The notes beneath the pieces are model-generated. The model was given only the letters and a program-made list of their open reading frames with translations. It did not search any database and was not told the origin of the DNA. From positions 437 through 64,436 of IMG/VR virus record IMGVR_UViG_3300031707_006565: a stretch of 64,000 nt of DNA, one strand, 5' to 3'. How positions within the stretch are numbered: position 1 is the first letter of the stretch; the number at the start of each line of letters is the position of its first letter. Below, piece after piece: positions 1 through 64,000 of this stretch. The position numbers were made by a program, and so were the translations under genes. The stretch comes from a virus (lineage: Duplodnaviria; Caudoviricetes).

Positions 1-153
1 TTTATTGCTAAACAGGATGCCCTCGCCGACCATTACGCTGCACAGTTAAAATCCCGTATCTTCGCTATCTCCGAGCGACTTTCCGCATTCGAACACGCCA
101 CCGCTAAACAAATTCAGCTTCTATTAATACCTTCAACGGAGCAAAAGAAATGA
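1..153 (+). CDS. 3' end of a phage early hypothetical protein (partial)
   Basis: Open frame 1 to TGA 151-153, with ATGA overlap onto the next ORF. Confidence 0.55.
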   Translation, partial: FIAKQDALADHYAAQLKSRIFAISERLSAFEHATAKQIQLLLIPSTEQKK

Positions 154-491
154 ACGTTATTCCCATGACACAGTGTCGTAAATGTACCGCATTTAATCAA
201 GAACGTAAATGTCTCAACCGACCCGACTTATTAACGTCTTTATCCCCGGGTAGGAAAAGACGCTGTCTCTTTACTAGCCAAGGATTAAAAGCGTTACACA
301 AAAATTTTGTCGAGTTTACTAATAAAGCAAAAACCGCTGCTTTTTCTATCCGCCAGTTAACCGGCTCAACTCTCAAACTCAAATCTTCCCAAAATGTCAT
401 TGCGAGCGATCGAAAAAAGCGAAGTAATCTTATCTTATTAATAATAAATTTCTTCAAAAATTTAATTCGTACCATTCGTGGTAAAAAATGA
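150..491 (+). CDS. Hypothetical Cys-rich early protein; C-terminal part translates repeat elements
   Basis: CxxC..C motif; ATGA overlaps at both ends. Confidence 0.55.
   Translation: MNVIPMTQCRKCTAFNQERKCLNRPDLLTSLSPGRKRRCLFTSQGLKALHKNFVEFTNKAKTAAFSIRQLTGSTLKLKSSQNVIASDRKKRSNLILLIINFFKNLIRTIRGKK
396..430 (+). repeat. GTCATTGCGAG...GTAATCT palindromic (REP-like) element
   Basis: Related copies at 13082-13110, 30330-30391 and 14496-14521. Confidence 0.7.
465..488 (+). repeat. ATTCGT..ATTCGTGGTAAA periodic element (family A)
   Basis: Same motif at 1980, 4796, 6864, 8284, 19585 and 24516. Confidence 0.75.
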
Positions 492-609
492 AACTTACGG
501 GGCAGGAAGTAGGAATATTGGGTAAAATGACCACTGTATCCCTGCAGACAATCCCGAGCCCAACAGTCTGGTCTGTCCTGCCCTTCTTTTTTCGTGGTGA
601 TTTTAATTT

Positions 610-729
610 ATGAACTATAACTATCTCGCTCTCTTTAATCTTAATCAACTGTTTATATTTATTTGTGGTCTTATGAATGCAATTTGCTTAATCATTGCAT
701 TCGTATATTTTATTCTATTAAAGGAGTAA
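610..729 (+). CDS. Small hydrophobic peptide (39 aa)
   Basis: ATGA-coupled to ORF 488-613; hydrophobic stretch LFIFICGLMNAICLIIAFVYFILL. Confidence 0.4.
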   Translation: MNYNYLALFNLNQLFIFICGLMNAICLIIAFVYFILLKE

Positions 730-731
730 TT

Positions 732-806
732 ATGCCATTGCTTTATTTAACTATCTTAGCTTTTTTAATTTGGGCATTATTTGATGAAATGGGATGGCTC
801 GATTAA
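732..806 (+). CDS. Small membrane peptide (24 aa)
   Basis: AAGGAG RBS at 721-726; MPLLYLTILAFLIWALF; TAATG overlap with the next ORF. Confidence 0.4.
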   Translation: MPLLYLTILAFLIWALFDEMGWLD

Positions 807-1006
807 TGTCACGTTATGTCGATAAGATACTTACCAAAGAAAAGAAAATAGAATTCATAATGAGGACGATTTGGAATTCAATAGATACTCATTTTTATTA
901 TATTCATACCAAAAAGAATCATCCTCAGATAGGTAATCGCAAATTCCATAAACAACGCATTAAAGAGTATATGAAATGCATGAAATTCTTAAGTGAACTT
1001 TTATGA
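806..1006 (+). CDS. Hypothetical phage protein
   Basis: ORF track 794..1006; ATG 806 is coupled to the upstream stop. Confidence 0.55.
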   Translation: MSRYVDKILTKEKKIEFIMRTIWNSIDTHFYYIHTKKNHPQIGNRKFHKQRIKEYMKCMKFLSELL

Positions 1007-1033
1007 TAAAATTATATTTAGAAAGGAGTCAAT

Positions 1034-1972
1034 TTGACAAAAGAAATAGTCGAAGTTCGTAAAAAGCGTGCTTATGAGCTTCATACCCTGATTGCCCAGG
1101 CTGGCAAAAAGGCAATCGAGTCTTATCTTGAAATCGGCATCGCCTTAAAAGAAATCCGCGACCTAAATTATTATAAAGAACTTGGTTATGATACATTTGA
1201 GTCCTATACCGAAACTGAATGGAAAATTCAACATTCAATGGCATATAATTATATCGGGATCATTGAGAAGCTTCCAGTTCAATTTGTCCAACGCGTTGGA
1301 CAAAGTGAGATTGAAATTCCGTCACTTAGACGTCTTTTAGCCCTTCCTAACGACCCGGAGTTCATGCAAAATCTCTCCGAAGCCGACCTTGCCGAATTCG
1401 CCCACGCCTCTGACCCTGAATTCTCCGAAGCGGTCAAAGCCATCAAAAAAGACTCGGCTGGCTGGCATGCCCGTTACCAGAAGGCATATCGCGACCGGGA
1501 AAAATTTGAACAGGTGGCCATATCTCTAAAATCCGAAAAATCAGCTCTTTCCGAACAGATTGAAAAACTGAACGATGAAATCTTTATCTTAAAATCCAAA
1601 GAAGAGAACGAAAAAGTTCTAAAACTCTTTCAGGAACGCGACAATCTACGGAATCAGTTAACAGAAATTCAGGCTAAGCTCAATGAAAAAGAATCCGAGG
1701 AATTAACTGAAGAACAGGCTTTTGCCTTAATTCGTAAGTCAATGAATCAGGTGCTTGAAGCTCTAATTAATCTGCGCCGGGTTCAGCTCTTCGAATCGGT
1801 CATTCCCCAGCTTTACGGTACTTATTCAATGATCAAAGATATGCTTGACGCACAGATCGCCTTTTTAATTGACAAATTCGAACCCTCGACCGGTCCCTTA
1901 GCATTAAAGCACATTGCTAAAGACCTTGAAAATATCAAAAAAACTCAAGAGAACAAGGATGACCCTAAATAA
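1034..1972 (+). CDS. DUF3102-like protein of transposable phages
   Basis: EIGIALKEIR...GYDTFESY...AYNYI motif, coiled coil, position upstream of the transposase, AAGGAG RBS. Confidence 0.7.
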   Translation: MTKEIVEVRKKRAYELHTLIAQAGKKAIESYLEIGIALKEIRDLNYYKELGYDTFESYTETEWKIQHSMAYNYIGIIEKLPVQFVQRVGQSEIEIPSLRRLLALPNDPEFMQNLSEADLAEFAHASDPEFSEAVKAIKKDSAGWHARYQKAYRDREKFEQVAISLKSEKSALSEQIEKLNDEIFILKSKEENEKVLKLFQERDNLRNQLTEIQAKLNEKESEELTEEQAFALIRKSMNQVLEALINLRRVQLFESVIPQLYGTYSMIKDMLDAQIAFLIDKFEPSTGPLALKHIAKDLENIKKTQENKDDPK

Positions 1973-1979
1973 TTCTTTT

Positions 1980-2020
1980 ATTCGCATCCATTCGGTTAAT
2001 TCGTGTCCATCTATAGTTAA
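1980..2020 (+). repeat. Family A periodic element
   Basis: ATTCGCATCC ATTCGGTTA ATTCGTGTCC ATCTATAGTTAA. Confidence 0.7.
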
Positions 2021-2033
2021 GAAAGGATAATGG

Positions 2034-3695
2034 TTGAACAAAAATCCGATTTCCATTGACCTTGAGCGAAAGATTGAAATGGAATTAGCTACCGATAAAA
2101 AATCTCAGGTGATTGCCCGCTGGGCAGAGACTTTGAAAATCTCGCCTCGCACCTTATATCGTCATTTCGAGAAGAAAGTTAAAACCCATTATCCCCAGAA
2201 AGTCGCGAATGACGACCTAATGAAAATCGCCGCCATCAAATTCTCTACTCTGGATAAAAAAGGCGATTCGCTTTCCACTACTGATACCATTGACGAACTT
2301 AAACGGCTTGGCGTTCTGACCGATTTCAATTTTGTCCGATCTACCATTGACCGTCAGATGAAAAAGCAACGCCTCAATATCACGTCATTAACCCAGCCCT
2401 CGCCGGCAATCCATCTTGTCTCTTATTTCCCTAATCAGGTTCACGAAATTGATGCAACGGTCGCCCCGACTTATTATCTGGATAACCTTAACAGGATTGC
2501 CTGGGACCCATTTGCTCAGGCTCGGCACCGACGTAAGGCAACTACCGATTATAAACTCATTTTATATTCCGGTTGGGACCATTTTTCCGGCACGCTCTAT
2601 GCCCGGTATTTTCTCGCCCTGGCTGAGAATTCACCCGACTTATTCCAATTCTTGTATGATTTCTGGTCTAAGAAAAAAGATTCCGCATTGCCCTTTCATG
2701 GCTTTCCTACCCAATACCTTTATACTGACCAAGGCGGTATCTGGAAATCCAGACCCATCGAATCCTTAATGACCCGCTTACAGAAAATTGTCGGCTGCAA
2801 ACATCAGAAGCATCTGCCTGGTGAACCGCGTGCCACCGGCGGTGTTGAGGCAAGCATGCGCACTTTAAAGCGATTCGAAAAGAAATTACGTATTCGCATC
2901 AAATCCGGTCAGAAACCGAACCTCGAAGAGTTGAACAAATGGCTCTATGAATTTTTAGTTGACTTGAATAATAATCCGTCGCATGGTAAAGAAAATAAAT
3001 CCCGCAGCCAGCGCTGGCTTGAATTCGTTGAATCAACTCACCTCAAATCGCCTCCGCCGTTCATTGATTTTTTAAAAATGGCTTATAATAAAGGCGAGAC
3101 CCGTCAGATCAATAAATTCGGTGAGGTCAACTGGCAGGGTAAAACTTATCATCTGCCCGGCTTGGAAGACAAAATCGGGCAGGAGATATTAATCTGGCAT
3201 GGCTTCAAAGAAGGTGCCATCTACATCGAATATTATAATGAAATTTATGGTCCGTTTTATCCTGGTCGGAACGAAATTCCGTTCGGTCAATATCATGCTT
3301 TCCCATTGACTCGCTATGAAAAAACCAAGCGTCAGCTCAAAGATATCGCTTCTGGTATCCTGGGTCAACCGGATGAGAATAATTTCGAAGACCCGACTTA
3401 CGTGCGGCAGGATAACGTTACTCATAAAACGCCCGAATCCCAGAAAATTACCGTTGAAGGCGGTGTTGTTAATGCCCAGTTCCCGGCTCAGCAGTATTTC
3501 ACTCATGAAGATGCGATGCTTTATATTTCAATTACGCTTGGTTTTTACTGGCAGGATATCGCGAATGAATTAAAGGATTTCATTGCGAGTCAGCTGGAAG
3601 AAATGTATTTAAAAGCCGGTTCGATTAGCCGCGAATATCTGGACGGCATTTGCGCTAAGCTCGAACCGGTCTTTAAAAATCACGGAATTTTATAA
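2034..3695 (+). CDS. Mu-like DDE transposase (MuA analogue)
   Basis: N-terminal HTH (ISPRTLYRHF); HEIDAT, YTDQGG and PRATGGVE catalytic motifs; C-terminal beta domain. Confidence 0.9.
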   Translation: MNKNPISIDLERKIEMELATDKKSQVIARWAETLKISPRTLYRHFEKKVKTHYPQKVANDDLMKIAAIKFSTLDKKGDSLSTTDTIDELKRLGVLTDFNFVRSTIDRQMKKQRLNITSLTQPSPAIHLVSYFPNQVHEIDATVAPTYYLDNLNRIAWDPFAQARHRRKATTDYKLILYSGWDHFSGTLYARYFLALAENSPDLFQFLYDFWSKKKDSALPFHGFPTQYLYTDQGGIWKSRPIESLMTRLQKIVGCKHQKHLPGEPRATGGVEASMRTLKRFEKKLRIRIKSGQKPNLEELNKWLYEFLVDLNNNPSHGKENKSRSQRWLEFVESTHLKSPPPFIDFLKMAYNKGETRQINKFGEVNWQGKTYHLPGLEDKIGQEILIWHGFKEGAIYIEYYNEIYGPFYPGRNEIPFGQYHAFPLTRYEKTKRQLKDIASGILGQPDENNFEDPTYVRQDNVTHKTPESQKITVEGGVVNAQFPAQQYFTHEDAMLYISITLGFYWQDIANELKDFIASQLEEMYLKAGSISREYLDGICAKLEPVFKNHGIL

Positions 3696-3886
3696 TGAAA
3701 AACCCTTATTTTCTATTTTCACCCTTTCTCCTTTCTCTTCTTCCTGAATCAGAGCAATTAAGATGTCTTCGTTGCGGTGTCCCAATCCATAAAGATTATT
3801 ACTGCGACATGTGCGCAACTTGGCGGAACAGAAACAATAAAATGACAGGAGATAACAATGAATATCCAAGAAATAATAAAGCGTAA
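3695..3886 (+). CDS. Small C4 zinc-finger protein, paralog of 38964-39152
   Basis: CLRCG..I.KDYYCD.CA.WR shared with the distal copy. Confidence 0.65.
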   Translation: MKNPYFLFSPFLLSLLPESEQLRCLRCGVPIHKDYYCDMCATWRNRNNKMTGDNNEYPRNNKA

Positions 3887-4184
3887 ATTCGATGCGGTAA
3901 GAAGGCTTCAATCCGAATCATATTATCTTGGTTTTATCCAGGGATTTAACGCATTAGAAAATAGCCGGATTACCGCTGCGTTTATGCCTATCGATGTAAT
4001 AAAAAATCAGAAAGAATTCGACCGACAGCGCGGTCTCTTTGACGGCTGGCTCTTCATTCATGAACTCCGATTACGTAATAAAAAATGGGTCAATAAAAAT
4101 ATCATAAATCGAAGAAAGAAATCTCGCAAACCAAAGAAACGACAAGCTTCAAAAAGCGATGCAGGAGTAATTGATGTTGATTAA
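3858..4184 (+). CDS. Hypothetical protein
   Basis: AGGAG RBS, 108 aa ORF. Confidence 0.6.
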   Translation: MNIQEIIKRKFDAVRRLQSESYYLGFIQGFNALENSRITAAFMPIDVIKNQKEFDRQRGLFDGWLFIHELRLRNKKWVNKNIINRRKKSRKPKKRQASKSDAGVIDVD

Positions 4185-4201
4185 ATCATTAGTGCTAAAA
4201 G

Positions 4202-4271
4202 GGATTTGTAACTCAGATGGTAGAGCACCAACCATAGTTGGAGGTCGAGGGTTCGATTCCCTTCAAATCTC
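4202..4271 (+). ncRNA. tRNA-like element with a 4-nt anticodon loop (pseudo-tRNA or mimic)
   Basis: Acceptor GGATTTG/CAAATCT, D-arm CTC-AGATGGTA-GAG, stem CCAAC-CATA-GTTGG, T-arm GAGGG-TTCGATT-CCCTT; no encoded CCA. Confidence 0.8.
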
Positions 4272-4295
4272 TTTTGGCATTTTTAAAAGAATACC

Positions 4296-4493
4296 ATGAC
4301 GATTAAAATAGGCAATAAAATATATGATGGTTGTAAACAACCAATAATGATTATTTTAACTAGTTCTGATAAAAAATTAATAAGATCAATGAGGAGAGAA
4401 GATCACAAATTATGTTATTGTCCAATAAAAATGAAAAAAGAAGCTATAAAAAAATTTATGAATATAGATAAGGAGCAAAATGAAAGACATTGA
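4296..4493 (+). CDS. Hypothetical protein (AT-rich)
   Basis: ORF track. Confidence 0.55.
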   Translation: MTIKIGNKIYDGCKQPIMIILTSSDKKLIRSMRREDHKLCYCPIKMKKEAIKKFMNIDKEQNERH

Positions 4494-4794
4494 AGAAATT
4501 TGGCAAAAATTTATTAATACCGATAAAGGCAAGGCATTACTGGCTCTCATTCCGCAGGGTCCTGCCTTCGAATTATTTGAAGCCGGCGTTCAAAAAGGCG
4601 AAGAGCAGACGTTAATTAGTGTTTCCAAAGCGATTCAGAATTTGAAACTAATGGTCTTTAGCGCCAACAACGAAATGTATGGTCATATTGAACAAGATAA
4701 AACCGGCAAATACATCATTAAATGGACCGACGGCACCTGGAACGAAATAAGCGATAACACCGACCTTGAGCCAATCTTCCAGCGCAATGATTAA
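4480..4794 (+). CDS. Hypothetical protein
   Basis: AAGGAG RBS; ORF track. Confidence 0.65.
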   Translation: MKDIEEIWQKFINTDKGKALLALIPQGPAFELFEAGVQKGEEQTLISVSKAIQNLKLMVFSANNEMYGHIEQDKTGKYIIKWTDGTWNEISDNTDLEPIFQRND

Positions 4795-4795
4795 T

Positions 4796-4846
4796 GTGCT
4801 TATTCATATTCGTCTTATTAGTTTTATTCATGATATTCGTGGTAAA
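4796..4846 (+). repeat. Family A periodic element
   Basis: ...TATTCATATTCGTCTTATTAG...ATATTCGTGGTAAA before the GGAGG RBS. Confidence 0.7.
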
Positions 4847-4860
4847 GATAGGAGGAAATA

Positions 4861-5766
4861 ATGTTTCGAGTTAACATGCCCAATAAGATTTTTCAGTCCC
4901 GGGCATTAAAAGAAGTAAAACGAAAAATCGTTGATGCAGTCTCGGAGCCGGGCGGCATTCTTGCCATTATCGGTGAAGTTGGCATCGGCAAGACGATTGC
5001 TACGATTGATGGTCTTGGTTCGTTCGAAGACGTGGGCAATAACGTCATCTGGTGTCGTCAGCTCGATAAGGAAAATTTAAAAATTGGCGTAATCGTCAGC
5101 TCAATAATCCGTCATTTTAACGAACTGCCCCGCAAAGACATTGATGCCCGCACCGAACAAGTGCGCCGGTTACTCGGTCAATCATATTCTAATGATAAAA
5201 AGACGATCATGGTGATTGATGAAGCCCATGCCTTGCACTATCAGACCTTGCGTGCTCTGAAACGTCTATTAGAACTCAATTTCGGCAATCAAATTGGTCT
5301 GCTCTCGATTGTTATGGTTGCCCCGCCCGCCCTTTATGAAAAATTAAATCAGGTTGAAGAAATTTCTTTACGGACCGATATTCTCGAAATGCGAGGATTA
5401 ACTAATGAAGAAGCAAAAGAATATTTATCTTTCGTGCTTAACTGGAATCGCATCAAGCTCGAAAATGACGTGATTGATTACCTATCCCAGCAGAATCACA
5501 ATCCTTTAAAACTGGTTATCGCGGTTAATAAAATTGACGAGATTCAGAAACGTCTGGGCAGCACCCTGCCGCTTGCCAAGCTCAAGTCCCAGTTCCTTTC
5601 GCCGCTGCGCCAGAAGATCGAAGAATCCGGTCTATCTCAGCGTCAGCTCGCCCAGAAAGCCAATATTTCTGCTACTACCTTGAATCAGGTCCTGCAAGGT
5701 AATTATCCAGGCAACACCCAAAAAATTATCAAAGATGTAGAAAAAGCATTAGTGGAGGTACAATGA
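4861..5766 (+). CDS. MuB/ExeA-like AAA+ transposition ATPase with C-terminal XRE HTH
   Basis: Walker A GEVGIGKT, Walker B MVIDEAH; SGLSQRQLAQKANISATTLNQVL. Confidence 0.85.
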   Translation: MFRVNMPNKIFQSRALKEVKRKIVDAVSEPGGILAIIGEVGIGKTIATIDGLGSFEDVGNNVIWCRQLDKENLKIGVIVSSIIRHFNELPRKDIDARTEQVRRLLGQSYSNDKKTIMVIDEAHALHYQTLRALKRLLELNFGNQIGLLSIVMVAPPALYEKLNQVEEISLRTDILEMRGLTNEEAKEYLSFVLNWNRIKLENDVIDYLSQQNHNPLKLVIAVNKIDEIQKRLGSTLPLAKLKSQFLSPLRQKIEESGLSQRQLAQKANISATTLNQVLQGNYPGNTQKIIKDVEKALVEVQ

Positions 5767-6248
5767 GAATCAAACCAAAGAGCCTTTATCCGATTAAAGA
5801 TTTAATCGAGGCTAACGTAATCTTAGGAAAAATCGCTCAGCTTCAGCGTGACATTATTTGTTTTGAGACTGATGCCCAGAATAAAATCGACCACATCAAA
5901 GATATTATTGCCGGTAAAATCCATCCTTTAGCCAAAGAAATCAATAAGCTTGAACTCAGTCTTTCTGCTTTCGGGCATACCAATAAAGATGAATTATTTA
6001 AGGATTATAAGACCGCTGAACTTAATTTTGGATTTATCGGTTTTCGTAAATCAACCAAAATTACCATCGTCCGCCAAACTCTCAAACTCTTAAAACAATT
6101 AAAATATCTCGATGCGATTATCGTGAAAGAATCAGTGAATAAGGATGCTCTTGCCACCTATCCGGCTGAGAAACTAGCCGAAGTGAAAGCCAAACGTAAG
6201 TCTGAAGACAAATTCTGGTATGAAATCAAAACCGATACGAAATCTTAA
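5763..6248 (+). CDS. gam: Mu Gam-like host-nuclease inhibitor
   Basis: KTAELNFGFIGFRKS...IIVKESVNKDAL...EDKFWYE. Confidence 0.85.
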   Translation: MRIKPKSLYPIKDLIEANVILGKIAQLQRDIICFETDAQNKIDHIKDIIAGKIHPLAKEINKLELSLSAFGHTNKDELFKDYKTAELNFGFIGFRKSTKITIVRQTLKLLKQLKYLDAIIVKESVNKDALATYPAEKLAEVKAKRKSEDKFWYEIKTDTKS

Positions 6249-6280
6249 ACCTTGAACTCTTCAACTTTTAATCTTTAATT
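6244..6280 (+). repeat. TTTGAAC/TTTAAAC-type 7-8-mer tandem (family B)
   Basis: CTTAAAC CTTGAAC TCTTCAAC TTTTAATC; also at 16528, 18129, 20375, 38911 and 39154. Confidence 0.7.
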
Positions 6281-6283
6281 GAA

Positions 6284-6778
6284 ATGGTAAAAACTAAATC
6301 TTACCCTCAACTTAAATACATCTGGAAACTTGCCCACGATTGCGACCTATCACCGGCTGAACTGCGCGCCCTGGTCAAGAAAAATTTCCCGGATACCGAA
6401 GGTCATCTCTCCCGTCTTAGTTTATTTCAGGCCCGCTTTCTCATTGACCTTTTGAAACGAGCCCTTAATGGATTATCTTCTTCTGAAACTGAAAATGTAG
6501 TGCCCAATTCGGGCGAAGAAAATTATCGTCTTGGCCGCCAACCCAGAACCGAACCGCGTCCACCAATGAGTCAGGCTCAGCACGATCTGGCTTTAGAACT
6601 TGCCTCTGAAATCTCTATACTCAATCCCCAGGAGTATCTTTTAATTTCTGATTCGCTTGAAAAGCTTGCTCGTCATCACGGTGCGGTCTGTTTTGACGCC
6701 TGCACGACCCGTCAGGCATTTCGTGTCATCTGCGCCCTCAAATCAATCAAACAAAAATTATTCTTGACAAAGGTATGA
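6284..6778 (+). CDS. GemA/gp16 (DUF1018)-like regulatory protein
   Basis: QLKYIWKLAHDCDLS..LRALV...LSRLSLFQARFLIDLLK; position after gam. Confidence 0.65.
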   Translation: MVKTKSYPQLKYIWKLAHDCDLSPAELRALVKKNFPDTEGHLSRLSLFQARFLIDLLKRALNGLSSSETENVVPNSGEENYRLGRQPRTEPRPPMSQAQHDLALELASEISILNPQEYLLISDSLEKLARHHGAVCFDACTTRQAFRVICALKSIKQKLFLTKV

Positions 6779-6791
6779 TATTTGATATTAT
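6764..6791 (+). promoter_or_regulatory. Sigma70-type promoter ahead of the lysis/packaging genes
   Basis: TTGACA-16 nt-TATTAT with extended TG. Confidence 0.55.
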
Positions 6792-6834
6792 TCAGCAAAT
6801 CCAGAGGATCTCGAGTCCCTTAAATATAAAATGA

Positions 6835-6897
6835 AACTGCAGATTAAATTAATTCTAAAAAATAATTCGATTAATCCGTGTAATCTGTGGTTTAAAA
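6835..6897 (+). repeat. Family A element with its inverted partner (hairpin)
   Basis: AAACTGCAGATTA ... TAATCCGTG TAATCTGTGGTTT. Confidence 0.65.
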
Positions 6898-6916
6898 TAA
6901 ACCAACGGAGGCATTA

Positions 6917-7126
6917 ATGTCACAAGAAGACAAAACGCTAGTTGCTAAAGCGCAGCGTGTAAAAAAGATCGCGGATGTGCTTTGTTTAGAGCTCGATGAG
7001 TTAATTTCATCTCTTAAAGATTCTAATTTTCTTCGTGCCGAACTAAGAGGTCGCACTCCCGAAATTACCGATAAGTTCGATAAGGTACTTGATATGATGA
7101 TAGAAATAAAACAAAATAAAAAATAA
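6917..7126 (+). CDS. Hypothetical protein
   Basis: GGAGG RBS. Confidence 0.65.
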   Translation: MSQEDKTLVAKAQRVKKIADVLCLELDELISSLKDSNFLRAELRGRTPEITDKFDKVLDMMIEIKQNKK

Positions 7127-7127
7127 T

Positions 7128-7352
7128 GTGGATATTCTCCTTATCCTTCGCTATTTGCAAAATCCCGGATTACCGATTGTCATCCTGGTCGTTTGTCTCA
7201 CCATTCTCTATCGGATTTTAAAACGCGAACAGCAAAAACATGACGCGACCCGGAAACGACTTGATGAAGTCCATACCCGGCTCGAAGCCCGTCTTTATCA
7301 TGAACTCGACGAATTAGAAAAACTCTTGCAGAAAGAGAGACCTAAAAAATGA
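7128..7352 (+). CDS. Putative holin (single TM plus coiled coil)
   Basis: Hydrophobic GLPIVILVVCLTILY; directly upstream of the endolysin. Confidence 0.55.
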   Translation: MDILLILRYLQNPGLPIVILVVCLTILYRILKREQQKHDATRKRLDEVHTRLEARLYHELDELEKLLQKERPKK

Positions 7353-7780
7353 TTGAAGGTCCTAAAATCACCAGCCATTTCTTTTGGAAAGAAGTATATT
7401 GCAAATGTGGTAAATGTGGTGAGATGCCCAAATCAGTCAATTTCAACGTTCAAATGTTCGCAAAAGTTTTAGAAAAAGTCCGAAAGACTGTAAACAAATT
7501 AGCAGCAAAATATGATCTCAATCTCGGTGAAATCCACCTGATAATTACTTCCTGGTATCGTTGTTATGATAAGAATAGTGCTCATAGTACTGGCTTGGCC
7601 GTCGACATCGCATGCGAAAATAATATCATGCGATTTCTTATTACCAGCGCTGCAATTAAATGTGGTATTACCCGGATTGGTGAATACGTTCCGAACCAAA
7701 ATCGAAAAATAATTCACCTTGATATTGATGACACCGATCTCCAGAAAAGGCCACTATACCAACTGTGGGTAGAAGCATGA
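7349..7780 (+). CDS. Peptidase M15-family endolysin
   Basis: HF.WKE..CKCG, ITSWYRC, SAHSTGLAVDI, IHLD. Confidence 0.85.
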   Translation: MIEGPKITSHFFWKEVYCKCGKCGEMPKSVNFNVQMFAKVLEKVRKTVNKLAAKYDLNLGEIHLIITSWYRCYDKNSAHSTGLAVDIACENNIMRFLITSAAIKCGITRIGEYVPNQNRKIIHLDIDDTDLQKRPLYQLWVEA

Positions 7781-8283
7781 GTCATAAAATCGATATTCGG
7801 GAAAGAGCTTTCGTTCTTTATAATCAGGGTTATTCCTTTGATCGTATCCGCACGATTCTCGGGGAAGAGGGCGTAACCGTTTCCCGGCGCGCCATATTTA
7901 ACTGGGAAGATAAATTTCAATGGAAAATTCGTCGCCAGAAAATCCAGAAAGAAGTCCGGACAAAAATTGACCAGAAGCAGGTTTCCGAAATCACCCAGCT
8001 TTCCACTCAACTTTCCGAATTACAGGATGATCTGCTTGGTGAACTTAAAAACGTCAAGCTAAAAACCAAAGAAGGCGGCATTGCTGCTTTGCGGCAATTG
8101 CACGATATGCGTCAGCGTCTTTTGGGTGACAAGCGATTTGACGAACACCTCGATGAACTCATTGCTCTTATTTTTGAAATCCTTGCCACCGATGAAATTC
8201 TTGGACCAAAACTCAAAGACCGGCAATCAATCATTGTCGACCGTCTTGAAAAAACTTTAAAAGAAAAATATGGTATTCGATAA
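7777..8283 (+). CDS. Putative small terminase subunit (HTH)
   Basis: N-terminal HTH (RAFVLYNQG...VSRRAIFNW...W); upstream of the large subunit. Confidence 0.65.
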   Translation: MSHKIDIRERAFVLYNQGYSFDRIRTILGEEGVTVSRRAIFNWEDKFQWKIRRQKIQKEVRTKIDQKQVSEITQLSTQLSELQDDLLGELKNVKLKTKEGGIAALRQLHDMRQRLLGDKRFDEHLDELIALIFEILATDEILGPKLKDRQSIIVDRLEKTLKEKYGIR

Positions 8284-8316
8284 ATTCGTGCTTATTCATG
8301 TTTTTCGTGGTAAAAA
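8284..8316 (+). repeat. Family A periodic element filling the whole intergenic gap
   Basis: ATTCGTGCTTATTCATGTTTTTCGTGGTAAAAA then ATG. Confidence 0.75.
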
Positions 8317-9969
8317 ATGTTAGCCACTACATCCCGTCCCGTATCTACCCGCAGGCTTGGCGATGCTGCCTTGCGCGGCATTAAAAAGGCAACTGCCAAA
8401 GACTTGTCATTTCTGGATTGGATCCGGGAAATCAAAATTACTTTACGTGGCATTCCTTTTAGTTTTGAAGGTCATGAATACCTGCGTGAACCTTATACCA
8501 AACATCACGATAATGAAATTTATATGAAAGCAGCCCAGGTCGGGATTTCAACCCGCAAATTATTCAAATCCCTCTGGCTTTGCGATACTCATCATGCAAA
8601 GGTAATTTATTATTTTCCGACCGATAGCGAAGTTTCCGATTTTTCCAATGACCGGGCCCGTCCCATGATTGAGGAGAACGAATATTTAAAGTCCCGTGTC
8701 CGGGGCATTGACAATGTTGGTTTAAAGCAGATGGGCGATTCGTCAATCTATTTCCGTGGTATGTTCTCCCGCACCAGGGTTAAATCGGTTGATGCCGATT
8801 ACATCATTCTTGACGAGCTTGACGAAGCCGATCAGGAAAATAAGGAATATGCCAAAGACCGGATTCTTCATTCTCGCTTAGCATGGATGAGCCAGTTATC
8901 TCAGCCCTCGATTCCTGATTTTGGTATTCATCAGGAATTTGAAGAATCGGATCAGCGCGTCTGGGCAATTCAATGCGATAAATGCAATCATTGGAATTTC
9001 TTTAATCCCAATAAACCCAATGAAGCGCTCGAGTATACCGAAAAATTTCTATATCAGAATACCTGGCATTGTACCAAATGCGGCCGTGCCTTTACCGAAC
9101 CTTTAAAGCAGGAATGGATTCCGTTAATGCCTTCTCATAAGGAAAAAAGAGGTTATCATCTAACCCAGCTCTATTCAAAAATCATTCCGATTTCTAAAAT
9201 TCTCGATGCAATCCAGAAAGCAAAAACCCGTCGTATTTTACGGGCCAGACTCTTTAATTCAATTCTCGGCATTCCTTATACCGATGAAATCCGCCAGCCG
9301 GTTACCGATGATATTATCCAGAAATCTCAGGGCGATTATGGATTTTTACCTTCTGCCCAGATGTCTTATATGGGAGTTGACGTCGGCGATATGCTACACG
9401 TTGTCATTGGTCAGGACTTTGGCAAAAACGTTCAAATCGTGCATCTTGAGGCAACCGAAGATTGGGGACGGTTAAAGACTCTAATGATGGAGTTCGGCGT
9501 CTGGCAATGTATCATCGATTTTATGCCTTATAAGCCAAGCGCAAGGAATTTTGCCCGTGAATTTCCCGAGCGGGTCGTACTTCAATACTTCAAAAATTCG
9601 CGTGAAGAAAAGGGTGATGAAATTGAGAAAAAAGAAGAGGACGAACTGCCGGTCATCCGGATCGGACGTACTGAATCACTTGACGATACGACCGACCAGA
9701 TCCGTGATGGTTCATTTATTTTTCCGAATCCTTCAAAACTCACCATCGCTCAGCTCGTCGTTTACGAATCGTTCAAAGACCACTTAAAAAAATTAATCAA
9801 GGATTTAAAAGAAGACGATAAAGGCAATCGCTGGTTCGAATACAAATTCAGAGTTCCAAATCATTTTGGCATGGCGCTCAATTCGATGCGGCTTGCCATT
9901 GCATATAATAAACTTTACGGCAGCCGATTTTACGGCGCCGGTATCGCTTACTCAAAAATAAAACCATGA
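8317..9969 (+). CDS. Terminase large subunit, GpA-like
   Basis: MKAAQVGIS, DADYIILDELDE, Zn ribbon CDKC/CTKC, nuclease MGVDVG. Confidence 0.88.
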   Translation: MLATTSRPVSTRRLGDAALRGIKKATAKDLSFLDWIREIKITLRGIPFSFEGHEYLREPYTKHHDNEIYMKAAQVGISTRKLFKSLWLCDTHHAKVIYYFPTDSEVSDFSNDRARPMIEENEYLKSRVRGIDNVGLKQMGDSSIYFRGMFSRTRVKSVDADYIILDELDEADQENKEYAKDRILHSRLAWMSQLSQPSIPDFGIHQEFEESDQRVWAIQCDKCNHWNFFNPNKPNEALEYTEKFLYQNTWHCTKCGRAFTEPLKQEWIPLMPSHKEKRGYHLTQLYSKIIPISKILDAIQKAKTRRILRARLFNSILGIPYTDEIRQPVTDDIIQKSQGDYGFLPSAQMSYMGVDVGDMLHVVIGQDFGKNVQIVHLEATEDWGRLKTLMMEFGVWQCIIDFMPYKPSARNFAREFPERVVLQYFKNSREEKGDEIEKKEEDELPVIRIGRTESLDDTTDQIRDGSFIFPNPSKLTIAQLVVYESFKDHLKKLIKDLKEDDKGNRWFEYKFRVPNHFGMALNSMRLAIAYNKLYGSRFYGAGIAYSKIKP

Positions 9970-9978
9970 ACTTTTAAT

Positions 9979-12687
9979 ATGAATATTTTTCAGAAATTAT
10001 TTTATAGATTCCAATCTTCAAAATCGGTGAAATTACCGGTTGATGCCGGTCGCATCTCCCGCGAATCATCACTCGATATTTTGAATCGTTTCCAGGGTGA
10101 CTGGGCTTTTCTTGATCCGGAAATTCCGTCCAATATTATTCAGGCAATCGAACGCTTTGCCTTAATCATTCCAGATTTATCACAGAATACAAAAAATATC
10201 ATCAATCTCGGCAATACCGGCCACGAACTTAAAGTTATTGCTGCGCAGGAAAGCACAATTAAGCAGACGGAAGACCGGCTTAATCAATTAGCCCGTACCA
10301 TCTATCCGTATGGTGGTACTGACGGACTCGTTAATAAAATGCTTTCCGACATTGCCATTTTCGGTGCGCCTTCGATTGAAGCGGTAATTCAGCCCGATTT
10401 AAAGGGCGTCAAAAAAATAATTATCGTGCCTCACCATGAAATTGTTTTTAAATACGATTCTATAGAAGACGATTATCTGCCTTATCAAAAGACCGGCAGC
10501 TCCACCCTTGATTATATTAAACTTAATCCATTGACTTATTATTATTCGCCGCTTTTTCAGCGCCGCAATTCACCGTATGCAATTCCGCCCATGCTTGCCG
10601 CCATTTCACCCTTATTAAATCAACTCTTTATGTCGGAAAATATCCGATTCGTCATGAAAAAAATCGGCTTACTCGGATTAATTCACGCCGTTCTTGCTAC
10701 CCCGCCTCGCAAGACAACCGAGACCGATGAGCAGTATCTTTCCCGGCTCAGGACTTATCTTGGTGACGTTGCGTCTGACCTCACTAAAAATTACCGTGAT
10801 GGCGTGATGATTACTTATGATGAGGTCGAGTTAAAGCATTTTGCGGTAGCATCCGACATTCGGGGCGTAAAAGATTTATTTGAATCGAACGAACAGCAGC
10901 TCGCTTCCGGCATGGGCACTGATCCGGCTATGTTGGGCAGGACTTATTCTACGACCGAAACTTATGCCGGAGTGGTTTATAATAAATTGATTCGCGAAAT
11001 CGAGAACATCCGTAGAATCGTCCGGCGCGGCATTGAAAAAATCTATCTTCTGGATCTCTGGCTTGCCGGTATACCGGTTGAAGACGTTAACGTCGAATTT
11101 AATCCCAACGCCCAGCTCAAACCTAAAGAGGAAGCCGAAATCCAGCAAATCAAGGAAACTTCCAAAACCAATCTTTACATTAATGGAGTCATAAAGCTTG
11201 ACGAAGCCCGTGAAGACCTCGGCTATCCACCTTTAGAGCCTGCTGCTAGTCAAGGCAATCAATCTCAATCCGCCCGATTCGTTTTTAAAGACGGTAAATA
11301 TATTTTAATGGGCCGCACTCACACCCGTGATAAAAAAAAAGTATCGCTAACCATCGATGAACAGAAAATCGAAAACCAACGTCTCGAATACATTGATGCC
11401 TATCTTGGGAATATTATTGAACTTGATGATTCGGTCCGCCAAGAGATTATGCAGGAATTAAAAGACCGCAATGCACAGGGTCAATTACCTTCTGACGTCG
11501 AAGGATTCGTGAACGAAGTCTATTCGACAATCACTACCCGTTATCCTGCGTTTGCCCGTGAAGCCGGTTTAGCTGATTTAGTCAAGCAGAATATCCAGAC
11601 CATTTATAAATTCTATCGACTCACTGATACTTCACTCTGGGGCGATGAAAAGCCGATTATGACCAGTCTTCAGCAGCCGGACGTCCGGGCTCAGGATTTT
11701 CTTTCCCGTCTTGACGATATCTATTTTTCCGATTACGTCCAGAATCAGGATTTTAAAAATCAGTTAACCGGTTTCCTGCGCGATACGGTTATGGAAAAAG
11801 GATTACCCGCAACCGATGCCGTCCTCGATGAATTTGGCAATGAATGGGCAAACAATTCCGACCTGCAGGTTCGCAGGATCATTGATACCGGTGTCACCCG
11901 TGTCCGCACTTTTGCCCATATCCGCCAGATGCGCCAGTCCGGAATCAAAGAACTGGAAGTTATGGAAGTAATGGACCGCATAACCTGTGCTTTGTGTCGC
12001 GAAGCCGATGGCAGAATCATTCAAGTCTCAGCAGCCGACGAAATCATTGAATCCGCTCTTGCTTTACCGGTTGATGAATTTAAAGATCGTTATATTTCAG
12101 GTTCCGCAACCGAAACTGAGATGATGTCCTCTTCACTCGCTGATCTTATCCCTCAAGGCAAGGGTTTAGCGCCATTTCATGTAATTTGTCGAGGTAGAAA
12201 CAAAGTCTATTTCCGCAAATCTTATCTTGAATACGAACAAGAATATGGTGAATTGCCCGATATTGAAAAACATTTGAATGGTGATTATCAGGATTACGGC
12301 AAAAAGATTTCATTTGAATACTCGGAAAAATCTGATGATGGCACCATCGAAAACAAAAAGACCAAACAGACCATTAAGTATAGCATTGAAAATTTCACCG
12401 GTAAAAAGATTTATCTGACTCAGGAAGGCATCCGGCACTCAACTAAAAATCATACCGACGATCAAACCCGCCAGAATGCGATTAGAATGGCTGGTTCCGT
12501 CGTAGCCAATCCGGATTCAATCAACGTCGATTCCCGGCGGGGTAACGATACTAAAGTTTATCTACGTTCGGTTCGTGGTGCCAATTATGCCGTTATAACT
12601 AAACGTTGCGGACCCGAAATAATCTGGTCTGCCTTTGAATATCAGAACAAATCTACTGCCTGGCGACAGGTCTGGCAGCGGAGATAA
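9979..12687 (+). CDS. Portal protein fused to a MuF (gp30-like) domain and a C-terminal putative BECR-fold nuclease
   Basis: Portal features (SPYAIPPMLAAI, DPAMLG, DEAREDLGYPPL); MuF D.ITCALC...APFHVICRG; C-terminal IYLTQEGIRHS.KNH...NPDSI...WSAF. Confidence 0.75.
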   Translation: MNIFQKLFYRFQSSKSVKLPVDAGRISRESSLDILNRFQGDWAFLDPEIPSNIIQAIERFALIIPDLSQNTKNIINLGNTGHELKVIAAQESTIKQTEDRLNQLARTIYPYGGTDGLVNKMLSDIAIFGAPSIEAVIQPDLKGVKKIIIVPHHEIVFKYDSIEDDYLPYQKTGSSTLDYIKLNPLTYYYSPLFQRRNSPYAIPPMLAAISPLLNQLFMSENIRFVMKKIGLLGLIHAVLATPPRKTTETDEQYLSRLRTYLGDVASDLTKNYRDGVMITYDEVELKHFAVASDIRGVKDLFESNEQQLASGMGTDPAMLGRTYSTTETYAGVVYNKLIREIENIRRIVRRGIEKIYLLDLWLAGIPVEDVNVEFNPNAQLKPKEEAEIQQIKETSKTNLYINGVIKLDEAREDLGYPPLEPAASQGNQSQSARFVFKDGKYILMGRTHTRDKKKVSLTIDEQKIENQRLEYIDAYLGNIIELDDSVRQEIMQELKDRNAQGQLPSDVEGFVNEVYSTITTRYPAFAREAGLADLVKQNIQTIYKFYRLTDTSLWGDEKPIMTSLQQPDVRAQDFLSRLDDIYFSDYVQNQDFKNQLTGFLRDTVMEKGLPATDAVLDEFGNEWANNSDLQVRRIIDTGVTRVRTFAHIRQMRQSGIKELEVMEVMDRITCALCREADGRIIQVSAADEIIESALALPVDEFKDRYISGSATETEMMSSSLADLIPQGKGLAPFHVICRGRNKVYFRKSYLEYEQEYGELPDIEKHLNGDYQDYGKKISFEYSEKSDDGTIENKKTKQTIKYSIENFTGKKIYLTQEGIRHSTKNHTDDQTRQNAIRMAGSVVANPDSINVDSRRGNDTKVYLRSVRGANYAVITKRCGPEIIWSAFEYQNKSTAWRQVWQRR

Positions 12688-12700
12688 TTTAGGAGAAATT

Positions 12701-13051
12701 ATGTCAAAAACTACTATATTAGATTTAATTTTACAAATAAAAGAAAATGGCAATACGCTCGTCAGTAAAAAAATCACGACTCAAACCGATGGAATCGAAG
12801 AATACACTACCGTTACTCAATTAATCCCACCCGGAACCGAAAACCAGGAGATTAATCTTGGCGGCGTTGAAGAAGCCAAGGTGTTATTTCTCAAAACCGA
12901 TAGCGAAATTTCGATCGTGTTGAATGACACCGCTAATACTCCAATTACCGTTACCAGGAATTTATTATTGGATGGCAAGGTCACCTCGCTCTTTATTACC
13001 AATGCCTCGCCCGATAAAACCGCCACCCTCGACATCCTCCTTGCAAAATAA
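12701..13051 (+). CDS. Beta-rich virion protein (hypothetical)
   Basis: AGGAG RBS; beta-strand-rich composition. Confidence 0.6.
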   Translation: MSKTTILDLILQIKENGNTLVSKKITTQTDGIEEYTTVTQLIPPGTENQEINLGGVEEAKVLFLKTDSEISIVLNDTANTPITVTRNLLLDGKVTSLFITNASPDKTATLDILLAK

Positions 13052-13081
13052 AGATGATCTTTTTCCTTTTCTGTCCATTAT

Positions 13082-13110
13082 GTCATTACGAGCCAAAGGC
13101 GCGGTAATCT
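13082..13110 (+). repeat. GTCATTACGAG...GTAATCT element
   Basis: Matches 396-430. Confidence 0.65.
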
Positions 13111-13123
13111 TCAGAAAATAAAT

Positions 13124-13152
13124 TTGACAAAACTTTGAATAACCAATATAAT
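13124..13152 (+). promoter_or_regulatory. Consensus sigma70 promoter of the moron
   Basis: TTGACA-17 nt-TATAAT, then AGGAGG RBS. Confidence 0.85.
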
Positions 13153-13181
13153 CTTAAAAATTTAAAAATCAGGAGGATTCT

Positions 13182-13679
13182 ATGAAATCCCAAAAAGAAA
13201 GAAAAGATATCAATCCAAATTTTCCAAATTGGTATACCGCCAATGTCATTTTATCACAAATTGTTGATGAATATACTGGCATTTTTATTAACTTTCCTAA
13301 AAATAAGTATAATAATCTAAGTACTTTGAATATAATCTTTAGCTTTATAAATCCTAATGCGTTAAGTTTGGTTCCGGAAGAAGACCGACCCAAATTTTTA
13401 GATATAACCAATGAATGGCATGGTAAAATATGGAATGAATCACATTGGGGATTTCATAAAATAGTAGAGAACTATTGCAATCAGCCAATTACCAAACTTT
13501 TATTATTAAACATGAAGAATGATATCGAACGTTCGTTATTAAATTATTTGCACACACGTGGAACGACATTCGACGACATTAAGCAATCATTAAGACAGGT
13601 ATTAGGAATTAGCGGAGATTTTAGTAATATTAAAGTTGAAATTTCATTTAAAGACAAAATAGATGAAGGAAATAGATAG
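13182..13679 (+). CDS. Moron protein, unknown function
   Basis: AT-rich; own promoter and RBS. Confidence 0.75.
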   Translation: MKSQKERKDINPNFPNWYTANVILSQIVDEYTGIFINFPKNKYNNLSTLNIIFSFINPNALSLVPEEDRPKFLDITNEWHGKIWNESHWGFHKIVENYCNQPITKLLLLNMKNDIERSLLNYLHTRGTTFDDIKQSLRQVLGISGDFSNIKVEISFKDKIDEGNR

Positions 13680-13902
13680 ATTTCATTCAGTTATTAAAGA
13701 TGAAACGTATATTCTGATTGATTTTTGTTCTATGCATCCAGTAGGAATTGTTAGCAAAGAGCATAAGGATAAAGTTAATGTAATAATAAACGCACTTAAA
13801 CAAAGCTATGGTCAAACTGTAAAAGTTGATTTATGTAATTGTGGCCAACAATTTAAACCCATTGCTTGGGCAAAATGTTTCAGTTGCAGAAAAAAAACTT
13901 GA
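13663..13902 (+). CDS. Moron protein with C-terminal CxC..CxxC
   Basis: CNCG...KCFSC. Confidence 0.6.
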   Translation: MKEIDRFHSVIKDETYILIDFCSMHPVGIVSKEHKDKVNVIINALKQSYGQTVKVDLCNCGQQFKPIAWAKCFSCRKKT

Positions 13903-13926
13903 CAAGGATTAAAAATGAAATATAAT
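13899..13926 (+). promoter_or_regulatory. Second consensus sigma70 promoter
   Basis: TTGACA-16 nt-TATAAT overlapping the stop at 13902 and the ATG at 13915. Confidence 0.55.
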
Positions 13927-14250
13927 GTCGTATTAACTTCTCGAGAATTTGAGATTATTGCCGAGGACTTTAACTTTGATCAATATCATCACAATCTTTA
14001 TGATTCCGAAACCAGGCTTGCTCTTACCCGCGAAGCATGGAAAGGCAATGTTCCATTCTATCTTCACGATGTCGGCGTTTTCAATCCCGATTATCTTAAG
14101 GCAATATCTCGAGGGTTTGTTACATCCGACCCGGTCTTTGCCATCTTTGATAAGGAAAACCTCACTTTTGCCGAAATGCTTGATGAAATCTGGAAACACG
14201 CTAAAAAATTGGTTAAGGTTAATCCCGGTGATGAGAATCCTTATGCCTGA
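13915..14250 (+). CDS. Hypothetical acidic protein
   Basis: ORF track; phage-like codon usage. Confidence 0.65.
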   Translation: MKYNVVLTSREFEIIAEDFNFDQYHHNLYDSETRLALTREAWKGNVPFYLHDVGVFNPDYLKAISRGFVTSDPVFAIFDKENLTFAEMLDEIWKHAKKLVKVNPGDENPYA

Positions 14251-14473
14251 GAAAATTAAATGCGCTCATTGCTCAAGAACGCTTTTGATTGGCGAATTAC
14301 AGGCTTGCACTTTTACTTTAAAGTGCAAACACTGCCACACGGTGAACTTAATTCAGGTTCATCCGCACATTACGATTAAAGAAGTTGCACCCGCATTAAT
14401 GGTGCGGGGTAAAGTTATGGGTATTTCATTACCCAAAGTTTCTTCTTCGGTCGAGATTATTAAGATCGAATAG
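14243..14473 (+). CDS. com: Mu Com-family zinc-finger regulator
   Basis: IKCAHCSRTLL......LKCKHCHTVN. Confidence 0.75.
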   Translation: MPEKIKCAHCSRTLLIGELQACTFTLKCKHCHTVNLIQVHPHITIKEVAPALMVRGKVMGISLPKVSSSVEIIKIE

Positions 14474-14495
14474 CTCTTTGAAAATTTGTAAATAA

Positions 14496-14521
14496 GTCAT
14501 TCCGTGCTTGACACGGAATCT
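14496..14521 (+). repeat. GTCATTCCGTG-CTTGA-CACGGAATCT REP-like palindrome
   Basis: Perfect stem ATTCCGTG/CACGGAAT. Confidence 0.75.
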
Positions 14522-14539
14522 ATAAAATCGAGGCCCAAG

Positions 14540-14573
14540 AGGCTCCAGTCCTAACCGGACTTGGAGCCTTTTT
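14540..14573 (+). terminator. Intrinsic terminator between com and the head genes
   Basis: AGGCTCCA-GTCC loop GGAC-T-TGGAGCCT followed by TTTT. Confidence 0.75.
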
Positions 14574-14601
14574 AATTTTAGACGAAAGGAGAATTAAATT
14601 T

Positions 14602-15090
14602 ATGGAATTAAAACCATCGCAAAAAAGAAAATTGCGCACGATGCCGGCCGCAGTTGAAAACGTTCCGGTTGACCTTTCTGCTATCGCTACTGCGGTTAAT
14701 GAACTAAAAACAAAATTCAATGCCGCGGTCACTCTCATCAATGAGCTTAAGACCAAGCGTAACGCTGACGTTACGTTAATCAATGAGCTCAAAACTAAAT
14801 ACAATGCGAACGTTACTCTGGTGAATGAACTTAAGACTAAATACAATGCAGTCGTTACTCTCGCTAATGGACTCAAATCCGGTCTTTCCGCCCATACCCA
14901 TGCTGAAAATGCTGCCGATAATTATGCTAAGGGTGCTACCACCGGCGCCGCATCCACAATCTCCGCTGCCGATTCCGTTGCTGCTGCTGCCACTGATGTA
15001 GTTGCTGCCGCTGCCGATGACACCGTTGCTGCTTCTGTTACCGATACGGTCGCCGTTGCCTTTACCGACATAACGATTAAAACCAAATAA
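14602..15090 (+). CDS. Coiled-coil repeat protein (head fibre/decoration-like)
   Basis: Four 14-aa repeats NELKTKYNAxVTLI; Ala/Asp/Thr-rich tail. Confidence 0.65.
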   Translation: MELKPSQKRKLRTMPAAVENVPVDLSAIATAVNELKTKFNAAVTLINELKTKRNADVTLINELKTKYNANVTLVNELKTKYNAVVTLANGLKSGLSAHTHAENAADNYAKGATTGAASTISAADSVAAAATDVVAAAADDTVAASVTDTVAVAFTDITIKTK

Positions 15091-15098
15091 GGAATGTT

Positions 15099-16526
15099 AT
15101 GACTAAATTAGCCAAATGGGATACCGCTTACATCAATTCTCTGCCGGATGCCGCTTTTGCCGTAATCGAGCCGGCATATACCCGAGGTGAAACCGAAGAC
15201 AAAAACTGTCGTCATCTTCCGCATCATTCCGACGGCGTAAAAGACGGTTCTGACTCCAATGACCACATTGACATTGACCATTTACGTAATGCCTGGCAGC
15301 GCCGAGCGCAGATCAAGCCGGTTACCGATTCGATTTCTCAGGATGAATTGATTAGCAAAGCCGAAAAACACTTAAAAAAGCACATCAAAGATTTGAAGCT
15401 CGATTGGGGCGAAGAATCAATGATCGAAATAATCCCCGGCCAGTATTCGCTTTCTAAAAATGGCATTGGTAAGATTCGCTTGATCGCACCGGTTACGAAT
15501 CGCGTTTCTCTCGAGGCTCAGCCCAATCAGGCCGCTTCACCTTCTCTGCCTCAATCCGATGCTGAATTTTTCCGCGCCCGTTTCCGCGCCCTTTCCCAAA
15601 TTTTCATCGCGGATTATGCGATTGATTTTACCCAGGAAGGCGTCTTAGAAAAATCGGTCCCGCTTCTAAAAAATCAGACTGTTTACCCAGATCATAATAC
15701 TGATATTCACAATTGGATCGGTGTAGTTGAAAATTCGTTGTGGGACAAAGAATTCTCTCCGCCGGGTGTAGATGCTGATCTAAAAATCGACCGGGCGAAT
15801 AATCTCAAAATTATCCGCGGTCTTACCTTCGAACCGCCCGCAATCCATTCCTGTTCGGTCACTATTTTCTTTACCTGGCATAAAAGTCATCCTGAATTGT
15901 CCGATGATGTGTATGACCCGGATTGCTTTTGGTGGTTACTCGGGACTGAAAAAGATGGCGAAATCGTCCGCGTTATCGTTGATGAAATTCTGCAATATGG
16001 CGAATTGTCCCTGGTCTGGCAAGGCGCTGACCCTTACGCCAAACGTAAACTCGAATCCAGGCTTAAATCATTCAAAAAAGAATTCGAAATTAAGAATTCG
16101 GAATTAAAAAATCAAAACAAAGGAGGTCAAACAATGACCGACCAAGAAATCAAAGCAATGCAGGAGGCAAATGCGACCCTGCAAAAAGAAAATCAAACAG
16201 TCAAGGCTGAAGTCGAAACGCTTAAACCAGATGCGGCTCTTGGCAAAAAACATCTTGAACAACTCCGGAAAGAAACCGAATCCATCTACCGATTACTTAA
16301 AGGAGACAAGGTCGACGAACAATTCATCAAGACCATAATTCAAACCGCATCGGCAGAAAATCTCGAAACTTTGAAGAAAGATTTCGAGGCCTCACTCGCT
16401 ACAAAAACAACTTTCACCTGTCCTCACTGTCAGAAACCGATATCCGGTTTTCGCGCTTCCAAAGAAACTCAGACTGTGTCTACCGAAAAACCGACCGAAA
16501 TCGAAGCTGCACAACATAAAGTTTAA
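15099..16526 (+). CDS. Prohead protease-scaffold fusion
   Basis: YPDHN..IHNWIG, IHSCSV, ELSLVWQGADP; coiled-coil C-terminus; position before the capsid gene. Confidence 0.7.
   Translation: MTKLAKWDTAYINSLPDAAFAVIEPAYTRGETEDKNCRHLPHHSDGVKDGSDSNDHIDIDHLRNAWQRRAQIKPVTDSISQDELISKAEKHLKKHIKDLKLDWGEESMIEIIPGQYSLSKNGIGKIRLIAPVTNRVSLEAQPNQAASPSLPQSDAEFFRARFRALSQIFIADYAIDFTQEGVLEKSVPLLKNQTVYPDHNTDIHNWIGVVENSLWDKEFSPPGVDADLKIDRANNLKIIRGLTFEPPAIHSCSVTIFFTWHKSHPELSDDVYDPDCFWWLLGTEKDGEIVRVIVDEILQYGELSLVWQGADPYAKRKLESRLKSFKKEFEIKNSELKNQNKGGQTMTDQEIKAMQEANATLQKENQTVKAEVETLKPDAALGKKHLEQLRKETESIYRLLKGDKVDEQFIKTIIQTASAENLETLKKDFEASLATKTTFTCPHCQKPISGFRASKETQTVSTEKPTEIEAAQHKV
16134..16526 (+). CDS. Nested in-frame scaffold protein (internal start)
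   Basis: Strong AAGGAGGT RBS before the internal ATG; analogous to Mu I/Z. Confidence 0.6.
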   Translation: MTDQEIKAMQEANATLQKENQTVKAEVETLKPDAALGKKHLEQLRKETESIYRLLKGDKVDEQFIKTIIQTASAENLETLKKDFEASLATKTTFTCPHCQKPISGFRASKETQTVSTEKPTEIEAAQHKV

Positions 16527-16527
16527 T

Positions 16528-16567
16528 GACTTTTAAACCTTTAAACTTTGAATTTTTAAACTTTTTA
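16528..16567 (+). repeat. Family B tandem
   Basis: TTTAAAC CTTTAAAC TTTGAAT TTTTAAAC. Confidence 0.7.
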
Positions 16568-16581
16568 ACAAGGAGATAATT

Positions 16582-16947
16582 ATGTCCCCAACAATTTCAC
16601 TCAAAGGTATCAAAGAAAATCCGACCCTATTAGCCTCATCGCTGACCCGGGGCACGGATGAAGGTAAGCCGGTGGTGATTTCTGCTAATAAAACCGCTGC
16701 TCTTGCTTCCAATGGTAACAGTTTTTATGGTATCATCGAATCCATTTCCGAAGACGCAGCAGTCTGCGTTGTCAAAACTATAGGCATCGTAACCGTTGCT
16801 TACACCGGTTCCGCCCCCACGGTCGGTTTTGGCCAACTCGCTTCGGATGGCTCGGGCGCAGTCAAATCCGGCACCGGCACAAATCCCTACTACTGGATTC
16901 TTGACGTCGATGAAACGAACGAAGCAGTCACATTCGATCTTGGATAA
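16582..16947 (+). CDS. Capsid decoration/cement protein
   Basis: Small Gly/Ala beta protein between scaffold and capsid genes. Confidence 0.65.
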   Translation: MSPTISLKGIKENPTLLASSLTRGTDEGKPVVISANKTAALASNGNSFYGIIESISEDAAVCVVKTIGIVTVAYTGSAPTVGFGQLASDGSGAVKSGTGTNPYYWILDVDETNEAVTFDLG

Positions 16948-16953
16948 TATCAA

Positions 16954-17012
16954 ATTCGCTTTTCGCTCTCCACTTTCCGCGATCCGCGGTTGGTGGTATG
17001 CGATTAGCGATT
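16954..17012 (+). repeat. 7-nt-periodic inverted repeat before the capsid RBS
   Basis: ATTCGCT TTTCGCT CTCCACT TTCCGCG atc CGCGGTT GGTGGTA TGCGATT AGCGATT. Confidence 0.7.
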
Positions 17013-17025
17013 ATAAGGAGAAACA

Positions 17026-18084
17026 ATGATCAAACTACCCGAAAAAACCCTTTCCTTAAAACTGGAAAAGGGTATGTATGGAGACGCTCAGCGTCTCTCT
17101 AAAACAGAGAAGAAGCACATCTCATTTTCCTCGTTCCTTGAGCGGCTTGACCCGACCGAACCTAAATACCCGCTTGATGCGTTCGAGCGTCAACTTGCCC
17201 GTTTCGGTATCGTTACCAAAGGCGAGCAAATCAGTCTGGTTGAAGACTTCTACAAAACCTACGAATCCGCCGTCCTCTTCCCGGAATTTATCAACCGCAA
17301 CGTCTTAATCGGTTACAAATTCGGCAAGAACGAATTGAAGATTGACGATCTGATTGCGTTAACCGAATACATTGACGGCGTCGTCTTCAATCCCACTTGT
17401 GCCGTAGATTCCACCGAAGAAGAAGAAATCTATCAGGTCGGTGAAATGGGCGAATTCCCATGCACCACCATCTCTGTCGCGCCCAAGCCGGTCAAAGCAA
17501 TCAAAGTCGGCCGACGGCTCAAGGCTTCTTATGAAGTCCTGCGCCGGATGCAGATTGACCTTTTGGCGCTTCATCTTCAGATCATCGGTCTTAAGATGCA
17601 GCGGGCAATGACCAAATGGGCATTGGACGTTTTCGTCAATGGCGATGGCAATATTAATCCTGCCCCGACTCAAAACATCGAAACGCCTGGTGCGCTCAAA
17701 TACAATGATTTAGTCGATTTCGAGCTCGATTTCGCCGCGCTTGGTTTTGAAAAAACCCACATGGTTGGCACTACCGCCATTGTCAAAGACATTCTTAAGA
17801 TGGAAGAATTTAAAGATGTCGTGGCTGGTTTTAATTTCCAGGCAACCGGCAATATGGTAAGTCCATTTGGCGACATTCTCCGTTTTCATCCCTCGACTCC
17901 GGCAAACAAAATTCTGGGCTGGGACCAGAAGTCTCATCTTGAAATCATCAAAGAACGCGGTGCTCAGCTCACCGAAACCGAACGCATCATCGATAAACAA
18001 TTCGAACAGGTCGTCATCTCCGACGTGCTCGGCATCTCCAAGATTTTCACCAACGCCGGCCGCATCCTCATCATCGTATATTAA
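17026..18084 (+). CDS. Major capsid protein (HK97 fold)
   Basis: DAFERQL, VLFPEFI, VGEMGEFP, KVGRRLKASYEVLRR, NGDGN; size and position. Confidence 0.85.
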   Translation: MIKLPEKTLSLKLEKGMYGDAQRLSKTEKKHISFSSFLERLDPTEPKYPLDAFERQLARFGIVTKGEQISLVEDFYKTYESAVLFPEFINRNVLIGYKFGKNELKIDDLIALTEYIDGVVFNPTCAVDSTEEEEIYQVGEMGEFPCTTISVAPKPVKAIKVGRRLKASYEVLRRMQIDLLALHLQIIGLKMQRAMTKWALDVFVNGDGNINPAPTQNIETPGALKYNDLVDFELDFAALGFEKTHMVGTTAIVKDILKMEEFKDVVAGFNFQATGNMVSPFGDILRFHPSTPANKILGWDQKSHLEIIKERGAQLTETERIIDKQFEQVVISDVLGISKIFTNAGRILIIVY

Positions 18085-18094
18085 TGAATTTTTG

Positions 18095-18159
18095 GACGCA
18101 AAGCGTAGATGGAGCGAAAGCGACATCAACCTTTAAATCTTTAAACCTTTGAACTTTTA
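18095..18159 (+). repeat. Two small hairpins plus a family B tandem
   Basis: ACGC-AAA-GCGT; GATG..GCGAAAGC..CATC; CTTTAAAT CTTTAAAC CTTTGAAC. Confidence 0.55.
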
Positions 18160-18171
18160 TTAGGAGCTAAC

Positions 18172-18621
18172 ATGAAAAAATTATTAATAACATTATTAAT
18201 TTTATCTTTCACGATTCCACTTTTCGCTGTGACATATCTTAAAACTAGCGGTCCGACTACTCTCTGGTCTGGTGATACCTTAAAGCAAAACACGACGCTT
18301 ACCGCCTCCCCGATTTTTGTCGTTTCCACTTTTTCCTATCTGCATGCCTGGGTCTATACGGCGAACGTGGCGGATTCGACCAGTTATCGTCTCTGGTATC
18401 GTTTTGCCTTGAGCCCGTCCGATACCTTCTGCGTGCCTAACGATACCCTTGGTGCCGGAGTTTCCTCGACCATTATTCGCATTGTTGACCAATCCTGGCA
18501 TTACATCGCAATTGACCTGCCTGATACCAAACCGCCTTACATGCAGATACTCGCAACTTCTCATGCTACCGCCCACGGCAAGCGCAATCGTATCTGGGTT
18601 AAAATTTTCTTTTCACAATAA
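18172..18621 (+). CDS. Signal-peptide protein, paralog 1
   Basis: MKKLLITLLILSFTIPLFA; 149 aa. Confidence 0.8.
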   Translation: MKKLLITLLILSFTIPLFAVTYLKTSGPTTLWSGDTLKQNTTLTASPIFVVSTFSYLHAWVYTANVADSTSYRLWYRFALSPSDTFCVPNDTLGAGVSSTIIRIVDQSWHYIAIDLPDTKPPYMQILATSHATAHGKRNRIWVKIFFSQ

Positions 18622-18636
18622 ACTTAAGGAACGAAC

Positions 18637-19086
18637 ATGAAAAAAATATTTATCTCGTTGCTTTTAATTACCATTACCACGATGTGTTTTGGTACTATCT
18701 ATCTTAGAACCGCCGGTCCTCATACCTTGTATGCCGGCGACACCTTAAAGAAAAGCACGACTCTTACTAGTTCGGCGGTTTTTATTCCTTCATGTTTTAA
18801 TTATCTGCACGTTTATCTTCGCACGACCAATCCGGCAGCTGATTCGGTAAGCTATCAAATGTATTATCGTCTTGCGTTAAGTCCATCCGATTCATTTGTC
18901 GTGCCTGGGGATTCAGTTGGCACCGATATATCTTCGACCATAATCACGATCACGGATACGCTAAGGCATTATTACGTGATGAAATTGCCTGATGCCATGC
19001 CGCCTAATATGCAGATTTTATTCGCATCCGATTCTAATCAAGGTAACCGCACCCGAATCTGGACCAAAATCTTCTTCTCGCAATAA
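18637..19086 (+). CDS. Signal-peptide protein, paralog 2
   Basis: MKKIFISLLLITITTMCFG; shares GDTLK, ALSPSD, RIW.KIFFSQ. Confidence 0.8.
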   Translation: MKKIFISLLLITITTMCFGTIYLRTAGPHTLYAGDTLKKSTTLTSSAVFIPSCFNYLHVYLRTTNPAADSVSYQMYYRLALSPSDSFVVPGDSVGTDISSTIITITDTLRHYYVMKLPDAMPPNMQILFASDSNQGNRTRIWTKIFFSQ

Positions 19087-19098
19087 AATGAAAAACTT

Positions 19099-19179
19099 TT
19101 CAACGCAGAGACCGCAAAGTTCGCAGAGACAAGAAAAAAAATATCTTTTCTCGGCGGTCTCGGCGCGCTCTGCGTTGAA
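19099..19179. repeat. CGCAGAG/CTCTGCG periodic inverted repeat
   Basis: TTCAACGCAGAG...CTCTGCGTTGAA perfect ends, 9-nt internal period. Confidence 0.8.
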
Positions 19180-19194
19180 TTTTAAGGAGTAATA

Positions 19195-19419
19195 ATGTCA
19201 AAAATTAAAGTCAAAGTCCATCCAAAAATCGTCAAAGACGGTTCTGGTTTTCACGATTTCCATTCCAAGACCGACATCTACCCGAAAAAGGCGGATGAAG
19301 TTTTTGAAGTCGAAAAGACTCCGTTCATCAACCGCAAGCTCGATACCGGCGAACTAATTCTGGTCGAAAGTAAAAAAGAAAAACCGAAACCTGAAGAAGA
19401 TCCTAAGAAAACGAAATAA
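19195..19419 (+). CDS. Small head/tail accessory protein
   Basis: AAGGAG RBS; TPFINRKLDTGELILV motif typical of small myovirus proteins. Confidence 0.6.
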   Translation: MSKIKVKVHPKIVKDGSGFHDFHSKTDIYPKKADEVFEVEKTPFINRKLDTGELILVESKKEKPKPEEDPKKTK

Positions 19420-19427
19420 CATGACTA

Positions 19428-19464
19428 TTTCTCTCATCTCGCCCCTTTCTCCCATTTGCCCCAT
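19428..19464 (+). repeat. CTCCCAT-type 9-mer tandem
   Basis: TTCTCTCAT CTCGCCCCT TTCTCCCAT TTGCCCCAT. Confidence 0.6.
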
Positions 19465-19584
19465 AAGACGATTCTTCTTCTCCGAGGCACTAAGACTGCT
19501 TCAAAAAGAGTTAAACGTTTTTAAACACTTTTTAAACACTATACTGACCCGATTACAACCCCATCTCTACCTTTTATATTCTTT

Positions 19585-19617
19585 ATCCGTGTTAATCTGT
19601 GTTAATCCGCGGTTAAA
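19585..19617 (+). repeat. Family A periodic element
   Basis: ATCCGTGTTA ATCTGTGTTA ATCCGCGGTTAAA. Confidence 0.8.
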
Positions 19618-19619
19618 TT

Positions 19620-20003
19620 ATGCTTGAACTAAACGATATCATCAAAGACCGTCTATCTGTCACGGTCGATAAGCTTGAGGAAAAGCGTCCAGGGATTATC
19701 GGCCGTGCTATTCAGGAAGCCCAATCCCAGCTCGGTTACAAAGAAGACCCTGCTACCGACTTGGAAAAGCTCCACGTTGGACTTTCCGCCTCGCTTAAAC
19801 TTGGCCGCTCCGCAATTGACTTATACCAGGAAGACCTTCAGGAAGAGCAGGCAGATGATGTGCGCCGCCAGTATCAGGATCGCATCGCCTTCTTAAAGCA
19901 GAAACTTGATGAGCTTAACAAAGAATTTACCGAAATCAAAAGCCAACTCACCGGCGATCCCAATGCCACCCCGCCTTGTTTTGACATTAAAAAATCCAAA
20001 TGA
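19620..20003 (+). CDS. Head-tail adaptor
   Basis: Helical, about 127 aa; synteny. Confidence 0.55.
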   Translation: MLELNDIIKDRLSVTVDKLEEKRPGIIGRAIQEAQSQLGYKEDPATDLEKLHVGLSASLKLGRSAIDLYQEDLQEEQADDVRRQYQDRIAFLKQKLDELNKEFTEIKSQLTGDPNATPPCFDIKKSK

Positions 20004-20377
20004 CAATGAATAAGCTTAAAGATAGTTGGCAATCTCTAATGTCCCTCGTTTCAACCCAGATAACTCTTCTCAAATTTACCGAAGGTGATTATAACGAAGA
20101 CTGGGATGAAGGTAAAAAACTTTATGATGAATATCCGCTTCCTGCCCGTATTAAATATGAGATGTCCCAACGTGAACTCGAAGAGCTCGGCGAAGCGATG
20201 CTCTTGGATGCAATTTTAATCATTCGTCAAAAAGACTTAGACGAACAGACTCTGGATATTATTTCCAAAGACCATTTCAAAATCTCGGATAAAGAATACC
20301 GAATCACCAAATTCCAGCCAGTTGTTATCGCTTCGGAAAAACTCGGATTTAAAATCGGCATTAAGGAAATCTTATGA
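20000..20377 (+). CDS. Head closure protein
   Basis: Beta-rich (DHFKISDKEYRI); synteny. Confidence 0.6.
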   Translation: MTMNKLKDSWQSLMSLVSTQITLLKFTEGDYNEDWDEGKKLYDEYPLPARIKYEMSQRELEELGEAMLLDAILIIRQKDLDEQTLDIISKDHFKISDKEYRITKFQPVVIASEKLGFKIGIKEIL

Positions 20378-20406
20378 ACTTTGAACTTTTGCACGTTTAA
20401 ACTTTT
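20375..20406 (+). repeat. Family B tandem filling the gap
   Basis: TGAAC TTTGAAC TTTTGCAC GTTTAAAC TTTT then ATG. Confidence 0.7.
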
Positions 20407-20901
20407 ATGTTAAAAGGTAATTGGTCCGGCGTAACCCGCAAGCTCGAGGGCTTTCAGAAAGAACTGACTGATGGCATGCGCGAATCTACTGCCCAGTCTG
20501 CCGCCCTGGTCGAATCCACCGTCCTCGGCCATCTTAAACATCAGGACCTTGGCTGGCAATCTCTTTCTCCAGCCTATTTAAAACAAAAATTAACTAAAAA
20601 AGGTCGTGGTTCACGCCGTCTTTCCGAGAAAATTCTCATCGCAACCGCTACCTATTTTCAAAGCATTACGACTTCATTTTCAACAATAGATAAAGGACTT
20701 AAAGCTTTTGTCGGCGTTAAACGTGGTGTCGCCCGAGAAAAAGACGGAACTGACGTGGTTGATATCGCTTCGGTCCATGAATTTGGCTCTCCTAAAAATA
20801 ACATTCCCGCCCGTCCGCTCTGGCAACCTACTCTTAAAGAAACCGAACCCAAAATCAAAAAAATCTATCAGGAAAAACTTAAGGACTTACTACAAATATG
20901 A
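20407..20901 (+). CDS. Neck/tail completion protein (Mu gpG/HK97 gp10-like)
   Basis: WQSLSPAY, IASVHEFGS..NIPARPLWQP. Confidence 0.8.
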   Translation: MLKGNWSGVTRKLEGFQKELTDGMRESTAQSAALVESTVLGHLKHQDLGWQSLSPAYLKQKLTKKGRGSRRLSEKILIATATYFQSITTSFSTIDKGLKAFVGVKRGVAREKDGTDVVDIASVHEFGSPKNNIPARPLWQPTLKETEPKIKKIYQEKLKDLLQI

Positions 20902-21707
20902 TTGAATTCTGTTTCACTAATCTCGAATATTACTTAAAGCAGATTAAGAATTCTGAAGATGTGGCAGTCTTCGCTTCACCCCGCCGGCTGGTCCGTGAAA
21001 AACCTGATATCGATTTTATCAAAGCTAATGTCAAAGAGAAAAATCCTTATTGTCTAATTACCATTGCCGATTATAACGAGACCAAATTCGGCATTCATTT
21101 TGATACCTATCCCGAATATTTTATTTCCGATATCGCACACGTCGGTAAAAGTTCTGCTGCTTATCAGATTAACGGTAATCATCAGGGTAATAATTCTTAC
21201 ATTCTTAAAATAGCCGCCGGCGGCACTATCGGGACCGAACCATATCCCACCTATCAGCTGATAATCAACGATGACGATTGGACTGACCCTGCGGAAATTC
21301 CCGCTTCCGGCATAATCCCAATTGAAGATAATCTTACTTTTGATTTTCAAGTCGCGAGCATTGTGATCACCGACGATACATATTCGTTCCAGACTACTGC
21401 CCAGCAAATCAAAGTTTACAAGGAAAAAGAGATAATAATTAAATACCGTGTTGAAATCTGGGCAAAAACCAAACTCGAACTTTTTCAGACCGGCGGTTAC
21501 TTCGACCAGCTTTCCCGACTGATGATTGATAGGTATGTTACTGATGGCATCCAAATTATTAACGTTTCGCCTTCCGGTGCACGCTGGATTCAATCCGAAT
21601 TTGAAACTGAACATTCACTCATTCGCGGCGCACAGGAATTTACTTACCAGGGCGCAATTTATACTAAAAAGACCGATTGCCTGATAACCAAATTTTTATT
21701 TACATAA
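20898..21707 (+). CDS. Tail terminator-like protein with an inserted beta domain
   Basis: Synteny before the sheath gene. Confidence 0.5.
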   Translation: MIEFCFTNLEYYLKQIKNSEDVAVFASPRRLVREKPDIDFIKANVKEKNPYCLITIADYNETKFGIHFDTYPEYFISDIAHVGKSSAAYQINGNHQGNNSYILKIAAGGTIGTEPYPTYQLIINDDDWTDPAEIPASGIIPIEDNLTFDFQVASIVITDDTYSFQTTAQQIKVYKEKEIIIKYRVEIWAKTKLELFQTGGYFDQLSRLMIDRYVTDGIQIINVSPSGARWIQSEFETEHSLIRGAQEFTYQGAIYTKKTDCLITKFLFT

Positions 21708-21720
21708 TAAGGAGATATAT

Positions 21721-21945
21721 ATGTCAGAAACAAAAACAGATAACAAAAAAGATACCCAAAAGGTAACTGAAGCATCTACTTCAGCTGCCAAAGGAACCGT
21801 CTCGAAATTTTTTACCAAATTCAAAACAAAACCCTATCTCCTCGATGCCTTCTGCTTAATGCACAAATCCACGTCCGAATCCGAACTCACCGAAGCCGAC
21901 TTCAACCGCAAACTCAAGGAATTTCAAAACCGTAAAATCGGATAA
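21721..21945 (+). CDS. Small tail-associated protein
   Basis: AAGGAG RBS; LTEADFNRKLKEF. Confidence 0.6.
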   Translation: MSETKTDNKKDTQKVTEASTSAAKGTVSKFFTKFKTKPYLLDAFCLMHKSTSESELTEADFNRKLKEFQNRKIG

Positions 21946-21947
21946 TA

Positions 21948-21975
21948 CATTGAGAATTTTTAATTGTGAATTTCT
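21948..21975 (+). repeat. GAATT/TAATT 7-mer tandem (family C)
   Basis: CATTGA GAATTTT TAATTGT GAATT; also at 16080, 30743 and 31314. Confidence 0.55.
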
Positions 21976-21990
21976 AACGAAGGAGGCTAT

Positions 21991-23451
21991 ATGCCAATAA
22001 AAGATTTACCTGGCTTTTATCCTGAAATCAAGGACGGCGGACTCGGTGCATTACCTGCGCTCAACGTCTCGGTCTTTGGCTTAATCGGGGTGGCAAGTCA
22101 GGGTTCGGAAACTCCCAAGCTCATCTCCGATATCCAATCACTAATTGATGAATATGAAGCCGGCTCGATGGTCGAGCATGCGCTAGATGCCATGACCTGC
22201 GGCGCCCGTCAGATTGTCTGCTTGAAAGCAGCCACCTCGGTTGCCGACGTTATCGGCACTCCGACCAAGACCGGCACCGGCACCGGCACTGCTACCGCAA
22301 ACCTACAAGATGGTGTAACCGCAGTAAAGTGTGACCGCACTCATCTATTCCTAATTACCGTTTCCGGTGCGCTGGCTACCGCCAGATACAAATATTCCCC
22401 CAATAACGGAATTACCTGGTCTGAAGAAAAATCCTTTATAATTACCGAAACCGGTAAATCCAAAATCAATCTTGAAGACGGCACTTTCATTGAATTTTCT
22501 GATGCCAATTCATCACCCGAAAACTCATGGATTGAGAGCGATACCTGGTTGCTTGCCAACACCGAATCCAAGATGAATACCGAAGATTTAACCGATGCGG
22601 TTGACATGCTTTCCGCTTCTAAGGATGCCAACGGAACCGGCTTGCCATTCATTTACGTTGCCGCTCCTGGCGACGAAACAACCTGGGCAATTCTTGGATC
22701 CAAAGCATCTGCAATCTGGACTGCGGAACAGCGTCCGCTCTGGTTTATGATGAACTCCGATGCTCCTGATTATGACGACATCGATGGCTGGATTGAAGCC
22801 TTAGTTGCTTCAAGCGGTCAATACCGGAACAAACAGCTTGCGGTTAATGCCTTTTATGGCAGACTGCTCGATACCCGAGGTAACTTACAGGTACGGGCTG
22901 GTGGCGGTTGTATTGCCGGCTTAATTGCCAAAGGCAAACTCCACTGGTCAGTTGGCTGGGTTCGTGAAATGGTGATACCCAATTGTGTTGGTATTGAGCC
23001 ATTTAATTCTGATGCCGACAAGATGGACGACGGACGGATTGCTCAACTCAACGATGCCCGTTTCATCACCGGCCGTCACTGGCCCGGTTATGGTCGGGTT
23101 CCGACCGATGACTGGATGATGGCACCCGATACTTCTGATTTCTTCTGTATTCGTAACCGCCGCATTATGGACGCTGCAATCAATGGCGTTAAACTTGCCA
23201 ATACTCCGTTCGTCAATGAACCCGGCGTTGCCAAAGAAGACATGATCGCTTACAAAAAAGCCCTCGAACAACCGCTCGATGCCTTAATTACCGAAAGTTC
23301 GATTATGAATTTTACGTTGACTTTGATTCCGGATGCGAACATCTGGACCAACGGCATTGTTCACTGCACCGTTGCGATAATTCCGACTCCAACTAAGAAA
23401 AAGCTGGTTGCAACCTTCCAGCTCAAAACCGGCACCGCCGCATCAGTATAA
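21991..23451 (+). CDS. Contractile tail sheath (DUF2586-like)
   Basis: LPGFYPEIKDGGLG...LNDARFITGRHWPG...SDF..IRNRRIMD. Confidence 0.88.
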   Translation: MPIKDLPGFYPEIKDGGLGALPALNVSVFGLIGVASQGSETPKLISDIQSLIDEYEAGSMVEHALDAMTCGARQIVCLKAATSVADVIGTPTKTGTGTGTATANLQDGVTAVKCDRTHLFLITVSGALATARYKYSPNNGITWSEEKSFIITETGKSKINLEDGTFIEFSDANSSPENSWIESDTWLLANTESKMNTEDLTDAVDMLSASKDANGTGLPFIYVAAPGDETTWAILGSKASAIWTAEQRPLWFMMNSDAPDYDDIDGWIEALVASSGQYRNKQLAVNAFYGRLLDTRGNLQVRAGGGCIAGLIAKGKLHWSVGWVREMVIPNCVGIEPFNSDADKMDDGRIAQLNDARFITGRHWPGYGRVPTDDWMMAPDTSDFFCIRNRRIMDAAINGVKLANTPFVNEPGVAKEDMIAYKKALEQPLDALITESSIMNFTLTLIPDANIWTNGIVHCTVAIIPTPTKKKLVATFQLKTGTAASV

Positions 23452-23460
23452 GGAGGCAAC

Positions 23461-23925
23461 ATGTCATTAATTAATGGACGAGAACACGATTGGTCAGATA
23501 TCAAAATCTACTTAAACGGCATCCCGGTCGCTGATGTCAAGGAAATCAATTATCGCGATAAACAAGAAGCCGAGATGCAACATTCTAAAGGACGCAAGCC
23601 TTACGGTGTTGGTTTTGGTAATTATTCAGCCGACGGCGATATAACTCTCACTTTTGAGGAATATCGCAAGTTTGCTGATCCGGCATTAGCACTGGGACGA
23701 AAAATCTACGATTATGCGCCATTCCCCATTATCATTGCTGTTGCCGATAAAGTAAAGAGAACCGAAGGTGACCCGCCCCGCGCATACGTGAATCAGGAAT
23801 TTTCGCCGACCAAAATTATGGTTATCAAGGACACTGTTATTACCGACAAAGACGAATCCCATGTTCAGAATGTGAAAGAATTGACCGTCAAATTAACATT
23901 CATCGCCGAAGACATCGTCGGCTAA
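23461..23925 (+). CDS. Tail tube protein
   Basis: INGREHDWSDI...EINY...GRKPYGVGFGNYSADG. Confidence 0.88.
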   Translation: MSLINGREHDWSDIKIYLNGIPVADVKEINYRDKQEAEMQHSKGRKPYGVGFGNYSADGDITLTFEEYRKFADPALALGRKIYDYAPFPIIIAVADKVKRTEGDPPRAYVNQEFSPTKIMVIKDTVITDKDESHVQNVKELTVKLTFIAEDIVG

Positions 23926-23936
23926 AAATAAATAAT

Positions 23937-24010
23937 GAGTGGAATCGGGGAGTCCTTTGCTCCCCTTCCACTCCCTTAACCTTTAATGTAGGGCAAGGCT
24001 TTAGCCTTGC
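23937..24010 (+). repeat. Hairpin plus a GTAG-type REP palindrome
   Basis: GAGTGGAA..GGGGAG/CTCCCC-TTCCACTC; GTAGG-GCAAGGCT-TT-AGCCTTGC. Confidence 0.7.
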
Positions 24011-24022
24011 AGGGAGTTCACA

Positions 24023-24322
24023 ATGGACGAAAATAAATTAAAACAATTAAAAGAAAAATATGGCGAAATTTATGAAGTCGAATACGGCGACAAAAAATTC
24101 TATTTTCACAAGCCGACCCGCCCCACTTTCAAGCGCTATTATGACAAACTGCTCGATTCGGTCTATGACGCCGCTTGTGTCTTGGTTCTCGATTTAGTGA
24201 TTGAGCCATCTCAAGACGAGATTGCTAAGTTTATCGAGCAAGACCCAGCTTTTCCGATTAAAGTTGTCGGGAGACTCACCGATTTTTTCGGCTTAGCTAC
24301 GATTCAGTTAAAGAAAATTTAA
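24023..24322 (+). CDS. Tail assembly chaperone (G)
   Basis: LKEKYGEIYEV..FYFHKPTR; between tube and tape measure genes. Confidence 0.8.
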   Translation: MDENKLKQLKEKYGEIYEVEYGDKKFYFHKPTRPTFKRYYDKLLDSVYDAACVLVLDLVIEPSQDEIAKFIEQDPAFPIKVVGRLTDFFGLATIQLKKI

Positions 24323-24516
24323 GGAAATTTCGTGAAGCGATTGACCAAAATACTTTTGTTACTGCGGAAACTTTAATGAAATTCTATCACATTCCGATAC
24401 CGGATGACGACCAGCAATTTTTCCGAGCCTTCGCCGAGATTATGTGGTTCGAGGAAAGACTGATTAATATGCTTGCCGCCGCCGTCAACCTCGGCCTCTG
24501 GGGGAAAAAAAGATGA
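24283..24516 (+). CDS. -1 frameshift extension of the tail chaperone (G-T)
   Basis: In-frame slippery T TTT TTC at 24283-24289; -1 frame open to TGA 24516. Confidence 0.7.
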   Translation, partial: FFRLSYDSVKENLRKFREAIDQNTFVTAETLMKFYHIPIPDDDQQFFRAFAEIMWFEERLINMLAAAVNLGLWGKKR

Positions 24517-24555
24517 TTTGTGTTATTCGTTTCTTTTATGTAATTCGTGGTAAAA
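24516..24555 (+). repeat. Family A periodic element
   Basis: ATTTGTGTT ATTCGTTTC TTTTATGTA ATTCGTGGTAAAA. Confidence 0.7.
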
Positions 24556-24568
24556 GGATAAAATAATT

Positions 24569-26434
24569 ATGCCTATTGAAAAACTTGGTATCGAAATTGA
24601 CGCCATTGCCAAAGATGTTGCCAATCTCAAGGCAATGGTTCAGGATTTGAAAGACATCCAGACTGCCGCCGGTGGTGCTCAAACTAAGATGTCCGATTTT
24701 CAGAAGCAGGCTGAACAGACCCGCTCCCTGCGTGAAACCTTCCAGTCCATGGGTCAAATAGGGCTTGAAATGATGGCAGTTTCCGGTGGCATTCTCTATG
24801 GTATTAAAAAAATTGCAACCAGTTTCATTGATGCTTCGGTTGAGACTGAAAAATATGAACTTACTCTAAAGACTCTTTTTAAGAGCGCCCAAAAGGCAAA
24901 AGAAGAGCTTGTCTGGGCTAAAGAATTTGAGGACCTTACGCCTTATGCCCTACAGGATGTTATCAAATCAACCGTTATCTTTCGTAGTTTTGGTCTTGAT
25001 GCCCGGAAATATCTTGGCATGGCAGGTGATATGGCGGCCGTGTATGGCGGTGACGCTGCGACATTGGAAAGCGTTGTAACCGGTGTTGCTCGAGCAATGA
25101 AAATTGGCGCTGGCGGAATGGATATTTTAACTCGAAGTTATGCTATAAATGCTCGGGAGGTAAAAAAATTCGGCTGGTCAGGTCAGACAGAAGATATTGA
25201 AGGATTTCGCAAAGCTCTCGAAAAGCTTCTTGTAACCCGATTCGGTGGCGGCATGGCCGAACTTGCGAAAACTCTACCCGCTTACATTGAAGGTCTTCGT
25301 AGCCAATGGAAGAGTTTTAAAGAAGATGTTGGTACACCATTAAAAGTTGCGATACTTCCTGACATTGCTAAATTATATGAAGACATCCGAAAATTTCGAA
25401 AAACCGATGAATATCTAAAATGGGTCCAAACTATTAAAGATATTTTCGTTGGCATGTACGAGGCCATCAAAAAAACCGTTACCGAAGCTTGGAAACTTTT
25501 AAAACCAATCCTTCAATTTCTTAAAACCCATCCCGAATTTGCCAAGCTCGCCGGTAAGATTCTTTTTGTCGGTAGTGCCCTTGGATTAGGCATCGGTGCC
25601 GCCTTACGTTTTACGTCTCAGATTGGATTAACTATCCTTAGTGTTATGGCATTAAAGGCATCACTCATTAGTATTCTTAGTTCTGCTGGTTTAGCTGGTG
25701 TTGCTGGAGCTCTTAGTGGCATTACTAGTTTGCTACTTCCTCTCGGTGGTATCGCTGCTGCCGCTTTTATTGGCTGGGGTCTTGGACAGATAGCTGATGA
25801 TCTAATAATTGGTGAACGTTCTCTTGCTAAATGGGTCGAATATATCTATGACATTATTGCTGGAGGTCCAGAGGCAAAGAAAACATTTGAAGATCTTGAA
25901 TTAATTGAAAAAGGTAAAGGATTTCAGCGACAATTCAAAGACATCAAAAATCTTCGAGGATTAATTGCAAAAGGATTAGAAGATATTCCGCCTGAATTAA
26001 TGAAGTATAAACTTGAACAAAAATTACCTAAAAGTTTAAAAGAGGAATGGCAAAATCTTATTGATAAAGGAATAATTCTCCATGCCACACCCGAAACTTA
26101 TGGTTTAGCATTGGCCGAACTTGATAAAGCCCTCTATGGCTATTCACGTAGGCGGAATCAAATAAATGAACAACTAAAATTAGCCACCCTTATTGATGAG
26201 CGTAAAAAACAAGAACCCCAAATTGCCGGCGTCCCCACTCCGGCCGACCTTGGCATTACGCCGGTAACTGATATTTATGCCACAACCCGTCCCGAGATTG
26301 ATAACTATTATTACACGATTCATTTCGAACGCGATTCGGTCCAGATTAATACTCTTGATCTGAGTCCGGAAAAATTCAAGAAACTGCTCATTGAAATGTT
26401 CAACCGCCAATCCTTAGGTCCCCAAACCCCATGA
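24569..26434 (+). CDS. Tape measure protein
   Basis: TPYALQDV motif, Ala/Gly-rich helices, hydrophobic segments. Confidence 0.88.
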   Translation: MPIEKLGIEIDAIAKDVANLKAMVQDLKDIQTAAGGAQTKMSDFQKQAEQTRSLRETFQSMGQIGLEMMAVSGGILYGIKKIATSFIDASVETEKYELTLKTLFKSAQKAKEELVWAKEFEDLTPYALQDVIKSTVIFRSFGLDARKYLGMAGDMAAVYGGDAATLESVVTGVARAMKIGAGGMDILTRSYAINAREVKKFGWSGQTEDIEGFRKALEKLLVTRFGGGMAELAKTLPAYIEGLRSQWKSFKEDVGTPLKVAILPDIAKLYEDIRKFRKTDEYLKWVQTIKDIFVGMYEAIKKTVTEAWKLLKPILQFLKTHPEFAKLAGKILFVGSALGLGIGAALRFTSQIGLTILSVMALKASLISILSSAGLAGVAGALSGITSLLLPLGGIAAAAFIGWGLGQIADDLIIGERSLAKWVEYIYDIIAGGPEAKKTFEDLELIEKGKGFQRQFKDIKNLRGLIAKGLEDIPPELMKYKLEQKLPKSLKEEWQNLIDKGIILHATPETYGLALAELDKALYGYSRRRNQINEQLKLATLIDERKKQEPQIAGVPTPADLGITPVTDIYATTRPEIDNYYYTIHFERDSVQINTLDLSPEKFKKLLIEMFNRQSLGPQTP

Positions 26435-26498
26435 CCCCGTTAGATAATTTAATGTTTACAATTTTTATGCAATTAATTAATTTTTTATCTAATGGGGT
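26434..26498. repeat. ACCCCGTTAGATAA...TTATCTAATGGGGT inverted repeat
   Basis: 14-bp arms (one G-U pair), AT-rich spacer; fills the intergenic gap. Confidence 0.75.
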
Positions 26499-26504
26499 GA
26501 AATT

Positions 26505-27113
26505 ATGTTAAATCCTCTTTCTTTACTTTTCCGTTCCGGTAATCAGACCCTATTCCTGCCTCAGGTTTTACTCAAGATCGGTCCGCTCGAATTTATCGTC
26601 CCAGTCGACATCTCGATTCGCTTGAGCAAAAAAATTGTGATCACCGAAATCTACGGCGCTGATTTTTCGGTCAAAGAAGATTTTGGCTTATCCGATTTTA
26701 ACATAACCATCGAAGGCAGAATAGGCGATACCGATTCTTCGGTTGGCGCCAAGATTTGCGGAGTCAATAAAAAAGTTGAAGCACTCGATTTTCTTGCCAA
26801 ACTCGTAAAGCTTTACGTAGAACGCCTGCCCTTAGAAATTAATGACGTCTCCGAAGAATTTGCCCGCAATTTCATCGGTCAGGGCGTCAAAGCGATTGAC
26901 CAGGCATTTGATCCGCCTTTCGGTGGGCCTACTGAACCCGAAGGAATCTTAGCTAAACTCGGCATCACCCATATCGTTTTACAAAGCTTAAACATTCGTC
27001 CCCTGCCGGCCGGCCATTACAATTTTTCAATGGAAGCATTATCCGAATCCGCCGAATCCGATCTCTTCGAAACCAACGAAATTAACCTATTTTTAAAAGA
27101 ACAACCCTTGTAA
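26505..27113 (+). CDS. Tail tube initiator / baseplate hub-like protein
   Basis: SKKIVITEI.G...SVKEDFG.SDFNITIEG; synteny. Confidence 0.7.
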   Translation: MLNPLSLLFRSGNQTLFLPQVLLKIGPLEFIVPVDISIRLSKKIVITEIYGADFSVKEDFGLSDFNITIEGRIGDTDSSVGAKICGVNKKVEALDFLAKLVKLYVERLPLEINDVSEEFARNFIGQGVKAIDQAFDPPFGGPTEPEGILAKLGITHIVLQSLNIRPLPAGHYNFSMEALSESAESDLFETNEINLFLKEQPL

Positions 27114-27114
27114 T

Positions 27115-27327
27115 ATGCAAAATCACACTTTAAAACAAGACGAAGACCTCTGGTTCTTAGCCGAATATTATTATGGCGATGCCTCACTCTGGGACCACAT
27201 CTACTATTTCAATCGCGATATTATTGGCGATGATCCGGAAAACCTTTATCCTGGTATGAGACTCCTAATCCCCGAACTCGAAATCGGTGATAAATTATTA
27301 ACCGTGTCTAATGTCGCACTCGAATAA
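27115..27327 (+). CDS. LysM/tail X-like baseplate protein
   Basis: HTLKQDEDLWFLAEYYYGD..LW..IY..N...LYPGMRLLIP. Confidence 0.85.
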   Translation: MQNHTLKQDEDLWFLAEYYYGDASLWDHIYYFNRDIIGDDPENLYPGMRLLIPELEIGDKLLTVSNVALE

Positions 27328-27349
27328 AATCAATGTCAACTTTTAAATT

Positions 27350-28036
27350 ATGAATAATAACCGTCTAGCAAAAAGTGATAACCACATTGGCCGGCCATTC
27401 AATCTTGAAAAATTAATTGCGTTCAAAAATTTAGTCTTTCAATCGCATCCGCGTAAGGTATATTTTGTCGGCGATACTTTTGATCTCTTATGGTGCACCT
27501 GGGCAGACATCATGACCAATGAATTATCCTTACGCGGCTATCGGATTATCATGGAAATCATAAATTACGTGTCCAGTTACGGTGGTCAGGTTTTCATAAT
27601 ACCTGGTAATCACGACGAAGGGATTATCCGATACGCCAAAGACCTTGCTCCGGCAATCATTACGGTCCCTAAAATTACTGATGAAGGTATTTTATTCCTG
27701 CACGGCCATCAGTTCGACGTAACGATTAACATTGCTAAAAAAACCATCAATGCAGTCAGCGAATGGCTGCCGTTTGTCGGTAAAAAAATCTGGGGCACGC
27801 CCGCCGAATTAAAACAATCCAATGAAGTTCAATACACCAATTTATGCGGTATCATGCGGCAAAAAGTTTTGAACATGGCAAGACAAAGAAACATAAATAT
27901 TATTTGGGGCCATACTCACCAGGGCGAAAAACAGGAAACGCCCGAAGGACAGCAGGCGGTTAATTGCGGCGATGGCATAACCGAAAATACCTACGTAATC
28001 ATTAAAGGCAATGAAATCAACGTGAGGAAATTATGA
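27350..28036 (+). CDS. Calcineurin-like metallophosphoesterase (LpxH-like)
   Basis: SDNHIG, VGDTFD, PGNHD, LHGHQFD, WGHTH, NCGD. Confidence 0.85.
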   Translation: MNNNRLAKSDNHIGRPFNLEKLIAFKNLVFQSHPRKVYFVGDTFDLLWCTWADIMTNELSLRGYRIIMEIINYVSSYGGQVFIIPGNHDEGIIRYAKDLAPAIITVPKITDEGILFLHGHQFDVTINIAKKTINAVSEWLPFVGKKIWGTPAELKQSNEVQYTNLCGIMRQKVLNMARQRNINIIWGHTHQGEKQETPEGQQAVNCGDGITENTYVIIKGNEINVRKL

Positions 28037-28209
28037 ACAAAGAAGCAAAGAAATTATTAAATGATCCAGAAGTCCAGGCGATCATCATAAAAATCATTGC
28101 TGAAATCATCGATGAAATTATCGGACTTCTGCACAAGAAACGTTCGCCGAAACCGAATAAAACCGAAATCGCCGAGACGATTAAGAAAAAAATAAACGAC
28201 ATAGCATAA
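28033..28209 (+). CDS. Small hypothetical protein (58 aa)
   Basis: GAGG RBS and ATGA overlap; amphipathic Ile-rich helix. Confidence 0.5.
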   Translation: MNKEAKKLLNDPEVQAIIIKIIAEIIDEIIGLLHKKRSPKPNKTEIAETIKKKINDIA

Positions 28210-28449
28210 ATGGATATCCTTTTCCGCCGAATCATCAATGGTTACTTAAACCGCAAGGAAGATTATCCGATATCCGCTGCGGAATATAACTTACTCCCTT
28301 ACATTTTCATGACGCAGGTTTACAATAATCTCGACTTATCCCAGAATTATGCCGGTGTGCCTTTGACTTTAAAAGCCCGTGCAGCTGCACGCAACTTAAC
28401 TATCGCTGAAAGGATGCGTAAATATGCTTCCTACCGCACCACTAAATAA
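28210..28449 (+). CDS. Hypothetical protein
   Basis: ORF track. Confidence 0.55.
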   Translation: MDILFRRIINGYLNRKEDYPISAAEYNLLPYIFMTQVYNNLDLSQNYAGVPLTLKARAAARNLTIAERMRKYASYRTTK

Positions 28450-28482
28450 TCTTATGATTTTGAATCCTGTCAAAATATAAAT

Positions 28483-29499
28483 ATGCCACACATCGTTCCT
28501 CGAGCCGAAATCTACATCAAAACTCAGAAAGGTAAAAATTATTCTGTTACCCGGTTCCAGAAATGTAAACTGACTCTCTCTCGTTCCCTGCCCTGTGATA
28601 TCTGTGAGCTTACCTTACCTAAACTTTCCGATTTAAAACTCTTCCAGGAGAACGATGAGATTGGGGTCATTCTCGGTAATGACCAAGTCGGCACTAAATG
28701 CCTGTTTAAAGGTTATATTTCTACTCTCGCGCCTAAAAACGAACCGGTTCTTACTGCTGAAGATTATTTCAAGACTTTCAAGGAAAAGCGTAACACCAAA
28801 TATTATTTCGATACGCCGGATAAAATTGCCAAAGACGTAATAGAATTTTGCGGCTTTAAATCGGTCATTCCCAATACCTGGGAATCCAAACAGCATTTTT
28901 ACTGGAAAATGCAGACTGCGGCCGAAGCCCTGGCTAATTTAGCTCAGATCGGCTGGGACTATTTTTGCATTCCCGCCACTAAAAAAATCTATTTTTCGAT
29001 ACCTTTTCATCTCGACGATGTCTTATCGCCTAAACCTGCGGTGTACGTCTATCGTTTCGGTTTGAATATCATCGAATCGCAGCTCGAGTACCGCACCGCT
29101 TCACGCATTGCCCGGGCAATCGTTTACGTCACTGACCAGAAATTTCGCGGCCATTCAATCAAATATGAAGAAGGCACCGGCGACCCTTCTAAGATTTTCA
29201 ATCTTCAGATAGATTTCGACCCGGCGAAACAGAAAGAAGTCAAGGACGCAACCGATCAGGCAGCCAAATTTGCCAAACAGCAGATCGCTCAATCTCAGGT
29301 TTCTGGTTATGCAGGCACGTTTAAAACTTTTGGTAATCCGTTTATCATTCACTCCTTAAAAATCAAAATCGATGATCCGGACAAACAGGAACGTTCTGGC
29401 CACTATTTCATTGACCAGGTCATTCACGAAATCTCACCCGACACCGGCTACAAAATGGAAATCTCAGTCGGTGGCAAAGACCATGGAGTTACCACATGA
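28483..29499 (+). CDS. Baseplate hub (late control D/gp44-like)
   Basis: CELTLP, LFKGYI, FGLNIIESQL, GTFKTFGNP, GHYFIDQV.H. Confidence 0.82.
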   Translation: MPHIVPRAEIYIKTQKGKNYSVTRFQKCKLTLSRSLPCDICELTLPKLSDLKLFQENDEIGVILGNDQVGTKCLFKGYISTLAPKNEPVLTAEDYFKTFKEKRNTKYYFDTPDKIAKDVIEFCGFKSVIPNTWESKQHFYWKMQTAAEALANLAQIGWDYFCIPATKKIYFSIPFHLDDVLSPKPAVYVYRFGLNIIESQLEYRTASRIARAIVYVTDQKFRGHSIKYEEGTGDPSKIFNLQIDFDPAKQKEVKDATDQAAKFAKQQIAQSQVSGYAGTFKTFGNPFIIHSLKIKIDDPDKQERSGHYFIDQVIHEISPDTGYKMEISVGGKDHGVTT

Positions 29500-30080
29500 G
29501 ATTTGAATTTCCAAATTCAAAAGACGGAATTCAAAATTTTATCATCGGCAAGATCGTCTCGGTTGATGAAGACCTTTATTCTTGTCAAATTAAACCGGAC
29601 AAAGACAATATCCCTCAACTCGAGAACGTGCCTCTTCGGGTTTTTAATCTGAAAGATGACTTTGGCTGCATTATCGTTCCGGAAATCGATTCGCCCTGTC
29701 TGGTCGGCTTTATTGAAGGAAAAATAGAACTACCGACTCTATTCTCAGTCCAGCACTGGCAAAAAATCCTTATCAATTCCGTAGGACAGGGCTTTAGCTT
29801 GGCGATTAACAAAGACGGTACAATCGAGCTTGAAACCAAAAATAATGCAAAAATAAAAATTGATGGCAACGTTGAAGGCGAAATTTCCGGCGAATTATTG
29901 CTTAAAGTCGCCGGCAAAATCCAGCTCGGCCAACAAGGCGCTCATAAAGCCGGCTGGGGTGACCAGTGGCTCATCTCACACAATGTACACATTCATCCGA
30001 CTCCGACCGGTCCCTCTGGTCCGCCTAATCCACCGCTGCAGGACTCCGCCGTCAATAGCCAGCAGGTAAAATTAGATTAA
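29496..30080 (+). CDS. Baseplate spike (gpV/gp45-like)
   Basis: OB-fold start, IIVPEIDS, HIHPTPTGPSGPP tip. Confidence 0.85.
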   Translation: MRFEFPNSKDGIQNFIIGKIVSVDEDLYSCQIKPDKDNIPQLENVPLRVFNLKDDFGCIIVPEIDSPCLVGFIEGKIELPTLFSVQHWQKILINSVGQGFSLAINKDGTIELETKNNAKIKIDGNVEGEISGELLLKVAGKIQLGQQGAHKAGWGDQWLISHNVHIHPTPTGPSGPPNPPLQDSAVNSQQVKLD

Positions 30081-30093
30081 TGAAAGGAGTATC

Positions 30094-30315
30094 ATGGGTG
30101 CAATTAAAAATCAGCTAAAACCAGCTTTAACTCAAATCTTTTCTGATACAAGTCCGAATGCGACTCCCGAACAAAAAGCCGATCAGATTGCTTCCGCAAT
30201 CGAGCAGGCAATTCTTTCTGGACTTCGGGTCGAGATTATACCAGGCAACGTTTTAATTGCTGCCACTGCCGGCGTTCCCAATCCCGCTCCAATCCCATGC
30301 CAACTATTATCATGA
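30094..30315 (+). CDS. Small baseplate-associated protein
   Basis: AAGGAG RBS; synteny. Confidence 0.6.
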   Translation: MGAIKNQLKPALTQIFSDTSPNATPEQKADQIASAIEQAILSGLRVEIIPGNVLIAATAGVPNPAPIPCQLLS

Positions 30316-30329
30316 ACTCAATCTTTTTA

Positions 30330-30391
30330 TCATTGCGTTATGCGCAGCGATGCGACTGCAAGGAGAACGGAGTTTAGCGACGTGGCAATCT
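30330..30391 (+). repeat. TCATTGCG...GTGGCAATCT element overlapping the next gene's start
   Basis: Ends match the 396-430 family. Confidence 0.65.
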
Positions 30392-30738
30392 ACGATTTTA
30401 AACTGACCAACGACGACCTGGTCTTCGAAAACAACGACCCGGTTCTTATCTCCGACATCGATCTCTTAATGCAGGATCTATACAATCAAATCCGCATCCC
30501 GTATTACTCCTGGGCGCTCGATTTCCTCTATGGTTCTAAGATTCCCGAATACGTCAATATGCCGGACGAACCTTTAAAACTAGTTGAGCTCAAACGGGAC
30601 GTCATCGCAATCTTAAAACGTGAATCCCGCGTCGTAAAAGATTCGTGGGAAATCAAAGTCAAAACCGGCTCGATCGAGGCAAAATTCCTGCCGGTTGGCC
30701 GAGACGAACCAGTAACGTTAACATTGAAAGCACAATGA
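30382..30738 (+). CDS. Baseplate wedge gp25/gpW-like protein
   Basis: DLVF..ND.VL...QDL...YGSKIP...ESRV; probable GTG start. Confidence 0.7.
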   Translation: MAIYDFKLTNDDLVFENNDPVLISDIDLLMQDLYNQIRIPYYSWALDFLYGSKIPEYVNMPDEPLKLVELKRDVIAILKRESRVVKDSWEIKVKTGSIEAKFLPVGRDEPVTLTLKAQ

Positions 30739-30784
30739 AAATAATTTTTAAATTTTTCAATTCTTAAATTTTATAAGGAGTTTT

Positions 30785-31315
30785 ATGACTTTTCTTAGAG
30801 AATCAGAAATTTATCAAAGCTTAATCGCCAATTTCGAGACCTATCTCGGTTTCACTCCCGGCAGAATTATCAAAGCAATCTTCCGCGTTACCGCCTCGGC
30901 CATCCGGCTTCTTTATGTTGCCCTCGAGTATCTTTACTGGAACATTTTCGCAACTTATGCCGACCGTTCTGCTCTCAGGCGAATGTACGAAGATTGGGGT
31001 TTAACCTGGGATTCGCCGACTACCGATAATGCCCGGAAAACGATTCTCAACATGTATCGCCAGAAAGGCGTTGGCACCAAAAAATGGTTTGCTGATACCG
31101 TACTCTTTAATTTTTCCGAGGTAACTACCGCAACGATTGAAGCCGGTCTGCGCGGGTTAAATACCATTGACATTACGGTTGCTTATCATTCGAATCCAGT
31201 TCCGGACGACATCGTCTCCGACATTCAGGATTACTTCACTCAGGATGACAAAGCGGTCTGCGGCATCGATGTCCTGATTAAAACTCTTCCCGAACCACAG
31301 GTGGCAATAGAATGA
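30785..31315 (+). CDS. Short baseplate J-like protein
   Basis: NIFATYAD..AL, GTKKW, RGLNTIDI, DIQDYF; only 176 aa. Confidence 0.65.
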   Translation: MTFLRESEIYQSLIANFETYLGFTPGRIIKAIFRVTASAIRLLYVALEYLYWNIFATYADRSALRRMYEDWGLTWDSPTTDNARKTILNMYRQKGVGTKKWFADTVLFNFSEVTTATIEAGLRGLNTIDITVAYHSNPVPDDIVSDIQDYFTQDDKAVCGIDVLIKTLPEPQVAIE

Positions 31316-31354
31316 AATTTAAAATTCGGTCATTAGAAATTTGAAATTATAACT

Positions 31355-31921
31355 ATGCCCCGCTATTCTTTTGATTTTAAAATTCTAACCAACCGTTTCC
31401 CATTCAAATGGGGCGGCGAGCAACTTAACAATTTCATGCGCGTGATCCGGGAAACCATCGATGACGTTACCACTCAAATTAATGCTCTTTACGATGATCG
31501 GTTTTTGATTTACGCAACCGGTCTCGGGCTTGATTATTGGGGTGAAGTCCTCAATCTCAAGCGCGCTACTGGTGAATCCGATTCGGTTTATCGCGCCCGC
31601 CTGCTGGTTGCCTTCCGCGATATCCAGAACTCACTAACGATCGATGCTTACAAAGATGCCATCGAAGCAGTCACCAGCGAGCGGCCGGATTGCCTCGAGC
31701 ATTACAAAGAGATCTTCTCCTGGCCCTTTACCTGGGGAAATCCGTTCTATGATTATATCCACCGCAACATCGTTTCGTTCGTAATTCCTGACGAATTAAC
31801 CGAAGAACAACTAAACGAAATCTCGGACGATCTCCAGTCAGTCAAACTCGCCACGTTATACGTCTGGCTAGTCGAGGACTCCGGCTTAGGTTATTATAAA
31901 TTAAGAAAAGAAATTTTATGA
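31355..31921 (+). CDS. Baseplate wedge gpI-like protein
   Basis: ATGLGLDYWG..LNLKR.TGESDSVYRARL. Confidence 0.8.
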   Translation: MPRYSFDFKILTNRFPFKWGGEQLNNFMRVIRETIDDVTTQINALYDDRFLIYATGLGLDYWGEVLNLKRATGESDSVYRARLLVAFRDIQNSLTIDAYKDAIEAVTSERPDCLEHYKEIFSWPFTWGNPFYDYIHRNIVSFVIPDELTEEQLNEISDDLQSVKLATLYVWLVEDSGLGYYKLRKEIL

Positions 31922-31946
31922 TCTTGAATTTTTTTAGGAGGATTTA

Positions 31947-33986
31947 ATGTCAACCAAATTTAATCGCAATGATGCCCAGGCAGGTAACGATAACTTTTAT
32001 CATGAAGATTACAAAACCGATCTAAACGGTGTCGAGCAGGATAATCTTGCAACTGTGGTCGATTTCGAAGCGCTTCCCTGTATCATCGAAGGACTGGAAG
32101 TTAGCACACCAACCTATCCTGAGGCAACTACTCCGATTTCCGCTGGTAAAGCTCGCGACAAAGATGGTAAACCGATCATCGTGGCTGAAGTCGATTCGGT
32201 CGAGCTTCTCAATACTTCCGGCGGCAATAACTACATTATTCTTGCGCATAAATATTCAACTGATACCTTACGGAAAGCCTATTCATCCGTCGTCGAATAC
32301 GATACCCGCAAATATGACGATTTTGAACTTTCGGTTGCCGATACTAAGCAAGCCGGCGACATTATTCTTGCCAATATTAAAAAAGTCGGTGGGGTCTGGC
32401 TCAAATACGATTCTGAGCGCACTCATCCGGTGTACCGGCCCACCTCCGGCGACATCACTCCGCCCACCGACCCGTCCACGCTTCTTCTCACTACCGGCAT
32501 TATGGGCGACACTGCTCTGCCGATCTACACCAACGACTTTCTAAAACGCGTTACTCCGCTTGCCTGGTTAAAAGCAGCCTGGAACGCATCCTCTGATTCT
32601 GGCTCCGGTCTTCGCGGTTATGAAGTTTTTCTAATTCCATTAATTCTCATAAATGAAGTAGACACGGAACAGCTCGACAAGCGTCAAGAGCAGCATGTTC
32701 AGTATTCCGCTTCCGCTATCCGCACCGACGTCACTTTCCAGAACTTGACCCCTGGCGTAAAATATCGGATTAAAGTCCGTGCCGTCGACATGGCTGGTAA
32801 CGTCTCCGGTTTTGCTGCGCTCGATATCATTGCCGGCGGGCCCAAGCAGATTCCCGAATCTTGCACCGATGCGATTGAAAATCTTGCGGTCTCAGCTCAA
32901 GACCAGGGCATCAAGATCGTTTTCGATATCAAGACCGCTTACCAGGATAAAGTCGCCGGCACCGAAGTCGTCTGGACCGATGACGATTCCGAACCCGATT
33001 TCGATAACAGTACCATGTCCAAACTTTTCACCGATCGCAAAACTATTTTCCTGCCTGCCCGCTTCTCTACCGACAAACAGAAAATTTTTGTGAAGGCAAA
33101 AATTCGGCTCGTTGACAAGACCAGTCGCCATTGCACTACCCCGTTTTCCATCTCGGCTACCCAGACCAAAAAATATATTGCCGACTTATCTGAGTATATG
33201 GTGAACGTCGATTATCTAAAGCTTGCCGTCCCTGAAATCTCCGCTGCCAATTTCTCCTGGCGTAACTTAAGAACCGTTGCCAAAGCCGGCTCACAATTCA
33301 CCACCATCACCCAGGCGTTCGCATCTATCACCGACGACCAGTATTACGTCGTCTTGGTTGGTCCAGGCGGCTACTCTGAAGACGTTGACTTCAAAGGCAA
33401 AAATATTCTATTAGTCGGTTATGGTAAAGTTATGATCAAAGGTCGTATTCAGAACGCCGATTTCGGAAAACATTGCGGTCTGAAAGACCTCACCGTCTAT
33501 AACGACAATGCGGTTGCCGATGCGATTAACATTCAACCCAATGCCGCAACCGCCATATTCGTGATGGACAACGTCCTTGTCAAGGGCGACCATTTTACGA
33601 CTCAGGGAATCTATGTTTGTGGTAAAGGAATAATTAAACGTTCGGCAATTCTTACCACTGCCGCCATTCCCGGCATAAAATTCGCTAACAATGCAGTAAC
33701 CGGTATCGGTTCCTCTGGCCACGTCAATAGCTGTAAAATTTCGGTCGGCAATTCCAACTGCATCGCTTTTGTCGGTCTTGCGCCTTTAGAAGTTTCAAAT
33801 TGCCTCTTAAAATCCGGCGCATACAGTATTGCCCAGACCGGTTCATACGCGGTCCGGGTTTATAATTGCGTTTACCAGGTCGCGCCCAATGGCACCATCG
33901 ATTACGGCACCGCCTCCAACGTCTCGAATATCATTAATGCCAACATCGAAATCGTTCCCGAAGACGACTTCGGCTCCGATGCATGA
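31947..33986 (+). CDS. Tail fibre/spike with Fn3 and pectin-lyase-like beta-helix domains
   Basis: WNASSDSGSGLRGYEV...LTPGVKYRIKVRAVDMAGNVS; TVAKAGSQFTTITQA...VGPGGYSE. Confidence 0.75.
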   Translation: MSTKFNRNDAQAGNDNFYHEDYKTDLNGVEQDNLATVVDFEALPCIIEGLEVSTPTYPEATTPISAGKARDKDGKPIIVAEVDSVELLNTSGGNNYIILAHKYSTDTLRKAYSSVVEYDTRKYDDFELSVADTKQAGDIILANIKKVGGVWLKYDSERTHPVYRPTSGDITPPTDPSTLLLTTGIMGDTALPIYTNDFLKRVTPLAWLKAAWNASSDSGSGLRGYEVFLIPLILINEVDTEQLDKRQEQHVQYSASAIRTDVTFQNLTPGVKYRIKVRAVDMAGNVSGFAALDIIAGGPKQIPESCTDAIENLAVSAQDQGIKIVFDIKTAYQDKVAGTEVVWTDDDSEPDFDNSTMSKLFTDRKTIFLPARFSTDKQKIFVKAKIRLVDKTSRHCTTPFSISATQTKKYIADLSEYMVNVDYLKLAVPEISAANFSWRNLRTVAKAGSQFTTITQAFASITDDQYYVVLVGPGGYSEDVDFKGKNILLVGYGKVMIKGRIQNADFGKHCGLKDLTVYNDNAVADAINIQPNAATAIFVMDNVLVKGDHFTTQGIYVCGKGIIKRSAILTTAAIPGIKFANNAVTGIGSSGHVNSCKISVGNSNCIAFVGLAPLEVSNCLLKSGAYSIAQTGSYAVRVYNCVYQVAPNGTIDYGTASNVSNIINANIEIVPEDDFGSDA

Positions 33987-36658
33987 ACCTAAATCCTTCC
34001 GACAAACTCTTTGCTCAATGTTCTTCTGCGGATGCGGTCAACGTCATCCTCTATGGCACGTTACTTGACACAAAAAACAATCCTCATCCTTTTTCCCGTG
34101 TTTTACGATTAACCTCGACTGAGCAGGTCCAGGTTTTTGAGGTTATGGGTAAAACCTCCCTCAAGGACTTATCACTTTTTCTCGTCAATACTTCCGCTTC
34201 TGACGTAACCGTTAAAACCTGGCACGTCCCGGCCTCGAAGGAAATTGCCGACGATTATCTAATCGTTCCTTCCCAAACGATTACCGCCCATGACCTGCTC
34301 GTTTTATCCAGGGTTTCTCCTAACCGGGATAACGTCTCTTTCCAATCTTCCGATAAACTCTTTGCTCAATGCTCAACTGCCAACGCAGTCAACGTCCATC
34401 TTTACAGTACTCTTAAACCTTTAATTAAACCTTTCGCTTCACCTTTTCGTTTACTTTCAACCGACCCGATCCAGTTTTTCGAGGTTATGGCACAGACTAC
34501 TTTAACCGACCCGATGATTCTACTGGTAAATACTTCCGCTTCTGACGTAACTATCAACCTCTGGCACGTTCCAGCCGGGAAACCTATCGCTGGCGATTAC
34601 TTAATCCTTTCCTCGAGGACAATCAAGGCATCGAGCATACTTGTGTGGGATAATGGAGAGATCTACGAACTCCCCAGACCAGTGGCTGGTGGTGCAATGT
34701 CCGTCCACGGCTACGATTATCAGTCTCTTAATTCCGTTCCTCACCGGACTGAACTCACTTATGATTATGTTGATTGGTATCTGCGTAATCACCCGCTCGC
34801 AACTTATAAATGGAAATTAGAACGAGAAAATGGCGTAAGTGAAGATAATACTTCAATAGTAAAGTTTGGAGAGGCGGGTGCTGATACTCAAACTTTACTT
34901 CCTAATGAAGATGATACGCCTTTAGAATGGAAAGTAGAACCTCACGGAGACCATTATGCGGCGGTTATTGATGACGATGAAAGAACGTATGTTTATTATC
35001 GTCACGCCGAGACTTCACAGTTTAGTATTTCAATAAAAGTTGATAATGGGTTAGTATACACTATCTCTGATTCAGATGCCATAAGTTTAACAACAAGTTA
35101 TGTAGAGCATTCTAATCAATGGAATACTAATCCTTTGACAGGTTTGCCTTGGACAATCACCGATGTTTTGAACTATTTACGGATTGGTGTTTGTGTTTCT
35201 TTTTCGGAACAGCCACAGAAACGAGACCTATATGGTATTGAAGATTTAGATATACCAGCAGGTAGCACAATAAATTATGTTAAGGTATATGCGATAGCAA
35301 AGTATGTAGGCAGTTATGATATATATGTTCATCAGATAGAAGTAGAGATTGGATACACGCCTCCGCTTGCCGTTGATAAATACGGATTAGTTTATCCTGG
35401 CGCAGAAGAAGATAATTTAAGTGATAACTTTATCACATCAGAAAGTGGTGCATTAAGAGGTTGGTATACAACTTACGCAATTTTGACGGTTCAAGGTAAT
35501 ACCGCTACTCTTTATTTCAAACTAAAAGATTTAAGTGTTTGGTCATCGGGTAGTGGTTCGTTAAGTTGCAAAGTTGCTTGTCAACTATTTCTTACAGGAG
35601 CGGAAGGACCGCCAGAAAATTTTGTATATGGTGATTTAATTCCCGCAAGTGATATTGCAGTTACGGATGCACTAACTCTCAATAAAGATGGAACGGTCTC
35701 TGGTAGTCTTGGATTTACTACGACGGATGGTGGTTACTTTTACTATATTTTAGTTGTTAATATTTATTTAGATGATTACACAGGAGCACCGACTAACGTT
35801 AAAATTGGCTTTGTATGTGAGAAAGATATCTATTTAAAACTTTACGGCGAAATTACTCCTGAAGACGGTTCAATCTTCGTTGAGAAAAGACCGGTAACCT
35901 ACAAGGATTATGCGATCGTGCGTATTCTCGGATTGGATAAAGTCATCAATTTTTGGAATCATATAATTGGTAAACCCGATGTCTTTCCTCCTGACGTTCA
36001 CGATTCCGATAAGCATACTTACGACCTGGTTAAACAGGTTGCATCCGACCCGACTCCTGAAGAAGGTGATATCTGGATAAATGCCGCCTCGAATGTATTA
36101 AAGATTTTCTTGAACGCAGTAACGAAAGTATTTAGTTTTGTAGGACACGGTAAAGACGACCACAACGAAGCCTTGATGAAACAATTATCTTCTGACGGCA
36201 CCCGAGCCAATGGCGATAGTTGGTTTAATACTACGTTAAAGAGATTTAAGCTAAAGCAGGATAACATTGTAACCATAATACCGACTGATATTATTACCGA
36301 GAATATCGGTATCATAGTAGATGCTTCAGGCAATCCTATCTCTACTGGAATAAAGGGTGATAGAAGAGTTGATTATGCCTGCACATTGACCGGTTGGAGT
36401 ATCTATGCTGATGTGTCAGGCTCAATAACATTTGATATCTGGAAAGACACTCACGCCGATTTTCCACCAATCGTTGCCGATACAATGGTCGGCGGCAGTG
36501 GCACCAAGCCTAATATTAGCGCCAGCAATAAAGGTAGCGGTACACCGACTAACTGGTCAAGCATCACGATAGCTGCCGGCGATATTTTGCGGTTTAACGT
36601 TGACAGCTGTTCTACCATTACTCGGGCCGTCTTACTTTTGAAAGTGACAAGGACTTAA
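33983..36658 (+). CDS. Mosaic tail fibre/adhesin with N-terminal duplication
   Basis: About 114-aa duplication; IIGKPDVFPPDVH fibre motif; SDPTPEEGDIW; C-terminal beta sandwich. Confidence 0.7.
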   Translation: MNLNPSDKLFAQCSSADAVNVILYGTLLDTKNNPHPFSRVLRLTSTEQVQVFEVMGKTSLKDLSLFLVNTSASDVTVKTWHVPASKEIADDYLIVPSQTITAHDLLVLSRVSPNRDNVSFQSSDKLFAQCSTANAVNVHLYSTLKPLIKPFASPFRLLSTDPIQFFEVMAQTTLTDPMILLVNTSASDVTINLWHVPAGKPIAGDYLILSSRTIKASSILVWDNGEIYELPRPVAGGAMSVHGYDYQSLNSVPHRTELTYDYVDWYLRNHPLATYKWKLERENGVSEDNTSIVKFGEAGADTQTLLPNEDDTPLEWKVEPHGDHYAAVIDDDERTYVYYRHAETSQFSISIKVDNGLVYTISDSDAISLTTSYVEHSNQWNTNPLTGLPWTITDVLNYLRIGVCVSFSEQPQKRDLYGIEDLDIPAGSTINYVKVYAIAKYVGSYDIYVHQIEVEIGYTPPLAVDKYGLVYPGAEEDNLSDNFITSESGALRGWYTTYAILTVQGNTATLYFKLKDLSVWSSGSGSLSCKVACQLFLTGAEGPPENFVYGDLIPASDIAVTDALTLNKDGTVSGSLGFTTTDGGYFYYILVVNIYLDDYTGAPTNVKIGFVCEKDIYLKLYGEITPEDGSIFVEKRPVTYKDYAIVRILGLDKVINFWNHIIGKPDVFPPDVHDSDKHTYDLVKQVASDPTPEEGDIWINAASNVLKIFLNAVTKVFSFVGHGKDDHNEALMKQLSSDGTRANGDSWFNTTLKRFKLKQDNIVTIIPTDIITENIGIIVDASGNPISTGIKGDRRVDYACTLTGWSIYADVSGSITFDIWKDTHADFPPIVADTMVGGSGTKPNISASNKGSGTPTNWSSITIAAGDILRFNVDSCSTITRAVLLLKVTRT

Positions 36659-37782
36659 TGTTAATAAAACCTTATTTTGAAATTCCGAATTCTGTCTTTG
36701 AATGCCGCACTCTCGCTAGTTCAGGAATGAATTTAGATAATAGCCATATTAAGTTTGCTTGGATTGGTAATATTCCTAATACAGGCAACCTTACAAGGGT
36801 AGGGATTAGAGTTGATACTAATTCGCACTTACACAATGTCAAAGTAAGATTATATAACGTGAATACGGATGGTACACCAAATGAAAGTTCGCCGTATAAA
36901 GGTGTTAGTAGTTACGCAATTCTTGACCCGTCACTAACAAACTACGCGGTAAATAATTTATATTTGCTTGATTTGACTGTGGCAATTCCCGCCGAAAGAG
37001 GAGATTTAGTTGCGGTGGTGTTTAAGTGGGTGAATGATATTGGTGATATTGCTTTTACTAAGATTGATACGAGAGAGGGAGTAATATTTCCTTATCACGC
37101 TTACTATACTACTGCTTGGCATAAGAGTTCCTTTAGTCCTGATTACTCAACGATTGTTTTCGGATATGGAGATAATTTCTATGAAATGAATACTGCTCCG
37201 ATTAAAGACCGTTACAATACAGAATTATTGCAAGGTTATGAGGTGGCTTTAAGATTCAAAGTTCCTTATGAGTGTCGTTGTTGCGGTTTTTGGATGTATA
37301 TGGGCGGTGATACTTCTGTTACTGGTAATTATCCGTCCAATTTAGGGAAGTTAAGATTATATGAAGATGATGTTGTAATTTACGAAGAGGATTGGGATTC
37401 GTGGCGGCAAGGTGTGCAGAGTTCATCTTCGCTTACTGGTCTTTATAGATATAGTTTTGATGATGTTGCTAATGAACCCGTGTTAACCTTAAACCCAATT
37501 AAAGTTTATAAGTTAGCCTTGGAGTTAGAAACGACTGCGAGTGCTTATGGTACACAATATCGTGAAATTGAGGTTGCAGCTAAAGTTAAAAGCGGTAATG
37601 CGTGGGTAGATTACTCTTATCCAGAAAATTTATGGGGAGCAATTTCAGGCGGGAAGGAATTTTATAAAGTTTTAAGGCAAAGCGGGCAGTCTTGGATAGA
37701 ATATATAACAAAACGACCTTTATTTGGTATCTTTGTTGATGGATTAGAATTAGCTGAAGGAGACCACGCGGGAATTATATGA
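36658..37782 (+). CDS. Putative receptor-binding/fibre protein, paralog A
   Basis: Shares FPY.A.Y, F..PY...G.WM, REI.V and W....TKR...G with the next ORF. Confidence 0.6.
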   Translation: MLIKPYFEIPNSVFECRTLASSGMNLDNSHIKFAWIGNIPNTGNLTRVGIRVDTNSHLHNVKVRLYNVNTDGTPNESSPYKGVSSYAILDPSLTNYAVNNLYLLDLTVAIPAERGDLVAVVFKWVNDIGDIAFTKIDTREGVIFPYHAYYTTAWHKSSFSPDYSTIVFGYGDNFYEMNTAPIKDRYNTELLQGYEVALRFKVPYECRCCGFWMYMGGDTSVTGNYPSNLGKLRLYEDDVVIYEEDWDSWRQGVQSSSSLTGLYRYSFDDVANEPVLTLNPIKVYKLALELETTASAYGTQYREIEVAAKVKSGNAWVDYSYPENLWGAISGGKEFYKVLRQSGQSWIEYITKRPLFGIFVDGLELAEGDHAGII

Positions 37783-38915
37783 ATAGGTTTTCTACATTAG
37801 AGATTCCGTCACAACAAATGGATTTTTCAAGCATAGCATCGACTGGTTATACAACTCTAAACGAAAAAAGTGATAGAATGGCTTATATGTTTAGACTTAC
37901 GAAGACGGCTGAACCTGTGGCGTATATTAAAGGTGTTGGTTTATTTGTGGACTATGTTAGAGGAAAGCCAAAAATAAAGGTGCAGATTCAGGAATTGTAC
38001 GATAGGAGTAATGGAGATTATGATACGGGCGTGCCTATTTCTGACCCTGCTTATCCAGAGGTTAATGGGGTAGCTTATAGAAGTTGTAGTGAAGAAGTGA
38101 TAGAAATAAATGATGTAGGATATTATCGAATTGATTTTAGTTCACCACCAGATGTATCACCGCAGATGCTTGGACATATTGTCGCAGTATCTATTGGAGT
38201 AGATACTATTGATGAAGGAGCGAATGAAGAGGTAAGATTTGCAAAAGTCAATCAGCGGGACTCAATGAACTTTCCATATTTTGCACACTATAATCAGAAA
38301 GCAACTAATTGGATACATCAAGCAGACTTTCCAGATGTGGCGGTAATTTATAGCGTGGAAGATGTGGAGATTTGTGTCATTACAGAAATGTTACCAGTCA
38401 CGGAGATTGCTGACCTTGAAGTTTATGCTAATCACCAAAGTAATACTCGTATTAACAAAGCGGGCAATATCTTTACATTGCCATACACGGTGATTGTAGG
38501 CGGTGTATGGATGTTTATTGATTCACTTGACGCTGATTGGCAGTTGAAGATATTGGATTCTAATGACAACATAGTTACTGCTGTTCAGTTTTATGCAGGA
38601 CAACAGGCAGGAGCAAATACGTCTTATCAGGCAGGTAGGAGAATTCTGTTACCAGGTGAATTTCCTTTAGTCAAAGATAGTGCTTATAAGTTAATTATTG
38701 ATATTGATTATAATTCAAATGTTAACTATCGTTGTAAAATGCGGGAGATAACTGTTAATGAAACTTTATTTTTAGATCAGTTCCAAGGCGAAGTAGAAAT
38801 GCACAAGATTACTAAAGCAGGTTCAAGTGCGTGGGTAGAAGACAATACGAAAAGAGTGTTGATGGGACTATTAGTAACGGGTATCGGCGGTAAGGAGAAA
38901 AGCTATGTATTTTAA
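37779..38915 (+). CDS. Putative receptor-binding/fibre protein, paralog B
   Basis: See paralog A; ATGA overlap. Confidence 0.6.
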   Translation: MNRFSTLEIPSQQMDFSSIASTGYTTLNEKSDRMAYMFRLTKTAEPVAYIKGVGLFVDYVRGKPKIKVQIQELYDRSNGDYDTGVPISDPAYPEVNGVAYRSCSEEVIEINDVGYYRIDFSSPPDVSPQMLGHIVAVSIGVDTIDEGANEEVRFAKVNQRDSMNFPYFAHYNQKATNWIHQADFPDVAVIYSVEDVEICVITEMLPVTEIADLEVYANHQSNTRINKAGNIFTLPYTVIVGGVWMFIDSLDADWQLKILDSNDNIVTAVQFYAGQQAGANTSYQAGRRILLPGEFPLVKDSAYKLIIDIDYNSNVNYRCKMREITVNETLFLDQFQGEVEMHKITKAGSSAWVEDNTKRVLMGLLVTGIGGKEKSYVF

Positions 38916-38960
38916 CTCTTCAACCTTTAAATCTTTGAACCTTCCTCCCGCCTGGCGGGA
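38911..38960 (+). repeat. Family B tandem plus TCCCGCC-T-GGCGGGA palindrome
   Basis: Seen directly in the sequence. Confidence 0.65.
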
Positions 38961-38963
38961 ACA

Positions 38964-39152
38964 ATGAGTAAAATTAACCCGTTTCTTATATCTATTTTAG
39001 CCTTGATTCCCGATCTTGGACCGTCACAGGAGTATTTAAAATGTCTTCGTTGTGGTGAACCGATCAAGAAAGATTATTATTGTGATCGATGCGCACCTTG
39101 GCGAAAAAAAAAAATACAAATCCCGGTAATACCGCATCCACCCAAAGCATGA
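38964..39152 (+). CDS. Small C4 zinc-finger protein, paralog of 3695-3886
   Basis: NPFL...LIP...LKCLRCGEPIKKDYYCDRCAPWR. Confidence 0.65.
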   Translation: MSKINPFLISILALIPDLGPSQEYLKCLRCGEPIKKDYYCDRCAPWRKKKIQIPVIPHPPKA

Positions 39153-39153
39153 T

Positions 39154-39228
39154 CTTTAAACCCTCAAACCATTCGACTTTTGACTTTTTATTTGACCCTT
39201 TGACTTTTGACCTTTCTCTTTTGACTTT
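39154..39228 (+). repeat. TTTGAC(T/C) 7-mer tandem array
   Basis: GACTTTT GACTTTT TA TTTGACC CTTTGAC TTTTGACC ...TTTGACT. Confidence 0.75.
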
Positions 39229-39437
39229 CATAAACTTCCCGTGTAAAATAAATCATGAAAAACCGCCTATTTTCACCCCTTTCACTCTTTTTCCCTGTCT
39301 CTCCCTTCGACTCAAAAAATTTTACATCAGTCTTTTTTGCGGTCAAAAATATCTAAATGCTTAATTTAATGAAAGTTATCAAAAATTTAAGGCGTGTAAA
39401 ATTTTTTCTCAAAAGTAGCAATTTAGGGGTATTTTTG

Positions 39438-39474
39438 GTGCAATTTTAGTGCAAAAAGGGTGCAATAACTGTCA
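39438..39474 (+). repeat. GTGCAA x3 at 11-bp period ending in TGTCA; candidate prophage right end
   Basis: GTGCAA at 39438, 39449 and 39460. Confidence 0.5.
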
Positions 39475-41799
39475 ATTTACGCGCATACCCCCCCCCACTT
39501 TGCCACCCTTCTTCATTCGTAAGGCTTGTTTCCCTTGTCTTATAGCACCTGTTAACATCAACAATTCATTTAGTATTACAATAGTTGCTTTTTTATCTAA
39601 TGGTTTATTCTCATTTCTATATTTTGAAGAGTATATACATCTCGGACATCCTTTTTCACATTTACAATCACTCACAAGTTCGAGTGCCATCGCCATTATT
39701 TCAACAATTAGTTCAAAAGCTTTTTCCGCCAGTCCAATACCTTCTTCAAAACCGTCATATATTACTACCATTGGTTTTACAAACGGATCATTCACTATTG
39801 ATACAACGCTTATATCCCGTGCATCACACATAACATGAAATGGCATAACTCCAATCATTGCGTGTTCAATTCCATGTAATCCACCAGCAAAATCTAATAA
39901 TTTATCTTCGACTTTCTCCCTTATATTTTCCGGAATAGAAAACCACAACCCTTTTGTCTTAAATTTTAATGGTGGTAAATTAAGATCTTTAAATCCAATT
40001 GGTTTATCGTATTTCATTATTCTATATCTTACATACGACTCATTTACTTCAACATCACCAAATGAGATTTTAAAGTTGCCGATTTTTCTGTTTTTAACTG
40101 CTTTTAAAATTTTAATGTCTGTGATTTTTAATGCATCGGTGTAATAACCAACTTCCTTCTTTTTAACTTCAATGATCGAGTTTCTTAAATCTAAATTTTC
40201 TACAATATGTGTTTCACCCTGGTGAACTAATATTGCGCCTTCGTGAGCTTCCCTATATGCTTGTGTTCTATCCATTGTCTCAATTAACTCCCCATCACAA
40301 ATAACCTTAAATATATCAGATGAAATGTTATCTAACTGAACAAACTCTGCTGCTCTACCCCTACTAGAATAAACCCATCCATTTGGAGTATTTTGCACTA
40401 GATTCTGACTTGCCAATGCTTTTAGAATATCCTCTGTGTATTCTCCGAAAAATAATTTGTCCTTCCTAAGTTCAATGGGTAATTCAGATGCAGCACATAG
40501 TATATGCCCAGAAATAATATGCGGATTAAATAAATCAATTACTGCATTTTCGTGAGATTTACCAAAAAATATTTGGGGGTGTTTCATGAAATACTGATCA
40601 AGTGGATTCTGGAAGGCAACTAAGCTTGCTATTGATTCATTTGTTCCCCTCCCCGCCCTTCCCGCTTGCTGCCAGGTCGATACAATAGTGCCAGGATAAC
40701 CGGAGATAATTACGCTATCCAAAGAGCCAATATCTATACCTACCTCTAAGGCGTTTGTTGACGTTATTCCCACCAAGTCTCCACTCTTGAGATTTTTCTC
40801 GATTTCTCTTCTCTCTTCGGGAAGATATCCCGCTCGGTATGCGGTAATTTTATCCTTTAGATATGATTCCGGTTTTTTTATTTCCTTTTTTGCCCACATT
40901 ATAATTAATTCAGCCATATCCCTTGAAACAGTAAAACACAGTGTTTGCAAACCATTTCTGATAAAATATAAAAACAATTTCATCGTCTCTTGGTGTGCAG
41001 ACAGGTCGCCAAATTCATTGAAATATGGATTATATAAAATAAAATACTTCTTTCCCTTAGGGGAGCCATCTTCGGAAATAAGATCGAGATGCAGTCCTGT
41101 TAATTTTTCACCAAATTCGACTGGATTAGCCAAAGTAGCGGTCGAAAGTATAAACTGCGGTTTAGAACCATAGAAGTTACAAATTCTTCGTAATCGTCTT
41201 ATTACAAAAGCGACATTTGATCCAAAAACACCCCTGTATTGATGCGCTTCATCAATGACAATAAATTTTAGATTTTTGAAAAATTTCTGCCACTTATTAT
41301 GCAACGCTAGAATCTGATGAATTTCATGAGGATTACTTATAATTATTCTAGACGACTCCCGGATTCTCGGTCTTTTACCAGGAGGGGTGTCACCATCATA
41401 TATATCTGGATTTACTTTTATATCACTTAATTCTTCAAATTCTTTCATTACCTTCAATTGATCATTAGAAAGAGCTTTTGTAGGATAAAGATAAAGTGCA
41501 GTCGCATTTTTATCTTGTGATAATCTCTCAAATATTGGGATATTAAAGGCCAGTGTTTTCCCTGATGCGGTCGGGGTTGTTATAATTATGTTTCTTCCTG
41601 CTTTTAAACAATCAATAGCCTGGCATTGATGTCGGTAGAGTAAGTATTTCTTTTTCGAAAGATAATTTGTAATGTTGTCTGACAATTCTTCCTGTGTTTG
41701 GCCATAAACTGGATCTCTAGCAGGTAAAATCTCAATGTGTTCTATTCTATCTTTGTATTTCGGATCTTCCTTCAGGAGGTCGATTATCTTTTCGACCAT
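39472..41799 (-). CDS. DEAD/DEAH-box helicase with DUF1998 (MrfA/Hrq1-like)
   Basis: TASGKT, DEAH, SAT, QQAGRAGR, HGIEHA, CKCEKGCPRC. Confidence 0.92.
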   Translation of the reverse strand: MVEKIIDLLKEDPKYKDRIEHIEILPARDPVYGQTQEELSDNITNYLSKKKYLLYRHQCQAIDCLKAGRNIIITTPTASGKTLAFNIPIFERLSQDKNATALYLYPTKALSNDQLKVMKEFEELSDIKVNPDIYDGDTPPGKRPRIRESSRIIISNPHEIHQILALHNKWQKFFKNLKFIVIDEAHQYRGVFGSNVAFVIRRLRRICNFYGSKPQFILSTATLANPVEFGEKLTGLHLDLISEDGSPKGKKYFILYNPYFNEFGDLSAHQETMKLFLYFIRNGLQTLCFTVSRDMAELIIMWAKKEIKKPESYLKDKITAYRAGYLPEERREIEKNLKSGDLVGITSTNALEVGIDIGSLDSVIISGYPGTIVSTWQQAGRAGRGTNESIASLVAFQNPLDQYFMKHPQIFFGKSHENAVIDLFNPHIISGHILCAASELPIELRKDKLFFGEYTEDILKALASQNLVQNTPNGWVYSSRGRAAEFVQLDNISSDIFKVICDGELIETMDRTQAYREAHEGAILVHQGETHIVENLDLRNSIIEVKKKEVGYYTDALKITDIKILKAVKNRKIGNFKISFGDVEVNESYVRYRIMKYDKPIGFKDLNLPPLKFKTKGLWFSIPENIREKVEDKLLDFAGGLHGIEHAMIGVMPFHVMCDARDISVVSIVNDPFVKPMVVIYDGFEEGIGLAEKAFELIVEIMAMALELVSDCKCEKGCPRCIYSSKYRNENKPLDKKATIVILNELLMLTGAIRQGKQALRMKKGGKVGGGMRVN

Positions 41800-42893
41800 T
41801 ATTCTAATTCCTCGAATAGTTTTGAAAAAATATTAGCAAGTGTGATTAAATCTTGTCTATTATGCTCAATAATTGGGATTAAAGGTCCAACATTTTTTGT
41901 TTCCAGATATGTCTGATAGAAACCTGGGACAAGAGCACCAGGAACATCATTTTCCCTTTTTATATCAAGTATATGTTTTTCCAATGTTGTTAACTTACAA
42001 TTTGGGAGTCGATCTTTCCATGCACGTCGTGAGAAGTGAAGTAGATCGAAATGTGGTTTCTGAAGATCTGCTTTCATTCTGTAATAAACCAACCTTCCTT
42101 CCAGAAAAGGTAAATCAAAGGTTTTACCATTATATGTAATAAAAGCACTTTCATTGTTTAAATGAGATAAGAAACCGGATAAAACCGCGGGTTCTTCTTT
42201 TATACTACGAACGAGATATTGATGCGTTATGATATTGTGTCCGGCAATTTGTGCCGCCCCGATTAATATAATGGGATTAGCCGATAATCCTAACGTTTCT
42301 AAATCCAAAAAAATAAAGTCCTCTTTGTTATGAAATGCCGATGAATACAAGAGTAAGGGATGAGATATCGAAAACCAACGTCTAATCCAATCAGCTATTT
42401 TAGATGTATCACATTCACCAACGCATTCTACTAACTTCTTGGCTTCAAAACCAAAACGAGGATGTTTTATGAGATCTTCGATTGTTTTGTATCCTTGCTT
42501 TTTTAGCGCTTGTTCGGTTACTTCTCCAATGCCATAAATTAATTTAAAGTTTGTTAGAATTTTATCTTTTGCTATGTTTGCATTGATTGCACTAAAATTA
42601 ATTTTTTCATGATTTTTTATGTAATAGCAAGTGCCCTTTTTCGTTTGAATTTCCTCTCCATTAATTACATCCTCTAGAATCTTCTTATTGTATGTTTTTA
42701 GTAGTCTCTGTTTATACTTTTGCGCTTGTAGATACTCTTTGTATTCAACACCAGACAAAAATGGTAACTCAAAGTCTCTATCAGTTTCTTTATTCTCATA
42801 AATTTCATATTCCTTTGTTTTATCGGCTTTTTCTCGCCATTTTTTACTTATTCTATCAAATGTAAATGTATATCTCATATTGTAACCTGTCAT
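41799..42893 (-). CDS. RNase H-like exonuclease with HhH (YprB/MrfB-like)
   Basis: IYGIGE, FLDLETLGL, TYNGKTFDLP, HFDLLH, HNRQDL. Confidence 0.88.
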   Translation of the reverse strand: MTGYNMRYTFTFDRISKKWREKADKTKEYEIYENKETDRDFELPFLSGVEYKEYLQAQKYKQRLLKTYNKKILEDVINGEEIQTKKGTCYYIKNHEKINFSAINANIAKDKILTNFKLIYGIGEVTEQALKKQGYKTIEDLIKHPRFGFEAKKLVECVGECDTSKIADWIRRWFSISHPLLLYSSAFHNKEDFIFLDLETLGLSANPIILIGAAQIAGHNIITHQYLVRSIKEEPAVLSGFLSHLNNESAFITYNGKTFDLPFLEGRLVYYRMKADLQKPHFDLLHFSRRAWKDRLPNCKLTTLEKHILDIKRENDVPGALVPGFYQTYLETKNVGPLIPIIEHNRQDLITLANIFSKLFEELE

Positions 42894-43240
42894 TACTTTC
42901 CCAATTTAATGTCAAATCAAGAAGAAGTCAAGAAGAAAACATCTTCCGTAAGTCACAAAACTTATGCAATTTTATTGAATTGTTATTTTTTTATTCAATG
43001 ATAAAAACCAATAAATTTTATTTACCGCATTTGATGGTAATTCTCATGAATATCTTATAGTGCTGTAGAGGTTAGTTTTATTATATCCTCATAGCGAACT
43101 AATCTAATATGTCATTAGCAGTTATATCATTTTAAGTGTAAAAAATGTGGTATAAATATAGTGAAGGGTATATCCTTCAATTTTTAATACTCCTCAGTAG
43201 CTATTGTTTTTTAATTTTGTCAACTTAAGGGGGTGATGAT

Positions 43241-43447
43241 ATGGATATTAAATCCAGATGGAAAGAAATCATTTCTATACGCTTTAATCTAAATTATCTT
43301 TATGGATTCCTGGACAGCCTTGTCGTTATCCTTTTTGATACGGTCAAGGTCGGTTGCTATTATTTCTTTACCCTTTACACAAGGAAGATCCTTGGGGATT
43401 CCGACAACAATAAAACCAAAAAAAGAAAAAACAGGAGAAAAGATTAA
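43241..43447 (+). CDS. Hypothetical small protein
   Basis: GGGGTGA RBS-like site; ORF track. Confidence 0.4.
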   Translation: MDIKSRWKEIISIRFNLNYLYGFLDSLVVILFDTVKVGCYYFFTLYTRKILGDSDNNKTKKRKNRRKD

Positions 43448-43456
43448 GGAATATTT

Positions 43457-43837
43457 ATGTCAAAAATCACAATAAATGAATTAAATCAAAAGCTAGCAGG
43501 TTTTACCGGCACAATCAACTGGCACCGCCATTGGACCAATTTATTAGCTTATACAGATGGTGTGAAGGCGATGGCAGAAGTTGCAGGCGCCTTTTGGTTA
43601 ATAGCTGGGGTTGCGAGCTGGCAAATCCAAAAAAAAGTAGCCCGGTGCGATTTTCAGGTTTGGACATTAACGGTCAATGAAGATCGAACTGCAGTGCTAG
43701 AGATGCGTGAAGATTCAGATCAGCCGGTGCTAGTCACACAACAAATCCCCTACACCGACTTCCCACCCGGCACATTTAAGCTATGGATCGAAGACAGTGG
43801 TCGTGAGCGGGTATTATTGCTCCCGTCAGAACACTAA
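43457..43837 (+). CDS. DUF6876-like mobile-element protein
   Basis: LAGFTGT..WHRH...YTDGV..MAE.AGAFWL...FQVWTL...IPYTDFP...VLLLPSEH. Confidence 0.75.
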   Translation: MSKITINELNQKLAGFTGTINWHRHWTNLLAYTDGVKAMAEVAGAFWLIAGVASWQIQKKVARCDFQVWTLTVNEDRTAVLEMREDSDQPVLVTQQIPYTDFPPGTFKLWIEDSGRERVLLLPSEH

Positions 43838-43850
43838 CTAAGGAGGAATA

Positions 43851-44363
43851 ATGTCAGAACGAATTGAAATTCCAAATACCAAAATCACAATGTTTGGTTC
43901 CAAGAATGAAATTAAGCTTGGAATGAACTATTTTAATAAGGTTAATATCAAACAAAGATTATCTGGTGATGAATATTCGGACCGATTGATACTGATGAAC
44001 GAATTTGTGCCTCATATCAAATGTAGCATTACTTATGATGGTAACACGGTCTGGAATAAAGAAAAATTGATACGTGACTTTAAGCGAATTCTTAATAACG
44101 GAATGAAGAGTTTATCAGATTATCTATATGGGTTCTTACACCTTGATTGCGGCAGTATCGCTCACTATGATAAGCATGGCTGGATCGCAACATACCCTAC
44201 TTTAGCATCATTGCGCAAGTTCTTTGACAGAAACGAATACGGACAATCGATTGTAGAACATATGCCGCATTGGAAAGGCGACGCGATTAAAATTGCGCAT
44301 GAGATGAACCAATTACTAAAAACGCAGGACAAAAAACAGGTCCAATGTAGTGTGTCAATATAG
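43851..44363 (+). CDS. Hypothetical protein
   Basis: AAGGAGG RBS; LY.FLHL.CG.IAHYD..G motif. Confidence 0.7.
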   Translation: MSERIEIPNTKITMFGSKNEIKLGMNYFNKVNIKQRLSGDEYSDRLILMNEFVPHIKCSITYDGNTVWNKEKLIRDFKRILNNGMKSLSDYLYGFLHLDCGSIAHYDKHGWIATYPTLASLRKFFDRNEYGQSIVEHMPHWKGDAIKIAHEMNQLLKTQDKKQVQCSVSI

Positions 44364-44376
44364 CAATTTTACACTA

Positions 44377-44484
44377 AATGTTAGGTGTTTGCAAATTTTA
44401 CAGTTGTTTTGCAAACGTTTGCAAACTTTTTGGCAGCCAAAATTTTAAGACAAAAAGCATTTTTGAATGTTAGGTGTTTGCAAA
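44377..44484. repeat. 19-bp direct repeat and four TTTGCAAA palindromes
   Basis: AATGTTAGGTGTTTGCAAA at 44377 and 44466; TTTGCAAA at 44388, 44408, 44418 and 44477. Confidence 0.8.
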
Positions 44485-44550
44485 AAAAGGCGCCCGGTCG
44501 CGTTTTATGTCGGAAATGGTAAAAATTAGTTGTATAGAAGGAGTAAAATT

Positions 44551-45027
44551 ATGCCTAACTGGTGTGAAAATATCTTAACCGTTAAAGGTCCGGATAAAAC
44601 AATAAAATCATTCGTCAGGACAGCTAAGGCAAAAGGCACTACATTATCGTTGAACAAATTCATCACAATGCCGGTAGAATTGGAGAATACAAGATCGCCC
44701 ACTCTAAGTAACACCGAGCGACAAAAAGCCAGGAACAAGCGGTTAAGAGATAAATATCGTTATGATAACTGGTATGAGTGGCGATACCAACATTGGGGCG
44801 TCAAATGGGATGTGAAAGCCCAACTGATCGAACACCGAGACGGTCATGTCACTTATGCCTTCGATAGTGCCTGGGGACCGCCTACGGATTGGCTTGATGC
44901 AGTTGCCAAGAAATACCCGGAATTAAGGTTTACGCTAAAATATGAAGAGCCTGGAATGGGATTTCGGGGTTGCCATATTGTTAAAGACACAAAAATAATC
45001 AGGAATTCATATTTTGTGAATAATTAA
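44551..45027 (+). CDS. DUF1281/YubB ferredoxin-like fold protein
   Basis: MPNWCEN, NWYEWR..HWGVKW, FDSAWGPP, YEEPGMGF. Confidence 0.8.
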   Translation: MPNWCENILTVKGPDKTIKSFVRTAKAKGTTLSLNKFITMPVELENTRSPTLSNTERQKARNKRLRDKYRYDNWYEWRYQHWGVKWDVKAQLIEHRDGHVTYAFDSAWGPPTDWLDAVAKKYPELRFTLKYEEPGMGFRGCHIVKDTKIIRNSYFVNN

Positions 45028-45065
45028 CTAAAGAACCATATAAATAGTTTAGAAATGGAGTTAAT

Positions 45066-45227
45066 ATGAAAATCGAGATAAATTCAAATAAAGGGAAAGC
45101 AAGTCTAGAGCTGCCGGATGAAGAAGTAAAAAAGACCACTGAGAAAATTACCGGTTTCTTGCAGAAAAAGCTGGGATTAAAAAAGGCTAAAGATTTAATT
45201 AAGCCAGACACCCCCTCTAAGTTGTAA
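45066..45227 (+). CDS. Small hypothetical protein
   Basis: GGAG RBS; 53 aa. Confidence 0.45.
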   Translation: MKIEINSNKGKASLELPDEEVKKTTEKITGFLQKKLGLKKAKDLIKPDTPSKL

Positions 45228-45261
45228 TTCCTTAATAAACAAATTAAAAAGGAGCAAAAAC

Positions 45262-45828
45262 ATGCATGCATTACTTTATGTATGTTGTCCAAAAGACGGG
45301 CTGGTTGATAGTCAGGCAGCTCGAAATCATGTATTCAATTGGTTAACTGAAAATGGCTTTACCGGAAATGGCGGGTTCTTTCAGAACTGCTTTGCCGATT
45401 GGCTGGTCGTGGGGGGACGTTGGTCTGGTGATTTAGTCGCCTCACAAATGGATCAGGGCAAATTACAGGCTTTAACCAAAGAATTTGAAGCAAAGTATGG
45501 GTTCTGGATTAGCAAGGATATCAGCGAAGAGACGCGCCAAGAACAATATGGTGAGCTACTAAAGCAGTATTTTCCCGATTACCGGGGAATGCCATGGGCG
45601 TTTCGTGATTCGTATAAGACAGATGGTTATCCAGATGATGCCCAAATCGTGAATCAGAAGCTATACGATGCAATAATCAAAGATAATCTAATGGACCACC
45701 TTGATGTCGAGTTAATCTGTAATGGGGGCAGTGTAATCAATACAGATATGCATGAAAAGAGCCAACCAGTCGCTCCTGATACTTATATCGGGAAATACTG
45801 GATTGTCGTAGTTGACTTTCATTATTAA
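45262..45828 (+). CDS. Hypothetical phage/plasmid protein
   Basis: DWLVVGGRWSG ... WIVVVDFH motifs; AAGGAG RBS. Confidence 0.7.
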   Translation: MHALLYVCCPKDGLVDSQAARNHVFNWLTENGFTGNGGFFQNCFADWLVVGGRWSGDLVASQMDQGKLQALTKEFEAKYGFWISKDISEETRQEQYGELLKQYFPDYRGMPWAFRDSYKTDGYPDDAQIVNQKLYDAIIKDNLMDHLDVELICNGGSVINTDMHEKSQPVAPDTYIGKYWIVVVDFHY

Positions 45829-45844
45829 AAGACAGGAGGATTAT

Positions 45845-47140
45845 ATGGAAACTGCAGTCCAAGAAATAATAACCAAAAATACATTGCCGGCACCGGTTTT
45901 CCCATTAGCAATAGAACTTAAGCCGGTAAATCTCATTGACCGAATCATTGATGCGATTAATAAGAAACAAAACTATTTGTCATATCGTCTAATGCGTCAA
46001 TTGTCGGTTGAGGAGTTTAAAAACCTGCCGGAAATCTCTCTTCCGCAGCAGTCGGGTGAATATGCATGGGAATTGAAACTATCCAACATAGTGACCGAGC
46101 GCAATGTGTTTACTTCAGGAATTGTCCAAGCAATGGATAGTAAAAACGAAGATCCGATACTTTTTGGCTTTGAGGACAAACCAACCTACGTATTACCGGC
46201 GATAAAGAGCTATAAGCCCGTTGATATTATCAAAAACTACTTTTATTCGACTGAGCGTGACCGGTGTAACTTCGGCCGACCTCACTCGGGTGGACACCAG
46301 ATAAATGGACACGGCAGACGCATCTGTTTTGACGGAGATACTCTTTTCTCTTACGGACAAGATATTGCCCACCGGGTTATGAATGGCTTCGTAATCAACG
46401 GCGATGTGTCTACACCGACAACTAACGGCGATATTAATTATGCATTCCACGTTGCGCCACTCGGTTCACCGATTATCCCTTTCAGTGTATTACAACAAGC
46501 TGAAATTAAAGATTTCAACAAGCTCGAATTAATCCAAGCATCATCGGATTGGTATGAGACGGTTAAAGATCCTAAAGGTGAAGAAAAATACGTTCATCAC
46601 CTCGGGGAAACTCTGTTTAAGTATGGTAATCGTTATTTCTTAAGCACTCTCGAAGCACGAAGGTATCGGCAACACCATTATCTGCTTGAACTGAACTCAG
46701 CAGCAGAATCAATTGAACTAGCTAAACAGCAAGCAAGCGGTTTAAACGGTGAGCAATGGATTAGATATCAAACCGGTGAAATCAAGCGTCAGGGGGAATA
46801 CTTTTTTATTCCAATCAAAATCAAAGATTACGTCGATAAGACATTATTCAAAATAACAGACTATATCGAAAAAAATAATTTCAGAATAATCAATCATGCA
46901 TTAGGACGATTCCCGATTCATGAAACCGGCAAACCAATGATCGAACTAGGTGATATTTTTAAACAGCCGAATGGCAACCCGCATTATCCGAGAGATGTAA
47001 TACGTTTGAATGGTGATGTATTTATAAGGGGAACTGTGCGTCACCCAGAGCATGGCATGCTTCGACTTGGAGAGCAATTCCACCTTGCACAACTCAATTA
47101 TATCAAGCGGTCTTATCAACCGAGCGGTCGTGTTGATTGA
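45845..47140 (+). CDS. Hypothetical phage-type protein
   Basis: AGGAGG RBS; RQGEYFFIP and RGTVRHPEH motifs. Confidence 0.7.
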   Translation: METAVQEIITKNTLPAPVFPLAIELKPVNLIDRIIDAINKKQNYLSYRLMRQLSVEEFKNLPEISLPQQSGEYAWELKLSNIVTERNVFTSGIVQAMDSKNEDPILFGFEDKPTYVLPAIKSYKPVDIIKNYFYSTERDRCNFGRPHSGGHQINGHGRRICFDGDTLFSYGQDIAHRVMNGFVINGDVSTPTTNGDINYAFHVAPLGSPIIPFSVLQQAEIKDFNKLELIQASSDWYETVKDPKGEEKYVHHLGETLFKYGNRYFLSTLEARRYRQHHYLLELNSAAESIELAKQQASGLNGEQWIRYQTGEIKRQGEYFFIPIKIKDYVDKTLFKITDYIEKNNFRIINHALGRFPIHETGKPMIELGDIFKQPNGNPHYPRDVIRLNGDVFIRGTVRHPEHGMLRLGEQFHLAQLNYIKRSYQPSGRVD

Positions 47141-47162
47141 TGTTTCGCTGCTAACTGACCGG

Positions 47163-47197
47163 AAAAAGGAGACGGCAACCCTACAGTTCCGTCTCCT
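47163..47197 (-). terminator. Intrinsic terminator between convergent genes
   Basis: AGGAGACGG/CCGTCTCCT stem; U-tract on the minus strand. Confidence 0.7.
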
Positions 47198-47216
47198 GAA
47201 TTTCTAAATTTCTCTT

Positions 47217-50200
47217 TTAATTCCCAACCCAGTCCTTACAAATTAAATGTGCTTGTTCTAATACGGTATCGGTTGCTTTTTTCTGTTTATCCGGCGGATA
47301 ACCGTATTTTCTCAATATTCTTTTAACCATTACTCTCAGTTTTGCCTGAACATTTTCTCTTAAAGTCCAGTCAATCGAGACATTTTTCCTGACGGTGTCA
47401 ACCAACGTTCTGGCTATTGTTTTCAATACTTCATCGCCTAAAACCTTTACTGCACTATCATTCACTTCTAACGCATCATAAAAAGCAACTTCATCTTCTG
47501 ATAATTTTAAGACCTCGCCTCTTTTATTTGCTTCCCGCATCGCTTTGGCAAGTTCGATTAACTCTTCAATAACCTGTGCGGTTTCAATTGTTCGATTAAT
47601 ATACTTTTTGATTGCTTTATCAAGCATATCGGCAAAGGATTTTCCCTGTATTAAATTTTTCCTTGCCCTTAACTTAATCTCATCGCTCAATAGTTTCTTG
47701 AGCATTTCAAATGCGAGATTTCTCTGTGGCATCCCTTTAACTTCAGCTAAGAACTCATCGGATAAAATTGAAATATCGGGCTTTTTCAGACCAGCTGCGG
47801 CAAATATATCAATCACTCTATCTGATATAATTGCCTTTGATAAAATCTGTTTAATCGCTGAATCTAAATCCTCAATTTCCTTTTCGGTGGTTGGTGTTGT
47901 TTTTATAATCGTTGACCTTATCGCTTGGAATAATCCAACCTCATCTTTTATTGCCAATGCCTTTTCATGTGGCACCGATAGCGCGAACGCCACTAATAAC
48001 TTTTTAACATATTTCAAGTATCTTTCTTTACCATCATCTTGTTTTAAGATAAATTCCATCGCATCGGTTAAAAATGCAATCCGCTCGTTCGTCGCTAACT
48101 CAAAAAATCTAGTATAATCAAACCCAAAGAACATACCTTTGATTATTTCGTATTGCTCAAGCAATACCCTGACTGCATCTTCTTGGTCAAATGTCGGCTT
48201 GCCTTGACCACCGCTTTCTGTATATTGAGCCACTGCTTTTTGCAAGTCAACCGCAATGCCAATATAATCAACTACCAATCCGCCGTCTTTATCTTTAAAA
48301 ACCCGATTTACTCTTGCAATTGCCTGCATCAATCCGTGTCCTCGCATCGGTTTATCTACATACATCGTATGCAAACTTGGCGCATCAAATCCAGTCAACC
48401 ACATATCCCGAACGATTGCAAGTTTCATTGGGTCAGACGGGTCTTTCATTCTTTCACCAATTGCTTTTCTTCTGTCTTTAGTTCGAATATGTTCCTGCCA
48501 AGCTACCGGATCAGTTGCTGAACCAGTCATCACGACTTTTATCACGCCTTTATCATCGTCTTTGTTATACCAATCAGGTCTTAATTTAATAATCTCGTTA
48601 TGCAAATCAAAACATATCCGTCGACTCATGCAGACAATCATTGCTTTACCATCAAAAACGCTGACTCGGTTTTCCCAGTGATTAACTATATCATTTGCAA
48701 TTCTTTTTATTCGTTCTTCGGCACCGACAATTTTTTCCAGTCTTGCCCATTTACTCTTCAGTTTTTCCTTATGCTCAATCTCTTCACCTTCTGTTGCCTC
48801 TTCAAAATCTTCGTCAATATGCGGTTTTTCTTCGGGTTTTAGCTCAAGTTTAGCAAGTCTGCTTTCGTAGTAAATTCTAACCGTAACATTATCATCAATT
48901 GCCTGCTGAATATCGTATATATCAACATAATTCCCAAATACCGCAGGTGTGCTTCGATCTGCCTTTTCAATCGGTGTTCCGGTAAACCCGATAAAAGTAG
49001 CATTAGGCAAAGCGTCTCTGATATGCCTTGCAAATCCATCAATAAAATCATACTGGCTTCGATGTGCTTCATCAGCAATCACAATAATATTTCTTCGGTC
49101 TGAAAGTTTATCGTATCGGTCACCTTTCATTTCAGGCAAGAATTTCTGAATCGTGGTAAAGATAATCCCACCCGATGAAACTTTTAGCAGTTCTTTTATA
49201 TCTTCTCTTGCTTCAGCTTGTTTTGGTTTTTGTCTTAACAGTTCATTGCATCTACTAAAAGTTCCGAACAATTGGTCGTCTAAATCGTTTCTGTCGGTTA
49301 ATAAGATGACCGTTGGATTTTCTAATTCTGGTTGAAGCACCAGTTTACCAGCAAAGAAAACCATAATTAAACTTTTACCGCTTCCTTGTGTGTGCCATAC
49401 CACTCCTGCTCGTTTATCGCCGATTGGTTGTTCTTTTACTGATGGCAAACCATATTTTTCAGGTTTTTCTTTTACTAGCAAATCTGGTAAAGTTGATGCT
49501 CGAATTGTTGATTCGATGGCACGATTTACCGCGTGATATTGATGATAAGCGGCAAGTTTCTTGGATATTTTAAGATTGCCGTCTTTCTTATCCTTGTCCA
49601 TCTCAAAAATAATGAAATGCTTGATTAAATCCAACAACACCTTTTTATTCAACATTCCTTTGAGTAAAACTTCAATTTGTGAAATTGCTTTTGAACTCTT
49701 TTCGCCTTCAATCGTTTTCCATGGTGTAAATCTATCTTTTTTAGAAGACAATGTGCCGGCTCTTGCTTCAAGACCATCGCTAATAACTAAAATCTCATTA
49801 AATCTAAATAATGATGGTATTTGATTCTTATAAGTATCAAACTGCTTATATGCCGTCCAGATTGTTGCGTTCTCATCTGAGGGATTTTTAAGTTCAATCA
49901 GAACAATAGGCAGGCCATTGACAAATAAAACAATATCTGGTCTTCGATTATTTCTATCTTCTACGACGGTAAATTGATTTACTGCCAGAAACTCATTGTT
50001 CTCAGGGTTGTCAAAATCAAACAACGAAACATAATCATTTTTAACACTGCCATCTTTTCGCTTATAATCAACTGGCACACCAGTAAACACCATCCGATGG
50101 AAAAACTGATTATTAACAACGAGATTTTGACTATCAGTTCTTAAAATTTTCTTTATCGCTTCTTCAATTGCCTCACTCGGAATATCTCTGTTGATATTTA

Positions 50201-50372
50201 CCAGGGCATCTCTCAATCTCTGGACTAAAACAACTTCATGATAATTTCGCTCGACAAATAAACCACCTTCAGAAATATCAGGACCGTGAAGGACTGAATA
50301 CCCCAAATCTTTTGCAATATCTAATACTGCTATTTCAACATCTGATTCAGTTATGATTCGTGTTGTTTTCAA
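47217..50372 (-). CDS. hsdR: Type I restriction endonuclease subunit R
   Basis: [41 protein letters not shown]. Confidence 0.97.
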
Positions 50373-52117
50373 AATCTTATTCCTAGTAGACCCTCCTCTT
50401 CTTTGGCATCTGTAAAGGTCTCAATTACATATTTATCAAAATTAAAATTTTTATCAAAATCGTTTCTTGGAACTGCATCAGAGTTCATAGTGCAAATATA
50501 CTGAAATCCTACTTTTCTCGATTCAGATTCAGCAAGCTGCAAAGCAAGAGCTTTTTGTCTCTCATCAACATCTGCAAATATTATACTATCGTGAACCAAA
50601 AAAACTTGGCTGTTTGCTTTTTTAGCCAACAATTTTGCTATCATAAGATCATAACAAAATATTTTCATATTACCTATCCCATGGCTTCCCGATCGTTCTA
50701 TCTTAACATTAAATTTGAAACCTGTTTTAGAGACATCTATTGATAATGTCCCAGGAGTAGAATATAATGCTTTTGAGTATGAGTTAAAGGTTAAAGTCAC
50801 TTCTTCTTTTTGGGATTTTCTTTCATTTAAATCATTCTTAGCATGTTGTAATAATAGCTCTTGTTCAATATTGATGGAACTCTTTCCCTGCTCAAATTTT
50901 GTAAGATTCTCTAATCGGCTAGAAACATCATTTAACTGTGCAACAGTAGTTTGATAATTATTTTGTAATTGAGTCCATTCTTGTAGTGCACCATGCGTCT
51001 GTAAGGTAAGCATTAATTCTGCACGCTTGGAGGTGAGGTTTTTTATTTGGACTTCTCTATTTGCAAGATTTAGATTTAGATTCCCCATTTCCAAACTTAA
51101 AAATGATTTTCTATTCGTGACAACATCTTTATGGAAAGATAAAACTTTATTTATTTTTTTAGTAATCTGATCTGGCATTATCAATCCTGCTTCCTCGTAT
51201 ACTTTTATAATTTTCTCTGGTTTGGCATCCACTTCTTCTTTGATACTAGCTTCGTAATGTTCAAGTAGCCTTTTGTCATTTATATTTTGATTTACATATT
51301 CATGAATTTTTTCTGTCAATCGGTTAGCATCTTCTTCTAATTGTTTATATTGTGGATGGACCTTGAAATTATCTAATTGTTCTTTTTCTTGTTTTATTTG
51401 GGATTCTAATCTTATTTTAAGCGCTTCAAGTTCTCCGATACTGCCCATCATAAACGATATTAAACCTGAGGTGGCTTCCTGTCTAATCTGTGCAAGGATT
51501 TTTTCTCTGTCTTTTAATATTTGCCATTTAGAAGCATATTCCCAACCGAGACCAAGAAGAAATGCATTATTAACTTGTTGATCCCATTCCAATTGAGTTT
51601 TATAATGCTGAAACGGATTCAAGAATGCTCCACTTTGACCATTCTTTCTTACTAAATAGGATATTAGGCTCCTAAAAGTTGGAATATATTTATATTCATC
51701 ATAAAACGGCTGCAAATCAAATATCAACATTCCTAAAACTTTATTCCAATCATTCCTTAATATTATTTGTTTTCCTGTTCTCTTATCAATTATTGGTTTT
51801 ATTGTCCACTCAGAACAATCTCCTTCGATAACAATCTTGTTCATATCCTTAGTGTTTCTGGTAACAGAATACCTTTTACCTCTTAGATCAAGATCTAATG
51901 TGAATGCCCAACCATTTAATTGAGGCTTATTAAGAGTTTCACCTTTTTTCCCACCTAAGCAAAAATGGATGATTTCGATTAGAGTAGATTTACCTAAACC
52001 GTTTCTAGAATCTTTTTTTGTTGCTTCCTTTGTTCTTTCTGCAAGAATAATATTGAAACCTGGTTTAAAGATAATCGACTTGAACGAAGGTCTATCGCAT
52101 CTAATTGAATGAATCAT
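50369..52117 (-). CDS. ABC-three-component/Lamassu SMC-like ATPase (DUF2326)
   Basis: SRNGLGKST, coiled coil, GSHG, FCYDL, LVHDS..DVD. Confidence 0.85.
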
Positions 52118-52340
52118 GTTTCAACCTCACAATAATTCCTTTTTTTAAATTAATTAATCCTAATGCAAAAAGCAAATCCAGTCCCAATGTAAATTTCTCG
52201 AATGTCTTTACTTCTGGTAGTTGTTTTGTTTTGTCCCATAGAAGAGTAACCGTCTGTTTGTCTGTTATATTATTTAATAAAACCGCACCTAAGTTTAATA
52301 GACAATTTTGCAGTTTTATGTATTTAGAAGGGAGTATCAT
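52101..52340 (-). CDS. ABC-three-component middle component (LmuC-like)
   Basis: MILPSKYI...TVTLLW...F.LGLDLLFALGLI. Confidence 0.8.
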   Translation of the reverse strand: MILPSKYIKLQNCLLNLGAVLLNNITDKQTVTLLWDKTKQLPEVKTFEKFTLGLDLLFALGLINLKKGIIVRLKHDSFN

Positions 52341-53086
52341 TTTTCAAACACCTCACATTTTTCAAATAAATATACAAGTATAGTCAAACCAGCAGCTCTG
52401 TTTCTAAAATCATTACTTCCGCCAGAAGCGAAATTTAACAAAGAATTAAAAAGATCATCTTTCTGTAATCCTTCATTATTTCTAAGTCTTTCATATTCGT
52501 TCACGAATCCTTGCTTAAGGCGCTCTCCGAATTCTTCATCTGGACAACTTTCTATGAAATGATCAACTTGTTTTACCTGCGACATACCCATTGTAATTAA
52601 ACGTTCAATACTGGCTGATAATTCATTCTTTTTAATTTTTTCTTTTGGCGGTATAATTATATAGGAATCACTAGTGATAAACTGGCCAGACACTAGATAT
52701 TTAGTAACAACACTAAGTTCTGAGAATGTTACATTTATGATTTCTTTTTCCGTTGATTCTGTAATCCACCTTTCGTGTTCTTCCTTGATTTTATGCAATT
52801 TTTCTACAGTATAAGTGTTCGGTTGGTCATCAATCATCTTATGGCAATTTGCACATAATAAAATTAAATTATCATAACAATTTCTTTGTTTATCTGTCAT
52901 ATTCGAATCAAACCTAGCGGCGCTTTCCTTTTCACCTTTAATGTGAGCCATTACTCCAATGATACAGTTTGAATCACTTTCTGTTTTGTTAATGACTAAT
53001 TCTTTATGGCAATTCGGAATTGCACATCTATTTCCGCTTTTAAGGCAGAGTATCTTCTGACCCTTTAGTGAAATGTTACCGCTCAT
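52337..53086 (-). CDS. HNH nuclease effector with ABC-3C C-terminal domain (LmuA-like)
   Basis: SGNRCAIPNC, AHI, NLILLCANCH..ID; KIKKNELS...YLFEKCEVFE. Confidence 0.85.
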   Translation of the reverse strand: MSGNISLKGQKILCLKSGNRCAIPNCHKELVINKTESDSNCIIGVMAHIKGEKESAARFDSNMTDKQRNCYDNLILLCANCHKMIDDQPNTYTVEKLHKIKEEHERWITESTEKEIINVTFSELSVVTKYLVSGQFITSDSYIIIPPKEKIKKNELSASIERLITMGMSQVKQVDHFIESCPDEEFGERLKQGFVNEYERLRNNEGLQKDDLFNSLLNFASGGSNDFRNRAAGLTILVYLFEKCEVFEK

Positions 53087-53090
53087 ACTA

Positions 53091-54395
53091 TTACTTTACA
53101 GGGATTCTAATTTTCCCCGACATTAATTTTGACGAAAGCGAATCACGGATTTGTGATAAGTTCCTAGACTGTAATTCGTTGTTTTCTATTTTTAAACGAA
53201 GTTTTCTCACGATTTCTGAATATTGTTTTATTATGTCCTTAGGAGGCGTTATTATTTTTAACTTTCTTATTCCTTTGACATTTAAACTCGAAAAGATGGT
53301 GCCTTCGTCTATATTTTTACTTATTTGCTCGAGTCCATAGTCAGATAAAAAGTATTGAAGAAGGTATATCATGTCTACTTCCGTAGCCCTAACAGCAGTA
53401 ATATTCCTTCCTATTCCTCCACGAAACCAGTAAGGAACTTTAGCTATTGCTTGTCTGCCAGCATTTGTAAAGAGTATGTCTTTATCGGAAACCAAAATAT
53501 TTTTTGCCCAGATTTTGTAATCTTTATCAGAAATAAAATAAGGATTTGAAATGTCGATGCTATGAAATTCATTTAAGTTGTAAAACTGAACTAATATGTT
53601 TCCTGTTTCCATTTGTTCAGGTTTCTTAGTATGTAAACAATCAATAACCGTAGCGACTTCTGGTAATTTTTTAATCCACGACCCTTTTGGTATCTTTCCC
53701 ATATCAGAATCAACCATTTCTCCGCCTGATGATTTATAGGGTTTTCCTTGTTCATTTGGAAACTCAAAGTCAATAAACCAATGTTTAAAAATCGACTGCC
53801 CGATTGCTTCAAGCGTCTTATTCATCTGCTGATTCAGTTCGATTTTGGCGTCGAATACATACAGAAAGTTACTGATAGAATCTTGCTCGTCTTTTGGGGG
53901 TAGTATAATCTTAGCATGTTCAAATTTTGATTTAGAAATATTAGTATAAACTGAACCTCCGCCCCCTAAACTTTCTAAATAGTCAGCATGCCTGTTGAAA
54001 TAGTAATACAACCATTTAGAATTTACATTCTTATTTGGGATTATTGAATTTATTTGTTGATTCGTAAATGAATCTTTAGATGTAATTCCTGTTTTTCCAA
54101 TTGTAGCTAAACAAGAAACCATAACAGAATCTCTTTGAAGTTTAAGATTGACCATGTATTCTGCGCCTTCTTCTGATAGACTTAATTCTGATTCTTTTAT
54201 ATAAACAGAGTTGCCCATATCTGGTATTCTAATAAAGGGGTATTTTCCATAAAAAAATTCTTTATGAGCAGTTGGTGGGGTCTTTCCAGTTATTACTTTT
54301 CCAATCTCTCCAACTTTCTTTACTTCCCACTCATCAGGAATCATACCAATTTCAGTATTTTTAAATTTAATGTGTTGTTTCATTATTAAATACAA
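53091..54395 (-). CDS. hsdS: Type I R-M specificity subunit
   Basis: EIGMIPDEW, two TRDs, LEAIGQSIFKHWF, KLMSGKI. Confidence 0.95.
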   Translation of the reverse strand: MYLIMKQHIKFKNTEIGMIPDEWEVKKVGEIGKVITGKTPPTAHKEFFYGKYPFIRIPDMGNSVYIKESELSLSEEGAEYMVNLKLQRDSVMVSCLATIGKTGITSKDSFTNQQINSIIPNKNVNSKWLYYYFNRHADYLESLGGGGSVYTNISKSKFEHAKIILPPKDEQDSISNFLYVFDAKIELNQQMNKTLEAIGQSIFKHWFIDFEFPNEQGKPYKSSGGEMVDSDMGKIPKGSWIKKLPEVATVIDCLHTKKPEQMETGNILVQFYNLNEFHSIDISNPYFISDKDYKIWAKNILVSDKDILFTNAGRQAIAKVPYWFRGGIGRNITAVRATEVDMIYLLQYFLSDYGLEQISKNIDEGTIFSSLNVKGIRKLKIITPPKDIIKQYSEIVRKLRLKIENNELQSRNLSQIRDSLSSKLMSGKIRIPVK

Positions 54396-54945
54396 TCACA
54401 GCGTTATCATCACGAATTTCGTTTCCGTTCTTATAGATTGTCCATTTTGTTTTATTCTTATTTCGATGTAAGTTAATATAAAATCCAAATTTATATCCGA
54501 ATCTAGATGTTAAAACTCTAAGATTATTTTTATCCTTCTCGATTTGATTTTTATTATGATAATTCCACTTCTTTATTTCAAAACATAAAAAGTCGCTTTC
54601 GATGTTTTCGTTATTGATAAAATCACTTCTTTTGTGAATTATTATATCGACAAATCTATTTGTTATGGTTCCATTTGGTTCTTCAATAGGCTTCCCTTGT
54701 CTTGGTTCGCAAACCCATCTTCCGTTTATATATGTAGCACGATAAGAACTATTAAAATCACAATCAACTGAAAAGTTTGTAATTTTATTTTGTAAATAAT
54801 GTGCAAACCTGAAAACAAGACACCTTTCACAAACTCCTTTTTTATCGTTTCTCTCAAATAAGTCCGAATCTTGTTGATATACTTGATTTAAACAATCTTT
54901 TACAATTGTTTTAATTTCTTCCAAACTTGAATTTCTAGCAACCAT
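54367..54945 (-). CDS. Putative PD-(D/E)XK nuclease-fold protein
   Basis: ER..FRFAHYL, VDCDFN, VDIIIH.R, CFEIKK. Confidence 0.6.
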
Positions 54946-56476
54946 ACCCGATACTCTCTAAATTCTTTTTTATCTCATAATCAAGTTTATTACCCTCTTC
55001 CATCTGTTTTGCTAATTCTGAAGTCAATCTTTTCATCTTCTCATCATATGCTTCGTCGTCTTCTTCTTTTTGCTCAAATCCAACATATCTGCCTGGCGTT
55101 AAAATATGGTCGTGTTTTCTAATTTCATCTAAAGTGACAGACTTACAGAAACCAGCAATATCTTCATATCTCCCACTCTCACCACGCCAAGCATGATATG
55201 TATCAGAAATATTCTTTATATCTTCTTGCGTCAATTCTCGGTGTCTTCTATCCATCATTTTTCCTATTTTTCTTGCATCAATAAATAATATTTGTCCGCT
55301 TCTGTCTCTGAACTTATGATTTTTCTTATCTTTCGCAATAAACCAAAGACAAGCCGGAATCATTGTATTCGTGAATAATTGAGTTGGTAAAGCAATCATA
55401 CAATCCACCAAATTGTTTTCAATTATATTCTTGCGAATTTCTCCTTCATTAGAAGTATTTGATGACATCGAACCATTGGCAAGCACAAACCCTGCAATTC
55501 CATTTGGTGCTAAATGATGAATAAAATGTTGCACCCAGGCAAAATTAGCATTGCCAGTTGGTGGAACTCCGAATTTCCAACGAATATCTTCTCTTAACAG
55601 ATCACCTTTCCAGTCTGAATCATTAAATGGTGGATTAGCTAAGATAAAATCTGCTTTTAAATCTTTGTGTAAATCATTTGTAAAACTATCTCCCCATTGA
55701 ATGTTTGCTTCAATCCCCCTAATCGCAAGATTCATTACGGCCAGTCGCCAGGTAGTTTGATTGCTTTCCTGCCCGTAAATCGAAATATTCTTCATATTAC
55801 CACCGTGTTCTTCAACAAACCTTTCCGATTGGACAAACATTCCACTACTTCCACAACACGGGTCAAATACCCTTCCCTTGTATGGCTCAATCATTGCAAC
55901 CAGTAATTGAACAATACACCTTGGCGTATAGAACTGACCACCTTTCTTTCCTTCTGCAAGTGCGAATTGACCCAAGAAATATTCATAAACTTGACCAAGG
56001 ATATCTTTGCTTCTGTTTTCTTTATCCCCAAGACCAATTGTTCCGATTAAGTCAATTAATTCACCTAATCTCTGCTTATCTAAAGCTGGCCGAGCATAAT
56101 CTTTTGTAAGAATTCCTTTTAAAGAAGAATTATCTCGTTCTATTGCATCCATTGCATCATCAACAAGCCTGCCGACTGTTGGTTGCTTCGCATTCTTTTG
56201 CAGATAATCCCATCTTGCTTCTCTCGGCACCCAAAATACATTCTTTGATTTGTATTCATCAACATCTTCCGGGTCGGCTAATTTTTCAGGGTCATTTACC
56301 AGTTCTTGATATACCTCTTTAAAAGCATCTGATATGTATTTAAGAAAAATGAGCCCTAAAACAACATGCTTATATTCGGCAGCGTCCATATTACTTCTAA
56401 GCTTATCAGCTGCCTGCCAAAGTTTTCCTAGAAAATCATTATTTGCACCATTTGATACCTTTGCCATTTTTATCAT
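54935..56476 (-). CDS. hsdM: Type I R-M methyltransferase subunit
   Basis: [29 protein letters not shown]. Confidence 0.97.
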
Positions 56477-56504
56477 CCTCTCCAGTTTAATGATTACTCA
56501 AAAC

Positions 56505-56532
56505 ATAATAAAAGCAAAAACCTAAATGTCAA
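56505..56532 (-). promoter_or_regulatory. Sigma70 promoter of the R-M/Lamassu operon
   Basis: TTGACA-16 nt-TATTAT on the minus strand. Confidence 0.65.
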
Positions 56533-57006
56533 GTGCTTGTCGCTTTGCTTATTTCTTCAAATCTTAGGGAAAAATCTGCAGCCTTATTGCTCCTCTGCTA
56601 ATTCTAAAGTCGGCGTTAGGGAATATGACTGAAGAATTAAATATCCGTTAAAACTCAATTAACGCTTTGTTTAATTTTAAGATTGCAACTCCCAAGCAAG
56701 CCGGTATGTAACCCACGGGTAAGCCCATCCTTTGCCCTAGGGTTTATTTATCGAGTTCTCAAGCATCTTGTAACATGGCTTGCTCACTGTATTGTCGATT
56801 AGATAACTGATGAATTTGCTGAATACCTTACCTACCTAGACCAGCAGGACTGTGTCTTGGAATTTTAGTAATCAAAACTAGCTTTAAATATTGTGCCGAA
56901 AAGAAAACTGTCCTGATAAATGCCTTGGGGCTAGGCTTTGCGAAGTTCGAAGCATTTGGGTGAACGGAGTGAGTAACAAAGCTCGTATTAGCAGAAGTGG
57001 TTTTTT

Positions 57007-57531
57007 CTATTTCAATAAATCTGCAATCATTTTACTAATTATCTCATCTGTTATTCCATATCGTTGGCAAATAACAGCCGTAATAGATTCTATCTTTTTA
57101 TCTCCACTTTCAAGTTTGGATATAAAGCATTTGAGTTCAGATAACATATGTTGACGACCATCTTTTTTCATAAAATCAATTGCTTTAACTCTAAAATAGC
57201 GATGTGCTAGATAATTACGTATATCCAGTAATTCTTTTAAATCAGCTTCTAAACCTTCAGATATTTTCATTGCTTGTTTTAGAGAAGATATCAATTTGCC
57301 TAATGTTTTTTCGTAATTTTCTTCCATAAATGGATCAATATCAGACCTGGTTATTTTATCTTTATTTTTTAATTTAAGCGCAACCAGTAAATTTACAAGT
57401 CCAGTTTCAAAGCATTGAGCGAAATACATTGCTAAGCCATATTTTGCATAAACTTCTCTTGTTTGCCAAGATTCGTCATCCATTTCTTCAATCATAATTT
57501 TATCCTGTTTATGGTAAAATATACGGGACAC
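57007..57531 (-). CDS. Putative HEPN-domain protein
   Basis: Helical; AQCFE, TLGKL, RNYLAH (Rx4H). Confidence 0.65.
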   Translation of the reverse strand: MSRIFYHKQDKIMIEEMDDESWQTREVYAKYGLAMYFAQCFETGLVNLLVALKLKNKDKITRSDIDPFMEENYEKTLGKLISSLKQAMKISEGLEADLKELLDIRNYLAHRYFRVKAIDFMKKDGRQHMLSELKCFISKLESGDKKIESITAVICQRYGITDEIISKMIADLLK

Positions 57532-57576
57532 TTCCCGGTTTCTTTTAATACATTTCTCATATTAAATCTTTTCATT

Positions 57577-57605
57577 ATCATAATCCCAAGCGGTTGGTTG
57601 GCAAG
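57577..57605 (-). promoter_or_regulatory. Duplicated promoter, copy 1
   Basis: TTGCCA-16 nt-TATGAT; 27/29 identical to 57951-57979. Confidence 0.65.
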
Positions 57606-57665
57606 AGAGAATATAGTTCTGTGTGAATCACACTGCTAAGAATTTAATATTTGATTTAATCTCTA

Positions 57666-57863
57666 CTACCAGTCTTTCTTGTCCGTATAATAAAATTCCT
57701 TTTTGCATTTATTACATATAAATCGAAAGTTATTTATCTCCGGCATTTTCCCACCTGTTGGAACACTCTTTGTATTACCATAACCTGCACCTGTTGGCGT
57801 TACATCAGTGCCTCTACAATGTGGGCATTCCTTTTTAACCGTGTATTTTATATCGTCTTCCAT
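57666..57863 (-). CDS. Small zinc-ribbon protein
   Basis: CPHC...CNKC; AAGGAG RBS. Confidence 0.7.
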   Translation of the reverse strand: MEDDIKYTVKKECPHCRGTDVTPTGAGYGNTKSVPTGGKMPEINNFRFICNKCKKEFYYTDKKDW

Positions 57864-57950
57864 ATATTCTCCTTATTTAGATTAATCAATATAAAAATCT
57901 CTAATTGTTATTGAACTGCTTAAGCTTTTACCTTTCACTGATCTTGCATC

Positions 57951-57979
57951 ATCATAATCCCAAGCGATTGGTTGTCAAG
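57951..57979 (-). promoter_or_regulatory. Duplicated promoter, copy 2
   Basis: TTGACA-16 nt-TATGAT. Confidence 0.7.
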
Positions 57980-58103
57980 TGGCGAGATAAAAATCTCGCT
58001 TGATTTCACAGATTAAATAATGATTACCGCGATTAAAATATGATAAAAACAATCAAAGACTCATATGTTAATCAATAATAGAAGATAATTTATTGGAGGA
58101 TTT

Positions 58104-58298
58104 ATGCCAAAACCAATTACTGAAATATGTTATGAATGCGGACAGTCAGTAGCACCCGGTTCCGGTCGTTTTGTCAATCGGATACCAAGCTTCGATACAT
58201 TTCAACAAAGGAAGCAAAATGGGGTGCCGTTTCAGAAAGGAGAATATATATACCATGACTGTGATATTAAAATCAGAGATAAACGACCAAACAGTTAA
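58104..58298 (+). CDS. Small Zn-binding hypothetical protein
   Basis: GGAGG RBS; CYECG.SV..GSGRFVNRIP. Confidence 0.65.
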   Translation: MPKPITEICYECGQSVAPGSGRFVNRIPSFDTFQQRKQNGVPFQKGEYIYHDCDIKIRDKRPNS

Positions 58299-58311
58299 TA
58301 AAGGAGCAATC

Positions 58312-58662
58312 ATGATAAAATCACTAAAAGATGGCTCATTTATCGCAATGACGCGTTGTTTTGTTTGTGGCGAGGGCAAAGATATATTATTGCACCGTCA
58401 TTTCAAAGATATCAGTGTATTAAATAATAAAGCGATTTCAAAAGAGCCTTGTGATAAATGTAAAGCATATATGGCACAGGGAATTATTGTTATATCGATG
58501 CGCGATAACGAACTTGACCGTGATAATCCATATCGAACCGGTGGATGGTGGGTTATTAAAGAAGATGCCATGAACAGAATGTTCCATAATATCGATTTTG
58601 CCAAAAATAGGGTTATGTTTATCGAAGATAGTGCATGCGCAAAAATTGGTTTACAGAAATAG
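58312..58662 (+). CDS. Phage-type zinc-binding hypothetical protein
   Basis: CFVCGE...PCDKC...NPYRTGGW. Confidence 0.7.
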   Translation: MIKSLKDGSFIAMTRCFVCGEGKDILLHRHFKDISVLNNKAISKEPCDKCKAYMAQGIIVISMRDNELDRDNPYRTGGWWVIKEDAMNRMFHNIDFAKNRVMFIEDSACAKIGLQK

Positions 58663-58714
58663 AATGAGACCATCAACGATAATTAAAATAAGAAATCGCC
58701 CTTTGGAGGTCAAA

Positions 58715-58929
58715 ATGAAGCCAAATATGATGTATCTAGTGGCAAATGACCAAAAGTGCAGCGGATGCAATTGGAGGGTATCAATTTTATACTTAATGGC
58801 AGAAAGTAGCGAATAGTTTTGTTAAAGGAAACTCGATAAATGGGTAGCAATGCACTGTGTGGCGATTGTATGGCTGAATTATTAACAGATAGCGAACATC
58901 CTATCTATCCCCTCGAAAAACAAACTTAA
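58715..58929 (+). pseudogene. Disrupted small zinc-finger gene
   Basis: GGAGG RBS, CSGC, stop at 58814-58816; partner LCGDC follows in another frame. Confidence 0.45.
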
Positions 58930-59390
58930 GCTCGTAAACCCTCCAAAAACGCCTCAGAATCCAACGGTAAGTGAAAATAAGCCATCAATTCGCTCCAAAA
59001 ATAGTCAGGATCTACCACCAATCGACTAATTTTTGACTTTGCGCCCATACAATCATAATACTCATAACGGACCTTGGAATGATCCTAATTGTTTTAATAA
59101 ATAGACTAACGTATTGATTGCGGATAACTTGTAGTCTTTAATAATAAATTAATCGGATTTTTACTCTCTTATCGACCTGTATGCAACAAAAGAGAAGGCA
59201 TGTCTGTTGAGGACAGGACCCATAGTCATTAGGTTCTTTAACGCCGGAAAAGCCAGTAATAATCTTAAGTTGAGGTAAAAAGATTTTAATATTATTAGAT
59301 AATTAAATCGTAAAGAAAGTAATTATAAATCCAAATCTAAGACAATAGATACATGTCAGGGTCCACCTGGTTGTTAATTATTTTAAAATA

Positions 59391-59418
59391 TTGACATTAG
59401 GAAATAAGTATTCATAAT
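59391..59418 (+). promoter_or_regulatory. Sigma70-type promoter
   Basis: TTGACA-16 nt-CATAAT. Confidence 0.55.
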
Positions 59419-59443
59419 GAGGCAACGCTATTAGTGATTATCT

Positions 59444-60598
59444 ATGGCAAAACAAAAAAAACAAGCCAAAAAGAAGGAAATTAATAAAATCCAGGAAATA
59501 GTCGAAAGCTGGTCGAAATTACCAAAGAAATATCGCCTTTACTATGATATACACTATACAGAAAATATATATAACGGGGTCTACCAGATTATTTTATTTA
59601 TTGCAGATCACCAAATTAATAGAGAATATACTAAGTTACTCCAATTTCATTCAAAAGTTAATATCCAGACACAATTTGTTAATGCTGCCATTAAGCGCGA
59701 ACGGAATATTCCAATCACAGGTTTCTTGTTAGATAAAGAACATATAGAAAAATGGCCCCCTCCCGAAGCGGAAAAGAAAAATTACAAGGAGCTTCTGAAA
59801 TATATCGAACAAATAAGACTCAAAAATTTTCATCGACAATTGACTGGTATAGGCGATGAAAGAATCGAATTTATGACTTTTCTAGACAACATCGTGATGT
59901 TCCCGGTGTTTACCCGCCTGGAAAAAAGTGAGCGTTCTATCGTATGGGGAGATGGATTGGATATTTACAAAATCCTTTATGATTGTGCTCGACTATTGAA
60001 TAACGAAAAAGAGTTCCCTAAGGTCTTATCTCAGAAAATTGCTGAAATTTGTGATTTAATATTAGAAAAAAAACGAACTGGATCTGAAACCGTAAACAAG
60101 TATAAACCAGCATCTATAACAAGAATAAATGAAGATTTTCAGAAGTCAATTCTCGCTCGTCGTTATCTGGCAGAAATAACCGGTCCGCCACTAGATCAAC
60201 GCTACATCAACCGCGCCGAACAAATAAGAAAAAATAGCCGAGTCAAAGATGTAACAAATTATAATTGTTATGATTATTTTATTTCGCCTCTCTACGAGGA
60301 TCTTTTACAGGATATAAACAAGAGTGGCTATGCCAAGATTTGTGCATATAGATATTGTTCAATAATATTTTATAAAGACGAAAGTAATAAGAGTCATTGG
60401 AAATCCATGAAATGTTGTTGTATAAACCATACAGTGAACGAAGCTCGTATCAGACGATATGAGAAAAAACCTCAACCATCTAAGGATGCGAGCAAAAAAG
60501 CAAGAAAGAAAGAAAAGAAGAAAAGAAAGAAAGAACAAGCCAAGAAAGAACAAGCCAAGAAAGAAAAGGAAAAAGCCACCTTGCATCCTGCTTTATAA
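59444..60598 (+). CDS. Hypothetical protein with CGNR-like zinc finger and Lys-rich tail
   Basis: KICAYRYC..IFY...KCCC...RIRRY; 15-bp tandem encoding KEQAK. Confidence 0.6.
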   Translation: MAKQKKQAKKKEINKIQEIVESWSKLPKKYRLYYDIHYTENIYNGVYQIILFIADHQINREYTKLLQFHSKVNIQTQFVNAAIKRERNIPITGFLLDKEHIEKWPPPEAEKKNYKELLKYIEQIRLKNFHRQLTGIGDERIEFMTFLDNIVMFPVFTRLEKSERSIVWGDGLDIYKILYDCARLLNNEKEFPKVLSQKIAEICDLILEKKRTGSETVNKYKPASITRINEDFQKSILARRYLAEITGPPLDQRYINRAEQIRKNSRVKDVTNYNCYDYFISPLYEDLLQDINKSGYAKICAYRYCSIIFYKDESNKSHWKSMKCCCINHTVNEARIRRYEKKPQPSKDASKKARKKEKKKRKKEQAKKEQAKKEKEKATLHPAL

Positions 60599-60933
60599 AC
60601 TTAGGCATTTCACCTACCCCCCCCCAGAGTCAAATTTTTAAAATATTGCAAATCTAATTAAGGCTTAAATTATCAATTTTTGAAGTGTAAGGCATTGATA
60701 GTGAAGCCATTAATATCTATAGACAACGCAAAGAATTTTTTTTGCCCGTTGTCGAATTTTCAAATTCGATATTTACATATAGACTTAATCATGTTTACAA
60801 CAATAAGCAGGACAGAGCAAAATAGCTCGAATAATGTCCAAGATCGAGATTTTGCGGTAAAAATGAATAGCGGACTGATAATGTGTTATCTGAATAACGA
60901 ATGCAATAACGACTTTTGTAGTAAAGTCTAGAT

Positions 60934-62289
60934 ATGGATCAAATGCATCTTGAAATTCGAAGTTTTAATGATGGTCATTGTTTCTGGATGCATAACAACA
61001 TTCTCGAATTTGCACCAGGAGTTAAATACTTTAAAGTAAAAAACCAAAAGGGAAAGGTCAAAAAAGTGTCTCGTGTTAATGTTATCGCGGTCTATGACGT
61101 TCTGTGCCGGTATGCCAACAATAAATCGCAAACTTGTTACCCATCAACCCAGACAATAGCTCAAAAATTAATCGTTGCTCGCTCTACAGTAAATCTCTGC
61201 CTAAAGGTCCTTGAAAAATATGGGTGGATTAAAATCAAACATCGTAAAGCAGAAGACGGAAAGGCAGATACTTCAAATCTATATTATCTTTTAGAGTCCC
61301 CTGTCCGACAGGAAGACAACCCCCCTGACCGACAAGCGGACACAAACAATACTAACTCTTCTAACAAAGTTATTACTAAAAGTAATAAGGCAAATGTCTC
61401 TTCTTTTGGTTCTTTAGCTAAAAAACAAAACTTTAAAGAAAAAACATTACCTCAATATTGTCTTATCTTTGATCGTTGGAATAAGCTCAATAATTATCCT
61501 ATTGAACCGACAAAAAGAGGTTATCCGCCATATCATATTCAACAAACTATATCTTCTCACCACAAACGATACGGCACTGACCGGATTATTTGGGCTATGG
61601 ACTCTTACGAAATTGCAGTTAAGCAAGGCAAAGAAAAAAAGGTTCAGCTTCTAACATTTTTAAAATACTATTTAGAGAAATACATTCCTCCTGAGATTAA
61701 AATTACCGAAGAAGATGAAAAAAATATAAATCAGTTTTTTGCTCAATTACCGAAAGAGAATTCAGCCAACTGGATTTATGAACAAGTTAAGAAATATAAA
61801 GTCCTACAGATTTTAGAGCAATTTGACAAACAAAATTCTTCAAGTCCCTTCGAAAAATGGCGAAATATCGAAAAGATGTTGAGAAACAGTAAGGGATCAA
61901 ATATAAAACCAGATCAATTGAAAGATAATCCCGAAAACCGTGTGGGGATACCCGCAACTATCGAGAATACCATAACAGACTACGGAGAACAAAGTCGTTC
62001 GGATAGAGAAGAAGCAAATATCGATAATAAATGTCCAAATCAAGTAAAAGATATTATTGAGAAGCTCAAACCTCATAAGAATCTTAACTCTCATATTGCT
62101 TCATCTAAAAAACTTGAAGACACAGAGTTAAACCAAAAAAAAGAAAAAGAGCGTAGAAAAGTTATAGAATTCGACCAGACGAATAAAGCAAAGACTCAAT
62201 CGGTCGACTCTGTTGAAAATGATAAGTGCCAGAAATCGTCACAAGTTCAACATGATGGAAAAAGTCTATGCGGGAGTGTTAATGAATAA
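60934..62289 (+). CDS. Replication initiator-like protein (N-terminal winged HTH)
   Basis: VY.VLCRYAN...CYPSTQTIA..L...RSTV...L..LEKYGWI...SNLYYL. Confidence 0.75.
   Translation: MDQMHLEIRSFNDGHCFWMHNNILEFAPGVKYFKVKNQKGKVKKVSRVNVIAVYDVLCRYANNKSQTCYPSTQTIAQKLIVARSTVNLCLKVLEKYGWIKIKHRKAEDGKADTSNLYYLLESPVRQEDNPPDRQADTNNTNSSNKVITKSNKANVSSFGSLAKKQNFKEKTLPQYCLIFDRWNKLNNYPIEPTKRGYPPYHIQQTISSHHKRYGTDRIIWAMDSYEIAVKQGKEKKVQLLTFLKYYLEKYIPPEIKITEEDEKNINQFFAQLPKENSANWIYEQVKKYKVLQILEQFDKQNSSSPFEKWRNIEKMLRNSKGSNIKPDQLKDNPENRVGIPATIENTITDYGEQSRSDREEANIDNKCPNQVKDIIEKLKPHKNLNSHIASSKKLEDTELNQKKEKERRKVIEFDQTNKAKTQSVDSVENDKCQKSSQVQHDGKSLCGSVNE
61298..61342 (+). repeat. Two iteron-like direct repeats inside rep
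   Basis: CCCCTG(T/A)CCGACA..GACA, 24-bp period, 17/21 identical, followed by an AT-rich tract. Confidence 0.55.
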
Positions 62290-62695
62290 CGAAAATATCA
62301 AACCTTGCCGTTATTTTGCGATTTGCAACGCTTCCATCTGCCCGGCAATGAACTCAGACACCGGCGTTTGGTTCCCCGACGAAGGAATTTGCAGACGCAG
62401 ACGGTATTCCTCGGTATTAAGGTGGATTAAAATACAAAAGCGAATTTCTCGAAAAACGATATTCCGTGATTTCTACTTTACGACGAGCAGTCTCGAAAAG
62501 ATTCGGCGCGTAAGCAGAAAAACCATGGGAAAAAATCCGGACAAAAACAATCCCCGCTACCCCACCCAGAAACACCCCGAATTCACTGAGAAGACCGTGG
62601 CTAAGACGGGGGTTTCTTGCATCGCCTGCCCTTCAACGCCTTCAACTGCTACTAACGGTAAAAAGTTCGTTATAACACAAAATAGGCAAGATTAA
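62282..62695 (+). CDS. Cys-rich hypothetical protein
   Basis: C.YF..CNASICP...WFPDE.IC. Confidence 0.6.
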   Translation: MNNENIKPCRYFAICNASICPAMNSDTGVWFPDEGICRRRRYSSVLRWIKIQKRISRKTIFRDFYFTTSSLEKIRRVSRKTMGKNPDKNNPRYPTQKHPEFTEKTVAKTGVSCIACPSTPSTATNGKKFVITQNRQD

Positions 62696-62699
62696 CTAT

Positions 62700-62948
62700 A
62701 TGGCCCTTGAACAACATTATAGCGTTAAAACTCTAGCTAAGAAGATGGACATGAACCCGTCGACCATCTATGATAAAGTTCATAAAGGAGAATTAAAAGG
62801 CCGTAAGTTGGGAAAAAGTATTAGGATTAGTGAAAGCGCTGTAAATGAATGGCTAAAATCGGGCGATCAAAATAACGACAAGTTAGATGTCGATGATTTA
62901 TTAAATAAAAAAAGTGTTGATGTAAATAGATTGCTCAATAAAAAGTAA
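62700..62948 (+). CDS. xis: Excisionase-like HTH protein
   Basis: YSVKTLAK.M....TIY..V.KGEL....LGKSIRI. Confidence 0.8.
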   Translation: MALEQHYSVKTLAKKMDMNPSTIYDKVHKGELKGRKLGKSIRISESAVNEWLKSGDQNNDKLDVDDLLNKKSVDVNRLLNKK

Positions 62949-62965
62949 TCTTTTGGAGGATAATT

Positions 62966-64000
62966 ATGCCAATTCGTAAAAGAAAAAATGTATATTACAT
63001 TGATTTCAGTCATAACGGAAGGCGATATAGAAAGAAAATTGGAAAAGATAAAAAAACCGCGGAACTTACATTAAAAGAAATAGAAGTTAAAATCGCTAAA
63101 GGCGAGTATTTGGGAATATCAGAACAAAACAAGATTCTATTTGAATCTTTTGCTAACGATTATCTTGAATATGCGAAAATTCATAAGAAACCAAACACTT
63201 ATCGTAACGATTATAGTAATATGCATTACAATTTATTGCCATTCTTTTCCGGTAAATACTTGCACAAAATAGATGTCGCCACGATTGAAGGATTTAAAAA
63301 CAGAAAGATCCCAACTGGTAAGTTAACAGCAACTAACCGTTGTTTAGCATTGCTCAGCAACATGCTTACTATTGCAATCGATCGTGGGTTTGTAAACACT
63401 AATCCAGTTAAAAAAGTTAAAAGATTGAAGGAGCCACCAGGCAGGGTTAGATTCCTTAATGATTTGGAGTTAGAAAAATTAATAAAAGAACTCAATGGAA
63501 CAGTAAGGTCAATCGTTATCGCAGCATATAACACAGGAATGAGGAAAGGAGAATTACTTAAACTCCAATGGTGTGATATTGATATTCCGAAGGGTATTAT
63601 CAAAATTGAAAACACCAAGAATAATGAAACACGATATGTTCCAATAAATACTGAACTAAAAGCAGAACTACAAAATATGCCTCGATATGGAAATTTTGTT
63701 TTTTCTAAAAAAGATGGACAACCTTATAGAGATCTTAAGAAAGCTTTTAAATCTGCTTTAAAAAGAGCTGGAATTGAAAATTTTAGATTTCATGACCTGA
63801 GACATTGTTTTGCGAGTGATCTTGCAATGAAAGGTGTCGAACAAAGAACAATTGCCCAATTGTTAGGACATAAAACTCTTCTGATGACGATGCGCTATTC
63901 ACATCTTTCACAACCATATTTAAAAGAAACAGTGAACTTACTAGTAAAAAAGTCTGATGAAAATGTCACAAATCGGTCACAAACAGAGGTTGACAAATAA
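62966..64000 (+). CDS. int: Tyrosine integrase
   Basis: TGMRKGEL, TKN, FHDLRH, LLGH, RYSH. Confidence 0.95.
   Translation: MPIRKRKNVYYIDFSHNGRRYRKKIGKDKKTAELTLKEIEVKIAKGEYLGISEQNKILFESFANDYLEYAKIHKKPNTYRNDYSNMHYNLLPFFSGKYLHKIDVATIEGFKNRKIPTGKLTATNRCLALLSNMLTIAIDRGFVNTNPVKKVKRLKEPPGRVRFLNDLELEKLIKELNGTVRSIVIAAYNTGMRKGELLKLQWCDIDIPKGIIKIENTKNNETRYVPINTELKAELQNMPRYGNFVFSKKDGQPYRDLKKAFKSALKRAGIENFRFHDLRHCFASDLAMKGVEQRTIAQLLGHKTLLMTMRYSHLSQPYLKETVNLLVKKSDENVTNRSQTEVDK
63965..63983 (+). repeat. GTCACAAA x2, candidate integrase arm-type sites
   Basis: 11-bp-period direct repeat at the 3' end of int. Confidence 0.5.

Follow-up and report, generated by a model that had tools for sequence, protein, structure and literature searches.

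The short repeat elements that lie at the gene junctions of a Mu-like prophage probably belong to the small dispersed repeats found in the intergenic DNA of its host lineage, having arrived while the phage resided or replicated in such hosts and survived between a stop codon and the next RBS; we give this reading a probability of roughly 55%. Because the elements differ between related phages and their kinds are also scattered through chromosomes of many uncultivated bacteria, they are better explained as invading small repeats than as a phage code. The elements appear to be a mixture of three kinds: GTAG-tagged REP hairpins, GTCATT...AATC hairpins, and direct-repeat arrays of 7 to 10 nt, the last of which lie in the phage as paired or single arms and in host-type genomes often as inverted pairs.

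The window, the whole 64,000-nt stretch that we analyzed, belongs to a record listed as a provirus by IMG/VR. It contains a 39-kb Mu-like prophage with a Mu-like transposase, a MuB-like protein, Gam, TerL, a portal, a sheath-like protein, and a tape measure, and a 25-kb flank of the same contig, possibly a recent island in its own right, with an integrase and defence genes. A low-GC sediment bacterium resembling WOR-3 is the probable host, for which we used five MAGs picked for carrying the REP (G001 to G005) as stand-ins. A related TerL was absent from all five MAGs.

Repeat elements lie in most long intergenic gaps of the prophage

Every gap between consecutive + strand genes was printed and inspected. 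The 54-gene chain has 53 junctions, of which 27 have a gap of at least 20 nt (28 gaps when the stretch after the last gene is included) and the others are tight. We found a clear short tandem array or hairpin in about 22 of the 28 gaps, as judged by eye with no fixed rule (Table 1). A preliminary description had placed such elements at most junctions, which is too strong since they occupy about 40% of all junctions. Most of the individual sites that it listed were real, with elements at 396, 465, 1980, 4796, 6244, 6864, 8284, 13082, 14496, 16528, 16954, 18129, 19099, 19585, 20375, 21948, 23988, 24516, 26434, 30743, 31314, 38911, 38946, and 39154, but three items failed: that at 16080 falls within coding DNA (gene 15099-16526), and those at 19428 and 30330 are weak.

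Table 1. Repeat elements at prophage gene junctions (window coordinates)
Position	Strand	Element	Remarks
396..430	+	GTCATT...AATCT hairpin, copy 1	Family also in MAGs
465..486	+	ATTCGTG-type direct-repeat array; end TTCGTGGTAAAAA abuts ATG at 487	
1973..2012	+	ATTCG-type array between gene 1034-1972 and transposase gene	Junction 0-9 nt or overlap in 4/4 sister loci
4795..4846	+	ATTCRTG array; end TTCGTGGTAAA, then AGGAGG	
6249..6283	+	CTTYAAC / CTTTAAT array, whole gap	MFE -0.6 kcal/mol; ATG at 6284 without Shine-Dalgarno
6858..6895	+	ATCCGTG TA ATCTGTG G TTTAAA array	Arrays of this style also in Brocadiaceae, Nitrospirota, and WOR-3 MAG loci
8284..8316	+	ATTCGTG array, whole TerS/TerL gap	No canonical Shine-Dalgarno; strain ~95% identical (run X2) has three single-base deletions
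13054..13897	+	844-nt junction cassette: T-rich leader, GTCATT hairpin (13082-13110), TTGACA/TATAAT promoter-like site, two genes	Neither gene has a Pfam family; X2 and X3 contigs lack the cassette and have 2 nt instead
14496..14521	+	GTCATT...AATCT hairpin, copy 3	Then terminator-like hairpin 14541-14568; z -3.6 for 14400-14601
16527..16569	+	CTTTAAAC / TTTGAAT array, ~5 units, abuts AAGGAG	MFE -2.0 kcal/mol for 55-nt gap; junction 12 nt in L109, other elements in L104, L107, L108
16952..17012	+	Hairpin with heptamer-array arms (TTCGCT units / GCGA units), directly 5' of major capsid gene	MFE -31.9 vs -17.2 kcal/mol, z -5.0; junction 12 nt in L107 and L109
18094..18160	+	Reverse-orientation TTCGCT-family purine-rich array (18094-18127), then CTTTRAAC array (18128-18160)	Purine-rich array: score 31 vs 19.2±3.6, maximum 30 of 300
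19099..19179	+	Hairpin with 9-mer-array arms (CGCAGAGAC units)	36-nt arms, 78% complementary; z -5.4; junction 2-9 nt in 3/3 sisters; matched by several short unrelated contigs of X1-X3
19511..19619	+	TTTTTAAACAC x2 array + ATCCGTG TTA ATCTGTG TTA ATCCGCG G array, abuts ATG at 19620	Within ORF 19421-19627 (no sister homologue); in each run, several contigs have loose ends at 19585 and 19619
20378..20406	+	CTTTGAAC / GTTTAAAC array, whole gap	No Shine-Dalgarno; junction overlap or 2 nt in 4/4 sisters
21946..21978	+	14-mer x2 array, ATTGAGAATTTTTA-type, then GAAGGAGG	
23937..24010	+	Terminator-like hairpin (23937-23973), then one GTAG-tagged REP hairpin (23988-24010)	z -4.2
24510..24556	+	ATTCGT array; end TTCGTGGTAAAAGGA, 5' of tape-measure gene	
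26435..26497	+	13-nt inverted repeat CCCCGTTAGATAA / TTATCTAATGGGG, 37-nt A/T-rich loop	z -3.4
30739..30775	+	AAATTTTT 8-mer array, G-free	
31316..31354	+	GAAATT-type array	ATG at 31355 without Shine-Dalgarno
38916..38960	+	CTTYAAC array (38916-38945), then TCCCGCC/GGCGGGA hairpin (38946-38960)	
39153..39232	+	TTTGACT/TTTGACC array, ~7 units, 3' of last structural gene	Near prophage right end

The 27 gaps (2,454 nt) contained 72 5-mers recurring exactly at 6 to 12 nt, compared with 33.9 ± 8.2 in dinucleotide shuffles of the same gaps (maximum, 60; 0 of 500 reached 72) and 29.2 ± 8.0 in length-matched coding windows (maximum, 58 of 500). Similarly, 71 9-mers were common to at least two gaps versus 36.2 ± 8.2 in shuffles (maximum, 62; 0 of 300 reached 71), so that the elements noticed by eye are in excess over shuffled DNA. 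The 25-kb right-hand flank showed no tandem-repeat excess by the same 5-mer test (39 versus 38.0 ± 9.6), bearing out for tandem repeats the earlier observation that the families are missing from 39.5 to 64 kb. These shuffle tests, together with the long exact matches of the REP and GTCATT hairpins in other genomes, largely refute the notion that the eye simply finds repeats in low-complexity A/T-rich spacer, which we now find barely credible despite a weak result in a stricter gapless fixed-period test (P < 0.05 in 8 of 27 gaps), 7-mer sharing between gaps at the shuffle level (264 versus 254 ± 14), and the several listed items that were weak or coding.

Two structural classes were apparent, with hairpins folding at z scores of -3.4 to -5.4 and arrays at about 0 to -2.6 kcal/mol. 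The arrays had been called always pyrimidine-rich, but C+T exceeded 0.5 in 13 of 16 arrays and one array (18094-18127) is purine-rich; a closer description is T-rich and G-poor (T, 0.45, versus 0.27 in coding sequence; G, 0.11, versus 0.20). Units have periods of 7 to 14 nt and many unrelated sequences. All ATTCGTG-type and CTTTRAAC-type arrays in the window are on the + strand, as read from the printed gaps (the exact motif locates only part of them), and all four copies of TTCGTGGTAAA in the window are junctional. Arrays directly adjoin a Shine-Dalgarno sequence or start codon, and a Shine-Dalgarno sequence is missing in 12 of the 27 gaps of at least 20 nt. TTGACA/TATAAT promoter-like sites in the printed gaps are apart from the arrays. 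Near the right end of the prophage, GTGCAA x3 repeats accompany the TTTGACT array.

The same families are dispersed in cellular genomes

The GTAG hairpin is a REP of the RAYT/REP type. At least 120 MAG stretches (131 matches) contain its exact 23-mer, in which one position is degenerate; their record titles carry 18 different taxon labels among the matches listed. The 23-mer usually adjoins an inverted partner and is also present in sister locus L109. In G005, a Y1_Tnp gene is flanked by five REP copies and four inverted partners, and Y1_Tnp genes were detected in 5 of 5 MAGs tested versus 0 of 1 window record.

Multicopy chromosomal repeats of WOR-3 MAGs also include the GTCATT hairpins and the TTCGTG arrays. 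The hairpin pattern had 98 copies in G002, 62 in G003, 9 in G004, and none in G001 and G005, with reversed-pattern controls at 0, and tandem TTCGTG matches numbered 19 in G002 and 12 in G003 (reversed controls, 0 and 1), with array ends styled as in the window (...TTCGTGG and ...TAATCTGTGGTTAA). GTCATT hairpins follow no orientation rule in G002, where 10 lie between codirectional genes (5 sense and 5 antisense), 6 between convergent genes, and 4 between divergent genes. CTTTRAAC, the commonest array family of the window, was not enriched in the five MAGs (0, 0, 1, 2, and 0 versus controls of 0, 1, 0, 0, and 0), an observation that counts against a host-repeat origin.

Junction elements turn over among related phages

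Across 14 orthologous junctions, every phage had its own subset of expanded junctions with differing fillings, and most junctions were tight or overlapping in sister phages. The TerS/TerL junction is an overlap in five sister loci but is filled in three different ways in the window, in L111 (TerL 95% identical), and in L113 (87%). L111 has a paired-array junction, and L113 carries the TTTGAAC family at a junction where the genes of the window overlap. Contigs of a ~95% identical strain have joints of 13053 to 13898, 16468 to 16581, 18079 to 18162 (in contigs of X2 and X3), and 18992 to 19185, so that the elements are not invariant across relatives. Since sister junctions are tight or differently filled, gain and loss are fast, and this comparison of sequences shows turnover much faster than gene change, with the elements themselves apparently dispensable. 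Repeat crowding also occurs in other Mu-like viral contigs (z > 3 in 7 of 80 loci), reaching 109 versus 24.0 ± 7.1 in L030, where the ATTCGTG family is uniformly opposite in orientation to that in the window.

Alternative explanations for the junction elements

A possible but rather unlikely explanation is that the arrays are translation-initiation RNA under selection, U-rich and G-poor leaders that recruit the 30S subunit, for instance via a single-strand RNA binder such as ribosomal protein S1, and replace or assist the Shine-Dalgarno sequence, with hairpins setting the stability of transcript segments and the phage adopting its host's mode of initiation. The adjacency of arrays to start sites, the gaps lacking a Shine-Dalgarno sequence, the composition and weak folding of arrays, and their uniform orientation within the phage all fit this idea; the missing Shine-Dalgarno sequences fit an initiation role over neutrality. 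However, array z scores are about 0 against dinucleotide shuffles, making low structure a product of composition, and the same junctions in sisters are overlaps or gaps of 9 to 15 nt with only a Shine-Dalgarno sequence. Unit sequence also varies from family to family and, at one junction, among close relatives, which argues against a single sequence-specific binder. Furthermore, the ATTCGTG family of L030 is reversed on the coding strand, and arrays in WOR-3 MAG loci are also found upstream of the promoter-like site of a tRNA gene.

We consider it improbable that the elements serve as landing pads for cassette traffic or are its scars, a reading in which small genes with inverted heptamer arrays on either side enter and leave operon junctions and the paired-arm hairpins and single arms of the phage are empty or half sites. 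The tie of such motifs to small inserted genes holds in the host-type MAGs, where PF05635 four-helix-bundle genes are multicopy (8, 9, 16, 0, and 4 matches), are lodged codirectionally between genes at 11 of 11 loci, and are flanked by inverted heptamer arrays whose unit is private to each copy, the inverted repeat being significant in 8 of 12 (z ≥ 5.8; 0 of 200 shuffles). The inverted array pairs of these genomes form bare hairpins or enclose the small gene, and in the phage two hairpins have arrays for arms (16952-17012 and 19099-19179), besides the paired-array junction of L111. The 844-nt two-gene cassette, with a GTCATT hairpin at its start, is also present or absent exactly at a junction. 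Against this explanation, most phage arrays are single arms in one orientation, no recombinase is linked to arrays, and arms vary from copy to copy and are therefore not ends recognized by one recombinase. In line with the preliminary description, which saw none of the inserted-gene types here, a family search of the window record found no Y1 transposase and no PF05635 gene. Neither a gene-filled junction of the kind it envisaged nor a PF05635-like gene was found in the window or 119 related phage loci (tblastn with 12 host proteins, E ≤ 1e-3). The 844-nt cassette carries a promoter-like site of its own and genes without a Pfam match, and looks like an ordinary moron.

It is very improbable that the repeats serve a regulator of phage or host origin as DNA binding sites, for instance as stoperator-like repressor, late-promoter activator, or transposase sites. 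Direct repeats with a period of 8 to 10 nt are typical of winged-helix regulators, the junction position and orientation seem to resemble those of mycobacteriophage stoperators and start-associated sequences, and the TTTGACT and GTGCAA repeats lie near the prophage right end. Nevertheless, the many unrelated units and the range of their periods, the different units at the same junction in close relatives, the recurrence of the families in unrelated chromosomes of several phyla, and the separation of promoter-like sites from arrays all speak against such sites.

Proposed origin of the elements and comparison with known systems

We therefore favor dispersed host-lineage repeats as the source of the elements. 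They would have arrived by DNA-level insertion or local expansion while the Mu-like phage resided or replicated in such hosts, with a host-supplied Y1 transposase as the likely agent for REP. Survival would be limited to permissive stop-to-RBS gaps because insertion elsewhere breaks a gene. Once transcribed within the long late operons, strong hairpins might serve for RNA processing, stabilization, or partial termination near highly expressed genes, the capsid gene among them, and the T-rich, G-poor arrays might be unstructured leaders that uncouple neighboring cistrons and may support initiation where a Shine-Dalgarno sequence is missing. Such RNA-level roles are likely side effects of colonizing repeats. 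Two further observations run against a host-repeat origin: each array family has one orientation relative to genes within the window, which is not expected from random insertion, and the flank of the same contig has no repeat excess.

The preliminary description had proposed an undescribed junction-targeted system. The elements are real and variable, but three families are chromosomal repeats and much of the material is of known kinds, so that a system of the phage's own is partly supported at most. For the translation-initiation alternative, the TAACTGA repeats of Beggiatoaceae offer a parallel. These repeats are mostly forward and end 1 nt upstream of start codons, the Shine-Dalgarno sequence is mostly missing, and binding of S1, Csp, or CsrA is the author's proposal (PMC4679880).

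Gene content of the prophage and its flank

Window bases 1 to 39.4 kb belong to a Mu-like transposable phage whose genes form one plus-strand chain, and the record of 64,436 bases, of which the window covers 437-64436, is classed as a provirus. The region from 39.5 to 64 kb is a distinct stretch with a GC content below that of the prophage, and it contains a MrfA-like helicase, an RNase H-like exonuclease, a type I restriction system, and a terminal integrase. GTGCAA occurs three times at positions 39437-39465, with a spacing of 11 to 12 nt, in the interval that separates the flank helicase gene from the end of the phage genes. These copies are candidate transposase-binding sites at the right end of the prophage, whose left end lies outside the record.

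Features of the prophage and flank, in window positions
Feature	Position	Strand	Remark
Transposase	2034-3695	+	
MuB-like protein	4861-5766	+	
Gam	5763-6248	+	
Endolysin-like	7349-7780	+	
Small terminase (TerS)	7765-8283	+	
Large terminase (TerL)	8317-9969	+	
Portal fused with head-morphogenesis domain	9979-12687	+	
Capsid	17026-18084	+	
Sheath-like DUF2586 protein	21991-23451	+	
Tape measure	24569-26434	+	
MrfA-like helicase and exonuclease pair	39472-42893		
Type I restriction-modification operon	47217-56476	-	ABC-3C genes inside
DUF2326/CTD10 gene	50369-52117	-	hsdR-hsdS interval; ABC-3C-type
Small ORF	52101-52340	-	hsdR-hsdS interval
HNH/CTD10 gene	52337-53086	-	hsdR-hsdS interval; ABC-3C-type
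192-aa ORF	54367-54945	-	hsdS-hsdM interval; no Pfam family

Two further features of the gene chain were observed. The gap at 4185-4295 holds a tRNA-like gene (4202-4271, plus strand) that scored 47.4 bits with the Rfam tRNA model (gathering score, 29). ARAGORN detected no tRNA at this position, and the anticodon stem carries a loop of 4 nt rather than the expected 7 nt, so that the gene is without a normal anticodon. A Com-like zinc-finger sequence (CxxC...CxxC; 13949-14473, plus strand) overlaps the 13915-14250 region, lies in a different frame immediately past the 13915-14250 stop codon, and has no ATG of its own. The same arrangement is present in the sister phage locus L109, and either frameshifting or an overlapping gene that starts at TTG could account for it.

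Tandem arrays and hairpins occupy most long gene junctions

The preliminary description had placed a short repeat element at most prophage gene junctions. We printed all gaps between consecutive genes and judged by eye which held a clear element. Most of the element positions proposed earlier were borne out, with the exception of 16080, which lies inside a gene, and of 19428 and 30330, which are weak. Among 53 junctions, 27 contained at least 20 nt (28 including the stretch past the last gene). Since about 22 of these 28 long gaps held a clear element by eye and the other junctions are tight, "most" applies to the long gaps and amounts to approximately 40% of all junctions.

The repeats exceeded chance expectation, with both 5-mer and 9-mer counts above the shuffle maxima. 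Exact 5-mers repeated at 6 to 12 nt inside gaps numbered 72, compared with 33.9 ± 8.2 in dinucleotide shuffles (maximum of 60; n = 500) and 29.2 ± 8.0 in coding windows, and 71 9-mers were common to several gaps, compared with 36.2 ± 8.2 (maximum of 62; n = 300). No excess was found for 7-mers common to several gaps. A fixed-period gapless tandem score reached P < 0.05 in only 8 of the 27 gaps; this score is too strict for the imperfect arrays. In the right flank, the tandem statistic showed no excess (39 versus 38.0 ± 9.6), in agreement with the earlier failure to see these families at 39.5 to 64 kb.

We identified 16 arrays with units of 7 to 14 nt in imperfect copies, drawn from at least four unrelated unit families within 39 kb; unit types include ATTCGTG/ATCYGYG, CTTTRAAC, TTTGACT, and AAATT. 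The arrays abut the Shine-Dalgarno sequence or the start codon, and each family has a uniform orientation within the phage. A Shine-Dalgarno sequence was present in 15 of the 27 long gaps and absent in the other 12. The arrays are T rich and G poor (T, 0.45; G, 0.11). The claim that they are always pyrimidine rich was too strong, as C+T exceeded 0.5 in 13 of 16 arrays and a purine-rich array occurs at 18094-18127. Array ends of the form ...GTGG or ...GCGG were considered as possible Chi-like sequences.

Folding separated the elements into strong hairpins and nearly structureless arrays, with the low structure of the arrays being due to their composition. Strong hairpins (z of -3.4 to -5.4) were found at 14400-14601, 16948-17025, 19087-19194, 23926-24022, and 26435-26504, and paired arms without a gene between them were found at 16952-17012 (z of -5.0) and 19099-19179 (z of -5.4). 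The arm at 16952-17012 belongs to the same family as the array at 18094-18127 in opposite orientation. We considered pairing of the two across the capsid gene and do not claim it because the local hairpin is the simpler fold. Rfam covariance models (window 1-40000; E ≤ 1) matched no junction element, returning only the tRNA-like gene and one sub-threshold snoRNA match in coding DNA.

Junction fillings turn over among sister phages

Metagenomes contained TerL relatives with 66 to 80% identity and one identical copy on a 140-kb contig. From an alignment of twelve metagenome TerL relatives, we obtained the sister loci L104 to L113, which are syntenic with the window from 1034 to 21991 and for which gene calls were crude. 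TerL alone had no match in viral_contigs, where the alignment found relatives of no more than 41% identity; the alignment had no match in genome_contigs. Among isolated phages, the best TerL match was 29%, and TerL was not found in MAGs G001 to G005, the REP-bearing genomes that we used as stand-ins for the host.

In a comparison of 14 orthologous junctions, the fillings differed, with the subset of expanded junctions being private to each phage. This was clearest at the TerS-TerL junction, where stop and start codons overlap in five loci and the window holds 33 nt of ATTCGTG units. The same junction holds 75 nt of GATTACA and AATCTTCT units in L111 (TerL, 95% identical) and 84 nt of CGACGTC and CTCCGTG units in L113 (87%), where the alignment of the neighboring genes runs as far as the stop codon and resumes at the ATG, leaving the gap unaligned. 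L113 also carries the TTTGAAC family between two genes that overlap in the window.

A strain approximately 95% identical to the window's phage was present in two further sediment DNA runs, whose data are contigs that demonstrate presence and not absence of sequence. Contigs of this strain are joined exactly at 13053->13898, 16468->16581, 18079->18162, and 18992->19185, and in the run X2 strain, the array at 8284 has lost a single base at each of three places. At 19084-19149 and 19585-19619, the elements were matched by many short unrelated contigs of the sediment runs.

Two gene-level differences were observed in the same comparisons. Adjacent 149-aa genes (18172-18621 and 18637-19086) both match a single gene of L107 to L109 (36 to 48% identity), and contigs of the 95% identical strain jump from 18622 to 19085; this pair looks like a tandem duplication specific to the window's phage. 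A two-gene insert at 13054-13897 has its own TTGACA/TATAAT promoter-like site and a GTCATT hairpin at its start and is missing from contigs of the 95% identical strain. Its proteins (165 and 79 aa) matched no Pfam family, and the insert looks like a moron.

The tandem 5-mer statistic was also elevated in the sister loci L106, L107, and L109 and was strongly increased in a few distant Mu-like viral contigs; over 80 loci, z exceeded 3 in seven, with a pooled ratio of 1.42. One of these contigs, L030 (TerL, 38% identical; 109 versus 24.0 ± 7.1), goes beyond the window in this respect: it has 15 gaps within 21.5 kb, and nearly all are occupied by TTGAATA arrays, CCACGAATTACACGAAT arrays, or REPIN-like hairpin doublets. 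The ATTCGTG family in L030 has an orientation opposite to that in the window. A search of viral_contigs with the exact 16-mer TTCGTGGTAAAAAATG was set aside, since its 23 matching stretches all lie in unrelated, coding-looking contexts at about chance level.

Several families occur in cellular genomes

The GTAG REP, the GTCATT hairpin, and TTCGTG arrays occurred in stand-in MAGs for the host; for CTTTRAAY tandems, none of the five MAGs showed enrichment. Two low-GC WOR-3 MAGs had 19 and 12 matches for tandem TTCGTG versus 0 and 1 for the reversed control, and 98 and 62 copies of the GTCATT hairpin versus 0 for the control. These hairpins occupied all intergenic contexts in one MAG without an orientation rule (5 sense and 5 antisense). 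By a strict rule, REP-bearing loci contained 66 tandem 7- to 9-mer arrays, including ATCTGYG x3 followed by G in the style of window positions 6874 and 19585. Across 120 REP-bearing host loci, 23 of 30 arrays between codirectional ORFs were purine rich on the coding strand, a count on which we do not rely, given the crude gene calls and the many arrays whose purine content is close to 50%. We also observed a near-perfect palindrome in locus L277 of MAG G003, consisting of CACAGATT x2 and CACGAAT x2 followed by their complements; this chromosomal paired-arm element combines two concatenated array families and has no gene.

The sequence at 23988-24010, GTAG+GG+CAAGGC-TTTA-GCCTTG+C, is a short imperfect palindrome with an unpaired GTAG tag at one end, as in REPs, which measure 20 to 40 bp. 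The hairpin is shared with L109, and the gap that bears it folds with a z of -4.2. An exact search with this 23-mer (one degenerate position) returned at least 131 matches in at least 120 stretches of species-representative genomes (L143 to L262). Several MAGs had 5 to 10 contigs with the 23-mer, compared with one copy in the window. Near the REP, an inverted partner (...GCAAMCCTRAAGGKTTGCCCTAC) was seen by eye in most host loci, the window copy being single, and a conserved ...GAATGAAAACCAAA... stretch often precedes the 23-mer. Among the matches listed, record titles carried 18 taxon labels, including WOR-3, Nitrospirota, Brocadiales, Thermodesulfobacteriota, Elusimicrobia, Actinomycetes, and Omnitrophota. 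This range suggests either that one REP/RAYT system has spread widely by horizontal transfer or that mobile DNA was mis-binned.

Y1 transposase genes were present in all five MAGs tested, and the window record contains none. In an Elusimicrobia MAG (G005, locus L296), a Y1_Tnp match at 1501-1788 is flanked by REPs, with five GTAGGGCAA(G/T)GCTT copies and four inverted partners within approximately 500 nt; this was the one REP-flanked case among six Y1 loci inspected.

Inverted arrays bracket PF05635 genes in host-type MAGs

The preliminary description had linked such repeats with small inserted genes that they flank in some bacteria and had seen none of these genes in the window. PF05635 four-helix-bundle genes had no match in the record (E ≤ 0.1), and 12 host PF05635 proteins gave no tblastn matches in 119 phage loci or in the window. 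The five MAGs had 8, 9, 16, 0, and 4 PF05635 matches. Avd-like PF05635 genes in loci L319 to L332 (MAGs G001 to G003 and G005) lie between genes, once between tRNA genes, and all 11 loci fetched placed the gene between codirectional ORFs on the same strand by crude gene calls. Heptamer arrays bracket the PF05635 gene in inverted orientation, with a unit that differs at nearly every locus, and the inverted repeat was significant in 8 of 12 cases. The association is thus correct for host-type genomes. A literature search limited to listings found no description of such arrays around PF05635 genes, which may have been reported earlier. PF05635 is noted in one source to resemble the Avd protein of diversity-generating retroelements (PMC10053308).

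Origin and possible roles of the junction elements

The junction elements belong to host-type repeat families, are confined to stop-to-RBS gaps, differ between close relatives, and are dispensable in sister phages. We infer that they enter at the DNA level, probably through a host Y1 transposase in the case of the REP and by another route or local expansion in that of the arrays, and that they would be tolerated at junctions only. Once transcribed, the hairpins may punctuate or stabilize late RNA. T-rich arrays may act as unstructured leaders, a role that would matter because 12 of the 27 long gaps lack a Shine-Dalgarno sequence. A purely neutral view of the elements is harder to reconcile with the uniform orientation of each family within the phage and with the CTTTRAAC family not being enriched in the stand-in MAGs.

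A bolder and, as a whole, rather unlikely interpretation is that these are "messenger intervening sequences," an undescribed class of inserts in operon junctions of uncultivated bacteria and Mu-like phages. The arms would be inverted arrays of a private heptamer, enclosing an Avd-like gene in MAGs. Like the stems of 23S rRNA intervening sequences, they would base-pair within the transcript, so that the insert could be looped or cut out by a double-strand RNase. Such removal would keep an insertion from harming its operon and would punctuate polycistronic RNA. The paired-arm hairpins of the prophage would then be empty versions and single T-rich arms half versions kept as unstructured leaders, with private arms preventing cross-pairing and ectopic recombination between copies.

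If, instead, the elements are host repeats tolerated at phage gene junctions, then small host repeats (REPs, hairpins, and heptamer arrays) readily invade temperate phages and build up at cistron boundaries as the sole permissive places, with a turnover faster than that of genes. Junctions could then be used as strain markers, and uncultivated phages could be linked to their hosts through the repeat families, which here would point to WOR-3-like hosts. The repeats would also be a possible source of metagenome misassembly. Two side findings, a 23-nt REP under 18 taxon labels and PF05635 genes between private-unit inverted arrays, may carry more weight than the prophage itself.

Comparison with known repeat systems

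REP families are mostly found at the species or genus level, and the 23-mer under 18 taxon labels has a wider range. The GTAG-tagged palindrome, dispersed copies, inverted partners, and a flanked Y1_Tnp in one MAG resemble the REP/RAYT system of the GTAG superfamily, whereas the window has a single copy inside a phage late operon and no transposase gene in the record. Our REP and Y1 findings agree with what is published on GTAG-tagged REPs and RAYTs, as outlined in a report that locates REPs downstream of coding regions, where neighboring ORFs are unidirectional or convergent, and some REP families in multiple species (PMC3733652). REPINs and RAYTs are also the subject of PMC3116915 and PMC2817692.

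Borg tandem repeats are summarized as rapidly evolving and independently arising in a mobile element (10.1101/2022.05.18.492195). By that summary, the window arrays are similarly fast-evolving tandem repeats of a mobile element. Borg repeats are perfect, with longer units and many within genes, whereas the window units are short, imperfect, and found only at junctions, with several families in host-type genomes.

Mycobacteriophage stoperators and start-associated sequences are said to occupy the small intergenic gaps of temperate phages as numerous short, oriented sites (PMC9283540 and PMC3203893), and the window is alike in this respect. Stoperators are reportedly single copies of one conserved asymmetric site for the phage's own repressor, and the start-associated sequence a conserved 13-nt motif. 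In contrast, the window has tandem arrays of several unrelated units that also occur in cellular genomes, and its fillings differ at orthologous junctions rather than retaining one single-copy site among relatives.

RNase III processing hairpins lie between genes of phage T7, and REP hairpins stabilize mRNA in E. coli. In the window, too, long phage transcripts are predicted to form strong hairpins where cistrons meet, here on either side of the capsid gene, but these predicted stems are built of tandem units.

In 23S rRNA intervening sequences, a PF05635 ("S23p") ORF lies between inverted repeats that are cut by RNase III. PF05635 genes in the MAGs are similarly located between inverted repeats able to pair in the transcript, and the phage has the pairing inverted arms of such a cassette as hairpins without the PF05635 gene. 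Unlike the rRNA inserts, the MAG copies lie between protein-coding or tRNA genes, and the arms of each copy are arrays of its own heptamer unit.

For the arrays, cyanobacterial STRR heptamers are comparable start-proximal direct repeats, and the window arrays share with these and with TAACTGA repeats at least two head-to-tail short units in intergenic DNA. The TAACTGA repeats of Beggiatoaceae are the closest described parallel; as outlined in their report, they occur in Beggiatoaceae, Cyanobacteria, and Bacteroidetes as 2 to 6 intergenic direct repeats in forward orientation that end no more than a few nucleotides from the start codon and for the most part have no Shine-Dalgarno sequence (PMC4679880). 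In that outline, one unit recurs throughout a cellular genome, whereas the window has several 7- to 14-nt units in a phage, in imperfect copies and in some cases as inverted arms. Like the TAACTGA repeats so described, the window arrays abut starts; a Shine-Dalgarno sequence is absent from 12 of the 27 long gaps and present in 15.
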